Shown in pieces: positions 1 to 64,000 of a stretch of 64,000 nt of DNA. Below the pieces are notes generated by a model. It worked only from the letters and a program-made list of their open reading frames with translations, ran no database searches and had not been told where the DNA came from. Where the stretch lies: assembly GCA_045542335.1 (NCBI GenBank), contig JAZQKV010000017.1, forward strand, positions 12,169 through 76,168, in the 5' to 3' direction. This DNA is from Eubacteriales bacterium (GTDB lineage: Bacteria; Bacillota; Clostridia; Oscillospirales; CAG-382). The number at the start of each line of letters is the position of its first letter. Within the stretch, counting starts at the first letter, position 1. A program made the position numbers and the translations under genes.

Positions 1-797
1 TTGCTTGTTCCGAGCTTGTCGCTTTCCATGTTGGTGAGATAGTAATAAACAGTGTAACCCAATGCGCCCTCGGAGTTATCATATTCGGCAACAGCTTCAA
101 GAAGTCCTATCATTGAGCCGATTCTGAGGGAGGTGGGCGGATCCATGAGCTCATCACCGAGATTTATGAGCTTGTCAAAAAGTGTCTGACTTCCGCTGTC
201 ACGGTTTCGCTGATAGGGTATCATTTCAAGGTCTTTGCCGCCAACTGTTTTCCAGTTTGTAATCTCGCCTTTATAGATTTGCTTGATTTGATTTGTGGTG
301 AGAGAGGAAACCTCGTTTTTAAGACTGCATATAAACACAAGAGCATCTGCACCGATTGCTGTCATCTCATATTCAAAGCCTTTTTGATTTGCATATTCCA
401 AAGCCTCTTCAGATGGTTCATATGCAAGAAGAATGTCAAATGTTCCGTCAACGAGTGCCTCATAATTGTCGGTGGTTGAACCCTCAAAAACAATCATTGA
501 GTTTGCTGTTTCGCGGTCAATGCCAAGCACGGTTGCGGTCACCGCTTCGCCAAGAGGGAGAGCCGCAAGAGAGCCGCCCATTTTAGGATAATTGTCTGTT
601 GTGAAAGTGAAATTTCCTGTGTTTTCAACGTCGGAATTATCGGGGATTACGGATGTGTCAGAAGCGGTGGGGGTATCATTGGTTTGGGGATCTACAGGTG
701 GGGTGTTGTTATCCGGTGAGCAGGAAACAAGCATTGCGCTTGCGGTCAGAAGCGCAGAGAGTGTCAGCGTGGATAGTCTTTTGAGTGTTAATTTCAT
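1..797 (-). CDS. PstS-like (periplasmic-binding-protein fold) substrate-binding lipoprotein; the 3' end lies outside the window
   Basis: Absent from the ORF track because it runs off the window edge. My own minus-strand translation starts at the ATG at 795-797 (AGGAG RBS upstream) and gives MKLTLKRLSTLTLSALLTASAMLVSC (lipobox). It continues ...TTNQIKQIYKGEITNWKTVGGKD...QRNRDSGSQ... and reaches GYTVYYYLTNMESDKLGTS at position 1. The ITNWKxVGG and RxxxSGS pattern is typical of phosphate-binding-protein-like SBPs. Confidence 0.55.
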   Translation of the reverse strand, partial: MKLTLKRLSTLTLSALLTASAMLVSCSPDNNTPPVDPQTNDTPTASDTSVIPDNSDVENTGNFTFTTDNYPKMGGSLAALPLGEAVTATVLGIDRETANSMIVFEGSTTDNYEALVDGTFDILLAYEPSEEALEYANQKGFEYEMTAIGADALVFICSLKNEVSSLTTNQIKQIYKGEITNWKTVGGKDLEMIPYQRNRDSGSQTLFDKLINLGDELMDPPTSLRIGSMIGLLEAVAEYDNSEGALGYTVYYYLTNMESDKLGTS

Positions 798-832
798 TGT
801 GATACTCCTTTCAGATTATAGTGTTTTATATG

Positions 833-2581
833 TTAGTCTGTTTTTAGGTTTCTTACTTTGACAATTGGATTCAGTTTGCCGTCTGAAACGCTTGAAAGAT
901 GGATAATTTCATTTTCAACATAGCGCAAATAGGTTTTTCCGCAAACTTCAAGGGTCTGCAAATAGGGGGCTTTTTCAAGAACATATTTTCCTGTTTCGGC
1001 ATCATAAAGCGAGTAAAAGCCTGTGCCGGGAAGAGTTGGGTCTTCATTGGGAATGTATTTGTACAAAATAAGGAATCTTCCGTCAATGCAGTTGTGGACA
1101 CCTGTGTTTTCAAAAATGCCAAGTTCTTTTTTTGCTTTAAGGTCTATAACAACTGTGTCCTCGTAGTTTTCGTCAACATACATTGTTATGAAACGCTCAT
1201 CCATTGCATTAAAGTATTCTGAACTGCCGGAGGGGGCTTTGTAGGTGTAAAGTGTTTTGCCTGATTTGTCCATAAAGGTGAATACACGGGTGTTGTGGTC
1301 AAGGTGAGCGAAAATATCCGAATCCCAGTTGGGAGAGACGTTTGGGGAAGCTCCGAGCTGTGAGGAAACTATCTTTTTGCCTGTTGAAAGGTTGGTAAAT
1401 TCATGATACCCACCGTTCTGATGGCTGAAAAAGTGGAGAACACCATTGTTTTTGCCGACAAAGGAATAGCTGCCGTTGGCAAAAGGAGTGTCTAACTTTA
1501 TTATTGATTCGGAAAGGTCTTTGCCACCGGAATAGCTTGCAAGGTAATGGTCGCCGTCTTTACTCATTATGAACATTTTGTTTTTGGGATTGGCGAAAAT
1601 GCTGTCATATTGAGCAGGAATAACAAGTTTTCCTCGTGTGTTGATAATGCCGGCAAGGGATTGGGTGTCTTTTTCTTTGCCCGGAACATCAAAACGCACA
1701 ACCGCAAAGCCATCTGTAAATTCACCGCAATCACTGAAGCCGCCAACAACCTTGTTTCCGTTTATGTCAATATAACATCCATCATAATAAGCGTTTTCTC
1801 CGAAGGTTGAGGTGACAACAGGAGCAAGACCGTCTTTCCCGAAATTTCCGAAATAAATCCAGCCATTTTCAACGCTTGCTTCGTAAATCACATTTCCTTT
1901 GAAATCAAGCACCTTATACGTAAAATCAGAGTCGTTCATGACATCACCTGACATTACAACAAGTCTGCCGTTTCCGTCTTCTGCGTTGCCATAAATATAA
2001 TTAAGGCTCATGCCGTCAAGCTCTGTCATCCACGATCCGTCAACGGAGCAAACGGCGGTATAGGTTTTGGTGGAATAGTTTTTCTCGTCGAAGGAAAGAT
2101 CTTTTGTGAGGACATAATAGTAGTTACCGTTTCCATCGTCCTGGGGATAAATTCCCGAATAGACCGCATCAACAACGATTTTGCCGTCAAGGGTGCAAAG
2201 ACCGTAGTTTTCAAATGACATTTTCCCACCAAAAAATCTGTCTTCCGGGTCCGCCGGATAATACTCGGTTATGCTTCCGACAAAGGGAATCAACATTCCG
2301 TAATCGTCACGAGGAATAAGCTTGTCGGTGTGTTCGGCATAAAAGCGACTGAATTTTTCGTCCCTGTCGGTGTATTTTCCAATGTCGGGCAACCTGTTGA
2401 GCTTGAATACGGGGACATTTTCATCAGGGGACAAAGCTTCGGACTTTTGTGGAATGGCGGCATCGACGGCGGTGATATTTTCGGAAAGCAAATCGGTGTT
2501 GCTGTCGTCGGTGACAGGTGAACAAGCCGCCGCAGAAACTGCAACAACAATTGCGCATATCAGGGCTGTCAGCTTTTTCAT
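833..2581 (-). CDS. WG-repeat-like lipoprotein of unknown function
   Basis: 582-aa ORF with signal and lipobox MKKLTALICAIVVAVSAAAC and an AGGAG RBS. It has repeated segments of the type DGKIVVDAVYSGIY, NGNKVVGGFSDCGEFTDGFAVV and TRGKLVIPAQYDSI, as in WG/KWG repeat proteins. Confidence 0.5.
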   Translation of the reverse strand: MKKLTALICAIVVAVSAAACSPVTDDSNTDLLSENITAVDAAIPQKSEALSPDENVPVFKLNRLPDIGKYTDRDEKFSRFYAEHTDKLIPRDDYGMLIPFVGSITEYYPADPEDRFFGGKMSFENYGLCTLDGKIVVDAVYSGIYPQDDGNGNYYYVLTKDLSFDEKNYSTKTYTAVCSVDGSWMTELDGMSLNYIYGNAEDGNGRLVVMSGDVMNDSDFTYKVLDFKGNVIYEASVENGWIYFGNFGKDGLAPVVTSTFGENAYYDGCYIDINGNKVVGGFSDCGEFTDGFAVVRFDVPGKEKDTQSLAGIINTRGKLVIPAQYDSIFANPKNKMFIMSKDGDHYLASYSGGKDLSESIIKLDTPFANGSYSFVGKNNGVLHFFSHQNGGYHEFTNLSTGKKIVSSQLGASPNVSPNWDSDIFAHLDHNTRVFTFMDKSGKTLYTYKAPSGSSEYFNAMDERFITMYVDENYEDTVVIDLKAKKELGIFENTGVHNCIDGRFLILYKYIPNEDPTLPGTGFYSLYDAETGKYVLEKAPYLQTLEVCGKTYLRYVENEIIHLSSVSDGKLNPIVKVRNLKTD

Positions 2582-2710
2582 TTTTTTGCTCCTTTCTTTG
2601 TGATAAATATTAGACGCATGGGAAAGCAGGTTTGTTCCGGAAAAATTGGCGATGGGAAGCCGGAATCAAAAGGATTTGTTTATAAAGCAAGAGGCTTGTG
2701 TGAGCGATGA

Positions 2711-3484
2711 TTATCGGCTGTATTTTTTGTGCTGAACATTATATGAAATTCTTGCAAGAAGCGGATTTGACAAAAGCCTTGAAGCAAATGCAAGAAACTT
2801 TATGTCAATTCCGGGGAAGATTGCGGCTTTTCCTTTGAACATCATTTTCACGGCGTGTTCTGCAACAAATTGCGAGGATTTTCCGCTTAAAGAAAACCTT
2901 ACGTTTGCAACGTCGGAGAACTCCGTGTTGACAGGACCGGGGCACAGACATCCAACATAAATGCTATCTGAAAGACCGTCTTTGCGTACCTCCTCACGGA
3001 TTGCATGGGTGAGGCTAACGACATATGCCTTTGTGGCGTAATATGTTGCAAGAAGCGGACCCGGCATATAACCGCCAATGGAGGCGACATTGAGGATTTT
3101 CCCCTTGCCTTTGCTGTAAAAACTCTGAAGAAAAAGCTTTGTGAGAATGTGCATGGCACGGATATTAAGATCAATCATCGAAAGCTCGCGGTCGAGGTCG
3201 TTTTCCACAAACCTGCCGAGGAGTCCGAAGCCTGCGTTGTTTATAACAATGTCTACGCTCTTGTTCTCAACGGCTTTATAAAGAGCCATGCAATTTTCCG
3301 CACTGCACAAATCCATCGGGATAACCTCGACGTTTATTCCGAATTCTTCGCCAAGCTCTGCGGCAAGGCTTTCAAGTCGTTCTTTTCTTCGGGCAACAAG
3401 TATAAGGTCGTGCCCGGATTTTGCAAGGCAGCGTGCAATATCTGTTCCGATTCCGGAGCTTGCACCGGTTATGAGTGCTTTCAT
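2711..3484 (-). CDS. Short-chain dehydrogenase/reductase (SDR) family oxidoreductase
   Basis: Carries the SDR motifs TGASSGIG (cofactor-binding), NNAG and YYATK (YxxxK catalytic), in a 257-aa protein. Confidence 0.85.
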   Translation of the reverse strand: MKALITGASSGIGTDIARCLAKSGHDLILVARRKERLESLAAELGEEFGINVEVIPMDLCSAENCMALYKAVENKSVDIVINNAGFGLLGRFVENDLDRELSMIDLNIRAMHILTKLFLQSFYSKGKGKILNVASIGGYMPGPLLATYYATKAYVVSLTHAIREEVRKDGLSDSIYVGCLCPGPVNTEFSDVANVRFSLSGKSSQFVAEHAVKMMFKGKAAIFPGIDIKFLAFASRLLSNPLLARISYNVQHKKYSR

Positions 3485-3788
3485 TCTATCACATCCATAA
3501 ATTATTTATATAATAATTATAACCGCAATTTATTAAAATTCCACACGCTGCCTGTGAACATATTATTTTATATTGCCAAGAATTTGACAAAATCTGAAAA
3601 TATAACCTAAAATGTTAATTTTTTGTTTAACCCCTTTTATTTATCGAAGATATGTGTTATAATAAAGAGTAATATTGTGTCGGATTATACCCTCATGGCA
3701 AAAAACAAGCTGACAGAGGTTTTTACAGCACAATATATAAGAAAAAATTCCCGTTGCAAGTTGTTGCAAAGGAAAGGAAAAGACAATA

Positions 3789-4037
3789 ATGAAAGAAGTT
3801 TCATATACTCCCAAGGGAGTATGTTCAAGGGCAATCAGCTTTAAAATTGACGACGAGGGGAAAGTTCGTGACCTTCGTTTCAGCGGTGGCTGCAGCGGAA
3901 ACACGCAGGGCATTTGTGCACTTATAGAGGGCATGGATGCAAACGAGGCGGCAAAACGTCTTGAGGGGATAAAATGCGGTTTTAAGCCAACCTCGTGTCC
4001 CGACCAGCTTGCAAAGGCTATAAAGAGTAACTCTTGA
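3789..4037 (+). CDS. TSCPD-domain small protein (TIGR03905-like)
   Basis: 82 aa with GGCSGNTQG and GIKCGFKPTSCPDQLA Cys motifs characteristic of the stand-alone TSCPD family. The RBS is GGAAAGGAAAAG. Confidence 0.65.
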   Translation: MKEVSYTPKGVCSRAISFKIDDEGKVRDLRFSGGCSGNTQGICALIEGMDANEAAKRLEGIKCGFKPTSCPDQLAKAIKSNS

Positions 4038-4155
4038 ATAATAAAGTATTGTGCAGTGGTGTTGCCTTGAACAAGGATTCTCTTGGTAATATCTGCACAT
4101 TTACTTTGCAAACAGATTGAAATTCACACCCACCCCCGGAAAGGATGAAATACCT

Positions 4156-5871
4156 ATGTCATACATGACAGAATTTAACAAATGGAAAAACTATGAAAAC
4201 CTCGAAGCAAGTCTTAAAGCCGAAATCAAGGCTATAGACGGCAACGAGAATGAGATAAAAGCACGCTTCACAGGTCCGCTTTCTTTTGGTACGGCAGGAC
4301 TTCGCGGTATTATGCAATGCGGAATCGGAGGCATGAATATATACACCGTTGCTCAGGCAACACAGGGCGTTGCAAGCCTTGTTAAAAAGAACGGCGGCGA
4401 AAAGAGGGGCGTTGTTATTGCGTGCGACACGAGAAACAACTCCGAGCTTTTCTCCCGTGTTTCCGCAGGAGTTCTTGCGGCAAACGGTGTTAAGGCTTAC
4501 ATTTTCGATGCGCCACGACCTACGCCGGAGCTTTCATTTGCTTTGCGTGAGCTTGGTGCAATTGCGGGTATCAATGTAACTGCTTCCCACAATCCCAAGG
4601 CGTATAACGGCTACAAGGTATATTGGGAGGACGGCGCACAGCTTTCCCCGGAGGATGCTGAAATTGTTGCGGCAGAGATAGCGGCTACAGACATTTTCTC
4701 TGTTGAAGTTATGGATTTTGAAAAGGCAGTTGAAAGCGGAATCGTTGAGGTTATAGGAAAGGCTGTTGACGACAAGTTTATTGACACCATTCTTCGTGAA
4801 AGAATCAATCCTCATATAATCCCAAAGCTTGCCGACAGCTTCAAGGTGGTTTACACACCACTTCACGGAACGGGCGCGGCTCTTGTTCCCGAAACGCTTA
4901 AGCGTGCCGGAATCAAGCACCTTATTTGCGTTGATGAGCAGATGAAGCCCGACGGAAACTTCCCCACGGTTAAAACTCCCAATCCCGAAAACAAAGATTG
5001 CTTTGACATTGGAATTGCTCTTGCAAAGGAACACGGCTGTGACCTTGTTATCGGCACAGACCCCGATGCTGACAGAACGGGAATTGTTGTTAAGAAAGAG
5101 GACGGCGAATTTGTTTGCCTGACAGGAAATCAGGTTGGCGTTCTCCTTTGCGACTATATTATCACGGGCAGACGTGAGCAGGGGACTCTTGCGGATAATG
5201 CCTGCGTGATAAAGTCAATCGTGTCAACCGAGCTTGCAAGAAAGGTTTGTGAAAAGAACGGTGTCACAATGATGGACGTTCTCACAGGCTTCAAGTTTAT
5301 CGGCGAAAAAATAAAAGAGTTTGAAAAGACAGGCTCTCACACCTATATCCTCGGCTTTGAGGAAAGTTATGGCTACCTCAGCGGCACATATGCCCGTGAC
5401 AAGGATGCTGTTTGTGCAACGCTTCTTATAACCGAAATGGCGGCTTCGTATGCTGACAAGGGTATGACGCTTTATGATGCTATGGAGGCAGTTTATGCAA
5501 AGTACGGTTATTTTGCAGAGAAAGTTGTGAGCATTGAAATGAGTGGTCTTGACGGCAAGGAAAAGACAGCGAAGCTCATGAGCAATCTCAGAAACACGCC
5601 ACCTGCGCTTCTCGGCGGCACAAAAATTGTTTCCGTTGCCGACTACAAGAGTGGCAAAATAAGGTCAATGGTTGGCGAGGCTGAAAAGGAAACGGGACTT
5701 CCGAAGTCAGATGTTTTGTATTTCCGCCTGGAGGACGGTTCAAGCGTTGTTATCCGTCCGTCGGGAACAGAGCCAAAAGTGAAGGTATATTACATGGTTT
5801 CGGGAAGCGAAAAGGCGGCAACAGACGAGATGTTGGAAAAGTATATGGATGCGTTTAAAAAGCTGATATAA
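4156..5871 (+). CDS. Phospho-sugar mutase (phosphoglucomutase/phosphomannomutase family)
   Basis: Has the active-site loop TASHNPKAYNGYK and the Mg-binding loop GTDPDADR. I placed the start at the internal ATG (MSYMTEF) behind an AAAGGA RBS rather than at the track start 4117. Confidence 0.85.
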   Translation: MSYMTEFNKWKNYENLEASLKAEIKAIDGNENEIKARFTGPLSFGTAGLRGIMQCGIGGMNIYTVAQATQGVASLVKKNGGEKRGVVIACDTRNNSELFSRVSAGVLAANGVKAYIFDAPRPTPELSFALRELGAIAGINVTASHNPKAYNGYKVYWEDGAQLSPEDAEIVAAEIAATDIFSVEVMDFEKAVESGIVEVIGKAVDDKFIDTILRERINPHIIPKLADSFKVVYTPLHGTGAALVPETLKRAGIKHLICVDEQMKPDGNFPTVKTPNPENKDCFDIGIALAKEHGCDLVIGTDPDADRTGIVVKKEDGEFVCLTGNQVGVLLCDYIITGRREQGTLADNACVIKSIVSTELARKVCEKNGVTMMDVLTGFKFIGEKIKEFEKTGSHTYILGFEESYGYLSGTYARDKDAVCATLLITEMAASYADKGMTLYDAMEAVYAKYGYFAEKVVSIEMSGLDGKEKTAKLMSNLRNTPPALLGGTKIVSVADYKSGKIRSMVGEAEKETGLPKSDVLYFRLEDGSSVVIRPSGTEPKVKVYYMVSGSEKAATDEMLEKYMDAFKKLI

Positions 5872-5978
5872 TTTGTAAAGTTTATTTTGATATAAAGTTC
5901 TTTAGGTTCCTTTCTTTCAAGAAAGGAACGCCCCACCGGCGAGGCGAAATATGAAAAAATTTGAAAGGACATAAAATC

Positions 5979-7424
5979 ATGGCAGACAAGAAAGTTGAAA
6001 AAATCACGTCAAGAGATGTTGATTTTGCAAAATGGTACACGGATATAGTTAAAAATGCAGACCTTGTGGATTATTCCAGCGTCAAGGGTTGCATGATTAT
6101 CAGACCTTATGGCTATGCTATCTGGGAAAACATTCAGGGAACACTTGACAGAATGTTCAAGGAAACAGGTCACTGCAATGTTGCAATGCCTATGTTTATT
6201 CCCGAAAGCCTTCTCAATAAGGAGAAGGACCATGTTGAGGGCTTTGCGCCTGAGGTTGCATGGGTAACACATGGTGGAAGTGAGGAGCTTACAGAGCGTC
6301 TTTGCGTTCGTCCTACCTCCGAAACACTTTTCTGCGAGCATTATGCAAACATTATCAAGTCTTACAGAGATTTGCCCAAGCTTTACAACCAGTGGTGCAG
6401 CGTTGTGCGTTGGGAGAAAACAACACGTCCTTTCCTCAGAAGCCGTGAATTCCATTGGCAGGAAGGTCACACAATGCACGCAACAGCTGCTGAAGCACAG
6501 GAAGAAACAATCAAGATGCTTGGCGTTTACGCTGACTTCTGCGAAAACTATCTTGCAATCCCCGTTGTAAAGGGAAGAAAGACCGACAAGGAAAAGTTCG
6601 CAGGTGCGGAAGCCACATATACAATTGAGGCACTTATGCACGATGGACGTGCGCTTCAGTCCGGTACATCCCACAACTTCGGCGATGGCTTTGCCAAGGC
6701 ATTTGATATAAAGTATCTTGACAAGGACAACACTCTCAAGTATTGTTCACAGACCTCCTGGGGTATGTCCACAAGAATCATCGGCGGTATTATCATGACC
6801 CACGGCGATGACAACGGACTTGTTCTTCCTCCTGCAATTGCTCCCTCACAGGTTGTTGTTGTTCCTGTTCAGATGCACAAAGAGGGCGTTGTTGAAAAGG
6901 CAAGAGAGATTATGGCAGAGCTTAAAAAGTCGGTTCGTGTTGAAATTGACGAGCGTGACCAGAGCCCCGGATGGAAGTTTGCGGAGCATGAAATGAGAGG
7001 TGTTCCTGTAAGACTTGAAATTGGTCCCCGCGATATTGAAAACAATGTTTGCGTTCTTGCACGTCGTGACAACGGTGAAAAGATAACAGCAAGCCTTGAT
7101 AATCTTGCAGAAACAATTACTGCACTCCTTGACACTATCACCAAGGATATGTATGAAAAGGCAAAGGCGAGAAGAAATTCCATGACCTATACTGCCGAAA
7201 CAATGGACGAAATTATCGACATTGCGGCAAATAAGCCCGGCTTTATCAAGACATATTGGTGTGGCGGTCTTGACTGCGAGCTTGAGCTCAAGGAAAAGGC
7301 AGATATAACAAGCCGTTGTATGCCTTTTGATGCCAACGAGGTAGGCGGAGAGGTTAAGTCACATAAGTGCGTTTGCTGCGGCAAGGAAACAGACACCATT
7401 ATTCTCTGGGGCAAAGCGTATTGA
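5979..7424 (+). CDS. proS: Proline--tRNA ligase (archaeal/eukaryote-like type without an editing insertion)
   Basis: [24 protein letters not shown]..., class II synthetase motifs, about 480 aa, with a C-terminal Cys cluster and a terminal ...WGKAY. The start is taken at MADKK behind an AAAGGA RBS. Confidence 0.9.
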
Positions 7425-7445
7425 TTTGACACAAACATAAATTTA

Positions 7446-7481
7446 AGAGGGAAACCGATGGCGGTTTCCCTCTGATTTTTT
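7446..7481. terminator. Bidirectional intrinsic terminator between convergent proS and the LRR gene
   Basis: A 12-bp stem (agagggaaaccg / cggtttccctct) with loop atgg is followed by gatttttt. Confidence 0.75.
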
Positions 7482-7496
7482 CAGGCTCCTGTATTT

Positions 7497-8555
7497 CTAT
7501 CTTGTAAATGAAATAGTTCTTGTGATGCCATCCCATGAAATATTACCGAAAGCAGAGAGGTCGTCAATTATAATGGCGGTCATTCCGCCGATGTTGTAGC
7601 TTGTAACTTGTTTTCCGTTGACATAAGTAACGATGTCAGTGTGATAAACATATCCTGCACGAGTTCCTATTCTACCCTTTGTTGGAGTTCCTTCGACGCC
7701 GCCAATTACTGTTTTGTTGTCATTGAAGATATTCAAAGAACGCTCTTTATCATTCCATTCTACACTGAAACCATATTTTGCTAAATCTTCTGCAATAATT
7801 GCGGTGTTACCATCGATATTGTAAGAACGAATAGCTTTGCTGTCAATAAAGGCTTTTATATCGGTATTTTGATAGTGATTTACAATTGTTCCTGGTTTGA
7901 TTTCTATTGGTTCAAAGGGAATGTTGTTTTCATTTGCATATGTTTCGGCGTAACTTCCGGGGAATCCGCATATAGTAAGTTTGTTACAACCTATAAAGGC
8001 ATCTTTTTCGATTACTGTTACGGTCTTTGGAATTGTTATGATAGGCAAATTTGAGCAATTTTCAAATGCTCTTTCACCTATTCTTTTTAATCCATAATAC
8101 AATCTTACTTCTACTAAATCAGTGCAGTTGGAAAATGCTAAACAATCAATGTATTCTAAATACTGCGAATCCAGCCATGCTCTTTGAACACAACTGTTTT
8201 GAAAAGCCATATATCCTATACTAGCAACGCTGTATCCAAGCCTTAAATTATAAAACTCACTATTTCTGTTGTGTTCATTCCAAGGATTGGAGGAAGGATT
8301 TTCGAAACTATACATTGGTCCTTTTCCAGTAATAGTTAACATTCCTGACGATTCGTCAAAACTCCATTTTAAATTATCGCCACACTTGCCTGATGTTGTT
8401 AATGGTTGCCAGTCTCCCTGAACTCCTCCAGACCCGTCAACGATAAATGCAATACTACCAAAACCTGCGGGGAACAACGCCGAAACAGTTGTGAATAGGG
8501 ATGAAAAAATGGATAAGAAGACTACGATGCAAATTGACAATAAGTGCTTTTTCAT
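7497..8555 (-). CDS. Secreted BspA-type leucine-rich-repeat protein with two C-terminal copper-amine-oxidase-N-like (stalk) repeats
   Basis: Has the signal-anchor MKKHLLSICIVVFLSIFSSLF and LRR_5-like repeats (IGYMAFQNS, IDCLAFSNCTDL, IGERAFENCSNL, IEKDAFIGCNKL). Two C-terminal repeats read ...SYNIDGNTAIIAEDLAKYGFSVEWND... and ...SYNIGGMTAIIIDDLSAFGNISWDG.... The start is at the ATG behind AAGGAGGA (track start 8615 rejected). Confidence 0.6.
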   Translation of the reverse strand: MKKHLLSICIVVFLSIFSSLFTTVSALFPAGFGSIAFIVDGSGGVQGDWQPLTTSGKCGDNLKWSFDESSGMLTITGKGPMYSFENPSSNPWNEHNRNSEFYNLRLGYSVASIGYMAFQNSCVQRAWLDSQYLEYIDCLAFSNCTDLVEVRLYYGLKRIGERAFENCSNLPIITIPKTVTVIEKDAFIGCNKLTICGFPGSYAETYANENNIPFEPIEIKPGTIVNHYQNTDIKAFIDSKAIRSYNIDGNTAIIAEDLAKYGFSVEWNDKERSLNIFNDNKTVIGGVEGTPTKGRIGTRAGYVYHTDIVTYVNGKQVTSYNIGGMTAIIIDDLSAFGNISWDGITRTISFTR

Positions 8556-8744
8556 AAAAATCCTCCTTGAAAAATAAAAAGTGCGCAACTTAAAGCCACG
8601 CACCGAAAAACGCATGACTCCGAATTGCTGCTACACAAAACTTCCTTACGCTTACTGTTTGAGCATGTGGAAAAGAGCCTGCATTTTTACCAAAAAATGC
8701 ACGCACAAACAGAAAGTCAAATATAAGTTTCGTGTAGCAAGCTA

Positions 8745-8773
8745 ATTATAACATAAAAGGGTTTTTTTGTCAA
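8745..8773 (-). promoter_or_regulatory. Consensus sigma-A promoter for the LRR gene
   Basis: The minus strand reads TTGACA-N17-TATAAT with a TGt extended -10. It lies about 190 nt upstream of the ATG at 8555. Confidence 0.55.
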
Positions 8774-8836
8774 CCCTAAAAAAGAGAAAACACAACGAAA
8801 GACTATGTTTTCTCTTGTTTTGAAGTTTTTGGGATT

Positions 8837-8866
8837 CTTAAGGACTTTTTTCAAAAAGTCCTTAAG
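8837..8866. other. 30-nt perfect palindrome, a possible bidirectional terminator or insulator
   Basis: The sequence cttaaggacttttt tc aaaaagtccttaag lies immediately next to the 38-bp tandem array and downstream of azlD on the minus strand. Confidence 0.4.
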
Positions 8867-8868
8867 CG

Positions 8869-9006
8869 GGGAGTGGGGCAGCGCCCCACATAATGCACTT
8901 GAATAAGGGAGTGGGGCAGCGCCCCACATAATGCACTTGAATAAGGGAGTGGGGCAGCGCCCCACATAACGCACTTGAATAAGGGAGTGGGGCAGCGCCC
9001 CACATA
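8869..9006. repeat. Tandem direct repeat, 38-bp unit x about 3.6, each unit with a GC-rich hairpin core
   Basis: Unit gggagtggggcagcgccccacataatgcacttgaataa occurs at 8869-8906, 8907-8944 and 8945-8982 (one a-to-c change), with a partial copy at 8983-9006. The core gtggggc-agc-gccccac forms a 7-bp stem with a 3-nt loop. Confidence 0.9.
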
Positions 9007-9010
9007 TATA

Positions 9011-9343
9011 TTAAAATACCACCTGTACCAAAACCATGTAAACAATAGTGCCACCGGCAATTGAGAGGAGTGTCTGACGTTTCCAAATGTGGAGAAGTGC
9101 TGTAACAACGACGGCTATAAGCTCGGGAATACCATGGCTTCCCGAAAGCAAATCAACATTTTTAAAGCTGTAAACGACAAGCATACCGAAAACTGCCGCC
9201 GGCAGAACTTTTCCGAGATACTCTATGTATTTTGGTGTTGGTTTGTCCGAACGGAAAAGTATAAAGGGCAGAAAACGAGTCAGCATCGTTCCAAGAACAA
9301 CCGCAATAACCGTCAAAAGCATTTGTGAAAATGTCATGCTCAT
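9011..9343 (-). CDS. azlD: Branched-chain amino acid exporter small subunit AzlD
   Basis: A 110-aa polytopic membrane protein whose start overlaps the stop of the AzlC-like gene by 4 nt, which is the typical azlCD pair arrangement. Confidence 0.7.
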
Positions 9344-10044
9344 ATCTTTCCACCCCTTTCAAGTGCGCCTCGCATGAGAGTGAGCGCAATAAGAATGACA
9401 AGCATCGAGGGAATTATAAAGCTGTCAGCTCCGAAAATCAAAAGGCATATAAGAGAAAGAATTATTCCGCAAATGCTGCTTGTGTGATCCTTTTCCGATA
9501 AAAAGTGTTCAAGATATATAACAACAAACATGGCTGTCAGTACAAAGTCAAGTCCTTCTGTGCTGAAATGTATGAACGAACCAAGCACCGAGCCGAGAAT
9601 CGTCCCAGTTACCCAATAGATGTGATTCAGAAGTGTCACCCAGAACATGAAAAGTCCTTTGTCAATTCCCTCCGGAATATTTGCCGAACAGTTGACAGAA
9701 AAACTTTCATCCGTAAGTCCGAAAATCATATATGGTTTCTTTTTGCCGAGAGATTTGTATTTGTCAAGAAGCGCAATTCCATAAAAGAGATGGCGTGCGT
9801 TGACCATAAGTGTCATCAAAAACGCCTGCAATGGATTGAATACGGAAAGCAATAAATCAACCATGACAAATTGCATTGAGCCGGCAAAAACAAAAATGCT
9901 GATTATAAGCGGCAACATTATTCCAAAACCTTTGGTGTTCATGAGAACGCCATATGTAAAGCCGAGAAATAAAAAGCCGGTCATTATGGGAATGGTGTGC
10001 GGAAATGCCGCACAAAGGGATTTTAAATGGCGGGAATCTCTCAT
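9340..10044 (-). CDS. azlC: AzlC family branched-chain amino acid exporter permease
   Basis: A roughly 234-aa membrane protein (…[22 protein letters not shown]…) of the AzlC family. The start is set at MRDSRH behind a perfect AGGAGG RBS rather than at 10092. Confidence 0.75.
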
Positions 10045-10194
10045 TGCTCCTCCTTGTCTGACTTGGGGCGACGGTAGTGTGATTTTTGTCAAAATAAAAA
10101 GTGTAGTTTTATAAATTCAAACTAAACTCAATGAATAAATACAAATTGGTGCGAATTACGTTAATGTCGCAATCGCACCATTGTAATTACATTT

Positions 10195-11055
10195 TTATTT
10201 TTGCTCGGTGAAATATGCAAGAGCCGTTCCTACAACTGTTGCATAACGTGCATTTTCGGGGAAAATCATGTTCATGCCGAACATCTCTGAAAGCTTTTTG
10301 AAAACTACCTCGGATTGGGGAATTGTCGTCAGGTTTCCTGTGAGAATAACGTCCTTGACACCAACTCTGTGAGCCGCAAAAACGCTGAGCATTCCAACAG
10401 ATTCAAAAACCATATTCAGAATACCAAGGGCAATGTCGCCTCTGTGGGCAACGTCGCTGAGCTTTCCGAAGTTTGCCGCAGTGGTTTCGAAGCCAAGACC
10501 GGGAATGTCCTTTGAGGTGATGTCAGAAACCATGAGGTCAACATTTGAAAGGTTTCCGTCCCTGGCAAGCTCAACAATGTTTTCAACGTGGGAAACGCCG
10601 AGCATTTTTTTTGACATACCGACAATTGTTCCACCGCCGACACCCGTTCCGCCAAGATATTCAACCTTTGCATCATATCCGTTTCCAAGGCTTTTGGCAT
10701 GAACTGTTGCTGTTCCTGTTCCCATGCTCACAACAACGGCATCACGAAGCCCCGAAAGATAGAGTCCGCCAAGACCAACGCAGGTGAATTCGGTTACATG
10801 GCGTGTGGGTATGCCGAAAATGTCATCTCCGATATAAGATGAACCGACACCTGTCATCATGACCGTTTCAACATCCGAAATTGCAATATTGTTTTCCGAG
10901 GTGAACTTTCCGAATGCACCATAGACCGATGCAACAGGGTCGCCTGCTTTGACGAACATCGGACTTATCATTTTCATTCCGTCGGTGTAAAAGCCAACGA
11001 TTTTTGTTGTGCTGCCACCAACGTCAATTCCTATGATTATTTTCAAAATCTGCAC
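10195..11055 (-). CDS. coaW: Type II pantothenate kinase (CoaW-like, ASKHA fold)
   Basis: Blocks GIDVGGSTTKIV, MGTGTA, GGTGVGGGTIVGM, NVDLMVSDI and TTAANFG align by eye with the staphylococcal CoaW motifs GIDAGGTLIKIV, VGTGTS, GGIGTGGGMIQGL, IDLKVRHIY and LTAANFG. Confidence 0.7.
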   Translation of the reverse strand: MQILKIIIGIDVGGSTTKIVGFYTDGMKMISPMFVKAGDPVASVYGAFGKFTSENNIAISDVETVMMTGVGSSYIGDDIFGIPTRHVTEFTCVGLGGLYLSGLRDAVVVSMGTGTATVHAKSLGNGYDAKVEYLGGTGVGGGTIVGMSKKMLGVSHVENIVELARDGNLSNVDLMVSDITSKDIPGLGFETTAANFGKLSDVAHRGDIALGILNMVFESVGMLSVFAAHRVGVKDVILTGNLTTIPQSEVVFKKLSEMFGMNMIFPENARYATVVGTALAYFTEQK

Positions 11056-11081
11056 GTCCTTTCGACGGTGTAATTTTTTGA

Positions 11082-11684
11082 TTATATACGCTTGTCAACT
11101 GCTTTGATAATTCTGTGGATTGCAGGGGAAAGGAGAGTGTTGACAAGAAATTCGGCGACAAAGTTTAAGCCTGCACAGCCGATGAAAACAAAGTAAACAA
11201 GTGTTGTGCCCTCTGCCACACCGAAGTTTGCAAGGTTTGCGTTGAGCGTTTCCGAAACGAGGAAGAAGCAGCCGAGAACAAAAAGACCGGTGTTTACAAT
11301 AGGTGCGCTGAGCGCAGCAACAACGGATGCGGCAAAATCGTTGACATTTTTAAGGGCTTTATAGATTACGCCGGGAACAAAACCTGCAAGGATTCCCTTG
11401 CCAAGGCAAATCACAGCAGTTGCGAAGGGTTGTGCATTAAAGAGCGTTGCAGTGAAGAAATCTCCGCCGGAAATTCCGCCCCAAAGGGTGATTGCACCGA
11501 AAATGAATCCGAGGAATGCACCTGCACCGGGACCGCAGAGCATTGCGCCGATTGCGATGGGGACAAGAACAAGGCTGAAGCTTGTGGGACCGATTTTTAT
11601 GGTTATGCCCCAGAATTGAAGCACGAAAACAAGTGCGGTGAGAATTGCAAGTCTTGTAAGCGCAGAAACGTTACTCTTTTTCAT
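11082..11684 (-). CDS. ECF transporter S component (substrate-capture subunit), possibly pantothenate-specific
   Basis: A 200-aa, roughly 6-TM protein with Gly-rich TM segments typical of ECF S components. It lies immediately upstream of coaW on the same strand, and the substrate assignment rests only on that adjacency. Confidence 0.55.
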   Translation of the reverse strand: MKKSNVSALTRLAILTALVFVLQFWGITIKIGPTSFSLVLVPIAIGAMLCGPGAGAFLGFIFGAITLWGGISGGDFFTATLFNAQPFATAVICLGKGILAGFVPGVIYKALKNVNDFAASVVAALSAPIVNTGLFVLGCFFLVSETLNANLANFGVAEGTTLVYFVFIGCAGLNFVAEFLVNTLLSPAIHRIIKAVDKRI

Positions 11685-11889
11685 TTTTTAAATCCTTTCG
11701 AGCAAAATAAAATTTTAGAATAATACTAAAAAGGGAAGACTTTGTGAAGACTCCCATGTGAAGTATGGATATTTTATCATAAAATGGGTGAAACGTCAAG
11801 ATTTACGCACGAAATTTGTTAATTCTTAACACAATTTGCTTCTCATAGAAAAAATCATTTGTAACAAATGTAAATTCTTAAAAAAACAC

Positions 11890-11918
11890 TTGACTTTTTG
11901 GCTTGTTTGTGTTATACT
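11890..11918 (+). promoter_or_regulatory. Sigma-A promoter of tRNA-Lys
   Basis: TTGACT-N17-TATACT ends about 20 nt before the mature tRNA 5' end. Confidence 0.6.
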
Positions 11919-11938
11919 AATGGGCGTGAATATTGAAC

Positions 11939-12014
11939 GCCCCTGTAGCTCAGTAGGTAGAGCACTTGACTTTTAAGCAAGTTGTCCGGAGTTCGACTCT
12001 CCGCAGGAGCACCA
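11939..12014 (+). tRNA. tRNA-Lys (anticodon UUU), CCA encoded
   Basis: A 76-nt cloverleaf: acceptor gcccctg/caggagc (one C:A mismatch), D-arm tagctcagtaggtagagc, anticodon loop cTTTTaa and T-arm cggag-ttcgact-ctccg, ending in acca. Confidence 0.85.
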
Positions 12015-12015
12015 G

Positions 12016-12050
12016 AAAAAGACCTTAACTTTGAGTTGAGGTCTTTTTTT
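12016..12050 (+). terminator. Intrinsic terminator after tRNA-Lys
   Basis: Stem agacct/aggtct with flanking A and T runs, followed by ttttttt. Confidence 0.7.
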
Positions 12051-12175
12051 GATGAATTGAATTCTTTTCGGTATTTGTGGAATTCAAATTGGGGAGTAAA
12101 ATGTGCCTTTGGCGTGTTAAGTACCTGTGGGTGTGAGCAAATTTATATTGGTTTGTGTTTATAAAACTTCAAACT

Positions 12176-12670
12176 TTATAGTTTTATTCCGGTTAAAAAA
12201 GCATCCGCCTCGGCACGGGTTGAAAATATATAAATATCTTTTTGAGAGTATTTTTTTAAAAGCTCCATTACTTTTGGTCTGCTTTGCGAATTGTAGTTTT
12301 TTATAAAAGAGATAAATTCCTCATCATCTTCATCGGGCTCTGTCCACGGCATATCGCTTCTCGGTTTTCCTTTTCTTTCTCTGATGCCGCTCAGGCAAAC
12401 ATCTGTCGGATAGTCAAGAAAAATAACCGTGTCGCACGCTCTCATTCTTAACTCCATTGTTGAACTGTAATTGCCGTCAATTATCCACTTGTCATTTTGA
12501 ATTACCCTTGACAACCTGTTAAGAAAAACCTCTTTTTCAACGGTTGTTTTATCTTCGTTCCAATACATCATGTCAAGATGAAACAGCGGAATGCCCGTGA
12601 TTCTATGCAATGCTTTTGAAAATGTACTCTTTCCGCTTCCCGGGCAACCGATTACTATAACTTTCTCCAT
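12176..12670 (-). CDS. P-loop NTPase, topology-modulation/adenylate-kinase-like
   Basis: 164 aa with Walker A GCPGSGKST at the N-terminus. Its size and layout match the small FlaR-like AAA/kinase proteins. Confidence 0.6.
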   Translation of the reverse strand: MEKVIVIGCPGSGKSTFSKALHRITGIPLFHLDMMYWNEDKTTVEKEVFLNRLSRVIQNDKWIIDGNYSSTMELRMRACDTVIFLDYPTDVCLSGIRERKGKPRSDMPWTEPDEDDEEFISFIKNYNSQSRPKVMELLKKYSQKDIYIFSTRAEADAFLTGIKL

Positions 12671-12719
12671 GCCAACTCACCTGTAAACCCTTTTTGAAAC
12701 CTTTTTATCAGTCACCTTT

Positions 12720-12748
12720 ATCATAGCACAAAAAAGTGAATATTTCAA
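12720..12748 (-). promoter_or_regulatory. Sigma-A promoter of the P-loop NTPase gene (copy 1 of a duplicated promoter block)
   Basis: The minus strand reads TTGAAA-N17-TATGAT. Its -35 and spacer lie inside the 29-nt block 12727-12755, which is repeated exactly at 13668-13696. Confidence 0.55.
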
Positions 12749-12814
12749 TTCCCCTGAACATAACAAGAGCGGAGATTTTTCTCCACTCTTGTCTGTACGA
12801 CAATTTGATATTTG

Positions 12815-13579
12815 TTATCTCTTCTTGTATATAATCAACTCCGGGTTTGCACCGCCTTCTTCGTAAGTACATACAAGCAAAAACTCCATATTTGCGACAA
12901 TTCCAAAACACCGCTCGCCGCCGAACTCACATTCCAGTTGATTTCCAAGATACGTTGCGTTGTCATCAAGAAATTTTACGGTTTTACCGTTTGGGAGACG
13001 GTATTCAAGATTGATGTATCCTCCGACAAGCGCATAAAGCTTTTCAACCTTGGGCATTCCTTCGATGTTCAGACTATTAAACTCATTGATAAGCTGTTGC
13101 TTGAATTCTTCAAACTTTCCCGGGTCACCGAGGTATTTATACTGCCTCCAATAATCGAGCTTCGGGAGCATTTCCTTCATATATGTGCGTGCCTGATCAG
13201 AAGAAAAGTGTTCGCTTGTCATGTTTTTTACGCAGACTTCAATCAAATCATCCATATTATGATACATATACTCACCGTCAGCATAACACCATTTACAGTA
13301 TTCTTCATTGAAGAAACCGTCTGTTTCACGGCTCGTATTGGAATCTTCAAGGGGCATACCGCAGCATTGACAAATAAGTTGCCTCGGTGAGCCGAGAAGA
13401 GTGTTGATTGAAACGTCAAACAGCTTTGACAATAGTTTTAAGGTCTCGGTATCGGGGATGGTTTTTCCGTTTTCCCAACGTGAAACAGCCTGACGGGTTA
13501 CAAATACCTTTTCCGCCAACTCACCCTGTGACAGACCTTTTTTTGTTCTGAGTTCAAAAATAATATTTTTTGTATCCAT
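12815..13579 (-). CDS. XRE-family HTH transcriptional regulator with a zinc-ribbon and an unknown C-terminal domain
   Basis: Has an N-terminal HTH_3 pattern (LRTKKGLSQGELAEKVFVTRQAVSRWENGKTIPDTETLKLLSKLFDVSINTLLG) followed by CQCCGMPL...YCKWCY (4-Cys ribbon). Confidence 0.75.
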   Translation of the reverse strand: MDTKNIIFELRTKKGLSQGELAEKVFVTRQAVSRWENGKTIPDTETLKLLSKLFDVSINTLLGSPRQLICQCCGMPLEDSNTSRETDGFFNEEYCKWCYADGEYMYHNMDDLIEVCVKNMTSEHFSSDQARTYMKEMLPKLDYWRQYKYLGDPGKFEEFKQQLINEFNSLNIEGMPKVEKLYALVGGYINLEYRLPNGKTVKFLDDNATYLGNQLECEFGGERCFGIVANMEFLLVCTYEEGGANPELIIYKKR

Positions 13580-13660
13580 ATTTTATCACCTCGCAACGAT
13601 TATATCGCAGGGATTAAAATTTGTCAAGAAACTTGCTGTTGCTACCTGTTTCTTTGTCCG

Positions 13661-13689
13661 ATTATACCACAAAAAAGTGAATATTTCAA
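13661..13689 (-). promoter_or_regulatory. Sigma-A promoter of the XRE regulator gene (copy 2 of the duplicated block)
   Basis: The minus strand reads TTGAAA-N17-TATAAT. Its -35 and spacer sequence are identical to the promoter at 12720-12748. Confidence 0.55.
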
Positions 13690-13769
13690 TTCCCCTTGAA
13701 ACGTTCATAACTTTGTGGTAAAATAACAGGGTACAAATGTGCTGCGCACACGAAAGGAGGAATCTGTAT

Positions 13770-15800
13770 ATGTCCGAAAAATATGTTAATCTTGGTCAAA
13801 AGCCGCTTCCCATATTTCCGGAAGAACTTCCCGAGGGAATCGACCGCCCGGATTTTGTCTACGTCAGCGGAGATGCTTATGTCGACCACCCATCCTTTGG
13901 CACGGCTCTTATCGGACGTGTTCTTGAGGCGGCAGGGTTCACTGTGGGAATTATTCCCCAACCCGAATGGAAAACTGCCTTTAAAAAGGACAGCGGTATG
14001 GGCGTTTGCAGGTTCGGAAAGCCAAGACTTGCTTTTCTTGTGAGCGCAGGAAACCTTGACTCAATGGTCGCACATTATACAGCTTCCAAAAAACGCCGTG
14101 GCGAGGACTATTATTCCCCCGGAGGCAGGGCGGGTATGCGACCCGACAGAGCCGTTATTGTGTATTGCAACAGAATCCGTGAGGCTTATGGCGATGTTCC
14201 CATTATTATCGGCGGTCTTGAAGCTTCTCTCAGACGTTTTGCCCATTATGACTATTGGGATGATAAGGTGCGGCGCAGTATCCTTATTGATTCGGGTGCG
14301 GATATTTTGAGTTATGGCATGGGTGAGCATACGCTTGTTGCTCTTGCGAAGCTCCTTGATAAAGGTGTTCCCATAAAGAAAATCAAGGATGTTGCAGGAA
14401 CTGTTGTCACAGCACCTCTTGATTATACGCCGAAGGGTGAATATGCTGAAACTTTTGATTATGACACCCTCAAAACCGACAAGGCAGCCTATGCAAAGGC
14501 ATTTATGACACAGTACAGCAACACCGACTCACACGGAAAAGCGGTGCTTGAACGTTATGACAATTGCGTTGTTGTTCAGAATCCTCCGGCACCCATTCTT
14601 ACGCGTTCCGAGCTTGATAAGATTTACAGCCTGCCTTTTACACGCAGATGGCATCCTTATTACGACAAATTCGGCGGCGTGCCTGCCATAACCGAGGTTG
14701 AGTTTTCAATCACACACAACAGGGGTTGCTTTGGCGGTTGCGCATTTTGCGCAATTGCATATCATCAGGGACGCAATGTTTCCTCCCGAAGCCGTGAATC
14801 CGTCCTTGCGGAGGCAAAGCTGCTTACCACACTTCCCGGCTTTAAAGGCTACATACATGATGTTGGAGGACCGACGGCGAATTTCCGATACGGACCTTGC
14901 AAGGATGTTCGAGAGGGCAAGAGGGGAGTTTGTGAAAAGCGCAGATGTTTGTCACCAAAGCCCTGCAAGAATCTTATTTGCGACCATTCTGAATATACCG
15001 AGCTTCTTCGTGATATGGCGAAAATTGACCGTGTTAAAAAGGTGTTTGTGCGTTCGGGCGTTCGGTTTGACTATCTCATTGCGGACAAGCAACACGGAAA
15101 CGAATTTTTAGGTGAGCTTGTGAGAAATCACGTCAGCGGTCAGCTTAAGGTTGCCCCCGAACACATTTCCCCAAAAGTTCTCAAGTATATGGGTAAACCC
15201 GAGGTTTCGGTGTACAATGAGTTTTGTTCACGCTACTTTGGCGAAACAAAAAAGGCAGGACTTGAACAGTATCTTGTGCCGTATCTTATGTCCTCACACC
15301 CGGGAAGCACGCTGAACGAGGCACTTGACCTTGCTCTGTATCTCAAAAAGAATGGTGTACGTCCCGAGCAGGTGCAGGATTTTTATCCCACACCGGGTAC
15401 TGCTTCAACCACCATGTATTACACGGGTATTGACCCTTTTACAGGCGAGAATGTGTATGTCCCTAAGAGCTATGAGGAAAAGAAGATACAGCGTGCGCTT
15501 CTGCAGTACAATCGCCGTGAAAACGCTGAGCTTGTGAGAAAAGCCATTGCCGAAACAGGAAGACGGGATGCAAATGTTCTTTTAGGATATGTTCCCGGAA
15601 AGGAAAAAATGGTTGACGGACGTAAAAACGCAAAGCTTTCCGGTGCAAGTGCGCACAAGAACTCCGCAGGCAAATCCACTTCCGGACAAAGAGCAAAATC
15701 CGGCACAAGGAAAGCACCATCACGGCAGTTTGTTGAGTCCGACAAGAGGGGAAATGGCGGAAATCATGGAGCCGTCGCAAAGAGAAACAAAAAGAGATAA
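13770..15800 (+). CDS. YgiQ-family (UPF0313) radical SAM protein
   Basis: N-terminus ...PDFVYVSGDAYVDHPSFGTALIGRVLEAAGF, radical SAM cluster CFGGCAFC and a Lys/Arg-rich C-terminal tail. The start is at MSEKY behind a GAAAGGAGG RBS. Confidence 0.85.
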   Translation: MSEKYVNLGQKPLPIFPEELPEGIDRPDFVYVSGDAYVDHPSFGTALIGRVLEAAGFTVGIIPQPEWKTAFKKDSGMGVCRFGKPRLAFLVSAGNLDSMVAHYTASKKRRGEDYYSPGGRAGMRPDRAVIVYCNRIREAYGDVPIIIGGLEASLRRFAHYDYWDDKVRRSILIDSGADILSYGMGEHTLVALAKLLDKGVPIKKIKDVAGTVVTAPLDYTPKGEYAETFDYDTLKTDKAAYAKAFMTQYSNTDSHGKAVLERYDNCVVVQNPPAPILTRSELDKIYSLPFTRRWHPYYDKFGGVPAITEVEFSITHNRGCFGGCAFCAIAYHQGRNVSSRSRESVLAEAKLLTTLPGFKGYIHDVGGPTANFRYGPCKDVREGKRGVCEKRRCLSPKPCKNLICDHSEYTELLRDMAKIDRVKKVFVRSGVRFDYLIADKQHGNEFLGELVRNHVSGQLKVAPEHISPKVLKYMGKPEVSVYNEFCSRYFGETKKAGLEQYLVPYLMSSHPGSTLNEALDLALYLKKNGVRPEQVQDFYPTPGTASTTMYYTGIDPFTGENVYVPKSYEEKKIQRALLQYNRRENAELVRKAIAETGRRDANVLLGYVPGKEKMVDGRKNAKLSGASAHKNSAGKSTSGQRAKSGTRKAPSRQFVESDKRGNGGNHGAVAKRNKKR

Positions 15801-15806
15801 ATGCAA

Positions 15807-15848
15807 GCCCGACACAGGTTTAAAACTTGTGTCGGGCAATTCTTTTGC
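15807..15848. terminator. Hairpin between convergent ygiQ-like gene and metK
   Basis: Stem gcccgacaca / tgtgtcgggc with a T-rich 3' flank on the plus strand (aattctttt). Confidence 0.5.
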
Positions 15849-15866
15849 ATACAATATCAAAGAAAA

Positions 15867-17045
15867 TTATTTAAGAGCATCAACAAGCTTGTCTTTCATA
15901 TCGGTTGTTTCCCATGTAACGCCGAGATCTTCACGACCCATGTGACCGTAAGAAGCAAGTCTCTTGTAGATAGGACGGCGAAGTGCGAGCTTTTCGATGA
16001 TAGCCGCAGGACGAAGGTCAAACACCTTTGCAACAGCCTCTGCGATCTTTACGTCGTCATACTTGCCTGTGCCGAATGTGTTTACAAGAACGGAAACGGG
16101 GTTTGCAACGCCGATAGCATATGCAATCTGAACCTCACACTTGTCTGCGATGCCTGCAGCAACAATATTCTTCGCAACGTATCTTGCCGCATATGCGCCG
16201 CTTCTGTCAACCTTTGTGGGGTCTTTTCCGGAGAATGCGCCGCCGCCATGACGTGCATATCCGCCGTAGGTGTCAACGATAATCTTGCGTCCTGTGAGAC
16301 CGCTGTCGCCGTTGGGGCCGCCCACAACAAATCTGCCTGTGGGGTTAACAAGGATTCGGGTATTCTCGTCCATGAGGTCTTCGGGCATTGTGGGAAGAAT
16401 TACAAGGTTTGTTATATCGTTTGTGATAGTGGAGAGAGGGATTCTGTCGGAGTGCTGTGTGGAAACAACAATTGTGTGGATTCTCACGGGCTTGTCGTCT
16501 TCATATTCAACAGTAACCTGTGTTTTTCCGTCGGGACGGAGATACTTGAGTGTGCCATCCTTTCTAACCTCGGTGAGCTTTTTTGAAAGAGCGTGTGCGA
16601 GGGAAATGGGAAGCGGCATAAGCTCGGGAGTTTCGTTGCACGCATAGCCGAACATCATACCCTGGTCGCCTGCACCGATGTCAAGCTTACCTGCCTTTTC
16701 GCCGTTCTTTGCTTCAAGCGACTTATCTACGCCTGCGGCGATGTCAGGGGACTGACCGTGGATGGAGCTTACAACCGAGCAGGTGTCGCAGTCAAAGCCG
16801 AACTTTGCTCTGTCGTAACCGATTTCTCTTATTGTTTCACGGGCGATTTTCTGAACGTCGGGAGTGTACTTGGAGGAGATTTCGCCCATAACAAGCACAA
16901 GACCTGTTGTTACTGCAACCTCGCAGGCAACTCTTGCATTGGGGTCTTCTGTAAGAATGGCGTCAAGGACAGCATCGGAAATGTTGTCGCAAATTTTGTC
17001 GGGATGTCCTTCTGTAACGGATTCGGATGTGAAAAGCTTTCTCAT
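15867..17045 (-). CDS. metK: S-adenosylmethionine synthetase
   Basis: [31 protein letters not shown]... and [10 protein letters not shown] and GGGAFSGKD motifs. The start is set at MRKLF (the track ORF extends upstream to 17168). Confidence 0.95.
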
Positions 17046-17257
17046 TTTTGTTACCGTTCCTTTCGTTTTATTAAACATAGTTATATGCCTTTTTCGTTTG
17101 TCTGCGGCACAAAGGCTTTGCCGCTTGTTTTCCACGTATATAATATCATGCTTCTCCCTTTTCTTCAACAGAGATGTATAAATTATTTATGAAGAATTTG
17201 ACGAAAAATGTAAACTCGCCCCCTTTTTCACTTTTTTACGTTGATTTATGGTAAGTG

Positions 17258-17286
17258 TTGACTTTTGGGATGAGGTGTGATATAAT
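17258..17286 (+). promoter_or_regulatory. Sigma-A promoter upstream of the HAD hydrolase gene
   Basis: TTGACT-N17-TATAAT lies about 110 nt upstream of the ATG at 17398. Confidence 0.55.
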
Positions 17287-17397
17287 TGAAACGCAGATAT
17301 GTGACAACAGATCTGAAAAGAATGGATGCAACTCGAAAAAATTGAAATATGAGCAAGTCAAAGCGGAATCAAACAAAATGTGTAAGGAGACAAAACT

Positions 17398-18066
17398 ATG
17401 ATAAACTCAATCAAAGGCGCAATTTTTGATTTGGACGGAACGCTTATAAATTCCCTTATAATCTGGGACGTGATGTGGGAAAAATTCGGGCAGATGTTCC
17501 TCGGAAAGCAAGGCTTCCGACCGGCGCAAAAGGACGATAAGGCAATACGCACAATGACACTTGTTGAAGCGACGGAATATATAAACGGCATATATCATTT
17601 CTGCGATGAAAGCGACAAGGTCCTTAAAGCTGCGGACAAAATCATAGAGGATTTTTATGCAAATGAGGTTGAGGTAAAGGACGGAGTAAAGGAGTTTCTT
17701 GAAACACTTTTGCAAAAGGGCGTAAAAATGTGTGTTGCATCGGCGACGGATCTGAGACTTGTGAAAATTGCAATTGAACATTGCGGACTGGGTAAGTATT
17801 TTTCAGACGTGCTTTCCTGTGCGGATATAGGCAAAGGCAAGGATAAACCCGACATATATCTTATTGCCATGCAAAAGCTCGGCACAGCCCTTGAAGAAAC
17901 CTGTGTTTTTGAGGATTCTCATGTTGCAATTGAAACAGCACACTCAATCGGCATGAAAACCGTTGGCATTTATGACGATTATAATTACGGTCAGGACGAG
18001 ATTAAAAAGACAGCGAATGTTTATATCGCCAAGGGCGAAACTCTCCTTAAACTTTTTGACAAATAA
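17398..18066 (+). CDS. HAD-superfamily hydrolase (beta-phosphoglucomutase/phosphatase-like)
   Basis: Has the DxDxT motif in IFDLDGTLINS, later SATD, and a GKGKDKPD...FEDS motif set. Confidence 0.8.
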   Translation: MINSIKGAIFDLDGTLINSLIIWDVMWEKFGQMFLGKQGFRPAQKDDKAIRTMTLVEATEYINGIYHFCDESDKVLKAADKIIEDFYANEVEVKDGVKEFLETLLQKGVKMCVASATDLRLVKIAIEHCGLGKYFSDVLSCADIGKGKDKPDIYLIAMQKLGTALEETCVFEDSHVAIETAHSIGMKTVGIYDDYNYGQDEIKKTANVYIAKGETLLKLFDK

Positions 18067-18372
18067 AGAAAAATTTTTGGCTTCGGGGCGAGCATTTGCA
18101 TGCTTGTCCCGATTTTGTTTGATTTGATAAAACTGAGTTTTTGTTGTGGGGAGGTTTTACACGCAACTTTTTTGCGTTTTTTGCGCCAAAAAATGGCAGG
18201 CAATGTGTGTTTTAAATGGAAACTGTCAGTTGTAACAAAGTTTTTGTCACCTGTTTGTATAAATAGCACAAAAACCAAAAAAATTACGTTTAAACATCAA
18301 AAATTTGGGACTAAACCGCAATTTTTAGGCTGTAAACCGCCATTTTCTTTACGATGTGAAAAAATCTTTCTG

Positions 18373-18401
18373 TTGACTTTTGCGGTGGTTTGATGTAAAA
18401 T
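18373..18401 (+). promoter_or_regulatory. Sigma-A promoter of the first giant SLH/beta-helix gene
   Basis: TTGACT-N17-TAAAAT lies about 60 nt upstream of the ATG at 18460. Confidence 0.55.
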
Positions 18402-18459
18402 AGTAGCGTAGGGGATTATTGATGAATATTCCCACAAAAATATATTTCAGGAGGAAATC

Positions 18460-21400
18460 ATGAAAAAGTCTTTATCTCTTATTCTCAGCATTATCATGAT
18501 TCTCGCTTCGTTCAGCCTTGTGGTTAACGCTGCAGAGCCTGCGAAGTATCAACCCGAAGTCGGAGACGGATATATCCGCTTTGACGCAAGTCAGGTTATC
18601 GGCGGAACGGTTAACCATGTTCCGTCTGCAAATGTTGAAAGAAACGTGACCTTTGAGGGCAAAAACGCCATCAAGTTTACTCCCACTCCCAATGCCGAAG
18701 GTGCGGCAAAGGCAAGCGGTCTTAATATTGACTGCTATTCCCTTGCAAACTATGAGGCAAAGGTTGAAGTGCCAAAGTATAAGTATGTCGGCGTTACATA
18801 TTACTACGCAACGGATGACCCAACATATGCCGGCAAACCATGGTTTAACATTCTCCCCGGCAACACCAAGGCTACGCCAAGCCTTGCGGTTGATGCAAAC
18901 GAGAAAATCGTCACAAATCAGTGGGCAGAGGCATACTTCTCTTTCAGCTCCACAATGAAGGTTAACCAGACTGAAAAGCCCTGGATAAATCAGGTGCATT
19001 TCCGTCCTTTTCCCGGTGTCGGCGTTAGTCAGTTGAAGCCTACCGATGTGCTTTACATAGCTTATTACACCTTCTATGAAAACAATCCCGACCCCAACTC
19101 CAAGGCTACAATTGAGTTCCTTAAGGGCAACCCCGATGCACAGGGCGAAATGGAGCCTCTTGTTGTAAAGACAGGCGAAAAGTATAAGATTCCCTCTGCG
19201 GACTTTATAACTTTCCCTGCACATAAGGCGACCTTCCTTGGCTGGAAGAACAACACCGACGGCAAGATTTATCAGCCCGGCGAGGAGTTTACGGCAGGTG
19301 ACGGAACTATCACCTATACTGCAGAATGGAACATTGAATCCAACGAAGAGTTTATTGCTCTCAACTTCTGCGATTATCAGAACGGTATTGTAAACCGTCA
19401 GCCTACAGGTACGGTTGAAGAGGTTGTTGAGGACGGCAAGAGCTGCGTCAAGGTTGTTCCCAATCCCGAGTCCGAAGCAGGAAAAAGATTTACAATTGAC
19501 GGTTATCAGTATCTTTCGGCGAATATCGACCTCAATGTTTTCCATTGGATTGGAATTGAGTATAAGTACGTTTCCGAAAACCCCGTTGATGCAAGAATGT
19601 ATACCGCTATCATGAGAAACGGAAACCTTTTCCCTGCAGGAAAGAGTGCTCAGGCAGAATCCCTCAACAAGCTTGTTACAAATCAGTGGACAACCGCATG
19701 GTTTGATTACACAATGCTTCCCGAGGTTCTTGACCCTGCAACCGCAGATGACCACAGAATGCGTCAGATGCACATTCGTCCTTTCGGTAACGGCGAACTG
19801 TTCAACTTCAGCAAGGACGACACAATGTATATCAGCCGTGTTATGTTCTTCCGTGAAAAGCCTGACCTCACAACCCACAAGGCATATATGACAGGCTATA
19901 ACGATGCAACCTTTAAGCCTAACAAGACAATGACCCGAGCCGAGGCTTGCACAGTTGTTGCAAGACTTCTCGACACAGAAGAAAATATCGCAAAGAACAC
20001 CACAACTGCGTTTACAGACGTTGCGGCTGACAAGTGGTACACCAAGTATATTTCCTTCTGCGAGGCAAAGGGACTTCTCAAGGCGTACAGCGGAACATTC
20101 CTCTCCGAGCAGAATATTACAAGAGCCGAGTTTGCAGAGCTTGTTTATAACATGGGTCTTGCAAAGGAAGATGCTTCCAATAAAAAGACCTTTAAAGACG
20201 TAACAGAGGCTCATCCAAAGTATGCGGCAATCATGGCGGCGGCTTCCGCAGGACTTATCGGCGGATACGAGGACGGAACATTCCTTCCTGACAGAACAAT
20301 CACTCGTGCACAGGTTGTTACCATTATCAACAGAGCAAGAGGCGTGAGCAGAAAGCCTGAGCAGATTCCCGGCGATATCTACACTCTCTTTGTTGACGTT
20401 GACGGTACACACTGGGCATTTGCCGATATTGCAGAGGCAACTCTTGAGCACGTTGAAATGAACGGCGAATGGACATATGCGGTAGACGACCCCATTAACT
20501 CAATTGTTGAAAAGGTTGGCGAGCAAAAGCTCTTTGATTTTGCAAAGGGTAACGCAAAGGTTGCAGAGTATGATGCACTTGAAGAAAAGAGAATAGAGGA
20601 AATCAGAAACACTCCCAATATGCCTCTTTCCGAAATCAAGGGCAAGGTTTACTATGTATCCTCTTGCGCAGGTGACGACAAGAACGATGGTCTTTCCGAG
20701 GCAACACCTTTTGCTTCTATAAGACGCGCAATATCTTTTGCACGTGCAGGAGATGCTATCCTTCTCAAGAGAGGCGATATGTGGAGAGAAACAATAGCTC
20801 TCGGCAATGACCTCACTCTTTCTGCATACGGCGAAGGTGCAAAGCCTGTTATCAACGCTTCTCCCGAAAACGGCGCAGACCCTGCAAAGTGGACTCTCGT
20901 ATATAAGAACGATCAGACCGGCTCAAAGATCTGGAAGTATGCTAACGAAAAGTTCCTCGACGTCGGAAATATCGTGTTCAATGGCGGCGAAGGCTATGGC
21001 TATAAGGAAGTTCCCACCTGCGTTGGAAATAAGTATGTAGTGAGAGGCACAACAACCCCCTTTGATTACACTGTTGAGCTCAACAGAAACTTCGAGTTCT
21101 TCCACAGAGCAAACTCCGTGGCATCTACAAGAGTGATCGATCCCGGCAGTGCTATCGGTCCTCTCTATCTCAGATGCGACAACGGCAACCCGGGCGACAT
21201 ATTTGATTCCATTGAATTCAGCGTTCATGGCAATGCAATTTCAGCAAAGAGTGGAAATGTCATCGACAACATCTGCATTAAGTATGCAGGCTCTCATGGT
21301 ATTGGTATGGGCACGGTAAAGGATGTGCTTGTTCAGAACTGTGAGCTTGGCTGGATAGGTGGTTCTGTTCAGACATATGACTACCATGGTGCAGGCGGTC

Positions 21401-23409
21401 CTGCGACACGTTTTGGTAACGGCGTTGAAGTTTATGGCGGATGCGACGGCTATGTTGTTGACAACTGCTACATCTATCAGAACTATGACGCAGGCGTAAC
21501 TCATCAGTTTGCGGCAAGTGGCGCAGGAAACATTGACATGAGCAATGTTACCTATTCCAACAACGTTATCACCGATACAGTTTATTCCGTTGAATACTTC
21601 CAGACAGAAGTTCCCGAACATAAGAGAACAGGTAAGAACATTCTCATCGAGGGCAACCTCTTCAGACGTGCAGGCTACGGCTTCGGTTCAACCCGTCCCG
21701 ACGGTCACAATCAGGGGCACATCCGTTCCGGAGGAACCTCAAACCCCTTTGAAAACTTTGTTATAAGAAACAACGTGTTTGACCGTTCCGTTCAGTATCT
21801 CGTTCAGGCGCAGACCTCTCATGATGCTTATAAGCCCAAGATGCAGGGTAACATCTACATTCAGGGCAAGGACAACCACGCATTCACATTCGGTGTTCCC
21901 TCTATTAAGATTTATGCCGATGCAGGCACACCCGGCAGAGTCAAGGGCTTCCTTGGCGATGCAACAGGCGTGTTCTACTATGTGGAAAACATCCCTTACT
22001 ACGAATTCAAGTTTGATTACGCAAAGACAAGCGACAAGGAATATCCCGTTGTTTCCGAAAATCCCCTTGATTACACAAGCGGTTCTTCAACAACCCCAGC
22101 AACCCCCGCAGAACCCGAAGTTAAGGAAGAAATCTTTGCACCTTACTTTGTAAGAAATGCTGAAGGCACAGAAAAGAAGGACGCAAAGACAAAGCTTTAT
22201 GCTGACCTTCGTGCTTCCATGAATCCCGAAATCAAGACGGATTCCGCAACAGGTGCAAAGTATCTCCATATCACAATCAACAATACAACAAATGCCATCG
22301 TACTTGACTGCCACGGCCTTAATCCTCTTATCCCCATAAAGGATGGGCAGGTAGTGTTCAAGGCACTTGTCAGAACAAATCACTCCGCAAAGCCCACTAT
22401 GACCTACTACCACATCAAGGATGCTGAGGGAACAGAGTTTACCGGTAAGAGTGTCGGCAAGTCCGGCGAAGCCCATAAGGCAGACGGTAAATGGGAAGAG
22501 GTTTACATGGTTGCAAGCGGTCTTGATGCAGGATATGCAACCGCAGGACAGATTCATTTCTTCCCTTGGGGAAGCGGCGTAAAAGGACAGTCCTTCTACA
22601 ACGAGGACGGCACACCTAAGCAGGCAGACCTCTACTACGATGTTGCCGCATGGGCAATGTTCCCCAACCTCTCCTCCGCAAAGGCATATGACCTTTCCGC
22701 AAACACAGGTGCAACAGGCTCTCTTGTAGGCGCAACAGGCACAACAACACCTTCTGACCCTGCAACACCCTCTACACCTGCAACTCCTTCCACACCCTCT
22801 GCACCTGCTGTCAGCGGTGAGATTTCTGCGCCCTACTTTGTAAGAACAGCAATCGGCACAGAAAAGAAGGACATAAAGACACAGCTTTATGCCGACATAA
22901 GAGCTTCCATGAACAATGCCGTAATGACAGACCCCGAAACAGGCTATAAGTTTGTACGTACAACCCTTAATCCCACATCCAATTCTATTCTCTATGACTG
23001 TTTCGGACTTTCTCCCATTCCGCTTACAAGTGGTCAGGTTGTGTTCAAGGTGCTTATCAGAACAAATCATTCCGCAACTCCTTTCCTCAACTTCTATGGC
23101 CTTGCTGATTCCGAAGGAAACAAAGTGAGTGGCAAGAGTGTAAGCGGAGGTGCGGCAGAAGCTCTTGTTGCAGATGATAAGTGGCACGAAGTTGTTATCA
23201 CGATAAAGAACAATCATACCGTAGTTGCTTCCTCTACCCAGATTCACTTTATGCCCTGGGGCGGCGCAGTAAAAGGAAACAGCTTCTTTGATGAGGACGG
23301 AAATTGTCTTACAAATCCCGAACCTTATTTCGATGTTGCCGCATGGGCGGTATTCCCCAACGAAGCTTCTGCAAAGGCATACAGCTTTGAAAAGGATATT
23401 ATCGGTTAA
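18460..23409 (+). CDS. S-layer-anchored multidomain protein (beta-helix paralogue 1)
   Basis: The domain order is as follows.
- Signal peptide MKKSLSLILSIIMILASFSLVVNA.
- Module A with QVHFRPFPG.
- TFLGWKNNTDGKIYQPGEEFTAGDGTITYTAEW (InlB-B/Flg_new-type repeat).
- Module B with QMHIRPFGNG.
- Three SLH-like repeats (about 19882-20345).
- Beta-helix core with YYVSSCAGDDKNDG, GSHGIGMG, WIGGSVQ, RFGNGVEVYGGC and YDAGVTHQ.
- Two C-terminal modules separated by a P/T/S linker. Confidence 0.85.
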   Translation: MKKSLSLILSIIMILASFSLVVNAAEPAKYQPEVGDGYIRFDASQVIGGTVNHVPSANVERNVTFEGKNAIKFTPTPNAEGAAKASGLNIDCYSLANYEAKVEVPKYKYVGVTYYYATDDPTYAGKPWFNILPGNTKATPSLAVDANEKIVTNQWAEAYFSFSSTMKVNQTEKPWINQVHFRPFPGVGVSQLKPTDVLYIAYYTFYENNPDPNSKATIEFLKGNPDAQGEMEPLVVKTGEKYKIPSADFITFPAHKATFLGWKNNTDGKIYQPGEEFTAGDGTITYTAEWNIESNEEFIALNFCDYQNGIVNRQPTGTVEEVVEDGKSCVKVVPNPESEAGKRFTIDGYQYLSANIDLNVFHWIGIEYKYVSENPVDARMYTAIMRNGNLFPAGKSAQAESLNKLVTNQWTTAWFDYTMLPEVLDPATADDHRMRQMHIRPFGNGELFNFSKDDTMYISRVMFFREKPDLTTHKAYMTGYNDATFKPNKTMTRAEACTVVARLLDTEENIAKNTTTAFTDVAADKWYTKYISFCEAKGLLKAYSGTFLSEQNITRAEFAELVYNMGLAKEDASNKKTFKDVTEAHPKYAAIMAAASAGLIGGYEDGTFLPDRTITRAQVVTIINRARGVSRKPEQIPGDIYTLFVDVDGTHWAFADIAEATLEHVEMNGEWTYAVDDPINSIVEKVGEQKLFDFAKGNAKVAEYDALEEKRIEEIRNTPNMPLSEIKGKVYYVSSCAGDDKNDGLSEATPFASIRRAISFARAGDAILLKRGDMWRETIALGNDLTLSAYGEGAKPVINASPENGADPAKWTLVYKNDQTGSKIWKYANEKFLDVGNIVFNGGEGYGYKEVPTCVGNKYVVRGTTTPFDYTVELNRNFEFFHRANSVASTRVIDPGSAIGPLYLRCDNGNPGDIFDSIEFSVHGNAISAKSGNVIDNICIKYAGSHGIGMGTVKDVLVQNCELGWIGGSVQTYDYHGAGGPATRFGNGVEVYGGCDGYVVDNCYIYQNYDAGVTHQFAASGAGNIDMSNVTYSNNVITDTVYSVEYFQTEVPEHKRTGKNILIEGNLFRRAGYGFGSTRPDGHNQGHIRSGGTSNPFENFVIRNNVFDRSVQYLVQAQTSHDAYKPKMQGNIYIQGKDNHAFTFGVPSIKIYADAGTPGRVKGFLGDATGVFYYVENIPYYEFKFDYAKTSDKEYPVVSENPLDYTSGSSTTPATPAEPEVKEEIFAPYFVRNAEGTEKKDAKTKLYADLRASMNPEIKTDSATGAKYLHITINNTTNAIVLDCHGLNPLIPIKDGQVVFKALVRTNHSAKPTMTYYHIKDAEGTEFTGKSVGKSGEAHKADGKWEEVYMVASGLDAGYATAGQIHFFPWGSGVKGQSFYNEDGTPKQADLYYDVAAWAMFPNLSSAKAYDLSANTGATGSLVGATGTTTPSDPATPSTPATPSTPSAPAVSGEISAPYFVRTAIGTEKKDIKTQLYADIRASMNNAVMTDPETGYKFVRTTLNPTSNSILYDCFGLSPIPLTSGQVVFKVLIRTNHSATPFLNFYGLADSEGNKVSGKSVSGGAAEALVADDKWHEVVITIKNNHTVVASSTQIHFMPWGGAVKGNSFFDEDGNCLTNPEPYFDVAAWAVFPNEASAKAYSFEKDIIG

Positions 23410-23426
23410 AATGCCATATATTCCGA

Positions 23427-23458
23427 GAAAAACCGTCTAAGGACGGTTTTTCTTTTTG
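23427..23458 (+). terminator. Intrinsic terminator after paralogue 1
   Basis: An 11-bp stem (gaaaaaccgtc / gacggtttttc) with loop taag is followed by tttttg. Confidence 0.75.
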
Positions 23459-23798
23459 TGGAAAGATCATTAAAAGGTGTTAGAAAAAGACACTTTTTCA
23501 AAGATTTTGAGTTTTTTTCTGCTTTTGAAAACCGCTTTTTCGGTTTTTATCAAAAATGCACATTTTGACAGTAACAATTATTGAAATATGACATTTTCAA
23601 CTTGATAAGTTAATATTTTTAGTGTAGAATGAATATATGGTGTTTTGTTCATCATGCAAAAAAAGGCTTGAACAATCAAGGCTTTATTTGGCATTGTGCA
23701 AAAAGAATTGGCGGTTTGCGGTGTCAATTCCATGTGCGAATGTTTCAGATAAACACCGGCTTCAAGCTATTATCTCATTTCAGAAAGGAAAGTGAACA

Positions 23799-26700
23799 AT
23801 GAAAAGATTCACAAGTGCGGTACTTTGTGTACTCATGATTCTCTCATGCTTTACTTTTGTTGCCTCTGCAGCTGAGGGAAAGTATGCACCCGAAGTTGGC
23901 GACGGATATATCCGTTTCGACTACAACCAGATTGCCTGCGGCTTTGTAAACCACAAAAAGTATGGTGTAATGGAAAAGAACATGGAGATTGACGGCGTAA
24001 AGGCTGTTAAGTTTACTCCTGCTCCCACAGAAGAGGATGCTGCGGCTTCAACAACATATTCCCTCGACTGCTGGAATCTTGCAAACTATGAGGCTAAGGT
24101 TGAAGTTCCAAAGTATAAGTATGTTGGCGTAAAGTATTACTACGCAACAGATAACCCCACATTTAATGATAAGATGGAATTCAACATTCTCCCCGGTAAC
24201 ACAAAGGCAACCGACAGCCTCACCGTTAAGTCCGCAAAGCCGGTTGTTACAAATCAGTGGGCAGAGGCGATTTTCGATTTCAGCTCTGTAATGAAGCTTA
24301 AGGAAACGGATAAACCCTGGATAAACCAGGCACATTTCCGTCCTTTCCCGGGCATGGCTCCCTCGTTGCTCAAGGCAGAGGACGTGCTTTATATTGCGGA
24401 GTATTCTTTCTATGAAAGAAATCCCGACCCCAACGCACGCGTGACAATCACGTTCCAAAAGGGTGATCCCGGTGCAATCGGTGAGGTTGCTCCTATTGAA
24501 GTTAAGCCCGGAGAAAAGTACACTCTCCCTGAGCCTGCATATACCTTTGAGGGTTACGCAGCCGAGTTCAAGGGTTGGCAGCGTTCCTCCGACAGCGAAA
24601 TCTTCCCTGCAGGAACAGAGTTTGTTGCAGATGGTGGACTTTCCTTCAAGGCACTCTGGGAAATCGAAACAGACAAGAGTTTCATCTCCATAGATTTCAA
24701 GGACTATGAAGACGGTATTGTTAACCACAAAAAAACCGCTACCATCGAAATCGTTGAATTTGAAGGCAAGAACGTTGTTAAGGTAACTCCCGACCCAACA
24801 TCCACAGAAGCAAAGCAGATTTCTCTTGACGGTTGGAGCTATGAGGGCGCAGGAATTGACCTTGGTGTGTTCAAATATTTTGCAATTGAATATAAGTACG
24901 TTTCCAAGAAACCTGTTGATGAAAACATGGTTATTGCGATCATGACCAACGGCGGAATCCTCACAAAGTCCCCCTCCGCAAACTCAACAACAAAGATTGT
25001 TGAGGGTCAGTGGACTCTCGCTTTGTTTGAGTTCCCCGGTATTGATGAGCTTCTCGCTCCCAACAAGACTGTTCACAACATGAAGCAGATGCACATCCGT
25101 CCCTGGGGTACAACTGAGCTTTCCGCAATTCACCCCGAAGACAGAATGTATATCGGAAGCATCATGTTCTTCCGTGACAAGCCTGAACTTGTTGAGCATA
25201 ACGCATATATGACAGGCTATAATGATGCCTCTTTCAAGCCTAACAAGACAATGACAAGAGCCGAGGCTTGCACAGTTGTTGCAAGACTTCTCGACACAGA
25301 AGAAAACATCGCAAAGAACACCACCACCTTATTTACAGACGTTGCGGCAGATAAGTGGTACACCAAGTATATTTCTTTCTGCGAAGCAAAGGGACTTCTT
25401 AAGTCTTACAGCGGAACTTTCCTCCCCGAGCAGAATATTACAAGAGCCGAATTTGCAGAGCTTGTTTATAACATGGGCCTTGCAAAGGAAGATGCGGCAA
25501 ATAAGAAGACCTTTACAGACGTAACCGAGGCTCATCCCAAGTACGCCGCAATTATGGCAGCGGCAAGCGCAGGTCTCATTGGTGGCTACGAGGACGGAAC
25601 ATTCCTTCCCGACAGAACAATCACCCGTGCACAGGTTGTGACAATCATCAACCGTGCAAAGGGCATTTCCAAGAAGGCAGAAAATATCACCGATTCCGTT
25701 GACGTTATATTCACCGACGTTGATGCAACGCATTGGGCGTTTGCTGACATTGCAGAGGCAACAGTTCCTCATGCCGAGCTTGACGGAAGCTGGGTATATT
25801 GCATTGAAGATCCCCTCGTAAAGGTGCTTGAGCACATGGACGAGGACGAAATCATAAACATCGAAGCAGGTAAGGCAAAGGTTGCAGAGCTCGATGCACT
25901 TGAAGCAAAGAGAATTGAGGAAATCAGAAATACTCCCTCAATGGACCTCTCTCACATCACAGGCAAGAAGATTTACGTTTCCAACAACGGTAAGGATACA
26001 AACGACGGTCTCACTCCCGAAACAGCGGTTGCTTCCATTTCCAAGGCTATGGGTATGGCAGGTGCAGGCGGTGCGGTGCTTCTCGAAAGAGGCGGATTCT
26101 GGAGAACTAAGTTCACAGTTCCCGCAGGCGTAACAGTTACCGCATACGGCGAAGGCGCAAAGCCTACTATCTACGGCTCTCCCGAGGATGGTGCAGACCC
26201 TGCAAAGTGGGCTCTCGTTTATAAGGATGACTCAACTGGTGCGAAGATCTGGAAGTATGCAAACGAGGGCATGACAGACGTTGGTACTCTTGTATTCAAC
26301 CACGGCGAAGGCTTTGCCATGAAGGAAATCCCCACAAGCAAGGGCAAGAAATTCGTTGTCAGAGGCACAGACGATGTTGAGTTCGATTATAAGAAAGAGC
26401 TTGACAAGAACTTTGAGTTCTTCCACAGGGCAAACTCCGTTGTCAGCGGAAATATCATCAACGCAAGTACGGCTGTAGGTCCTCTCTATTTCAGATGCGA
26501 CAACGGCAACCCCGGTGAAGTGTTCGACTCCATTGAGTTCAACACCAAGGGCAATATCATTAGTGCAAATAACAATGTGACAGTTGACAACCTCTGCATC
26601 ATGTATGGCGGAAGCCACGGTATCGGTATGGGTACTGTAAAGAACGTAAAGTTCACAAACCTTGAGGTGGGTTGGATTGGCGGCTCAATTCAGAGCTACA

Positions 26701-28001
26701 ACGCAAACAGCACAACCGACGGCAGGGCAACACGTTTTGGCAACGGTATTGAAGTTTACGGCGGATGCGACGGCTACACAATCGACAACTGCTATGTTTA
26801 CCAGTGCTATGACGCAGGCGTTACACATCAGCTTTCCGGCAGCGCAACCGGTGACTACAGAGAAGACAACGTAACCTACTCCAACAACGTAATCACCGAG
26901 TGCGTATACTCAATTGAATACTTCCTCGGTCTCAACGGTGCATATGTAAGAGAAGGAAAGAACATCCTCTTTGAGGGCAACCTCCTCAGACGTGCAGGCT
27001 TTGGCTTTGGTTCATTCCGTCCCGACGGCAACAACCAGAGACACATCAGAGGCGGCAGCGGAAACCAGTTTGAAAACTACGTTATCAGAAACAACATTTT
27101 CGACCGTTCCGTATATGAGCTTGTTCAGACAACAACCGTTCACCCTGCATATGTTCCCAAATATGAGGGTAACACATATATCCAGGGTCTCGGCAACAGA
27201 GTTTACTATTCCGGCGTTCCCGCAATGGGTGCAAACGCAGACCTTCTTATCGAAAACAAGATAAGACGCAGACTTGGCGACGAAACCGCAAAGTTCTATT
27301 TTGTTGAAAACGTTCCCTATTGGACGTATGACTATGTAAACCCCAAGACAAGCGACAAGGAATATCCTGTTGTCGCAGACGTTGACGGCGGCGCAGCTCC
27401 TGTGGCCCCTGCAGTTCCTGCAGAACCCGAAGAAGTTAAAGATCCTTACTTCGTGAGAACTGCCGCAGGCAAGGAAGCAAAGGACAGCAAGACACAGCTT
27501 TATGCCGCTGCAAGAGACTCTATGAATGTAGAGTTCAAGACGGATGCTGACAGCGGTATCAAGTACGCCCATGTAACCACCACCGGCAAAGAAAGTACAT
27601 ACAACATGGACTGCTATGGTCTTAATCCTGTTATTCCCTTTGAAAATGGAAAAGCAGTAATAAAAGTTCTCATGAGAACAAATGCAACACACTCAACAAA
27701 TCCCGCTATTGTTTTCTACCATCTCATGCAGGAGGACGAAACAGAGGCAACGGGTAAATCTGTTGAAGCAAAGCTCAGTGCATACCCTGCATCAGATGGA
27801 ACATGGCAGGAAATGTATTTTGTTGCGGAAAATGTAAGCTATGTAAGCTCAAGCCAGATTCACCTGCTCTTTGCAGGCAGAACTGCAAAGGGTACGGACT
27901 TTAAGGAAGGTCAGTACTATGACGTTGCGGCATGGGCGGCATTTCCCAACCTCACCTCTGCAAAGGCATATGACCTTAAAAAGGACTGTGTTGCAAAGTA
28001 A
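23799..28001 (+). CDS. S-layer-anchored multidomain protein with the same architecture as paralogue 1 but one C-terminal module (beta-helix paralogue 2)
   Basis: Signal peptide MKRFTSAVLCVLMILSCFTFVASA. The protein is colinear with 18460-23409 throughout, and its SLH triplet at about 25203-25666 is nearly identical to that of paralogue 1. The core has GSHGIGMG, WIGGSIQ, RFGNGIEVYGGC and YDAGVTHQ. Confidence 0.85.
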   Translation: MKRFTSAVLCVLMILSCFTFVASAAEGKYAPEVGDGYIRFDYNQIACGFVNHKKYGVMEKNMEIDGVKAVKFTPAPTEEDAAASTTYSLDCWNLANYEAKVEVPKYKYVGVKYYYATDNPTFNDKMEFNILPGNTKATDSLTVKSAKPVVTNQWAEAIFDFSSVMKLKETDKPWINQAHFRPFPGMAPSLLKAEDVLYIAEYSFYERNPDPNARVTITFQKGDPGAIGEVAPIEVKPGEKYTLPEPAYTFEGYAAEFKGWQRSSDSEIFPAGTEFVADGGLSFKALWEIETDKSFISIDFKDYEDGIVNHKKTATIEIVEFEGKNVVKVTPDPTSTEAKQISLDGWSYEGAGIDLGVFKYFAIEYKYVSKKPVDENMVIAIMTNGGILTKSPSANSTTKIVEGQWTLALFEFPGIDELLAPNKTVHNMKQMHIRPWGTTELSAIHPEDRMYIGSIMFFRDKPELVEHNAYMTGYNDASFKPNKTMTRAEACTVVARLLDTEENIAKNTTTLFTDVAADKWYTKYISFCEAKGLLKSYSGTFLPEQNITRAEFAELVYNMGLAKEDAANKKTFTDVTEAHPKYAAIMAAASAGLIGGYEDGTFLPDRTITRAQVVTIINRAKGISKKAENITDSVDVIFTDVDATHWAFADIAEATVPHAELDGSWVYCIEDPLVKVLEHMDEDEIINIEAGKAKVAELDALEAKRIEEIRNTPSMDLSHITGKKIYVSNNGKDTNDGLTPETAVASISKAMGMAGAGGAVLLERGGFWRTKFTVPAGVTVTAYGEGAKPTIYGSPEDGADPAKWALVYKDDSTGAKIWKYANEGMTDVGTLVFNHGEGFAMKEIPTSKGKKFVVRGTDDVEFDYKKELDKNFEFFHRANSVVSGNIINASTAVGPLYFRCDNGNPGEVFDSIEFNTKGNIISANNNVTVDNLCIMYGGSHGIGMGTVKNVKFTNLEVGWIGGSIQSYNANSTTDGRATRFGNGIEVYGGCDGYTIDNCYVYQCYDAGVTHQLSGSATGDYREDNVTYSNNVITECVYSIEYFLGLNGAYVREGKNILFEGNLLRRAGFGFGSFRPDGNNQRHIRGGSGNQFENYVIRNNIFDRSVYELVQTTTVHPAYVPKYEGNTYIQGLGNRVYYSGVPAMGANADLLIENKIRRRLGDETAKFYFVENVPYWTYDYVNPKTSDKEYPVVADVDGGAAPVAPAVPAEPEEVKDPYFVRTAAGKEAKDSKTQLYAAARDSMNVEFKTDADSGIKYAHVTTTGKESTYNMDCYGLNPVIPFENGKAVIKVLMRTNATHSTNPAIVFYHLMQEDETEATGKSVEAKLSAYPASDGTWQEMYFVAENVSYVSSSQIHLLFAGRTAKGTDFKEGQYYDVAAWAAFPNLTSAKAYDLKKDCVAK

Positions 28002-28023
28002 GGCGTAATAAAGCTTGATTTTT

Positions 28024-28058
28024 CAGAGCCATTCCTCGTGAGGGAGTGGCTCTGTTTT
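28024..28058 (+). terminator. Intrinsic terminator after paralogue 2
   Basis: An imperfect stem (cagagcca...tggctctg) is followed by ttttga. Confidence 0.6.
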
Positions 28059-28205
28059 GATGAAAAAACCTTCTGTGAATGATGAAAATGCGGTTTTCTT
28101 CACAAAAGGCAGACAGTCAGAATTGACAAGAAGATTGTACAGTATTTTTCGCCGGCTTCAGAACGGTAATTTTCTCGAGAAATATAAAAAAATTCCTGTT
28201 TTCTA

Positions 28206-28234
28206 TTGACAAAGGCACAATGATATTGTAAAAT
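28206..28234 (+). promoter_or_regulatory. Sigma-A promoter of the stand-alone beta-helix gene
   Basis: TTGACA-N17-TAAAAT lies about 30-50 nt upstream of the candidate starts at 28262 and 28286. Confidence 0.55.
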
Positions 28235-28261
28235 ATAAGTGGTGATATTTCATCGCATTGA

Positions 28262-29806
28262 ATGAAAAGAAGGATGGTGTTTACAATGGATAAGATGTTT
28301 GATATTGACGCAGGTAATGTCAAGGTTGCACAGCTTGACGAGCTTGAAGCAAAGAGGGTTGCAGAGATAAGAAACACTCCAAACAAGGATTTCACAGGAT
28401 TTGGAGGGAAATTCTTCTATGTTTCTCAGAGCGGTAATGATACAAATTCCGGAAGAAGCAAGAAGGATCCCATAAAGAGCATAAACCGCGCACTTATGCT
28501 TGCAGCTGCAGGCGACGCAGTTCTTCTTGAAAGAGGCGGCTGTTGGAGAGAAAAAATTATTATCCCCGGCGGAGTTACTCTCAGCGCATATGGCGAAGGC
28601 AAAAAGCCGATTATCAGCGGTTCACCCGAAAACGGTGCAGATCCCGAAAAGTGGATGCTTGTGAGCGATGAGAAAGATTCAAAAAAGGTGTGGAAATACG
28701 TCAACGAGGCAATGCTTGATGTAGGAAGTATTTTCTTTGACGGCGGCGATGATTTCAGCTACAAGGGATATGCAAAAAAGGCTCTTCCAAATTACAGAGC
28801 AGGAAAGTTTAGATGCGTTGACAATCCCGAAAAAGAATACAATCCTTGCGAGAAGCTTGATAATCTTGAGTTTTTCCATGCGGCGGATTCCGAGCTTAAC
28901 GGCGAATATATTGCAACTGACAGAGCCTGCGGTCCTCTTTATCTGAGATGCGATGCAGGAAATCCCGGTGAAATCTATTCGCAGATTGAGTTTAACACAA
29001 AGGGTAACAATATTCGGGTGAAAGGCGATCAGATAACTGTTGACAACATTTGTATTGTTCACACAGGAAGTCATGGTATAGGCACAGGCACAATAAGCGG
29101 TCTTACGGTTACAAACTGCGAGGTGGGTTGGATAGGCGGCTCGATTCAGTCGTATGTGAGAAACGAGGTTGGTTCTTGCTTCCGCTTTGGAAACGGCATT
29201 GAAATTTATGGTGGTTGCAAGGATTACACCATCGAGAACTGCTATGTTCACAACTGCTATGATGCAGGTATCACCCATCAGTACAGCAGAAACGCCAAGG
29301 GTGACTGTATCATGGACGACGTGCTTTACAAGGACAATGTTATCACGGATTGCGTTTACAACATTGAGTATTTCCACAGCGAGTATGTGGGTTATGTGAG
29401 AACGGGCAAGAATATTCTCATGGAGGGCAATCTTCTTCGCCGTGCAGGTTGGGGCTTTGGCTCGACACGTCCCAACGGGCACGCCCAGGGACACATACGC
29501 TCCGGCGGAGAATCAAATCCGTTCAAGAATTTTGTTATCAAAGACAACATTTTTGACAGAAGCGTTGCATATCTTGTTCAGTGTGAAACCCAGGCTGAAG
29601 AATACATTCCCAAAATGCAGGGTAACACTTACATTCAGGGCGTTGAAAACAGACTTTGCCATTTTGGTGTGCCGTCACAGTGGGCAAGCATGGATGATGA
29701 CACTTATGACCACATCAAGAATCTCCTTAAGGACGAGGATGCAAAGGTTTATTTTGTTGAACACATTCCGTATTATGAGTTCAAGGAATATAACGGCGAA
29801 AAGTAA
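28262..29806 (+). CDS. Leaderless stand-alone beta-helix protein (paralogue 3)
   Basis: 514 aa with no signal peptide. It begins at the same helix that follows the SLH region in paralogues 1 and 2 (DAGNVKVAQLDELEAKRVAEIRNTP). The core has GSHGIGTG, WIGGSIQ, RFGNGIEIYGGC and YDAGITHQ. The start could instead be the in-frame ATG at 28286. Confidence 0.8.
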   Translation: MKRRMVFTMDKMFDIDAGNVKVAQLDELEAKRVAEIRNTPNKDFTGFGGKFFYVSQSGNDTNSGRSKKDPIKSINRALMLAAAGDAVLLERGGCWREKIIIPGGVTLSAYGEGKKPIISGSPENGADPEKWMLVSDEKDSKKVWKYVNEAMLDVGSIFFDGGDDFSYKGYAKKALPNYRAGKFRCVDNPEKEYNPCEKLDNLEFFHAADSELNGEYIATDRACGPLYLRCDAGNPGEIYSQIEFNTKGNNIRVKGDQITVDNICIVHTGSHGIGTGTISGLTVTNCEVGWIGGSIQSYVRNEVGSCFRFGNGIEIYGGCKDYTIENCYVHNCYDAGITHQYSRNAKGDCIMDDVLYKDNVITDCVYNIEYFHSEYVGYVRTGKNILMEGNLLRRAGWGFGSTRPNGHAQGHIRSGGESNPFKNFVIKDNIFDRSVAYLVQCETQAEEYIPKMQGNTYIQGVENRLCHFGVPSQWASMDDDTYDHIKNLLKDEDAKVYFVEHIPYYEFKEYNGEK

Positions 29807-29908
29807 TTGTCATGTGAATGGTTGTTTTATTTGGAATACAGGCAGGGAAAGGTGCTTTTGAAAGGACTTTTCTGCGAAAATTTTATAAATTCAGAAAGGA
29901 AATTTGTC

Positions 29909-31462
29909 ATGAAAAAATCGGTTCGTTTTGTCGCAATGATGATTGTTGTTGCAATGTCGCTTTCAATGTTTGTTTCGGCGGTGAGCCTTGATGCTCTTAA
30001 AAAAGCTCCCCTTTCGTTTGAGGGAAACGGTACTTTTTACATGACGCTTGATGAGCCTCTCGGACTTTTGAGCCACCCGGATGTTGTGGCTTCGGTAAAC
30101 GAGGAGATTTCTCCCTTTGGCGTTGACCTTGCTCTTCTTGTTGACTCGCTTTTTGGCTCAAAGTTTGATTATACAGTTAAAACAAATGTGTCCGAGGACT
30201 ATAAAAAGGGCGAAATGTATGTGAAATATGCTTATCACATTCCTGCTCAACCCGATGACAAATTCAAAATTCAGGTTGATGCGCTTCTTGAAATGTGGGC
30301 AAACTTTGACCTTTCAAACCCCGATGATCCAAAGGCAAAGATTATTATTGATTATCCTATGACAGGCAAATATATTGTATTTGACCTTGCGGATTTGATT
30401 GACGGGGAGACTGGCAAGGAAGAACTCAAGGTTGTTATGCAATATATCACAAAGGTGATTGACCCCGAGTATATAAGCAGTTACAACGATAAGGCTCTTG
30501 AGATAATTGCAAAGCACGCACAGGTTAAGACAAGACTTTCAAGAATTGAAATCAGCCTTGACAACAATGGCTTCGCAGGACTTATGGGAGATTCCTTCGG
30601 ACTTTATGCAGAGATGGTTCAGGACATGGTCGGCGAGGCTCTTCCCGAAGAACAGCTTTCCGAGGTTGCTCAGATTCAGCAGATGTTGCCTGCAATTCTT
30701 GGCGCAGTAAATATTCTTGGCGAAAACGGCATTAAAATGGAGTATATTTTCAATCACAAGGGTGTTATCAAGGCAGAGAGAGCTTCGGTTAATGTCAATA
30801 TCAACCTTTATGACATTCTGACAAGCATGGGCGTTCCTGAAATCATGCTTGGCGTTATAACAAAGGACAATTCCACCCTTGCTTTCACGACTTATGCAGA
30901 TGCAAATTATACTGCTGTAAACGACGAGGTTGAAATTGAATATCCTGTTCTTACCGAAGAAAACACCTACAATATCGCAGATGAATTTGCGGGAGGTTTT
31001 GCGCAACCCGAACCCGATTTCCCTGCAACCGAGGAAGTTGAGTATAACGACATTTCTATTTTGACAGAGGAGTTCTTCCTTGCGGATTCAACACTTTACT
31101 TCCCATATGAGAGTGTTGCCAGCGAAAACAACTCCTCAAGCGCAAATGACAAGCTTTTTGAGCAGATTAAGCCTCAGCTTGCCGATGGTTTGACAAAGCT
31201 TGTTCTCAAGGATGAAAACGGCGTTGAAAAGGAGATTTCGTTGCAGGCTCCCGTTGTTGAAAAGGACGGAAAGCTTTATGTTGACATCTCCTTTGTAAAG
31301 AGTGTGTTTGAACAGGAGCTCAGTTTTGCAGATTATATGCCTGAATATGGTCTTGGAGTTTATTTCTATGAACTTGACCCGGATTTTCTGCTTGGTTATG
31401 AGGGCGGAGAAGTTTCGGTTGAGGCAGATGAAGTTACTGTTGCAGAGGTTGTTGCAGGCTGA
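29909..31462 (+). CDS. Secreted protein of unknown function, acidic, with a C-terminal stalk-like segment
   Basis: The signal peptide MKKSVRFVAMMIVVAMSLSMFVSA sits behind a GAAAGGAAA RBS. The track ORF start at 29807 is a TTG with no RBS. I recognise no catalytic motif. The C-terminus (...EISLQAPVVEKDGKLYVDISFVKSVFEQELSF) resembles copper-amine-oxidase-N-like stalk domains. Confidence 0.55.
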   Translation: MKKSVRFVAMMIVVAMSLSMFVSAVSLDALKKAPLSFEGNGTFYMTLDEPLGLLSHPDVVASVNEEISPFGVDLALLVDSLFGSKFDYTVKTNVSEDYKKGEMYVKYAYHIPAQPDDKFKIQVDALLEMWANFDLSNPDDPKAKIIIDYPMTGKYIVFDLADLIDGETGKEELKVVMQYITKVIDPEYISSYNDKALEIIAKHAQVKTRLSRIEISLDNNGFAGLMGDSFGLYAEMVQDMVGEALPEEQLSEVAQIQQMLPAILGAVNILGENGIKMEYIFNHKGVIKAERASVNVNINLYDILTSMGVPEIMLGVITKDNSTLAFTTYADANYTAVNDEVEIEYPVLTEENTYNIADEFAGGFAQPEPDFPATEEVEYNDISILTEEFFLADSTLYFPYESVASENNSSSANDKLFEQIKPQLADGLTKLVLKDENGVEKEISLQAPVVEKDGKLYVDISFVKSVFEQELSFADYMPEYGLGVYFYELDPDFLLGYEGGEVSVEADEVTVAEVVAG

Positions 31463-31511
31463 TTTGGGTTTGTTTGAACGGCTAAAACAGAGTGATATTT
31501 CAATAAGGTTT

Positions 31512-31547
31512 AAGGTGCTGTGTCGGTTTGGATACAGCACCTTTTTT
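31512..31547 (+). terminator. Intrinsic terminator after the 29909-31462 gene
   Basis: A 10-bp stem (aaggtgctgt / acagcacctt) runs into tttttt. Confidence 0.7.
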
Positions 31548-31548
31548 G

Positions 31549-31592
31549 CATCAAAATAAAAAGTCCCTGCTACGCACACGGCGTAACAGGGA
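31549..31592 (-). terminator. Intrinsic terminator of recR (minus strand)
   Basis: The minus strand has tccctgttacgc...gcgtagcaggga followed by ctttttatttt. Confidence 0.6.
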
Positions 31593-31611
31593 TTCTCTTT
31601 GTAATGTCTGA

Positions 31612-32238
31612 TTAAAGCTCTCGTCTGCCTTCAATTGCTTTGAAAAGTGTTACCTCATCGGCATATTCAAGGTCTCCGCCAACAGGGATTCCATAGGCAA
31701 GACGTGTTGTTTTTGCGCCTAACGGCTTTACGAGCTTTGAAATGTAAATTGCTGTTGCCTCTCCCTCAACATTGGGGTTTGTTGCAAGGATAAGTTCAAC
31801 AGGTACATCGGGCTTTTCGCTCACAAGCTCGCCCACTCTTGCAACAAGCTCTTTAACCGTGATTTCGTCGGGACCAATTCCGTTCATGGGCGAAATAACG
31901 CCATGAAGAACATGGTAAACGCCGTTGTATTCACGGATTCTGTCCAGGGATGCCACATCTCTTGGATCTTCAAGCACGCATATGAGCCTGTGGTCACGGG
32001 TGCTGTCGGCACACACATGACAAAGCTCTGTTTCGCTTATATTCATGCAGCAACGGCATCTTGTTGTGTTTTCCTTTGCATCGACAATTGCGGCGGCAAA
32101 ATCCTTTGCCTCCTCTGCGCTCATGTCAAGAACGGAAAATGCCATTCGATAGGCTGATTTTTTTCCGACTCCCGGAAGCTTGCGGAACTTCTCTGCAAGC
32201 CTGTCAACGGGAGACATTCTCTGTCCCTTTGCCGGCAT
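31612..32238 (-). CDS. recR: Recombination protein RecR
   Basis: HhH N-terminus (LPGVGKKSAYRMAF), C4 zinc finger CRCCMNISETELCHVC and a Toprim segment, in 208 aa. Confidence 0.95.
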   Translation of the reverse strand: MPAKGQRMSPVDRLAEKFRKLPGVGKKSAYRMAFSVLDMSAEEAKDFAAAIVDAKENTTRCRCCMNISETELCHVCADSTRDHRLICVLEDPRDVASLDRIREYNGVYHVLHGVISPMNGIGPDEITVKELVARVGELVSEKPDVPVELILATNPNVEGEATAIYISKLVKPLGAKTTRLAYGIPVGGDLEYADEVTLFKAIEGRREL

Positions 32239-32585
32239 CAGAAAAGACCGGGCATGGAGATGCTGCCTGTCACCTTGTTCATTTCATCGGCATTTGTTGA
32301 TTCAACCTTTTTGATAGCCTCATTAACTGCCGCAACAAGGGTGTCTTCAAGGGTTTCGATGTCGTCGGGGTCAACAATATCCTCGGAAAGAGTTATTGAA
32401 ATAATCTCTTTCTTGCCGTTTATTTTAACGTTGACTGCTCCGCCACCGCTTGAAACCTCATATTCCTTTTCGTTAAGCTCGCCCTGGAGCTTTTCCATGT
32501 CCTCTTGCATTTTCTGCGCCTGCTTGATGATGGACTGCATATTCTGAGGACCGCCGCCCATTCCCTTGGGAAGTCTTGCTTTCAT
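32238..32585 (-). CDS. ybaB: YbaB/EbfC nucleoid-associated protein
   Basis: 115 aa reading ...NMQSIIKQAQKMQEDMEKLQGELNEKEYEVSSGGGAVNVKINGKKEI.... Its stop overlaps the recR start by 1 nt. Confidence 0.9.
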   Translation of the reverse strand: MKARLPKGMGGGPQNMQSIIKQAQKMQEDMEKLQGELNEKEYEVSSGGGAVNVKINGKKEIISITLSEDIVDPDDIETLEDTLVAAVNEAIKKVESTNADEMNKVTGSISMPGLF

Positions 32586-32636
32586 TTTTATTCATCCTTT
32601 CAAAGTGATTTGTGTGTTTCATTATGGTCGAAGTTC

Positions 32637-32665
32637 ATTATAACACACTTTTTTTCAAAACGCAA
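32637..32665 (-). promoter_or_regulatory. Sigma-A promoter for ybaB-recR
   Basis: The minus strand reads TTGCGT-N17-TATAAT with a TGt extended -10, about 50 nt upstream of the ybaB ATG. Confidence 0.5.
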
Positions 32666-32764
32666 GTGTTTCGACGAATAATTCACAATTGATGGTGTAC
32701 AATTCACAATTGAACGCCGCAATTCCGGAGTGCATTTGAAATGTCGGTTGTCGACTCACACCTC

Positions 32765-32793
32765 TTGACAACTTCCGCAAAATATGCTATAAT
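32765..32793 (+). promoter_or_regulatory. Perfect consensus sigma-A promoter about 215 nt upstream of mfd
   Basis: TTGACA (32765-32770), a 17-nt spacer, then TATAAT (32788-32793). Confidence 0.6.
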
Positions 32794-33006
32794 ACAACTC
32801 GATTGGTTTTAATGACATTCAGTCATTTTTGTCGGAGAAAACTATGTTTGCCGACCTTTACCACATTATACCCCATTTATTTGTGCTTGTCAATAGCGTT
32901 TTCAAATAAAAAAACAACCCTCGCACCCATCAAAGGGCTGCCGAGGGCATTTGGCGTTTAAAGAAAAATAACCTGCAAATAATACTACACATCGGAGGTG
33001 GACAAA

Positions 33007-36000
33007 ATGCACACTGTTTCAGGGACAAACAAAAATCTCACTCTCGAATTGCTGAAGAATATGCTTTCGGGAGAGCGCGAGTATGGCGAGCTTGCGGAGA
33101 ATCTTTCTGCTTTTTCCCGTGGCGGCAAGGCGTTCAGACAGGGGGCGGCTTATGCTTCGGGACTTTGCGACACGCTTCGTGCTTTGCTTTTTTGTATGCT
33201 TGCCGGGGACGAAAAGGTGTCCGGAAAAGGCAAAACAAGCCTTGTGCTTGTCCCCGACGAAAAGACGGCTTTTAAATACAGAAAAATGCTTTGCGCAATG
33301 ACGGACGGTGTTTATGTTTTTCCGCAGAGAGATTTTGTTTTGCATAATGTAAATGCCGCTTCCCGTGAGTTTGAGCATGAAAGAATGCTTGTGCTCAAAA
33401 GGATTCTTGACGGCTCGGCAAATATTGTTATCGCCGTTCCGCAGGCGGCTCTCGGAGTTGTTCCGTCACCGGAGGATATGCAGAGAAGTGTGACCATAAA
33501 AAGTGGTACAGAGATTTCAGTTGAAAGTCTTGCCGAGGAGCTTATTTGCTATGGTTATTCGGCGGCAGATTCAGTTGAGGGAAAGGGTCAGTTTGCAAGG
33601 CGAGGGGACATTTTTGATGTTTTTCCGCCTGCAGAGGATTCTCCCATAAGAATCGAGTTTTTTGGTGACGAGGTTGACACGGTCAACCATTTTGACCTCA
33701 TGACCCAACGCCGCACAGAGTCGGTTGACAGTATTGAGATTACTCCCACGAGAGAGCTTCTTCTTTCGGGCGAGGATATGGAAAAAATTGACCGTGAGAT
33801 TTCGGAGCTGATTGCAAAGCTTGTTAAGAAGCGTGAAACAGTAAGAACAAAAGACGTTATAAAATCAACGGATATGCGTGATGCCGCCGACAGACTTCGT
33901 GGCGAAAGAGAAGCTATTTCACTCGGGAATCTGCCTTGCACCGACAAGTATCTTGCAATGCTCGGCAAGAATACGCACAGCCTTTTTGACTATATTGACG
34001 GCGCAATTTTTGCCGTTGAGCTTCCCGACATCAAAAACACAATTAAAAATGCTTTGTGGCAGCTCAGCGAAAGTATGCTCGGACTTTATGAAAACGGTGA
34101 GGCGGCAAGCGGAAGTGCGGACCTGATGCGTGATTTTGAATTTCTTGCAGATTGTATCACAAAGCATCCCACCGTTATTTGCGACACCTTTACCGCTGAC
34201 ACCGGCGTTTCGCTTTCGGGACTTTTCAGCTTTGTTTCAAAGGACATCGGCTCTTTCACCGACAGTACCGACATTCTTGTTGAAGACCTTGAAACCTATA
34301 CCGAAAACGGATATACCACTGTTATTATGACAGGAAGCGCACATAGTGCCGCAGTTCTTTCGGCGACGCTTTCCGAGCGTTTCGAGGGCACAGATGTTAA
34401 ACCTGTCTGCGTGAGCGCAGGTGAAATATGCGGAAAAACGCTTTCAAACGGTGTTGTTTATATTGTTGCGGCGGATGCGGGAGATTCGACGGCGAAAAAC
34501 GACAAAAATCTTGCCGTTCTTCCCGGATTTGAATTAAGGCGCAGTAAAATTGCCGTGCTTTCCGAAGGAAGCTCCAACGACGTAAATGGCAAGCGAAAAA
34601 GACGTTCATCTTATTCGAGCAAGGGAAAAGCCGGCGCAAAGCGTATTCTTTCCTATGCCGACCTTTCTGTTGGAGATTATGTTGTCCATTCGGCACACGG
34701 AATTGGCAGATATGAGGGACTCCGCACACTTACCTCTGACGGCAAGACCCGTGATTACATCACGCTTACCTATGACAGGGGAGATACTGTTTATGTGCCT
34801 GCCGATCAGCTTGACAGAGTTTCAAAGTATGCAGGCGGCAGCGAAACTGTCAAGCTTTCAAGGCTTGGCTCAAAGGATTGGGAAAAGACAAAGACAAGGG
34901 TGAAAACTGCCGCCAAAAATATGGCAAAGGAGCTTATCGAGCTTTATGCTTCCAGGGCAAGGCTTCCGGGGTATGCTTTTAACCCCGACGGAGAGTGGCA
35001 AAAGGATTTTGAGGCAAGATTTCCTTATGAAGAAACTGACGGTCAGCTTGAAGCCTCTGCCGAAATAAAAAAGGATATGGAAAAGAACTGTCCCATGGAC
35101 AGAATTCTTTGCGGTGACGTTGGATTCGGCAAAACAGAGGTTGCTCTTCGGGCAATGTTCAAATGCGTTTCCGAGGGCAAGCAGGCGGCAATTCTTGTGC
35201 CCACAACCATTCTTGCATGGCAGCATTTCAGAACAATTCTTTCCCGTATGCAGGGATTCCCTGTAAACGTGGAAATGATTTCACGCTTCAGAAGTGCAAA
35301 GCAGATTAAAGAAATACTCAAAAAACTCAAAAGCGGAGAGCTTGATATTATTGTCGGAACACACAGGCTGCTTTCAAAGGATGTTGAATTCAAAGACCTT
35401 GGACTTCTTGTTGTTGACGAGGAACAGCGTTTCGGAGTTTCCCACAAGGAAAAACTCAAGCAGATGACAAAATGCGTTGATGTGCTCACCCTTTCTGCAA
35501 CGCCCATTCCCAGAACTCTCAATATGGCAATGGCAGGAATCCGGGATATGTCGGTGCTTGAGGAAGCCCCTCAAGACAGATACCCCGTTCAGACCTATGT
35601 TCTTGAATATGACCGTGAAATAATCATGGATGCAATCCGCAAGGAGTTAAGACGTGGAGGACAGGTTTTTTACCTGAGAAACATTATCGAGGGAATTGAA
35701 TCGGTTGCCGCAGAAATCAAGGCGGCGGTCCCCGATGCCGAGGTTGCGATTGCCCACGGCAAAATGACAGAAGAAGAACTGTCGGATATCTGGAAGGGGC
35801 TTGTGGACGGAGATATTGACGTTCTTGTCTGCACAACCATAATTGAAACAGGCGTTGACGTTCCTAATGCCAACACACTTATTATCGAAAATGCTGACCG
35901 AATGGGACTTTCACAGCTTCATCAGATACGAGGACGTGTGGGGCGTTCAAACAGGCGTGCATATGCATATCTCACCTGGAAAAGGGGAGCTGTGCTTGCA

Positions 36001-36654
36001 GAGGTGGCAAAAAAGAGACTTGATGCAATCCGTGAATACACGGAATTCGGGTCCGGATTTAAAATTGCTATGCGTGACCTTGAAATCAGAGGCGCAGGAA
36101 ACCTTCTTGGCGCAGAGCAGTCGGGGCACATGGAGGCGGTTGGGTATGACCTGTATATAAGACTTCTTGAAGAAGCGGTGCTTGAAGAAAAGGGAATTGC
36201 CGTCAAAAAAGAGCCGGATTGTGCGGTTGAGCTTGGCATGAACGCATATATCCCCGAAAGTTATATAAAATCGTTGCCGTCGAGGATTGATGCTTACAAG
36301 CGTATTGCGGCAATTTCCGATGATGAGGGCGTGAGCGATGTTATTGACGAGCTTTGTGACAGATATGGAAATCCGCCTCAATGTGTTGAGAATCTTGTGA
36401 AGATTTCGTCTGTGCGTGTGAAAGGCACAGCTTGCGGATTTTCACGTATTGAGCTTTCCGGCAACAATCTGAAGCTGTTTCCGAGGGTTGCGGCAGACAA
36501 GGCATCATTCGGCAAAATGTTGACGGTTTTCAAGGGCAAAGTGCTTTATACGGCAGGTGTAACACCGCATTTTACCATAAAGCTTTCAGGTGCAGGAGAA
36601 CTTAACGAGGCGTTGGATAAAATATTTACACTTTATACTCAAAAAGAGGAATAA
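33007..36654 (+). CDS. mfd: Transcription-repair coupling factor
   Basis: About 1215 aa with a UvrB-homology N-terminus, a CarD/RNAP-interaction segment (DYVVHSAHGIGRY), helicase Walker A GDVGFGKTEVA, VVDEEQRFGV and a TRCF C-terminal domain. The start is at the ATG 8 nt after GGAGG (the track start 32998 GTG overlaps the RBS). Confidence 0.95.
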   Translation: MHTVSGTNKNLTLELLKNMLSGEREYGELAENLSAFSRGGKAFRQGAAYASGLCDTLRALLFCMLAGDEKVSGKGKTSLVLVPDEKTAFKYRKMLCAMTDGVYVFPQRDFVLHNVNAASREFEHERMLVLKRILDGSANIVIAVPQAALGVVPSPEDMQRSVTIKSGTEISVESLAEELICYGYSAADSVEGKGQFARRGDIFDVFPPAEDSPIRIEFFGDEVDTVNHFDLMTQRRTESVDSIEITPTRELLLSGEDMEKIDREISELIAKLVKKRETVRTKDVIKSTDMRDAADRLRGEREAISLGNLPCTDKYLAMLGKNTHSLFDYIDGAIFAVELPDIKNTIKNALWQLSESMLGLYENGEAASGSADLMRDFEFLADCITKHPTVICDTFTADTGVSLSGLFSFVSKDIGSFTDSTDILVEDLETYTENGYTTVIMTGSAHSAAVLSATLSERFEGTDVKPVCVSAGEICGKTLSNGVVYIVAADAGDSTAKNDKNLAVLPGFELRRSKIAVLSEGSSNDVNGKRKRRSSYSSKGKAGAKRILSYADLSVGDYVVHSAHGIGRYEGLRTLTSDGKTRDYITLTYDRGDTVYVPADQLDRVSKYAGGSETVKLSRLGSKDWEKTKTRVKTAAKNMAKELIELYASRARLPGYAFNPDGEWQKDFEARFPYEETDGQLEASAEIKKDMEKNCPMDRILCGDVGFGKTEVALRAMFKCVSEGKQAAILVPTTILAWQHFRTILSRMQGFPVNVEMISRFRSAKQIKEILKKLKSGELDIIVGTHRLLSKDVEFKDLGLLVVDEEQRFGVSHKEKLKQMTKCVDVLTLSATPIPRTLNMAMAGIRDMSVLEEAPQDRYPVQTYVLEYDREIIMDAIRKELRRGGQVFYLRNIIEGIESVAAEIKAAVPDAEVAIAHGKMTEEELSDIWKGLVDGDIDVLVCTTIIETGVDVPNANTLIIENADRMGLSQLHQIRGRVGRSNRRAYAYLTWKRGAVLAEVAKKRLDAIREYTEFGSGFKIAMRDLEIRGAGNLLGAEQSGHMEAVGYDLYIRLLEEAVLEEKGIAVKKEPDCAVELGMNAYIPESYIKSLPSRIDAYKRIAAISDDEGVSDVIDELCDRYGNPPQCVENLVKISSVRVKGTACGFSRIELSGNNLKLFPRVAADKASFGKMLTVFKGKVLYTAGVTPHFTIKLSGAGELNEALDKIFTLYTQKEE

Positions 36655-36703
36655 TATTTGGTAAAATTTATTGAGCATATAACAGCCGATTGAAAAGAGG
36701 AAA

Positions 36704-37837
36704 ATGATGAGGATAAACTTGACTAAAAGATTGTTGCTTGCTTTTGTTGCTATTGTTGTTTTTTGCGTTTCTGTAACAGGGTGCGACAAGGTTGAAAATG
36801 CCCCGGTTGTGTGGGTTGAGGATGAGGACGGAAATGTCTTGACCTCAATTGATGAAGGAATGTTTTCATATTTTGCCGCCGAACAGAAAACTGTGAATAT
36901 GTTTAACTTGCTTGGTGCGGATGCGGAAACTTTTGCGAACTATGCAAAGCAGTATGACACTCCCGATTTCTGGAATCAGCTTGATTCCGAGGGAGAGGTC
37001 ACATTCGGGGAGACCGTTTTTGACGAGGCAATTGTCCTTGAAGCAAAAAAGCTGGTTATTGCAACATATCTTTTTGACGAGGTGTATGGTCTTGTTTGCC
37101 CCGACGAGGTGTATGAAAAAATTGATGAGCAAATGGCAAGTCTTAAAACCTCAATGGGCTCGGAAAAGGCTCTTGAAAACTATCTCATCGGCTATGGCGC
37201 AAATTCCGGACAGGTGAGAAAGCTTTCGGAAATGCAATATAAAAAGAGTATTCTTGAATCGGCAATGTTTACAAAAGAGGTGGGCGGAACACCTATTACC
37301 GACGAAAATATCCGCAATTATTTTGAGCAGAATTATTCCATTGTGAAGCACATCCTTGTCAACACCGCTTTTGTTGTAAAGGACGACGGAACCATGCGCG
37401 GGCTCACCGAGGACGAGCTTGCCGCAAAGAAAGACGAGGTTGCAGCAATCGAAGCAAGAATTGCCGCAGGAGAGGATTTTGATGCCCTTGCGGAGGAATT
37501 CAAGGATGCCGATGCGGCAGGATATGCGGCAAACCCACACGGCTATTTTGTAACAGATGACAACACGTTTACAACAGAGTTTCAGGATGCCGCCCTATCA
37601 ATGAAAGATGGCGAGGTCAGAACGGTAAACACTCTTTACGGTACTCACATTATGAAAAAATATCCCATGAATGGCGAGCTTTTCAACGCTTATGAGGATG
37701 TCTACAATAAAATGAGTGTGGCAATGAAAAATGAAGTGTTGACAGCGTTTTATGACGGTTGCATGGAAATTGTCGGAACGGATGAGGAAATCATCGGAAG
37801 CTACGACATAACAACTGTTTCAATGCTTTTGGGGTAA
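36704..37837 (+). CDS. PrsA/SurA-like peptidyl-prolyl isomerase lipoprotein (parvulin type)
   Basis: Has a lipobox (...VFCVSVTGC) and a parvulin-type segment (VKHILV...GYFVTDD...G.H..K). The position after mfd is common in Firmicutes. Confidence 0.7.
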   Translation: MMRINLTKRLLLAFVAIVVFCVSVTGCDKVENAPVVWVEDEDGNVLTSIDEGMFSYFAAEQKTVNMFNLLGADAETFANYAKQYDTPDFWNQLDSEGEVTFGETVFDEAIVLEAKKLVIATYLFDEVYGLVCPDEVYEKIDEQMASLKTSMGSEKALENYLIGYGANSGQVRKLSEMQYKKSILESAMFTKEVGGTPITDENIRNYFEQNYSIVKHILVNTAFVVKDDGTMRGLTEDELAAKKDEVAAIEARIAAGEDFDALAEEFKDADAAGYAANPHGYFVTDDNTFTTEFQDAALSMKDGEVRTVNTLYGTHIMKKYPMNGELFNAYEDVYNKMSVAMKNEVLTAFYDGCMEIVGTDEEIIGSYDITTVSMLLG

Positions 37838-37882
37838 CTTTTAAAAACAGAAACTGACAGACGAAAGGGGAGTGACTTTCCC

Positions 37883-38443
37883 GTGAACAGAGGCGAAACA
37901 GAAACACGGACAAAGGTTTTTTACAGCATAATTTTCACGATAACGTTTCTATTTGCGGCGGTGATTGTGCCTCGCATGGGTATAACGTTTTCCTTTTTAT
38001 CATTTGGCGGAAAGATTTCGGTGAGCAGGGTTACACCCGACATTCTTCTTTCACTTGTTATAATTTGCTCGATGATATGTTCAAACAGGCTTGCGTGCGT
38101 GCTTGGACTTGTGTTTGGCTTTATTTATGATGTAACGGCGGGTACACCGTATATGTTTACGCCTGTTATCTACACGGTTTCGGGCATTGTTGCGCCAAAG
38201 CTTTCGGAGAGCTTTGCCAATAAGGGAATATTCGGCGTGCTTGTTTCAGCACTTGAAATTTTTGCGGCAAGAGGAGTTATAACGGCTTTTTATCACCTTG
38301 CAACCTGGAGAGAGGTTTCGCTTTCCACACTTGTTGTGGGAACGGTTTTGCCGGAAATACTTTATAATCTCATTGCGGCGGCGGTGATGTTTTACATAAC
38401 CGTTTTCCTTGCAAGGCTTTTCAGGGTGGAAACAGATGTGTAA
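37883..38443 (+). CDS. Polytopic membrane protein, MreD-like
   Basis: GTG start behind AAAGGGGAG. The segment TPDILLSLVIICSMICSNRLACVLGLVFGFIYDVTAG resembles the MreD core, but no mreB/mreC is adjacent. Confidence 0.35.
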   Translation: MNRGETETRTKVFYSIIFTITFLFAAVIVPRMGITFSFLSFGGKISVSRVTPDILLSLVIICSMICSNRLACVLGLVFGFIYDVTAGTPYMFTPVIYTVSGIVAPKLSESFANKGIFGVLVSALEIFAARGVITAFYHLATWREVSLSTLVVGTVLPEILYNLIAAAVMFYITVFLARLFRVETDV

Positions 38444-39326
38444 TGAGCTTTCCTGCACGCTTTGTCCGAGGACTTGCGGTGCAGACAGGAAAAACAACAA
38501 AGGTTTTTGCGGCGTAAAGGCGGATTTTTGCGTCGCTCGGGCAGGACTCCATCTTTGGGAGGAGCCTTGCATTTCATACGGAGCGGGGTCGGGAACGGTG
38601 TTCTTTTCCGGCTGTCCGCTCCGTTGCGTTTTTTGTCAGAATCACGAGATTTCAGGGGGTAAAAAAGGCAGGTATATTGACGAAAAAGAGCTTGAAGGAG
38701 TGATTTTTGACCTTGAACAAAAAGGGGCGGTCAATATAAATTTCGTCAGTCCCACGCAATATGCCAAGAGTCTTGCAAAGCTTCTTGAAAGAATAAAACC
38801 AAGGCTTTGCGTTCCGGTTGTTTATAACACGGGCGGTTATGAAAAGGTTGAAACGCTCAAAATGCTTGACGGACTTATTGACGTTTATCTGCCGGATATA
38901 AAATATTATTCGCAGGAGGTTTCTTTGCGTTATTCAAATGCCGGGGATTATTTTGAAAAGGCGATTTGTGCTGTTAAGGAAATGCAGAGGCAAACGGGAT
39001 ATGGCATGATTGAAGCTGATGGCGGCATGAAAAAGGGACTTTGCGTGCGGCATCTTGTGCTTCCGGGTCAGCGAAAGGATTCCATGCGTATTCTTGATGA
39101 GCTTGCGGCAAATTTTGAGCCGGCGAAGCTTTATATAAGCATAATGCGTCAATATTTCCCCACCGGACTTGTTGACGACACACATTTTCCCGAAATAAAC
39201 CGGAAACTCACAAGCCTTGAATATGACAGCGTTGTTGGTCACGCTGCAAGCCTTGGCTTTGTCAACGGATTTACACAGGGAAAAGACAGCGCAGAGGGAA
39301 GCTTTGTGCCGGATTTTGATTTTTGA
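38436..39326 (+). CDS. Radical SAM protein, PflX-like (homologue of pyruvate formate-lyase activase)
   Basis: N-terminal Cys cluster CNELSCTLCPRTCGADR...GFCG and radical SAM motif CPLRCVFCQN. The start overlaps the upstream gene by 8 nt. Confidence 0.75.
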   Translation: MCNELSCTLCPRTCGADRKNNKGFCGVKADFCVARAGLHLWEEPCISYGAGSGTVFFSGCPLRCVFCQNHEISGGKKGRYIDEKELEGVIFDLEQKGAVNINFVSPTQYAKSLAKLLERIKPRLCVPVVYNTGGYEKVETLKMLDGLIDVYLPDIKYYSQEVSLRYSNAGDYFEKAICAVKEMQRQTGYGMIEADGGMKKGLCVRHLVLPGQRKDSMRILDELAANFEPAKLYISIMRQYFPTGLVDDTHFPEINRKLTSLEYDSVVGHAASLGFVNGFTQGKDSAEGSFVPDFDF

Positions 39327-39341
39327 TAACAAAGGAGCTTT

Positions 39342-40115
39342 TTGGGGTTGGGAAAAAACAATTGTGTTCAAAAGACAATGCTCATTTTAAGGATTCTTGC
39401 CGATGCAAAGGGCAAGAGCGTGACGCTTTCGGATATTTCGGAATTGACGGGAATAAATAAGAGTACCGCAAGCCATATTATCAAAGATCTTTGCTGCATG
39501 GGATATGTGACAAGGGTGAGCCACAGAGAGGGGTACACAACGGGTCCGGAGCTTTTCTTTCTCACACGCTATGGCAGATTTGGCGGCGAATATGTGAGCA
39601 TTTGCCATCCGCTTCTGGAGTGGCTCTGCAAAAAAACAGGTGGCACAGCCATTCTTGCGGTTGTTGAGGGTGGAAAAAAGTATATTATTGACTATGTTGA
39701 GGGAGATTTGCATTATAAGGATTCGGGAGCTTTTATTATGGGCGACGACCTTTACAGAACTGTTACGGGCAGAGTGATTCTGGCAAATATTCCCACTCAC
39801 GAAGCGTTGGAGATTTTCAACGAAAACGGCGTGCCGCCAAAAGGTCATTGGAATGAGGTTTGTGACAGGGAGTCATTTTTGCATGAGCTTTCGCTGATAC
39901 GCAAAGACAGCGTTTTTGGTATGATCAATGAAAATGAGGGACGTGTGCTTTGTTCGTTTGCATCTGCGCTGTTTTCGGGCGCAAAATGCTTGGGAGCATT
40001 GGGACTTGTTGTTGCAAGGGAAGAAAAAACGCTTGATGGCGGTGAGCTTGCGGGTATAAACGAGCTTGTTTCACGTGCAAGAAAAGAATTCCAGCGAAGA
40101 CTTGAGTTTTCATGA
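39342..40115 (+). CDS. IclR-family transcriptional regulator
   Basis: Winged HTH (LRILADAKGKSVTLSDISELTGINKSTASHIIKDLCCMGYV) plus a C-terminal effector-binding domain of IclR size. The start is uncertain: TTG at 39342 or 39348 behind AAAGGAG, or ATG at 39378. Confidence 0.8.
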   Translation: MGLGKNNCVQKTMLILRILADAKGKSVTLSDISELTGINKSTASHIIKDLCCMGYVTRVSHREGYTTGPELFFLTRYGRFGGEYVSICHPLLEWLCKKTGGTAILAVVEGGKKYIIDYVEGDLHYKDSGAFIMGDDLYRTVTGRVILANIPTHEALEIFNENGVPPKGHWNEVCDRESFLHELSLIRKDSVFGMINENEGRVLCSFASALFSGAKCLGALGLVVAREEKTLDGGELAGINELVSRARKEFQRRLEFS

Positions 40116-40231
40116 ATATGAATAAAATGAGTTTTACATGGCATGATGCACAAATTTCGGGCAATTCAGATGCAAAAAAATGACTTTGTGCTGAACACTT
40201 CGTCAAATCAACCAAAAGTTGCGGATTTCTA

Positions 40232-40260
40232 TTGACGTAAATAACGGATTATGGTAAAAT
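40232..40260 (+). promoter_or_regulatory. Sigma-A promoter of the four-gene beta-helix operon
   Basis: TTGACG-N17-TAAAAT lies about 100 nt upstream of the ATG at 40360. It is the only good promoter I see between 40116 and 47379. Confidence 0.55.
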
Positions 40261-40359
40261 AAATTCGTATATAAAAGGCATTTGAAATAACTTTGATGTA
40301 CATTTTAAAAGGACGGAATAATAGACCGTTCGCAGAATATTTTTTCGGAGGTAGACAAG

Positions 40360-41880
40360 ATGTTGAAGCTTGCTGACAAGGAATTTCTTTGCGAAATTGA
40401 CAAAAAGGCGGAGGAGATGAAGAAAAAGATTCTCACCTCTCCCGACACAATTACATACACGGGCAAGGCACACTATGTTGCTGAAGACGGAAATGACGAA
40501 AACGACGGTCTTTCACCCGAAAAAGCGTGGAAAACAAACAAGAGGGTTTCCGATGCCTCAAAGAACGGAGAGCTTTGCGAGGGCGATGCTGTTCTCTTTA
40601 AGAGAGGGGATATTTTCAGAGGTCAGGTTGTTGTTGCTCCGGGCGTGACCTATGCTGCATATGGTAAGGGCGACAAGCCGAAAATTTATGGCTATGAGGT
40701 TGACCTTGCTGACCCCTGCAAGTGGGAGGTGTACAACGCCGAAAAGCACATCTGGAAATACACCGATAAAATCCTTGATGCAGGAACTCTCGTGTTCAAC
40801 CATGGCGAAAAGCACTCGATAAAGCTTATTCCCACATACACCCGTGAGGGCAAGTTTGTGCTTCGTGACAACACGGATGTACCCTTTGTTATGGAGGAGC
40901 AGATGGTAAGAGACCTTGACATTTTCTCTGACACACGCATGAGATTTACTGAGCCTCCGGCAGATGACGAAAAGCTTTTCCCTGTACCTTTGGTTACGCA
41001 GGAAGATTTTGGCGACCTTTATCTCAGATGTGACGGTGGAAATCCCGGTGAAATCTTTGATTCAATCGAAATTCTTCCCAAGAGAAACACCTTTGCCATA
41101 GGCGGAAGAAGCAACGTTAAAATTGACAACCTCTGCATAAAGTATTGCGGAGCACATGGTATTGGCGGCGGCGGAAGTGTAGAGGGGCTCCGTGTGACAA
41201 ACTGCGAAATAGGTTGGATTGGCGGCTCAATTCAGCACTACAACGGCTCAAACGCGCGTTGCGGAATTGTTACCCGTTACGGAAACGGTATCGAGATTTA
41301 CGGTGCCTGCAAGGATTACACCGTGGACAACTGTTGGGTATACGAGTGCTACGATGCAGGTCTTACACATCAGGCAAGTGCCGGTGCGATGAAGAGAGAC
41401 GTTTGCATGATTGACGTTTACTACACAAACAATCTCCTTGAGGACAGCGTTTACAACATCGAGTATTTCCTTTCCGAAACAGAGAATACAAACAGCATAA
41501 TGGATAATTTTGAGATAAGCGGAAACATCATGCGTCGTGCAGGCAACGGATGGGGCAGACAGCGTTACAATCCCGATTCTCCTGCAAATATCAAGAGCTG
41601 GGGGGCATCCAATCCTGCGAAGAATTACAGAATTTTCAATAATATCATTGACCGTGGAACACAGCGTTTGCTTCACATCATCGCACAGGATAAAGAGAGC
41701 CTACCCGATATGCACGACAATATTTATATTCAGACCGAGGGCGGAAAGCTCGGTTTTATGGGTGTAAGAGACACCGAAACCGCAAAGACTCATTTTGCCT
41801 ACGATGACAAAGCACCCGAAGTGCTTGCAGAGGTATTTGGCGAAAAGAACAGTGAGTTTTACTATTATACCGAAGAATAA
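40360..41880 (+). CDS. Leaderless beta-helix protein (paralogue 4)
   Basis: No signal peptide. Motifs: EIDKKAEEMKKKIL, HYVAEDGNDENDGLSPEKAWKT, GAHGIGGG, WIGGSIQ, RYGNGIEIYGAC, YDAGLTHQ and GWGRQR...NIKSW. Confidence 0.8.
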   Translation: MLKLADKEFLCEIDKKAEEMKKKILTSPDTITYTGKAHYVAEDGNDENDGLSPEKAWKTNKRVSDASKNGELCEGDAVLFKRGDIFRGQVVVAPGVTYAAYGKGDKPKIYGYEVDLADPCKWEVYNAEKHIWKYTDKILDAGTLVFNHGEKHSIKLIPTYTREGKFVLRDNTDVPFVMEEQMVRDLDIFSDTRMRFTEPPADDEKLFPVPLVTQEDFGDLYLRCDGGNPGEIFDSIEILPKRNTFAIGGRSNVKIDNLCIKYCGAHGIGGGGSVEGLRVTNCEIGWIGGSIQHYNGSNARCGIVTRYGNGIEIYGACKDYTVDNCWVYECYDAGLTHQASAGAMKRDVCMIDVYYTNNLLEDSVYNIEYFLSETENTNSIMDNFEISGNIMRRAGNGWGRQRYNPDSPANIKSWGASNPAKNYRIFNNIIDRGTQRLLHIIAQDKESLPDMHDNIYIQTEGGKLGFMGVRDTETAKTHFAYDDKAPEVLAEVFGEKNSEFYYYTEE

Positions 41881-41917
41881 TATCTGAAAATACGCATAGA
41901 AAACGGAGGACAGAGCA

Positions 41918-43366
41918 ATGCTTGAATACGCAACAAAAGAGCTTTATGAGGAGCTTGACAAAAAAGCTGACGACATGAGGAAGGCGATTCTCGCCACAAA
42001 AACAGATGTAACTTACACCGGCAAGGCGCACTATGTTGCAAACGACGGAAACGATGAGAACGACGGCCTTACTCCCGAAACCGCATGGAAAACCAACGCA
42101 AGGGTTTCGGAGGCAGAGCTTTGTGAGGGCGATGCGGTCTTCTTCAAGAGAGGAGACCTTTTCAGAGGTCAGCTCAAGACCAAGCCCGGTGTTACCTATT
42201 CCGCATACGGCGAGGGCGACAAGCCGAAGATTTATTCATACCATGAAAATGCCGCAATCCCCGAAAAGTGGGAGCTTTACAACAAGGAGCTTAATATCTG
42301 GCGTTACAAGGACCCTATGCTTGATTCAGGAACAATAGTTTTCAACGAGGGCGAACACGTCGGTCTCAAGGAAATCCCCTCATTTATTGATGGTGAGTTC
42401 AGGGTAAGAAAAGAGCCGGAAAAGAAATATGTATTTGAAGAGCACCTCACAAAGGAGTTTATGTTCTTCCAGGACAACTGCGGAAAGCTTAATCCCGCCG
42501 GTAAGCCTTGTCCCGGAGATCCTGCAAACAACAACGGTTTTCTCTATCTCAAGTTTTCCGGCGGCAACCCCGGCGAGGTGTTTGATTCAATTGAATTTTT
42601 GCCGAAGTTCAACCTTGTGCAGATAGGTGGCGACAACATTCACATAGACAACCTCTGCATAAGATATGCCGGAGCACACGGTATTGGTGCAGGTACGGTT
42701 GACGGACTTTGCGTTACAAACTGCGAAATCGGCTGGATTGGCGGTACGATTCAGTTCTACAGTTCCGAGACAGGACACGTTGTTCGTTACGGAAACGGTG
42801 TTGAAATTTACGGCGGATGCCACAATTACACAATTTCAAACTGCTGGATTTACGAGTGCTATGACGCAGGTGTGACCCATCAGGTTCAGGCGAGGGAAAG
42901 ACATCTTGATATGTTTGACGTTACCTACAGCGACAACCTCATTGAAAAATGCGTTTACAACATTGAATATTTCCTCTCACGCCTCACCCCCGAAAACACC
43001 TGTACCATGAAGAATTTCATTATAAAGAACAACTTCCTTCGTTTCAGCGGATTCGGTTGGGGCAGACAGCGTCCCGGTCACGCAAACGCACACATCAAGG
43101 GATGGGATGCGGATAATCCTGCCATAAACTATGTTATTGAAAACAACATTCTTGACAGAGCCACCGACATGATGGTCCACATCGGATACAACCGTGGAGA
43201 AGACCCCGTTCTTAAGAACAACACCTATATCCAATATCCCAATGCACAGTTCGGACGTATCGGCAAGGCTCCCACAGACCTTGTTACATATGATATTGAA
43301 AGAATCGACAAAATTGCCGCAGAAAAATTCTTTGATGAGGGCGGAAAGTTCTATATCGCATATTAA
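41918..43366 (+). CDS. Leaderless beta-helix protein (paralogue 5)
   Basis: No signal peptide. Motifs: ELDKKADDMRKAIL, HYVANDGNDENDGLTPETAWKT, GAHGIGAG, WIGGTIQ, RYGNGVEIYGGC, YDAGVTHQ and GWGRQRP...HIKGW. The gap to the upstream gene is 37 nt. Confidence 0.8.
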   Translation: MLEYATKELYEELDKKADDMRKAILATKTDVTYTGKAHYVANDGNDENDGLTPETAWKTNARVSEAELCEGDAVFFKRGDLFRGQLKTKPGVTYSAYGEGDKPKIYSYHENAAIPEKWELYNKELNIWRYKDPMLDSGTIVFNEGEHVGLKEIPSFIDGEFRVRKEPEKKYVFEEHLTKEFMFFQDNCGKLNPAGKPCPGDPANNNGFLYLKFSGGNPGEVFDSIEFLPKFNLVQIGGDNIHIDNLCIRYAGAHGIGAGTVDGLCVTNCEIGWIGGTIQFYSSETGHVVRYGNGVEIYGGCHNYTISNCWIYECYDAGVTHQVQARERHLDMFDVTYSDNLIEKCVYNIEYFLSRLTPENTCTMKNFIIKNNFLRFSGFGWGRQRPGHANAHIKGWDADNPAINYVIENNILDRATDMMVHIGYNRGEDPVLKNNTYIQYPNAQFGRIGKAPTDLVTYDIERIDKIAAEKFFDEGGKFYIAY

Positions 43367-43419
43367 AAAGCCTTTGGCACTATGACAGAATCAAAAAATA
43401 CTTTTCGGAGGATAAAACA

Positions 43420-44832
43420 ATGGCACTCAATTATGCAACACCCGAATTTCTTGCAGAGCTTGACAAAAAAGCCGACGAAATGCGTGAAAAGATACTGGGC
43501 ACCAAAACTGAGGTTACATACACAGGCAAGGCGTACTACGTTTCAAATGACGGAAACGATGCAAATGACGGCTCGGAAAATGCTCCCTGGGCGACACTTG
43601 CAAAGGCTTCCGAGGCAGAGCTTTGCGAGGGTGACGCTGTATTTTTCAAGAGAGGCGACCTTTTCAGAGGTCAGCTTATCACAAAGCAGGGCGTAACATA
43701 TTCCGCATATGGAGAAGGCTCAAAGCCCAAACTCTATGGCTCTCCATTTGACATGGCAGACGAGAGCAAATGGATTCTCACCGACACTCCCGACGTTTAT
43801 ATGTATGATGCAGAGCTTTGCAACGACATTGGCGCACTTGTATTTAACCACGGCGAAAGCTGGGGCATTAAAGTTATGAAGCTTCGCAATGACGAAAACG
43901 ACGACTGCCTCAACCTTGAAACAGGCGAACCCTTTAACAGCTATCGTGACCTTTGCCACGACCTTGATTTCTGGCACGCATACCGTGAAAACGAGGAAAA
44001 GGCTCTTTACCTCTGTTCAAAGGAGGGCAATCCCGGTCAGCGTTTCAAATCCATTGAATTTTCGCCAAAGGGCAACCTTATAAGAGGTACACACGGTGTC
44101 ACAATCGACAATCTCTGCATCAAATATTGCGGAAGCCACGGTGTTGGTGCAGGCACAACCCATGACCTTAAAATCCAGAACTGTGAGTTCGGCTGGATAG
44201 GCGGCTCTATTCAGGGCGAGGCGATTTTCGGAAGAAAGCACCCCACTCGTTTCGGCAACGCCGTTGAGATTTACGGTGGCTGTGAGAACTATTCCGTTGT
44301 CAACAGCTGGTTTTATCAGGTTTACGATGCGGCAATTACCCATCAGGTAAATGCACGGGGTCAGCATATCGACATGAAAAACGTGCTTTATGCCGACAAC
44401 CTCATCGAAACAAGCTCCTATTCCATCGAGTATTTCCTCTCTGCCGTTGAGGATACGGGCAGTATGATGGATAACTACATCGTTGAAAACAACTTCTGTC
44501 GCAATGCAGGCTACGGCTGGGGTGATCAGCGTCCCGACAAGGACACTCCTGCTCACATCAAGGGCTGGAATGCCGACAACCCTGCAAGAGGATATATCAT
44601 AAGAAACAACATCTTCGACAGAGGTCGCTATAATATTCTTCAATCCGGATGCATGGATAAGGAGTCCGAGGCAAAGCTTGAAAACAACATCTATATTCAG
44701 TATGAGGGCAACCGCCTTGGAAACTTCGGAAAGAATCCTGCACCCATGATGATGTTTGACGAAAGCGCAGAGGATGTCATAAAGAATACTTACGGCGACA
44801 AGGGTGCAAAGGTTTATTGGGTTAAGAAATAA
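43420..44832 (+). CDS. Leaderless beta-helix protein (paralogue 6)
   Basis: No signal peptide. Motifs: ELDKKADEMREKIL, YYVSNDGNDANDG, GSHGVGAG, WIGGSIQ, RFGNAVEIYGGC, YDAAITHQ and GWGDQRP...HIKGW. The gap to the upstream gene is 53 nt. Confidence 0.8.
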   Translation: MALNYATPEFLAELDKKADEMREKILGTKTEVTYTGKAYYVSNDGNDANDGSENAPWATLAKASEAELCEGDAVFFKRGDLFRGQLITKQGVTYSAYGEGSKPKLYGSPFDMADESKWILTDTPDVYMYDAELCNDIGALVFNHGESWGIKVMKLRNDENDDCLNLETGEPFNSYRDLCHDLDFWHAYRENEEKALYLCSKEGNPGQRFKSIEFSPKGNLIRGTHGVTIDNLCIKYCGSHGVGAGTTHDLKIQNCEFGWIGGSIQGEAIFGRKHPTRFGNAVEIYGGCENYSVVNSWFYQVYDAAITHQVNARGQHIDMKNVLYADNLIETSSYSIEYFLSAVEDTGSMMDNYIVENNFCRNAGYGWGDQRPDKDTPAHIKGWNADNPARGYIIRNNIFDRGRYNILQSGCMDKESEAKLENNIYIQYEGNRLGNFGKNPAPMMMFDESAEDVIKNTYGDKGAKVYWVKK

Positions 44833-44877
44833 TAATTCCGAATCGGGACAAAAGCTTTTTATGAAAGGATTTGAAAA

Positions 44878-47379
44878 ATGACACAAATAAAGAGAATAAT
44901 GACACTTTTGCTTGCAGGCGTGCTTGCGATATCGACAATGCTCACCTCCTGCAATACCGACGTAAACCCCGATGAAACCGAAAAAACAGACGGTGAAAGC
45001 AAGCAGGAAGAAATTGTTGAAGAACCTTATGAGGAGGTTTTTACTTACGAAACCGAAAACGGGACTATCGAGTATTCCTCCGAGGTTGGGAAAATTGCAG
45101 AATATCCGGCTCTCAAGGCACTTGAGATTGCCGAAGACACGGTGACATATGTTGACGATGAGTATTTTGCCGCCCTTGATGCAAAGGCAAATGCAATGCG
45201 TGATAAGATACTTAACACCGAAACAACAATTGTCCCCGAGGGCGATGCAAAGGAATATTATGTTTCCATGACGGGCGATGACTCCGCAGACGGCGAAACT
45301 CCAGAAACTGCATGGAAAACACTTGGAAATGTAAGCGGCTCGGAGAACCTTAATGCAGGAGATGTCATCTATTTTGAAAGAGGCGGCGTGTGGAGAGGTC
45401 AGCTCCAGACCATGCCCGGCGTGACATACACGGCTTATGGCGATGTTGCAAACGGAAAGCCTGCCCTCTACGGCTCACCCGAGGACGGCGCAGATGCAAA
45501 AAAGTGGGCGCTTGTTTTTGAGGACAAGCTCACGGGCAAAAAGATATGGCAGTATCAGAACAAGCTTATGGATTCCGGAACACTTGTGTTTAACCACGGC
45601 GAAGCAGGCTGTGCATATAAGGAAGTTCCAAACTATATTGACGGCAAATATATGCTCAGAAGGAACAATTCCGTTGAGTTTGATTACACCGTGGAGCTTG
45701 ATAACGACCTTGAAATGTTCCAAGCAGCAGACAGCGAAATCAAAAACGGAGTTCCCAATGTCGGAAGTGTCAACAACGTGGGTTATATCTATCTCAGATG
45801 CGACAGCGGAAATCCCGGTGAAGTTTTTGATTCGATTGAATTTCTTCCGAGAAGAAACGGTTTTCAGGTTGGCGGCAACGAGGGAGTTACCATTGACAAC
45901 TTCTGCATAAAGTATGTTGGTTCTCACGGCGTGGGTGCAGGAACCTGCAAGGACCTGACAATTACAAACTGTGAGCTTGCTTGGATAGGTGGCGGTATTC
46001 AGACATATCAGTTCAGAGGTGACACAACAGGTCGTGTAACACGTTACGGAAACGCAATTGAAATTTATGGCGGTTGCGACGGATATGTTGTTGACAACTG
46101 TTATATATGGCAGGCATATGATGCAGGTGTCACGCATCAGGTTGGCGTTTCAGACGGTCCGAAAGTTTACTACATGAACGATATTTACTACACAAACAAC
46201 CTCATTGAGTATTGCACATATAACGTTGAATATTTCCTTTCGGGTGTTCCCCAAGACAATCCCAGCATGATGAACAACGTAAACATTTCGGACAACATCA
46301 TGCGTTATGCCGGAAACGGTTGGGGTGAACAGCGTCCTGACACAGGTTCTGCGGCGCACATCAAAAGCTGGTCATCATCAAACCCTGCAACGGATTTTGT
46401 TATCGAGAGAAACATTTTTGACAGAGGTTATCACAGACTTTTCCATATTGCTTCTACTCTTGAAGAGCATCTTCCCATAATGCGTGACAATGTTTATATT
46501 CAGTATAACGGTGCAAAGCTTGGAATGTTTGGCCCCGGCTCACCAAAGGATCAGGTTTATGATGAAAATGTTGCAGCACTTATAAATGAGGGGTATATAA
46601 AGGACGTAACCGCAGATATACGCTATGCTCGTCCCGAACCCGGAATGGCTGTTTTTGAGCCTACAAGTGAGTATGACGATTATCTCGACAGTCTCCCGTC
46701 GTATTCCTATGTTGACTCGAACGGAACCCTTATTCCTTTCAGAGTGGTTTACCCTGCAAGCTACACTAAGGGGGATAAGCTTCCAATGGTGGTTGTTCTC
46801 CACAATGAGTATCAGAACGGAAGCGAAAACCGTGAGCAGGCAAGGCTGAATGCGGATCTTGCAAGAAGTGCCTACAAACTTTGGGCAGGTTCTTCTGCCA
46901 ACTGTATATTCCTTTTCCCTCAATGCCGTGACGGATATAAATGGGTGAACACAAAGCTTGCCGCAACATATTCCATGGATGAGGTCGGCGAAAGCAGACA
47001 CCTGAAGGCTGTGGCAGAGCTTATTCCTGTTGCTGCGGAATATTTCGGCGCTGACACAACAAACATAAGCGTTTCCGGCACATCCGAGGGAGCAACGGCT
47101 GCATGGGACATTGCAATGCGTCATCCGGAGCTTTTCAGCCGTGCAATGATGGTGTGCGGTGCGGTTGACCCCACTCACGCAGAGGCTCTTGGCAACATGG
47201 AGGTTTATGTTTTCCATGGAACAAACGACGTTAAGGTGAGAATTGCAGGCGTTGACGCTGCAATTGAGCAGATGAAGTCGGCGGGCGCAAATATCACCTA
47301 TAATCAAGTTGAGGGCGCAATGCACGATTGCTGGAAGCAGGTTCAGACAGGCGATGCAGTTAAAAAACTTGTTGGATAA
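44878..47379 (+). CDS. Lipoprotein fusion of a beta-helix module (paralogue 7) with a C-terminal alpha/beta-hydrolase esterase domain
   Basis: Lipobox (...AISTMLTSC). The beta-helix core has GSHGVGAG, WIGGGIQ, RYGNAIEIYGGC, YDAGVTHQ and GWGEQRP...HIKSW. From about 46640 there is an esterase domain with nucleophile elbow GTSEG, GTNDV (Asp) and AMHDCW (His). Confidence 0.8.
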   Translation: MTQIKRIMTLLLAGVLAISTMLTSCNTDVNPDETEKTDGESKQEEIVEEPYEEVFTYETENGTIEYSSEVGKIAEYPALKALEIAEDTVTYVDDEYFAALDAKANAMRDKILNTETTIVPEGDAKEYYVSMTGDDSADGETPETAWKTLGNVSGSENLNAGDVIYFERGGVWRGQLQTMPGVTYTAYGDVANGKPALYGSPEDGADAKKWALVFEDKLTGKKIWQYQNKLMDSGTLVFNHGEAGCAYKEVPNYIDGKYMLRRNNSVEFDYTVELDNDLEMFQAADSEIKNGVPNVGSVNNVGYIYLRCDSGNPGEVFDSIEFLPRRNGFQVGGNEGVTIDNFCIKYVGSHGVGAGTCKDLTITNCELAWIGGGIQTYQFRGDTTGRVTRYGNAIEIYGGCDGYVVDNCYIWQAYDAGVTHQVGVSDGPKVYYMNDIYYTNNLIEYCTYNVEYFLSGVPQDNPSMMNNVNISDNIMRYAGNGWGEQRPDTGSAAHIKSWSSSNPATDFVIERNIFDRGYHRLFHIASTLEEHLPIMRDNVYIQYNGAKLGMFGPGSPKDQVYDENVAALINEGYIKDVTADIRYARPEPGMAVFEPTSEYDDYLDSLPSYSYVDSNGTLIPFRVVYPASYTKGDKLPMVVVLHNEYQNGSENREQARLNADLARSAYKLWAGSSANCIFLFPQCRDGYKWVNTKLAATYSMDEVGESRHLKAVAELIPVAAEYFGADTTNISVSGTSEGATAAWDIAMRHPELFSRAMMVCGAVDPTHAEALGNMEVYVFHGTNDVKVRIAGVDAAIEQMKSAGANITYNQVEGAMHDCWKQVQTGDAVKKLVG

Positions 47380-47481
47380 GAATGAATATTGGGATTTGCA
47401 AAGACGTGTTGTATCGGCAGAATAAAATAACACGGTTACTTCACAGCAATTTTCAGATTTAACTTTAATATTTTTCACAAA

Positions 47482-47512
47482 AAAATTCCTCCGCATAATG
47501 CGGAGGAATTTT
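47482..47512. terminator. Bidirectional intrinsic terminator between the convergent beta-helix operon and pfkA
   Basis: A 14-bp stem (aaaattcctccgca / tgcggaggaatttt) has an A-run on the 5' side and a T-run on the 3' side. Confidence 0.75.
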
Positions 47513-47542
47513 GCATAATATTAAACTGACAATATATGGCGA

Positions 47543-48613
47543 TCAGATCGAGATGTCATTTGCAATGTCGTAAATTGTCTTGAAGTTGGCACGCTTGATT
47601 TCGGAAAGAGCTTCCATTTCAGCCACAACCTTGGGATCCATTTTTGCAATTTCTTCGGGCTTCATCTTTCTCTTGTAGATTCTGTCGTAAGCAAGAGCCC
47701 ATTCAATGTCACGGGCGCATATCTTTTCGTCAATCGTGCAGACAACCTTGTTTGATTCGCCTTTGACAAGAAGGTCAACGGCATAATCGCCCATTATGCT
47801 TGCAAGGTATCTGTCACGGAGTGTGGGTCTGCCGCCACGCTGAACATGAGCAAGGCGCACAAATCTCGATTCAACTCCGGATTCTGCTTCGATTTTTGCT
47901 GTAAGTGCTTCGCCAAATTCTGCACCCATTCCCTCGGAAACAATTATAATAAAGTTTCTCTTTCCTGCAGCTCTTGAAGCTTTAATTTTTGCTATAACCG
48001 CATCTTCGTCAAAAGCAATTTCCTTGAGTGCAATTCCCGTTGCGCCCAGAGCAATGCCTGTGTGAAGTGCAATGTCGCCGGCATCTCTGCCCATAACTTC
48101 AACAACGCTGCAGCGTGCATGGGATTCGCAGGTGTCACGAAGACGGTCAACCATTTCAACAACTGTGTTCATGGCTGTGTCAAAGCCGATTGTGTGGTCG
48201 GTTGCGGTGATGTCGTTGTCGATTGTGCCGGGAAGACCGATGCAGGGGAGACCTCTGCGTGTTATGTCCTGAGCACCTCTGAAGGTTCCGTCGCCGCCGA
48301 TGGTAACAATTCCGTCAATCTTATTTTCCTCTGCAACCTTGAGAGCCTTCTGCATACCTTCTTCTGTTGCAAATTCCTTGCATCTGTCGGAATAAAGAAC
48401 TGTTCCTCCGAGGTTTATTATGTTGGAAACATCTCTTGCATGGAGAAGCTTCATGTCATTATCGATAAGTCCTCTGTAACCGCCATAAATACCCATTACC
48501 TCAATGCCTCTTGAAACGGCACTTCTTACTACACTTCTTACAGCTGCATTCATACCCGGAGCATCTCCGCCGGAGGTGAGAACGCCGATTCTTCTGAACT
48601 TCTTTTCTGCCAT
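47543..48613 (-). CDS. pfkA: ATP-dependent 6-phosphofructokinase
   Basis: MAEKKFRRIGVLTSGGDAPGMNAAVR..., with GGDGT and PGTIDND motifs. The start is at MAEKK (the track ORF extends to 48652). Confidence 0.9.
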   Translation of the reverse strand: MAEKKFRRIGVLTSGGDAPGMNAAVRSVVRSAVSRGIEVMGIYGGYRGLIDNDMKLLHARDVSNIINLGGTVLYSDRCKEFATEEGMQKALKVAEENKIDGIVTIGGDGTFRGAQDITRRGLPCIGLPGTIDNDITATDHTIGFDTAMNTVVEMVDRLRDTCESHARCSVVEVMGRDAGDIALHTGIALGATGIALKEIAFDEDAVIAKIKASRAAGKRNFIIIVSEGMGAEFGEALTAKIEAESGVESRFVRLAHVQRGGRPTLRDRYLASIMGDYAVDLLVKGESNKVVCTIDEKICARDIEWALAYDRIYKRKMKPEEIAKMDPKVVAEMEALSEIKRANFKTIYDIANDISI

Positions 48614-49108
48614 AATTATATCATTCCTTTCACAGTATATCAAATTTATCAAGACGCTTTCCGCAGAAGTTTTCTGAAAGCACTCTGACGGAAAACAGAT
48701 AATTTTATCCTATCAAATAAATATTGTAATACATTTATTGAAAAAATGCAATAAGGTTGAGGTCAAAACTCATCGACAAAATGTAAATTTTTTGAAAATC
48801 CACCCCATTTTTAAGGGTTTTTAAGCCGTCGTGGTCACACATTGTTAAAAAAATAACTTTTTGTGCCATTTATCTTGAAATTAAATTTACGCTTTTAATT
48901 TAATCTAATGTGTACGTCATACAAATAATAATTTGTATTGAAATTGAGGGATAACAGGCTTTGGTAAAATTCATACTCAAAATTTTGTTTTTGGAAACTG
49001 TTTCAGTTCAGAAAGATAATTATAATCTGCAACAAAAAGGTACGCCCGGCGCAGTGATAGAAAATTTGTTTTGCAGTAAAAATTTGCTAAATATTTATTA
49101 CTACGGCA

Positions 49109-49137
49109 TTGACTTTTTATCTTATGAATGATATAAT
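49109..49137 (+). promoter_or_regulatory. Sigma-A promoter of the glycogen operon
   Basis: TTGACT-N17-TATAAT lies about 115 nt upstream of the glgB start. Confidence 0.55.
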
Positions 49138-49253
49138 TATGGAAAGATGATAAAATTACGTGTATTTTACCCTTTTGCACGCAAAAAGCCGTGGATAAAC
49201 GATGAAATTCAACATAGACACGTCGGAATAAGATGAAGAAAAAAGGTGATAAA

Positions 49254-51221
49254 ATGAAGAAACAAAAAACAGACGATAATCTTGCGGCATATTATTTCCA
49301 CCAGGGAACAAATTATAAAGCGTATGAGTATATGGGTGTTCATGCGGTTTTTGCTCCGGCTAAAAAAGGAGCTGAAAAGAAGATAAAGGGTTATGTCTTC
49401 AGAGTTTGGGCTCCGAATGCGGATGCGGTGTTTGTTGTGGGAGACTTTAACAGCTGGGATGAATCGGTTCCCATGCAGCGTATCACCGATGGGGGAATCT
49501 GGGAAGGCTTTGTTGACAGGGACAGATTTGGAGAATTTTCAAAGTACAAGTTCAAAATCAAAAACGGTTGGCGTGAAATCTATAAGGCTGACCCATATGC
49601 ACGTTTTTCAGAATTGCCACCAAATACTGCTTCGGTGTATTGCGACACCGAAAGCTTCAAATGGACGGACGGAAAGTGGCAGGAAAAAAAGAAGCGTGAG
49701 CGTGATGAAAAATACAGTTTCCCGATGAATATTTACGAGGTTCATCTGGGGTCGTGGATGCGCCCCGAAAGCTGGCACGAAAATGCCGAGGGGGATGACA
49801 ACGACGGCGAACACCTCAATTACAGGGAAATTGCAAAACGTCTTGCACCCTATGCAAAGAAAATGGGTTACACCCATGTTGAACTGATGCCTGTTATGGA
49901 GCACCCATACGGCGGCTCATGGGGGTATCAGATAAGCGGATATTATGCGCCAACTTCACGATATGGAACGCCGACAGATTTTATGGCGTTTGTTGACGAA
50001 ATGCACAAGCATGGAATAGGTGTTATTCTTGACTGGGTTCCTGCTCATTTCCCAAAGGATGCTCACGGACTTTATGAGTTTGACGGTGGCTGTACCTATG
50101 AGTATCAGGGTTGGGACAGGCAGGAGCATCAGACCTGGGGAACAAGGCTTTTTGACATTGCAAGAAACGAGGTTGAATGTTTCCTTGTTTCAAATGCGGT
50201 TTATTGGTCGCAGATGTTCCATGCGGACGGACTTCGTGTTGATGCGGTGGCGGCTATGCTGTATCTTGATTTTGACAAGGAGCCGGGAAAATGGATTCCA
50301 AATGTCTATGGCGGAAGAGAAAATCTTGAAGCTATTGCATTTTTCAAAAAGCTCAATTCCGCAATGAAGAATATGTGCCCGGACACGGTTATGATTGCCG
50401 AGGAATCGACGGCATGGGCGAATGTGACCGGTTTTGAAAATGACGGTCTTGGATTTGATTACAAATGGAATATGGGTTGGATGAATGACATCCTTGATTA
50501 TTCATCGACCGACCCTCTTTTCAGGAAGTATAAGCATGAAAAAACAACCTTTTCCCTCATGTATGCTTTCTCGGAGCGTTATGTTTTGCCAATCTCCCAT
50601 GATGAGGTTGTTCACGGCAAAAAGTCGTTGCTTGACAGAATGCCCGGAAACTATGAGCAGAAATTTGCCGGAGAGAGAGCCTTTTTATCATATATGATGA
50701 CGCACCCCGGCAAAAAGCTGTTGTTCATGGGCAGCGAAATAGGTCAGTTCAGAGAATGGGACTATAAAGGTCAGGTTGAATGGTTCTTACTTGAATATGA
50801 TATGCACCGGAAGATGCAGGAGTTCGTGAAAGACCTTAACGCAGTTTATCTTAAGCGAAATGAGCTCTGGCAGCTTGACACCTCATGGGAGGGCTTCCGT
50901 TGGATACAGGCAAACAACAATGATCAGAGCGTGATTGCTTACAGACGTATCAACAAAGACGGCAAGGAGCTTACGGTGATAGTGAATTTCACGCCGGTTG
51001 TTCGTGAGAATTACCGTGTCGGTATCCCATATCCCGGATATTATAAAGAGCTTATCAACAGCGACAGCGAAAAATACGGCGGCACAGGTGTTTGCAACGG
51101 CATATTGAAAACCGACAACATTGAATGGGACGGATTGCCGTTCTCGCTTGAGCTTACGCTTCCTCCGCTTGGTGCGGTTATACTTTCAAAAACTGTAAAC
51201 AGAAAAAACAATGGGCAATAA
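49254..51221 (+). CDS. glgB: 1,4-alpha-glucan branching enzyme
   Basis: GH13 signature regions ILDWVPAHFPKD, GLRVDAVAAMLY, MIAEESTAW and ISHDEVVHGK. The start is at MKKQKTDD behind AAAGGTGA. Confidence 0.9.
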   Translation: MKKQKTDDNLAAYYFHQGTNYKAYEYMGVHAVFAPAKKGAEKKIKGYVFRVWAPNADAVFVVGDFNSWDESVPMQRITDGGIWEGFVDRDRFGEFSKYKFKIKNGWREIYKADPYARFSELPPNTASVYCDTESFKWTDGKWQEKKKRERDEKYSFPMNIYEVHLGSWMRPESWHENAEGDDNDGEHLNYREIAKRLAPYAKKMGYTHVELMPVMEHPYGGSWGYQISGYYAPTSRYGTPTDFMAFVDEMHKHGIGVILDWVPAHFPKDAHGLYEFDGGCTYEYQGWDRQEHQTWGTRLFDIARNEVECFLVSNAVYWSQMFHADGLRVDAVAAMLYLDFDKEPGKWIPNVYGGRENLEAIAFFKKLNSAMKNMCPDTVMIAEESTAWANVTGFENDGLGFDYKWNMGWMNDILDYSSTDPLFRKYKHEKTTFSLMYAFSERYVLPISHDEVVHGKKSLLDRMPGNYEQKFAGERAFLSYMMTHPGKKLLFMGSEIGQFREWDYKGQVEWFLLEYDMHRKMQEFVKDLNAVYLKRNELWQLDTSWEGFRWIQANNNDQSVIAYRRINKDGKELTVIVNFTPVVRENYRVGIPYPGYYKELINSDSEKYGGTGVCNGILKTDNIEWDGLPFSLELTLPPLGAVILSKTVNRKNNGQ

Positions 51222-51337
51222 ATGGTGTGTTGGAATGAGAGGACTTTAAGTTATAACGGTTGTATCGTTGCAACGAAAAGCAAACATCTTTCCGACATGA
51301 AATATTTCATACCATTGAAAATGATAGGAGAAGTGCT

Positions 51338-52522
51338 ATGTCAAGAACAAAAGAATGTGTTGCAATGCTTCTTGCAGGAGGGCAGGGAAGCAGATTGTAC
51401 ACCCTTACTCAGAAAACAGCAAAGCCTGCAGTACCCTTTGGCGGAAAGTACAGAATCATTGACTTTCCTCTTTCAAATTGCATAAACTCCGGAATCGACA
51501 CTGTGGGCGTGCTCACACAGTATCAGCCACTTGTGCTTAACGAATACATCGGAAACGGTCTTCCCTGGGATTTGGACAGGGCGTTTGGCGGCGTTAAAAT
51601 TCTGCCGCCCTATCAGGGAAACAAGACTTCAGACTGGTATCTCGGAACGGCAAATGCCATTTATCAGAACCTCAGATTTATTGATATGTATGACCCGGAA
51701 TATGTTCTTATTCTTTCGGGTGACCATATTTATAAAATGGACTATTCTAAGATGCTTGCTCACCACAAGGAAACGGGTGCAGACTGCACAATTGCAGTCC
51801 TTGACGTGCCGCTTGAAGAAGCAAGCAGATTCGGCATCATGAGCACAAACCCCGACGGCACAATTTTCAAGTTTACCGAGAAGCCAAAAAATCCCGACTC
51901 AACAAAGGCTTCCATGGGTATATACATTTTCACAAAGAAAAAGCTTGAACAATATCTCATTGCCGACGCTGAAAAAGAGGATTCTTCAAATGACTTCGGA
52001 AAGGATATTATCCCGGCAATGCTCGGTGCAGGCGAAAAGCTTGTTGCTTATGAGTTCAGCGGATATTGGAAGGACGTTGGAACAATCAAGAGCCTTTGGG
52101 AAGCAAACATGGATTTGCTTGGCGAGAATCCCGAATTTGTTCTTCACGATGAGGAATGGAGAATGTATTCCCGCAATCAGAGCCGTGCGCCTCAGTTTAT
52201 CGGCGACGGTGCAAAGGTTCAGAACAGCGTTATCTCCGAGGGCTGCGAGGTTTATGGAACAGTTATAAATTCGGTTTTGTTCAGCGGTGTTAAGGTGGCA
52301 AGGGGTGCTTACATAAAGGACTCTGTTGTCATGAGTGACACGGTTGTTGGACACGGCGCAACAGTCAACTATTCCATTATCGACACTGATGTGACAATTT
52401 CCGCAGGTGCTTCCATCGGCAAGAGCAAGGAAGCTTCAAAGGGGATCACCGTTATCGGAACAGGCGTTAATGTTCCGTCGGGACTTGTTATCGGTGACGA
52501 TGAAATGATTTCGGAGCTTTAA
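51338..52522 (+). CDS. glgC: Glucose-1-phosphate adenylyltransferase, catalytic subunit
   Basis: [42 protein letters not shown]. The start is at MSRTKE behind an AGGAG RBS (track start 51260 rejected). Confidence 0.9.
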
Positions 52523-52540
52523 GAAAGGAGAGGGACAAAA

Positions 52541-53674
52541 ATGACAGCGGCAGGACTTATTTTTTCAAATATTCACGATAAAAACATCCCCGAAATGACA
52601 AGACGCCGTACCATGGCATCCGTTCCTTTCGGCGGAAGATACAGACTTATTGACTTTGCACTTTCCAACATGGTGAACTCCGGTATAACCAAAATCGGCG
52701 TTATCACCCACAATAATTATCAGTCACTTATGGACCATATCGGCACAGGAAAGGACTGGGACCTTGCAAGACGCTCCGGCGGTATCAAGATTCTTCCTCC
52801 GTTTATCACGGCTTATGACAGCAGTGCGGCAAATATGCTTTACACAACACGTCTTGAGGCTCTCATGGGCGTTATGAACTTTATTTCCCGTTGCAACGAG
52901 GATTACATTGTTCTTTCCGACTGTGACACAATCTGCAACATCGACATGAAGGCTGTGCTTGAAATGACCGAGGAATCAAAGGCAGACATGACCATTGTTT
53001 CAAAGAACACCTATATCGGCGTTGAGGATGCCGGTAAGTACATGATTCTCACCTCTGACACGGACGGCAGAATCACGGACATCACAGAACACGGTGTAAA
53101 TACAACAGGCTTCCATGACATTTGCCTTAACATAATGGTGCTCAAGCGTTCTTATCTTCACAGCATTCTTCTTGATGCCATGGCTCACGGATACAAGCAC
53201 TTTTTCAAGGATGTCATAGTAAAGAATCTTGCAAGCGACAACATCCGTATATACAACTACGAAGGATACTATTCTTCTATCAGCTCACTTGCAGGCTATT
53301 TTTCATGCAGTATGGAGCTTCTTAAAAACGAAGTCAGAGCAGACCTTTTCGGCAATGACCAGAGACCCATTTTTACAAAAGTAAGAAATTCTGCGCCTAC
53401 CAAGTATATGGCAAACGCAAATGTGGTAAACTCTCTTGTGGCAGACGGATGTATAATTGAGGGAACGGTTGAAAATTCCATTCTTTTCCGTGGTGTCAAG
53501 ATTGGAAAGAACACGGTTGTGAGAAATTCAATTATGTTCCAGGACAGCTTCACGGGTAACAATGTGAGCCTTAACTGTGTTATCACGGATAAAAATGTCA
53601 TCATTCGTGACGGCAGACAGCTTTCCGGTCATGAAACGCTTCCGTTCTTTATTGAAAAAGGAGTTATGATATGA
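52541..53674 (+). CDS. glgD: Glucose-1-phosphate adenylyltransferase, GlgD regulatory subunit
   Basis: A paralogue of GlgC that lacks the GGxGxRL loop (MASVPFGGRYRLIDFALSNMVNSG) and lies directly after glgC, as in Firmicutes. Confidence 0.85.
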   Translation: MTAAGLIFSNIHDKNIPEMTRRRTMASVPFGGRYRLIDFALSNMVNSGITKIGVITHNNYQSLMDHIGTGKDWDLARRSGGIKILPPFITAYDSSAANMLYTTRLEALMGVMNFISRCNEDYIVLSDCDTICNIDMKAVLEMTEESKADMTIVSKNTYIGVEDAGKYMILTSDTDGRITDITEHGVNTTGFHDICLNIMVLKRSYLHSILLDAMAHGYKHFFKDVIVKNLASDNIRIYNYEGYYSSISSLAGYFSCSMELLKNEVRADLFGNDQRPIFTKVRNSAPTKYMANANVVNSLVADGCIIEGTVENSILFRGVKIGKNTVVRNSIMFQDSFTGNNVSLNCVITDKNVIIRDGRQLSGHETLPFFIEKGVMI

Positions 53675-55128
53675 AAAAGATACTGTTTGTTGGTGCAGAG
53701 GTTATGCCATTTGCCGCAACGGGCGGACTTGGAGATGTTCTCGGCTCACTTCCGGCGGCTTTGGTGGGCTGTAATGACCCGGAATCCGGGCGTGAACAGC
53801 TTGACGTGAGAGTTGTTATGCCGCTGTATAAGTCAATTAAAGATGAGTACAGAAAAAAGATGAAGCATGAATGTGATTTTTACCTCAACCTTTCATGGCG
53901 TAATCTTTATTGCGGAATAAAGTCCCTTGTCAAGGACGGCGTGACATTTTATTTCATTGACAACGAATATTATTTCAAGCGCGATTGCCTTTACGGTGAA
54001 ATGGACGACGGTGAGAGATATGCTTATTTCTGCACAGCGGTGCTTCACCTTATGCGCCACGTTGACTTTTATCCCGACATTCTGCACGCACACGACTGGC
54101 AGGCGGCTCTTTCGATTATTTATCTCAGCCGTCACTACCGTCATCTCCCCGAATACAGCGATATAAGAACAGTTTTCACCATTCACAACATTGAATATCA
54201 GGGACAGTATGGCTTTGATATTCTCGGCGATATTTTTGCACTTTCGGATTTCGACAGAGCGACTGTTGAATATAATGGCTGTATAAATCTTATGAAAGGC
54301 GCAATTGAGTGTGCCGACCTTGTTACGACGGTAAGTCCGACGTATGCACAGGAGATTAAGTATCCGCAGTATTCCCACAAGCTTTACCATGCACTTCTCA
54401 AGAATGACTACAAGCTTTCGGGAATTCTGAACGGAATTGACTATGAATACTATAATCCACTCAAGGATCCCATTATTGACACTCATTTTTCGGCAAAGAG
54501 CATTGCAAACAAAGCGAAAAACAAGCTTGCTTTCCAAAAGGAAATGGCTCTCCCCGAAAGAAAAGATGTTCCAATGCTTGCAATTGTGTCCCGCCTTGCG
54601 GCGCACAAGGGACTTGACATTATTGCCGAAAGTGTACACGAGCTTGTAAAACATGATATACAGCTTGTTGTTCTCGGAAAGGGAGATCCTTATTTTGAGG
54701 GGTTTTTCTACGAGCTTGAGGAGGCAAACAAAGACAAGGTGAGAAGCCTTATCATGTATGACAGAGATATGTCCAAGAAGGTTTATGCGGCGGCGGATAT
54801 TTTCCTTATGCCTTCAAAAACCGAGCCTTGCGGTCTTTCACAGATGATTGCTTCCCGTTATGGCGCAGTTCCCGTTACCCGTGAAACAGGCGGTCTTTAT
54901 GATTCCATCAAGGGCTATTGGGAGGATGAAAACGGAGATATTCACGGCAACGGCTTCACCTTTGCAAATTACAGCTCTGATGAGCTGACCGAACGTAGCC
55001 TTGCGGCAGTTTCGCTTTTTGGCGATGCGAAAAAATGGAAGAACCTTGTCAAAAAGGTCATGGAAACAGATTTTTCATGGCAGGTTTCTGCACAAAAATA
55101 TATTGAACTTTACGAAAAGCTTTATTAA
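53671..55128 (+). CDS. glgA: Glycogen synthase (ADP-glucose type)
   Basis: N-terminus EVMPFAATGGLGDV and C-terminal PSKTEPCGLSQM. The start overlaps the glgD stop by 4 nt. Confidence 0.9.
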   Translation: MKKILFVGAEVMPFAATGGLGDVLGSLPAALVGCNDPESGREQLDVRVVMPLYKSIKDEYRKKMKHECDFYLNLSWRNLYCGIKSLVKDGVTFYFIDNEYYFKRDCLYGEMDDGERYAYFCTAVLHLMRHVDFYPDILHAHDWQAALSIIYLSRHYRHLPEYSDIRTVFTIHNIEYQGQYGFDILGDIFALSDFDRATVEYNGCINLMKGAIECADLVTTVSPTYAQEIKYPQYSHKLYHALLKNDYKLSGILNGIDYEYYNPLKDPIIDTHFSAKSIANKAKNKLAFQKEMALPERKDVPMLAIVSRLAAHKGLDIIAESVHELVKHDIQLVVLGKGDPYFEGFFYELEEANKDKVRSLIMYDRDMSKKVYAAADIFLMPSKTEPCGLSQMIASRYGAVPVTRETGGLYDSIKGYWEDENGDIHGNGFTFANYSSDELTERSLAAVSLFGDAKKWKNLVKKVMETDFSWQVSAQKYIELYEKLY

Positions 55129-55136
55129 GGAATGTT

Positions 55137-55255
55137 GGGACTCTGTCCCGTACCCCAAGGGGGACTTTTCGAGAAAAAGAAGTTCGTAAGCGAACTTTTG
55201 AGTTTGTAAAACAAACTCCGGCCCCTTTGGAATCCCCGAAAAGCTTTAAAACATG
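55137..55255. repeat. Cluster of short hairpins/palindromes related to the 8790-8880 element
   Basis: Contains gggac-tct-gtccc (55137-55149), ggacttttcgagaaaaag, aagttcg-taag-cgaactt, gagtttg-taaaa-caaactc and ggaatccccgaaaagctttaaaac. These resemble the minus strand of 8795-8880 (ggactttttgaaaaaag ... gaatcccaaaaacttcaaaac). Confidence 0.5.
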
Positions 55256-55384
55256 AAAAAGTATTGTTTGAGATTCTTTGAAATGCTTTTTGCATAAAAG
55301 CAAGCATTGAATTAAACAATTGTTGATTCATAAGCTTTTGATTTTCTAATTTTTAAATCACAATCCACTAAGGAGAAACGACAA

Positions 55385-57823
55385 ATGAATTATTCCCCCA
55401 ACGCAAACGAAATTAAAGAACTTATCGAAACCAAGCTTTCACGTTACTTTGGCACAGGTGCTGCCGAGGCAACAAAGGAGCAGATGTACAAGGCGGCAGC
55501 ATTGACCGTTAAGGATATTCTCACATCAAAGCGCAACGATTACAAAAAGGCTGTTAATGCCGCAGGCGCAAAGAGAATTTATTATATGTGCATGGAGTTC
55601 CTTGTTGGACGCTCTCTCAAAAATAACCTCGGAAACCTTGGTCTTGCCGGTGAATACAGAGCAGCTGTTGAAAAGCTTGGCTTCAATCTCGACGAGCTTT
55701 ATGAAATGGAGCCCGACCCCGGACTTGGCAACGGAGGTCTTGGCAGACTTGCGGCGTGCTTTATGGACTCCCTTTCTTCCTGCGATTATCCTGCAACAGG
55801 ATTTTCAATCTGCTATGAATATGGTCTTTTCAAGCAGAGAATTGTTGACGGTATGCAGGTTGAGCTTCCCGACATCTGGCTTCCCGGCGGTGAAGTGTGG
55901 CTTGTTCCGAGAACAGACAGAGTTTTTCATGTTAAGTTTGGCGGTAGGGTTAAGGAAAACTGGCGCGATGACGGTAGATGCGAAATTATTTATGAGGACT
56001 GCGAGGAAATTGAGGCAATTCCTTATGACATGATGATTTCGGGTGCTGACAGCGATGCGGTTAGCAATCTTCGTCTTTGGAAAGCAAGAGATATAAACAA
56101 TTTCAATATGAATCTTTTCTCTCAGGGACAGTATGCAAGAGCACTCCGTGAAAGCACAAATGCCGAGGTTCTCTGCAAGGTGCTTTATCCGTCGGACAAC
56201 CACAACGAGGGAAAACTGCTTCGCCTTTCACAGCAATATTTCCTTGTTTCCGCTTCTGTTCAGAGCATTGTCCGTGACCACATGGCTGTTTACGGAAACA
56301 TTGACACTCTCCCCGAAAAGGCTTCAATTCATATCAACGACACTCATCCTGCTCTTTGTATTCCCGAGCTTATGAGAATCCTCATGGACGATTATTGTCT
56401 TGACTGGGATAGGGCATGGAACATTGTTACAAAAACCGTTTCTTACACTAACCACACCGTTCTTCCCGAAGCTCTTGAAACCTGGAACGAGGATATTTTC
56501 CGTCTCAGACTTCCGAGAATCTATATGATTGTCAGGGAAATCAACGAGCGTTTCTGCAAGGAAGCGTGGAACAGATTCCCCGGAACATGGGACAAAATTT
56601 CGTCAATGGCGATTGTCAGCTACGGTCAGGTGAGAATGGCGAACCTTTCTGTTGTGGGTTCTCATGCGGTAAACGGCGTTTCAAAGCTTCACTCGGATAT
56701 TCTTACAAAGTCTGTTTTCAAGGATTTCTACAAGATGTATCCTTACAAGTTTACAAATGTCACAAACGGTGTTGCCCACAGAAGATGGCTTTGCTATTCA
56801 AACCCTGCTCTTGCGGCACTTCTTGATGAGTGCATTGGTGCAGATTACAGACATCAGCCTGAAAAGCTCGGCGAATTTCTGAAATTTGCCGATGACAAGA
56901 ATGTCCTCAACTTCCTTGCACAGATAAAGAAGAATAACAAAATCGCATTTTCCAACTATCTGTTTAACAAAACCGGCTTAAAGCTTGACCCCGATTCTGT
57001 TTTCGATGTTCAGATAAAGAGACTTCACGAGTATAAGAGACAGCTTCTCAATGTTCTCAACATTATCAATATTTATCTTGCGCTCAAGGAGAATCCCAAT
57101 CTTGACATCCGCCCACAGACCTTTATTTTCGGTGCAAAGGCGGCTCCGGGATATTATCTTGCAAAGCAAATCATAAAGCTTATCTGTCAGATTTCCGCAG
57201 ATATTGAAAAGCATCCTGCAATCAAAGAAAAGCTCAGAGTTGTGTTCCTTGAGGATTACAACGTGAGCCTTGCGGAGATTCTTATTCCCTCGGCTGAAAT
57301 TTCCGAGCAGATTTCTCTTGCCGGCAAGGAGGCAAGCGGAACGGGTTGTATGAAGCTTATGATAAACGGTGCTCTTACAATCGGAACACTTGACGGTGCA
57401 AACGTTGAAATGCTTTCGGCAGTTGGCGACGACAATATGTTTATTTTCGGACTTAATGCAAACGAGGTTGAAAATCTTTGGGCATCGGGTTACAATGCTT
57501 CGCAGTATTATCATTATAACGACAGACTCAAGAAGATTGTTGATTTCCTCAACGTTGGCTTTAACGGAGAATCCTTCGGCGATATTGCGGCATATCTTCT
57601 TTCGGGACACGGCGTTGCCGATCCATATATGTGCCTTGCCGATTTTGAATCGTACAGACAGACACACGAAAAGCTTATTGAATACTATGCCGATGCTGAA
57701 AAATGGAACAAGATGAGCCTTGCAAACATCGCAGGCGCAGGATATTTTGCCGCAGACAGAAGTATTGGCGAATATGCGGACAAGATATGGCATCTCAAAA
57801 AGGTTAAGCACAATGCAAAATAA
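55385..57823 (+). CDS. glgP: Glycogen/maltodextrin phosphorylase
   Basis: 812 aa with the PLP-lysine region EQISLAGKEASGTGCMKLMINGA and typical GT35 blocks (GNGGLGRLAACF). Confidence 0.9.
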   Translation: MNYSPNANEIKELIETKLSRYFGTGAAEATKEQMYKAAALTVKDILTSKRNDYKKAVNAAGAKRIYYMCMEFLVGRSLKNNLGNLGLAGEYRAAVEKLGFNLDELYEMEPDPGLGNGGLGRLAACFMDSLSSCDYPATGFSICYEYGLFKQRIVDGMQVELPDIWLPGGEVWLVPRTDRVFHVKFGGRVKENWRDDGRCEIIYEDCEEIEAIPYDMMISGADSDAVSNLRLWKARDINNFNMNLFSQGQYARALRESTNAEVLCKVLYPSDNHNEGKLLRLSQQYFLVSASVQSIVRDHMAVYGNIDTLPEKASIHINDTHPALCIPELMRILMDDYCLDWDRAWNIVTKTVSYTNHTVLPEALETWNEDIFRLRLPRIYMIVREINERFCKEAWNRFPGTWDKISSMAIVSYGQVRMANLSVVGSHAVNGVSKLHSDILTKSVFKDFYKMYPYKFTNVTNGVAHRRWLCYSNPALAALLDECIGADYRHQPEKLGEFLKFADDKNVLNFLAQIKKNNKIAFSNYLFNKTGLKLDPDSVFDVQIKRLHEYKRQLLNVLNIINIYLALKENPNLDIRPQTFIFGAKAAPGYYLAKQIIKLICQISADIEKHPAIKEKLRVVFLEDYNVSLAEILIPSAEISEQISLAGKEASGTGCMKLMINGALTIGTLDGANVEMLSAVGDDNMFIFGLNANEVENLWASGYNASQYYHYNDRLKKIVDFLNVGFNGESFGDIAAYLLSGHGVADPYMCLADFESYRQTHEKLIEYYADAEKWNKMSLANIAGAGYFAADRSIGEYADKIWHLKKVKHNAK

Positions 57824-57913
57824 TGAAGAGTGAATGAGGTCTGAAATCAGGCATTCATTGTTTGAAAAGTCATGGGAGTCAACCGGAATAAGTTGGCTCC
57901 CAAAGAGGATTTT

Positions 57914-58795
57914 ATGAGTAATTTTCCGGTTAAAAACAAAAAAGAAATATTTAAGGATGTTTTGTATTTCGCCGTTGGCGGATTCTTATATGCCCTCGGT
58001 ATTTGCACCTTTGCAAAGGGGGCGCAGTTTGCACCGGGAGGAATTTCGGGTCTTGCGATGATTGCAAATGCGCTCTGGAATGTTCCGATTGGTGTTATAA
58101 CGCTGATTCTCAATATTCCGTTTGTGCTTTTGAGTTGGAAATATGTCGGTAAAAAGTTTCTTGTGAAGTCGCTTGTCAGCATGGTGGTTTGCACGTTCTT
58201 TATTGACGTTGTCTTCCCATTCTTGCCAACATACGACGGAGATGCTTTTATGTCGGCGGTGTTTTCGGGTGCGGCACTTGGTGCGGGAATGGCGTTTATG
58301 TATATGAGAGGTTCTTCCACGGGTGGCACGGATTTTCTCATTGTGCCAATCAAGGTGTTATATCCGCATTTTTCAATGGGTACGGTTATTGCTGTGACAG
58401 ATTTTATTGTTATCATGCTCGGATGGCCTGTGTTCGGAAGCTTTGATTCGGTGCTTTACGGACTTTCCTGTACGGCGGCGGCAACCATTGTCATTGATAA
58501 GCTTTTGTACGGAACGGGTTCGGGAAAACTGCTTGTCATTGTCAGCGACCGTGGCGAGGAAATTTCACGACGCATTGACAGCGAATGTGGCAGAGGTTCA
58601 ACTCTTTGTCCCTCTGTTGGCTCATATAGCGGAAGCACAAAGCAGATGCTGTTTTGTGCCTGCTCAAAATCCCAGGTTGCGGACATACGCACGCTTGCAA
58701 GCGAGGTTGACAACAAGGCATTTATTGTTGTTACAGAGGCGAGCGAAGTGTTTGGCAACGGTTTCACCTCTCACAAGGGCGACAACTGGGGTTAA
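57914..58795 (+). CDS. YitT-family membrane protein (DUF2179 C-terminal domain)
   Basis: MSNFPVKNKKEIFKDVLYFAVGGFLYALGICTF..., with 5 TM segments followed by a soluble C-terminal domain. The start is behind AGAGGA (the track start 57872 has no RBS). Confidence 0.7.
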   Translation: MSNFPVKNKKEIFKDVLYFAVGGFLYALGICTFAKGAQFAPGGISGLAMIANALWNVPIGVITLILNIPFVLLSWKYVGKKFLVKSLVSMVVCTFFIDVVFPFLPTYDGDAFMSAVFSGAALGAGMAFMYMRGSSTGGTDFLIVPIKVLYPHFSMGTVIAVTDFIVIMLGWPVFGSFDSVLYGLSCTAAATIVIDKLLYGTGSGKLLVIVSDRGEEISRRIDSECGRGSTLCPSVGSYSGSTKQMLFCACSKSQVADIRTLASEVDNKAFIVVTEASEVFGNGFTSHKGDNWG

Positions 58796-58819
58796 GCATT
58801 TGATTATGTGGAAAAATAA

Positions 58820-58859
58820 GTGCAAGAGAGTGCTTTTTGGCAGTCTCTTGCACTTTTTT
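58820..58859. terminator. Intrinsic terminator between convergent yitT-like gene and sbcC
   Basis: A 10-bp stem (gtgcaagaga / tctcttgcac) is followed by tttttt. Confidence 0.75.
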
Positions 58860-58910
58860 GCGTGTAAGTTGTATTTTGAAGAAAAGCAGTTGACGGTGTA
58901 ACGTTAATTA

Positions 58911-61709
58911 TCAGGTGATGATGCTTACAACACTTCCACCTGTGCCGCACTTTTGCTTTGTTACCACAATTTGCTTGTCAATTCTGCTTTTGAGTTCGGC
59001 AACGTGGGAAATGATTCCAACAAGTCTTCCGCCACCGCCGCTTTCGTTTCCGGCAATGCCGCAGAGAGCGTTTATCGCCTGATTGAGTGATTCCTCGTCA
59101 AGAGAGCCAAAGCCTTCGTCAACAAACATGGTGTCAAGACGTATTCCGCCTGCCGAGGATTGGATTTCATCGGAAAGACCGAGCGCAAGAGCAAGGGAAG
59201 CCTTGAAAGCCTCTCCGCCGGACAGGGTTTTAACGCTTCGGACTGTGCCGTTATAGTGGTCGGTGACATTGAGGTCAAGTCCGCTTTTTGCACGGTTGTT
59301 TTCCGAGATTTGGGCGCGGACAAGCTCATACTGACCTGATGACATGACCATGAGGCGTGTGTTTGCCCGTCTTATTATGCGGTCGAAGAAAGTCATTTGT
59401 ATGTAAGTTTCAAGCATTACTTTTTCCTTGCCGCCGAGTGTTCCGCAGGCGGTGTCGGAAAGCTGCTTTATCATGGCAAAGCGTTCTTCTGCGTCATCGA
59501 GAAGCCGTGACTTTGTCGACATTCCCGAAAGGGCAAGCCTGTTTGCCGAAAGTCTTGCGGCGCAGAGCTTAACCTGCTTTTCAAGCGAGTTTTTTTGCTC
59601 CTGAATAACGGCAATTTTTTCTTTAAGCTCGGAGACATTGGCTTGGGGGTCATCTTTAAGCGAGGCTTCAAGACTTTTTATTGAAGCAGAAAGTGCGGTG
59701 ACCTTTGTGAGATGCTCGGAGTATTCCGCTTCGGCTTTTGAGGCGGTTTGCTTTATTATCTCGGAGGCTTGAATGAGCTTTGTTTTGTGGGCGAGGACTT
59801 CTTCTTTGCTTTCAAATTTGCTGTCTTTCAAAAGCTCGTCAAGGCGTTGCTGCGTGAGCTTTTGAGCGGCTCGGACCTCGGAAATTTCGCTTTGTGCCTC
59901 GGCTTCGGCGTTTTTACTTTGTTCAAGGAGCTGTTCGCTTTGGGAGAGCTCGGTGTTTATTTGCTTTTTGCGTGTGTTTTTCTGCTGTTCTGCGAGCAGG
60001 AGTTGATTGCAATACTCCATTTGCGCATTTGTTTCGTCTGAAAGCTCTTTGACTTTGGCGGAAAGAATCTGCATTTCTTCCGGCAGATTTTCGTCATCAA
60101 AAAGCTCGGCGGCAAGGCTTTTTATGAGTTCACTTCCGGTTGCGATATTTCCCTTTAATTCCTGCGCTTTGTTGCTTGCTTGCAGACTTTTGGTTGCGGC
60201 AGTGTCGCTTTCAAGCTTGAGCTGTTCAAGCTGTTCCTTTGTGGGAGCATCGGAGTGGGGCGTGGCAGGTGCGGGGTGCGAAAGTGAGCCGCAAACGGGG
60301 CAGGGAACTCCGTCTGTGAGATATGCGGCGATTATGCCTGCCTGACCGTCGAGAAAGGCGCGGTTTGCCTGCCTGTGACGTTGACCGGCAAGGTCGGCGG
60401 CATCGGCAAGGCTTTTGTATTCGGCAAGAGCTTTGAAATAATCGTTGTTCAGAGTGTTAAGCCTTATTATATAACGGCGAAGGAGTTCTATGCGTTCTTT
60501 TTCGTTTTTGAGTTGCCCAAGCTTTGCTTCAAGCCTTTCGATTTGCACAGAGCTGTCACCGAGATTCTGATACTCCTCTTTAAGTGCGGCAAGCTTTTGC
60601 GTTTCGGAAACAGCCGTGTTGTGTGCGGAAAACCTGTTACTTTCAAGCACGGCGAGCTTTTGGGTGAGAAGATTTACGTCGCCTGTCGCTTTTTCAATGT
60701 CATTTAAACGTGCAAGCTCTGTGTCGGCAAGGGCAATGCTTGCGGCAATGCCGTCGAGCTTTTGTGTTTCTTCTTTGGCTTTATCTGCTGTGTTTTTCAG
60801 CGTTTCAAGCTGCGGCTTTTCCGTTTCAAGCTCGCTTTTTTCCTGTTCGAGTTGTTTTTTTGTGTTTTCAAAGCTTTCGGCAACAGCGATGGCGGCGGAA
60901 ACTTCTGCGTAGCTTTTGTCGGCAAGGTCGGTCTGCTCTTTCAGACGCTTTTCTTCAAGCTCGTCAAGACTTATAAGTTCTTGAGCAACAAGACAGGAAT
61001 CCTCCGCTGTGAGTGTGCCGCTTTTGGCGTCGGTGACTCTTTGGCAAAGCTCGTGGTTTTCGGGAAAGTCGAGTAGTCCTATATATCTTGCGATGTCAAG
61101 ACGAAGTTCTTCGCATTTGCTTCTGTATTCCGATGTGAGAGTTTTAAGGCTTTCCTGAAGGACGGAAAATTTTTCTGTGCCGAAAATACGGCGGAAAATC
61201 TTTTTGCGGTCCTCGGTGGGCGCAAGAAGAAGCTTTAGAAAATCGCCCTGGGCGATCATTGCAATTTGCATGAACTGACTTCTGTCGATGCCGATTATAT
61301 CACGGACGGCAATGTCAACCTCTTTGGGCTTGGCAATCACGGAAAGGTCGGGAAGCGTGAGCTCAGCGGTTGCGGGTTGTGTTGTTGTGCCGCCGCCTCT
61401 TTTTGACGGTCTTTCATATTGGGGGCTTCTTCTGACGGTGTAAAGCTTGCCGCCATAATCAAAGGTGAGTTCGGCAAAGGTCGGGGTGTCGGCATCGGCA
61501 TATTTCGAGCGAAGCATTGACGGCTCTCGGTTTTCTCCGCTTGCTTCACCATAGAGCGTGAAGGTTATGGCATCAAAAATTGTTGTTTTTCCTGCGCCCG
61601 TGTCGCCGGTTATGAGATAGATACCGTTTTTGCCGAGCTTTTCAAAATCAATTTCCACTTTGCCGCTGTATGGACCGAATGCGCAAAGGGTGAGCTTGAC
61701 GGGTCTCAA
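58911..61709 (-). CDS. sbcC: Exonuclease SbcCD, ATPase subunit SbcC
   Basis: Walker A GDTGAGKTT, a long coiled coil with zinc hook CPVCG, ABC signature LSGGE and Walker B MFVDEGFG. Confidence 0.85.
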   Translation of the reverse strand: MRPVKLTLCAFGPYSGKVEIDFEKLGKNGIYLITGDTGAGKTTIFDAITFTLYGEASGENREPSMLRSKYADADTPTFAELTFDYGGKLYTVRRSPQYERPSKRGGGTTTQPATAELTLPDLSVIAKPKEVDIAVRDIIGIDRSQFMQIAMIAQGDFLKLLLAPTEDRKKIFRRIFGTEKFSVLQESLKTLTSEYRSKCEELRLDIARYIGLLDFPENHELCQRVTDAKSGTLTAEDSCLVAQELISLDELEEKRLKEQTDLADKSYAEVSAAIAVAESFENTKKQLEQEKSELETEKPQLETLKNTADKAKEETQKLDGIAASIALADTELARLNDIEKATGDVNLLTQKLAVLESNRFSAHNTAVSETQKLAALKEEYQNLGDSSVQIERLEAKLGQLKNEKERIELLRRYIIRLNTLNNDYFKALAEYKSLADAADLAGQRHRQANRAFLDGQAGIIAAYLTDGVPCPVCGSLSHPAPATPHSDAPTKEQLEQLKLESDTAATKSLQASNKAQELKGNIATGSELIKSLAAELFDDENLPEEMQILSAKVKELSDETNAQMEYCNQLLLAEQQKNTRKKQINTELSQSEQLLEQSKNAEAEAQSEISEVRAAQKLTQQRLDELLKDSKFESKEEVLAHKTKLIQASEIIKQTASKAEAEYSEHLTKVTALSASIKSLEASLKDDPQANVSELKEKIAVIQEQKNSLEKQVKLCAARLSANRLALSGMSTKSRLLDDAEERFAMIKQLSDTACGTLGGKEKVMLETYIQMTFFDRIIRRANTRLMVMSSGQYELVRAQISENNRAKSGLDLNVTDHYNGTVRSVKTLSGGEAFKASLALALGLSDEIQSSAGGIRLDTMFVDEGFGSLDEESLNQAINALCGIAGNESGGGGRLVGIISHVAELKSRIDKQIVVTKQKCGTGGSVVSIIT

Positions 61710-62875
61710 AGTGTGTCACCGCCTTTCCATATTTTTTCTATAAGTCCGTTTACGATTCCGCTTTGTTCGGCTGTCATGTCAGCGTTGTTCTGCAGCTTGA
61801 AAAACTCGGAAAACAGCTCAAAGGGGTCTCTTGAGCCGGGGTTTTCATCGCTGTATAAAAGTCCTGAATCCGAACGTGTGCGTGCGTTGTCGTAGTCAAG
61901 TTTCATGAGATAAGGATATATGACACGGAGCTTGCCTATGGCATCGGGGACATCGGTTTCGTCGGTGAGAGTTATATACATATAGTTTTGAGTGTTTATT
62001 TCGGGAGATGTGTAAAAGCTTCTTGCGGTGAGCTCGGAATATTTGCCTTTAATGTGTTGCATATCACGAAGCGGTTCAAGGGGAATGGCGCAAATGTCAA
62101 GCTCATTCTTATGACCGAGTGTCACAACTGTTATGCTTTTCTCGTGGTTGATTTCGGAAAGCGAGTATTTGAGAGGAGTTCCGCAATATCGGATTTTGCC
62201 GCCGTTCATTGATTGCGGTGCATGAATGTGCCCGAGAGCAACATAGTCAAAGTCGCAAAAAACACCTGCGTCAACGTTGTCTGTTCCGCCGACAGTTATT
62301 TCCTCGGATTCGCTTCTTACAGCACCTGTCACAAACTGATGCGTGATAAGGACGTTTCTCACATTCGGATCAAGGTTCATGCGTTTAATGGCAAAGCTTA
62401 CAGCTTGGGTGTAGGACATTGCGGCGGTGTCGTTTTCTTCATCGTTGTCCTGAATAAAGCGTTTTACGTTTGCGGGTTTTATAAATGGGAGCATATATAT
62501 TTCAACTTTGCCGAGGGAGTCTTCGAGGGTGACGGGGGAAACTTCGCCGTTATACACGGGCGAAAGGTGTATACCGCTGTTGTTCATGAGCTTTGCGCCG
62601 AAAGCAATGCGTTCGGGAGAATCATGATTACCGCTTATGACAAAAATATGAGGACAAACCTGCGAAAGTCCCACAAGAAAATCGTCAAACAGGCTGACTG
62701 CCTCGGCTGACGGCATGGATTTGTCATAGACATCTCCGGCTATGAAAACGGCATCGGGTTGTTGTTCACGGGTTATTCCGATGATTTTTTGCATAATATA
62801 CTTCTGGTCATCAGCCATGGAATACTCGTTTACTTTTTTGCCAAGATGAAGGTCGGACAGATGTATGAATTTCAT
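61706..62875 (-). CDS. sbcD: Exonuclease SbcCD, nuclease subunit SbcD (Mre11 family)
   Basis: Phosphoesterase motifs HLSDLHLG, GDVYD, GNHD and GHIH. The stop overlaps the sbcC start by 4 nt. The start is at MKFIHL. Confidence 0.85.
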   Translation of the reverse strand: MKFIHLSDLHLGKKVNEYSMADDQKYIMQKIIGITREQQPDAVFIAGDVYDKSMPSAEAVSLFDDFLVGLSQVCPHIFVISGNHDSPERIAFGAKLMNNSGIHLSPVYNGEVSPVTLEDSLGKVEIYMLPFIKPANVKRFIQDNDEENDTAAMSYTQAVSFAIKRMNLDPNVRNVLITHQFVTGAVRSESEEITVGGTDNVDAGVFCDFDYVALGHIHAPQSMNGGKIRYCGTPLKYSLSEINHEKSITVVTLGHKNELDICAIPLEPLRDMQHIKGKYSELTARSFYTSPEINTQNYMYITLTDETDVPDAIGKLRVIYPYLMKLDYDNARTRSDSGLLYSDENPGSRDPFELFSEFFKLQNNADMTAEQSGIVNGLIEKIWKGGDTL

Positions 62876-62901
62876 TTTGTCACCCTTTCCCATGTTTTGT
62901 T

Positions 62902-63426
62902 TTATAAATCAAATGTTGCCTTTTCACCATTTTTGCCACACAGCTTTATACGCTTGGCAAGCTCAATGCAACAGGCGCGGATTTCATTGTAGGTAGTGTC
63001 AAAATCTCCGCTGTACCAAGGGTCGGCAACATCGCCGGCATGGCTCATATCACACAATCTGCCGCTTTCGTATTGCTTGAGCTTGCGGATTTTTTTGCCG
63101 GGGTCATTGCCGAAAATGCGGTGCATATTGCGGATATTTGCACTGTCCATACCGACAAAGAGATCATATTTTCCATAATCGTCACGGCAGAGCTGAACTG
63201 CACGTTTTTCTCTGAAATCTGTAATCCCGTTTTCTGAAAGCTTTCTTGCCGCAGGAGGATAAATGGGGTTGCCATGTCCGGCGTAAATTTCCTCGGTGCT
63301 TGTTGCACTTGAACAAACAAGCTCGCAAAGGCTTTCAAGACCGTTTTTGCGTATAATATCCCTGAGCACAAATTCAGCCATTGGTGAACGGCAGATGTTG
63401 CCGTGGCAGACGAACATTATTTTCAT
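62902..63426 (-). CDS. Low-molecular-weight protein phosphatase (Tyr/Arg phosphatase family)
   Basis: Has the P-loop MFVCHGNICRSPMAEF (CX5RS) and a C-terminal DPWY motif. It lies 26 nt upstream of sbcD on the same strand. Confidence 0.85.
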   Translation of the reverse strand: MKIMFVCHGNICRSPMAEFVLRDIIRKNGLESLCELVCSSATSTEEIYAGHGNPIYPPAARKLSENGITDFREKRAVQLCRDDYGKYDLFVGMDSANIRNMHRIFGNDPGKKIRKLKQYESGRLCDMSHAGDVADPWYSGDFDTTYNEIRACCIELAKRIKLCGKNGEKATFDL

Positions 63427-63457
63427 TTTGAAATGCTCCTTTTGCTGTTCTTACAAA

Positions 63458-63486
63458 ATTATAACATATACGCCGATAAATTTCAA
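63458..63486 (-). promoter_or_regulatory. Sigma-A promoter for the phosphatase-sbcDC transcription unit
   Basis: The minus strand reads TTGAAA-N17-TATAAT with a TGt extended -10, about 30 nt upstream of the ATG at 63426. Confidence 0.5.
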
Positions 63487-63846
63487 GTGTTTTGAAATAA
63501 AAAGCGGTTAACAAAAAAGCAGTGGTCAAAAGTGTGGTTCCAAGGGTTGCCTTGTATGCTTTGTCCCCGGGTTTTCTTTTCAGGTATTTATGTACGCATT
63601 TGTGTGAAGGACTTTATAGTCGGAACATATCGTTTCTAACACCGTCGAAACGCCTGCTTTAAGGATGCTTTTGCTTTGCCGAGTTGTTCGCCACGGTAAC
63701 TCAAACGGATTTTGAGAAACAAACTGTATTAAATGGTGTATTTGAGATTATAGTTTGAAAAATATTATTGTTTTGTTAAAAAATGCGTGTTATAATATAG
63801 AGTGATGTGTGTTGACACAAAATTATTTCTACTTTTGGAGGACATT

Positions 63847-64000
63847 ATGGCAAGACGTAATCAAAAAGAAAAAGTATCTGCAATAATCCTTTGGATAATT
63901 GCAATAATCCTTGCTGTTGCAACAGTATTCGTAGTTTATTCTTACAGCGTGTCGAAATCCGACATTATCGCAGACGAAAGTTTCGCAGAAGGTCTCAGCG
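63847..64000 (+). CDS. N-terminal fragment of a membrane-anchored protein, function unknown
   Basis: An ATG behind a GGAGGA RBS gives MARRNQKEKVSAIILWIIAIILAVATVFVVYSY... (a basic N-terminus plus one TM segment). The ORF runs off the window. Confidence 0.4.
   Translation, partial: MARRNQKEKVSAIILWIIAIILAVATVFVVYSYSVSKSDIIADESFAEGLS

Follow-up and report, generated by a model that had tools for sequence, protein, structure and literature searches.

A putative new family of β-helix glycoside-hydrolase-like proteins represented by seven paralogues in a clostridial genome

Introduction

The closest described counterparts of the proteins considered here are glycan-cleaving enzymes built on a β-helix. 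The GH136 lacto-N-biosidases, including LnbX from Bifidobacterium longum and ErLnb136 from Eubacterium ramulus (PDB 5gqc, 6kqs, 7v6m, 7v6i), are right-handed β-helix proteins also present in gut Clostridia, and carry an Asp-x6-Asp catalytic motif (W-D568-ADSG-D575 in ErLnb136). The GH120 β-xylosidase XylC from Thermoanaerobacterium saccharolyticum (PDB 3vst) is a tetrameric enzyme of 638 aa composed of a helix segment (residues 1-75), a β-sandwich (76-200), and a second helix segment (201-638), in which the −1 sugar is stacked by W113 of the sandwich and D382 and E405 are located on the helix (PMC3507262). GH141 BT1002 from the gut bacterium Bacteroides thetaiotaomicron (PDB 5mqp) is a further β-helix glycoside hydrolase and is encoded in a rhamnogalacturonan-II (RG-II) polysaccharide utilisation locus (PUL), while the PL9 pectate and rhamnogalacturonan lyases (Pel9A, PDB 1ru4; 5olq/5olr) share the fold and are secreted and Ca2+-dependent. 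XylC has no leader peptide, and the role generally ascribed to GH120 and clostridial GH136 enzymes is the cytoplasmic trimming of oligosaccharides taken up by the cell.

Here we describe seven paralogues of a β-helix module encoded in a 64,000-nucleotide stretch of a Eubacteriales genome (the window). On balance we lean, a little beyond an even call, toward a new family of β-helix glycoside-hydrolase-like proteins with a putative role in dietary glycan catabolism.

Seven copies of one module in two loci

Seven open reading frames, all on the forward strand, each encode one common module of ∼480 aa, and the preliminary description was exact in their coordinates. The features of the two loci are as follows.

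18460-23409, forward strand: c1, 1649-aa surface protein (open reading frame, sequence, SLH match, domain repeats)
18571-19866, forward strand: c1 N-type accessory domains, two ∼175-aa copies (aa ∼38-211 and ∼298-469)
19870-20409, forward strand: c1 SLH triplet, cell-wall anchor (PF00395, three stretches)
20533-21987, forward strand: c1 β-helix module, aa 692-1176 (hmmsearch envelope, alignment)
22105-23406, forward strand: c1 C-type accessory domains, two copies (22105-22704 and 22810-23406), predicted β-sandwich, CBM-like
23799-28001, forward strand: c2, 1400-aa SLH surface protein, 58% identical to c1
∼25191-25733, 25854-27308, and 27414-27998, forward strand: c2 SLH region, module, and single C-type domain, respectively
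28262-29806, forward strand: c3, 514 aa, leaderless, c1/c2 subfamily (module 28298-29761)
29909-31462, forward strand: c8, secreted protein of unassigned function (signal peptide read from the sequence)
39342-40115, forward strand: IclR-family regulator (PF09339 and PF01614), directly upstream of the c4-c7 operon
40360-41880, forward strand: c4, 506-aa leaderless copy
41918-43366, forward strand: c5, 482-aa leaderless copy, used for structure prediction
43420-44832, forward strand: c6, 470-aa leaderless copy
44878-47379, forward strand: c7, 833-aa lipoprotein, a ∼60-aa linker followed by the β-helix module (45139-46632)
∼46732-47379, forward strand: c7 C-terminal α/β-hydrolase esterase (G-T-S736-E-G, D784, H816; Ser-Asp-His)

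Searching all six frames of the window against the family profile (hmmsearch) recovered these seven modules and no eighth copy; because the profile includes the seven sequences, the E-values obtained (1e-175 to 1e-213) are circular. Independently of the profile, the modules share 38-60% pairwise identity over an alignment of ∼480-500 residues in which more than 100 columns are invariant, a similarity far above chance level. The motifs quoted previously are found in the copies with small departures, namely NLE in place of NCE in c2, CIVHTG in c3, NNIIDR and NNILDR in c4 and c5, respectively, and QRY/NIK in place of QRP/HIK in c4. The proposed division into two subfamilies that track the loci is real: copies 1-3 carry an F-type signature (G-F-G-S-x-R-P) and copies 4-7 a W-type signature (G-W-G-x-Q-R), and the same split holds across the family (83 W-type and 23 F-type among 110 members).

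The three cellular addresses assigned earlier were likewise recovered. Both c1 and c2 possess a Sec signal peptide and three SLH stretches (E 6e-31 and 6e-33), with the module C-terminal to the SLH region, and the DNA encoding this region is 91% identical between them over 300 nt. The c1 protein is ordered as signal peptide, two N-type domains, three SLH stretches, β-helix module, and two C-type domains. Its N-type copies match one another (internal BLAST, E 7e-18) across an intervening ∼80-aa linker domain and gave only sub-threshold noise against Pfam; the domain is found in many family members in one to three copies. The two C-type copies of c1 are 55% identical, and the AlphaFold2 model of this domain (pLDDT 87.6) has carbohydrate-binding modules (X584, CBM22, CBM6, and CBM4) as its top Foldseek matches (E 3e-5 to 1e-3), which points to a carbohydrate-binding-module-like fold. 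In c3 to c6 the module lies at the very start of the protein and no hydrophobic leader precedes it, while c7 carries a lipobox (LTSC, residues 22-25) and a C-terminal esterase that matches PF00756 (E 3e-7) and EstA (PDB 3doh, E 2e-19).

A promoter-like site (11/12) precedes c3 at 28206-28234, the c8 reading frame opens at the c3 stop, and downstream of c8 lies a terminator-like hairpin (31512-31543); c3 and c8 are probably co-transcribed. No Pfam or NCBIfam match was found for c8. A second promoter-like site lies near c4 (40232-40260). A stretch of ∼10 kb that carries RecR, YbaB, Mfd, and further housekeeping genes separates the two loci, which are distinct transcription units. Directly downstream of the second locus lie a 6-phosphofructokinase gene (47543-48652, minus strand) and a glycogen operon, glgB-C-D-A-P (49233-57823), that includes a GH13 branching enzyme. 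The earlier statement that the window lacks a PUL-like layout stands, and no transporter or classical catabolic glycoside hydrolase adjoins either locus in the window; its claim that no sugar kinase or classical glycoside hydrolase is adjacent does not, given the 6-phosphofructokinase and branching enzyme, although these are housekeeping genes and form no polysaccharide utilisation layout.

Predicted fold and relation to known enzymes

The AlphaFold2 model of c5 is a confident right-handed β-helix (pLDDT 95.1, pTM 0.94), in agreement with the fold proposed from the periodic sequence pattern. The module is predicted to consist of an N-terminal α-helix (residues 7-25), a cap, a β-rich insert of ∼100 residues (∼107-215), and a periodic β-helix core of ∼260 residues. 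No Pfam or NCBIfam model scored above cut-off for the module, so that the absence of a known catalytic-family signature noted previously extends to curated models. The top neighbours in a fold search are all glycan-cleaving β-helix enzymes (GH120 XylC, E 4.5e-11; GH136, ∼1e-10; GH141, 3e-7), followed by capsule and pectin lyases and GH28, although these structural matches are weak (TM ≤0.46, ∼10-12% identity) and β-helices match one another promiscuously.

By profile comparison, the family is not wholly without relatives. Cap residues 23-105 are homologous to the GH136 cap (hhalign E 3e-19, probability 99.2%), all five GH136 structures are matched (E 4e-17 to 1e-11), and the shared pattern reads YYVS-x-G-x-D-x-N-D-G ... 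P-[WF]-K-[TS]-L ... L-x-P-G-D-x-V-L-x-x-R-G ... AYG-x-G-x-KP. Past residue ∼105 of 482, however, the core and GH136 can no longer be aligned; the Asp-x6-Asp motif has no confident counterpart, and what the module has instead is a short helix at its N-terminus and the β-rich insert following the cap. GH136 structures rank 2-5 in the fold search with TM 0.2-0.37, no LnbY/GH136_I-like partner is present in the window, and no GH112 or ABC transporter context was seen.

XylC, the top fold match (TM 0.44), shares with the module the domain order of cap, β insert, and helix core, but has no detectable sequence similarity to it and was missing from profile searches at E≤10. BT1002 gave the highest TM (0.46) at ∼10% identity, without a sequence-level match. 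The PL9 lyases have a cap motif resembling that of the module (profile E 1e-3 to 1e-2; PF22842 sub-threshold), but the match spans only ∼45 residues, and most members of the module family are cytoplasmic, unlike the secreted lyases.

Candidate active site

Across 137 representatives with mutual identity ≤50%, highly conserved residues include W118 (100%), D316 (99%), E350 (98%), E226 and Q322 (97% each), R290 (92%), and E270 and R385 (91% each), all of which are kept in the seven window copies. The XylC active site, with its insert Trp and neighbouring-coil carboxylates, parallels W118, D316, and E350, making these candidate equivalents. Conservation and coil spacing are the sole basis of this putative catalytic assignment, because the core cannot be aligned to GH136 and GH120 was missed by profile search.

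Distribution and gene context in relatives

The family comprises 1,794 clusters at 50% identity (E≤1e-30), and every retrieved relative derives from uncultured gut Clostridia; one metagenome-assembled genome (MAG) alone carries at least 14 copies. Copies c4-c7 have their own orthologues at 64-73% identity in other MAGs (72-73% for c5 in L001/L002) vs 38-50% to their locus neighbours; these paralogues are old. Both leaderless and secreted forms occur commonly, with most close relatives being small and leaderless; the partition between surface, membrane, and cytoplasm is real and recurs across the family, while its functional meaning is conjectural. SLH domains occur in 20 of 43 multidomain members, and esterase fusions recur with three different folds, the c7-type fusion being kept in L001/L002/L006 and P0037/P0048. 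A dockerin is present in one member and on a protein adjoining the L007 array.

Genes adjoining the arrays of relatives encode GH127 (L001/L002), GH5 (L007), GH2 together with an IclR orthologue 52% identical to the window regulator (L004), AraC regulators, and a sodium:solute symporter (L053). In L001/L002, the c7 orthologue is followed by an Acyl_transf_3 membrane acyltransferase, and a VanY peptidase lies near the L002 array. The genes flanking the window loci had no matches next to orthologous arrays. Single-copy genes have no conserved neighbour (237 flanking ORFs gave 138 and 115 Pfam families, none at more than five loci), and most lack a carbohydrate-related neighbour.

Alternative explanations

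The same fold could instead support β-elimination, in which case the proteins would form a new polysaccharide-lyase family whose substrates are uronate-containing glycans such as pectin, rhamnogalacturonan, or acidic bacterial or host polysaccharides, with Arg, Lys, or His as base and a metal held by the conserved carboxylates. The invariant R290, R385, and K102 and conserved H254 would suit this chemistry, the fold matches include capsule and pectin lyases, and the cap weakly resembles a Pel9A-like Pfam model, NCBIfam PelN, and the PL9 rhamnogalacturonan lyase 5olq; the upstream regulator belongs to IclR, the family of enterobacterial KdgR. We nevertheless regard a lyase as unlikely, though credible: the lyase matches are confined to the cap, a region also common to GH136, hydrolases lead the fold search, the window holds no uronate-metabolism genes, and Ca2+-dependent β-helix lyases would be unexpected in the cytoplasm, the compartment of most close relatives and of window copies c3 to c6. 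It is very improbable that the proteins are highly divergent lacto-N-biosidase-like members of GH136 acting on host or milk type-1 chains, as the cap homology and fold-search ranks might suggest, given where the homology ends, the missing catalytic motif and partner, and the low TM values.

A different substrate, rather than a different chemistry, is at issue if the enzymes turn over, remodel, or recycle glycans in the envelope of the cell itself (secondary cell-wall polymer, S-layer glycan, capsule, or exopolysaccharide), with cytoplasmic copies recycling imported fragments. The frequent SLH anchors, the housekeeping neighbourhoods of most members (the window included), the nearby VanY, and the esterase fusion followed by an Acyl_transf_3 O-acyltransferase, whose family usually targets the cell's own surface glycans, are consistent with such a role. 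It is made quite unlikely by the number of diverged copies in one MAG, by the CBM-like modules and dockerins, and by array neighbours typical of nutrient acquisition; SLH domains are, moreover, the usual anchor of catabolic enzymes in Clostridia. That the modules are non-catalytic adhesins, S-layer-associated structural proteins, or phage tail-spike relics is barely plausible. Adhesins and phage tail fibres often contain β-helices, and viral fold matches reach a level similar to those in the PDB, but the viral proteins are ≤16% identical, the window contains no phage genes, close relatives are for the most part small cytoplasmic proteins that lack a leader, and an invariant Asp/Glu/Trp/Arg/Gln constellation is kept across the divergent representatives.

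Proposed function and significance

Under the favoured glycoside-hydrolase reading, for which we infer the chemistry, catalytic residues, substrate class, and division of labour between compartments, the enzymes would share the build of GH120 XylC, and their active site would lie between one helix face and the insert. Trp118 would serve as sugar platform, Asp316 (YDAG) and Glu350 (IEYF) on adjacent coils as the catalytic pair, and Glu226, Glu270, Glu296, Arg290, Gln322, and Arg385 as candidate substrate binders. The SLH-anchored c1 and c2, with their CBM-like domains, may attack polymer at the cell surface, lipoprotein c7 would couple the module to a carboxylesterase, which would imply an acylated glycan, and the leaderless c3 to c6 may shorten oligosaccharides in the cytoplasm after their import. 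Glycans of dietary plant cell walls are the most likely substrate class, with linkage or sugar specificity probably varying among the paralogues.

The preliminary description had envisaged a dedicated multi-enzyme system acting on one glycan, which is not borne out, as the loci are separate, relatives show other contexts, the paralogues are old, and the family is scattered. With this age and scatter, and the at least 14 copies in one MAG, the pattern fits diversification of specificity no less well than it fits a series of steps on a single polymer. The family is most likely a new one of sugar-chain-cleaving enzymes, worth knowing about though no new kind of biology.

Module Copies and Their Cellular Locations

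The seven paralogues of one beta-helix module reported in the preliminary description (c1 to c7, listed below) were all recovered as exact open reading frames (ORFs) on the plus strand, and a six-frame hmmsearch of the whole window returned these seven copies and no others. Over ~480-500 residues of the aligned module regions, identity to copy 1 is 38-60% and more than 100 columns are invariant. The seven-fold paralogy of this uncharacterised, very large beta-helix family is real and well delimited.

Genes and sites of the two module loci and adjoining genes (promoter-like and terminator-like sites are consensus matches and do not demonstrate function)
15867-17168, minus strand: MetK (SAM synthetase; PDB 7r3b, E = 2e-163)
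18373: promoter-like site of the c1 unit
18460-23409, plus strand: c1, surface protein
23602: promoter-like site of the c2 unit
23799-28001, plus strand: c2, surface protein
28024: terminator-like hairpin of the c2 unit
28206: promoter-like site of the c3 and c8 unit
28262-29806, plus strand: c3, leaderless
29909-31462, plus strand: c8, secreted protein of ~517 aa, no Pfam or NCBIfam match
31512: terminator-like hairpin of the c3 and c8 unit
39342-40115: IclR-family regulator, heading locus 2
40360-41880, plus strand: c4, leaderless
41918-43366, plus strand: c5, leaderless
43420-44832, plus strand: c6, leaderless
44878-47379, plus strand: c7, lipoprotein
47543-48652, minus strand: 6-phosphofructokinase (PFK), directly downstream of locus 2
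49233-57823: complete glycogen operon (glgB, glgC, glgD, glgA, glgP), downstream of locus 2

The sequence motifs first used to define the module are present with small deviations, namely NLE for NCE in c2, CIVHTG in c3, NNI[IL]DR in c4 and c5, and QRY/NIK in c4. The proposed division into two subfamilies that follow the loci holds, with G-F-G-S-x-R-P in copies 1-3 and G-W-G-x-Q-R in copies 4-7, and extends to the family at large (83 W-type and 23 F-type among 110 members). The three cellular addresses assigned to the copies were likewise borne out. Both c1 and c2 carry a Sec signal peptide, read from the sequence, and three tandem SLH domains (PF00395, E = 6e-31 and 6e-33) upstream of the beta-helix module, c7 has the lipobox LTSC and a C-terminal alpha/beta-hydrolase esterase, and c3-c6 open directly with the module.

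An eighth cap-like match, at 16653-16793 on the minus strand, is spurious, the gene there being MetK; two plus-strand ORFs without a Pfam match (15801-16586 and 16593-17192) are spurious shadow ORFs of the same gene. Antisense ORFs of up to 659 aa also lie on the minus strand within c1 and c7 (18472-20451, 22087-23247, and 46540-47496), and are presumably composition artefacts because the sense frames are strongly homologous.

Locus 1 appears, from promoter-like and terminator-like consensus matches, to comprise three transcription units: c1, c2, and c3 with c8. The c8 frame opens at the c3 stop codon and a terminator-like hairpin follows it, so the two genes are probably co-transcribed. At locus 2 the IclR gene precedes c4-c5-c6-c7, which form one operon given their gaps of 37-53 nt and the absence of an internal terminator. 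RecR, YbaB, Mfd, a PPIase, an MreD-like protein, and a radical-SAM protein are encoded between the loci, and a radical-SAM protein, MetK, and a HAD hydrolase 5' of locus 1. The window lacks a layout like that of a polysaccharide utilisation locus (PUL), as originally described, although the accompanying statement that no sugar kinase or glycoside hydrolase lies nearby is contradicted in its wording by PFK and the glycogen operon, which are housekeeping genes. Elsewhere in the window, a WG-repeat protein (833-2581) and a BspA-type leucine-rich-repeat protein (7497-8615) are encoded on the minus strand; LRR_5 proteins recur close to family members at other loci (4 of 113 second neighbours).

Fold of the Module and Database Comparisons

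The beta-helix fold suggested for the module was confirmed by structure prediction. The AF2 model of c5 (482 aa, the copy whose residue numbers are used for the module), built on a 57-sequence alignment, is a right-handed beta-helix (pLDDT 95.1, pTM 0.94) with an N-terminal helix (residues 7-25), a cap (~35-106), a strand-rich insert (~107-215), and a periodic all-beta core (216-480). Foldseek ranked the GH120 enzyme XylC first in the PDB (3vst, E = 4.5e-11, TM 0.44), followed at ranks 2-5 by GH136 lacto-N-biosidases (E = 3e-10 to 5e-7, with TM only 0.2-0.37), then by GH141 BT1002 (TM 0.46), and then by capsule and pectin lyases, GH110, and GH28, all of these fold matches being at ~8-14% identity. 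A phage origin was rejected, as matches in a viral fold library were limited to generic helices of tail fibres and depolymerases at ≤16% identity.

Apart from DUF1565 (PF07602; 21.8 against 20.3), which covers 37 cap residues in c3 only, Pfam and NCBIfam models all stay below their cut-offs in the module. Pfam Beta_helix (PF13229) attains 19.0-22.9 bits in c3, c5, and c7, short of its cut-off of 25.9, and has no match at all in c1, c2, c4, and c6, and the Pel9A-like model (PF22842) scores 16.1 against a threshold of 25.2. No characterised equivalent of the module family was found in the open-access literature. As annotation from Pfam, NCBIfam, or structures is lacking for the family, current pipelines label it "hypothetical" or "beta-helix repeat protein".

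Relation to GH136 and GH120

Sequence profiles match all five GH136 structures (E = 4e-17 to 1e-11), essentially in the cap only. Against a GH136 alignment of 29 genes recovered from genomes with PDB-derived cap fragments, hhalign gave a probability of 99.2% (E = 3e-19) restricted to c5 residues 23-105, and the core sub-alignments of the two families gave a probability below 1%. The catalytic motif of GH136, W-D568-ADSG-D575, was confirmed in the Eubacterium ramulus gene (ErLnb136), and neither D568 nor D575 has a confident aligned counterpart in the family; the likeness of the family motif Y-D316-A-G-x-T-H-Q to W-D-A-D-S-G-D-G of ErLnb136 is superficial, the family having no Asp at +7. A search of the window for a partner resembling GH136_I/LnbY (tblastn and phmmer with ErLnb136 residues 1-232) gave a best E-value of 4.3, a single-sequence query by which a very remote partner may be missed. 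GH136 membership was rejected with profile-profile homology confined to residues 23-105; on this sequence evidence, the family shares an ancestral cap with GH136, and no test run makes it a member of GH136.

The likeness to XylC lies in architecture. [quoted passage not shown] In XylC, a Trp of the inserted sandwich (W113) stacks against the -1 sugar, while the nucleophile D382 and the acid/base E405 lie 4.9 Å apart in the helix domain (PMC3507262). The invariant W118, D316, and E350 of the family are putative analogues of Trp113, Asp382, and Glu405. At E ≤ 10, profiles run against PDB sequences did not retrieve 3vst.

Accessory Domains and the c7 Esterase

The SLH and beta-helix regions of c1 and c2 are flanked by two kinds of accessory domain, here called N-type and C-type, the former present twice in each protein.

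Accessory domains of the surface proteins
18571-19866: N-type domains of c1, ~175 aa each, not recognised by Pfam
22105-23406: C-type domains of c1, two copies of ~195 aa, not recognised by Pfam
27414-27998: C-type domain of c2, one copy of ~195 aa, not recognised by Pfam

Pfam and NCBIfam searches with the accessory domains and c8 gave no usable match. Both domain types recur in one to three copies in many family members, including leaderless proteins of 706 aa. For the C-type domain, AF2 predicts a beta-sandwich (pLDDT 87.6) whose best PDB matches are carbohydrate-binding modules (CBMs), namely X584, CBM22, CBM6, CBM4, CBM30, and CBM86 (E = 3e-5 to 1e-3). At the DNA level, the SLH-coding segments of c1 (19876-20175) and c2 (25197-25496) are 91% identical over 300 nt, compared with 73-86% for the remaining repeated segments, which suggests either gene conversion or a stronger constraint on the anchor. 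The esterase domain of c7 (PF00756, E = 2e-8; PDB 3doh, E = 2e-19) has a nucleophile elbow, G734-T-S736-E-G738, followed by D784 and H816 in canonical order.

Family Size, Distribution, and Gene Neighbourhoods

A word-indexed search retrieved at least 942 homologues, the named ones all annotated as "hypothetical" or "right-handed parallel beta-helix repeat-containing protein". An exhaustive search of 1.84 billion cluster representatives yielded 1,794 clusters at 50% identity with E ≤ 1e-30, 7,708 with E ≤ 1e-10, and 21,315 with E ≤ 1e-3, where cap-only and generic helix matches are counted too. In the species representatives of GTDB, relatives are encoded at no fewer than 528 loci. The best 78 of these loci all belong to metagenome-assembled genomes (MAGs) of uncultured Clostridia that live in the guts of ruminants, deer, chickens, and Hadza people, among them Oscillospiraceae, Acutalibacteraceae, Christensenellaceae, Pumilibacteraceae, and Ca. 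Ornithomonoglobus. All the relatives recovered belong to uncultured Clostridia from the guts of ruminants, birds, or humans with fibre-rich diets. The family is often among the most expanded genes, reaching more than 10 copies per genome, with at least 14 on five contigs of the buffalo MAG RGIG7291. Proteins with and without a leader are both common: of 120 close relatives, 85 lack one, and a set of 144 divergent representatives includes 104 with a hydrophobic leader and 26 classed as leaderless. SLH domains occur in 20 of 43 multidomain representatives, and a GDSL/SGNH esterase, an AXE1 esterase, and a dockerin each in single family members. The window paralogues are closer to orthologues in other MAGs than to their own neighbours, and the duplications are therefore old.

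Neighbours were surveyed by clustering 974 ORFs from 78 related loci and by counting Pfam assignments in 124 first and 113 second neighbours. AraC-type regulators are the commonest neighbour (16 of 78 loci), and single-copy genes have no other conserved neighbour across these loci. Tandem arrays like c4-c7, in which two or three leaderless copies precede a longer one, recur beside carbohydrate genes. The two closest MAGs carry c4-c7 orthologues of 64-73% identity in a c(4)-5-6-7 array (L001, 1-9858; L002, 6991-16608), with a GH127 beta-L-arabinofuranosidase 5' of the array and an Acyl_transf_3 membrane acyltransferase directly 3', and in L002 a divergent AraC regulator upstream of GH127; none of these three flanking genes is present in the window. 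In a buffalo-caecum MAG with at least 14 family copies (L007, 4492-17058), four members are interleaved with GH5, an amidohydrolase, and a 122-aa ORF, and an 872-aa protein with a dockerin comes next. Further arrays are accompanied by GH2 and an IclR regulator 52% identical to that of the window (L004), or by a sodium:solute symporter (L053), with the same gene layout in L075.

Proposed Mechanism and Substrate

Across 137 representative domains, mutually ≤50% identical, the most conserved polar residues are W118 (100%), D136, and K151 in the insert and E226, E270, R290, N293, D316 (99%), Q322, E350 (98%), and R385 in the core, with H254 and E296 conserved at 82-88%. The conserved polar residues are kept in all seven window copies, and therefore none looks like a pseudo-enzyme. 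In the strand pattern of the c5 model, E270, E296, D316, and E350 occupy equivalent positions of successive coils. By analogy with XylC, the family may consist of retaining glycosidases in which W118 would serve as a candidate sugar platform and D316 and E350 as a candidate catalytic pair. A lyase mechanism may operate instead of hydrolysis, although the cytoplasmic location of most members would disfavour a Ca2+-dependent lyase.

The CBM-like modules, the esterase fusions, the array neighbours (GH127, GH5, GH2, the symporter, and AraC and IclR regulators), and the host habitats point to the catabolism of glycans, probably acylated and plant-derived. In such a scheme the surface copies would make the first attack, and oligosaccharides taken up by the cell would be trimmed by the leaderless ones. 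A minority alternative is a role in turning over wall polymers of the cell itself, favoured by the prevalence of SLH domains, the housekeeping contexts, and the Acyl_transf_3 neighbour. The idea that all seven copies form one dedicated pathway for a single glycan is not supported, in that the loci are independent units, orthologues sit in different contexts, and the paralogues are old (38-60% identical); a scattered, expanded family fits diversification of specificity equally well.

Significance

Beta-helix enzymes that cleave glycans, some at the surface and others in the cytoplasm, are already familiar, and no new biological principle is involved here. The family lies outside every described family by the tests applied, although its presumed kind, a beta-helix glycan-cleaving enzyme, is already known, and it is a good candidate for a new CAZy family. 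The fuller proposal, of a new CAZy-level family with a candidate apparatus unlike that of any described glycoside hydrolase or polysaccharide lyase family (W118 on an inserted beta-sandwich, D316 in Y-D-A-G-x-T-H-Q, and E350), acting on a glycan linkage that has no known enzyme at present, is a tentative one, held at rather below even chances.

The window offers a test set of soluble leaderless paralogues (c3-c6), together with the surface enzymes c1 and c2 and their new CBM-like modules, and the natural esterase fusion of c7 hints at an acylated substrate. Assignment of an activity would fill a gap in CAZyme-based prediction of fibre degradation by these gut Clostridia and would probably also establish a new CAZy family. 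If the fuller proposal is true, the range of dietary fibres open to abundant uncultured gut Clostridia of the Oscillospirales type would depend in large part on this so far unrecognised family, and its matched surface, lipoprotein, and cytoplasmic isoforms would represent a Gram-positive alternative to PULs.
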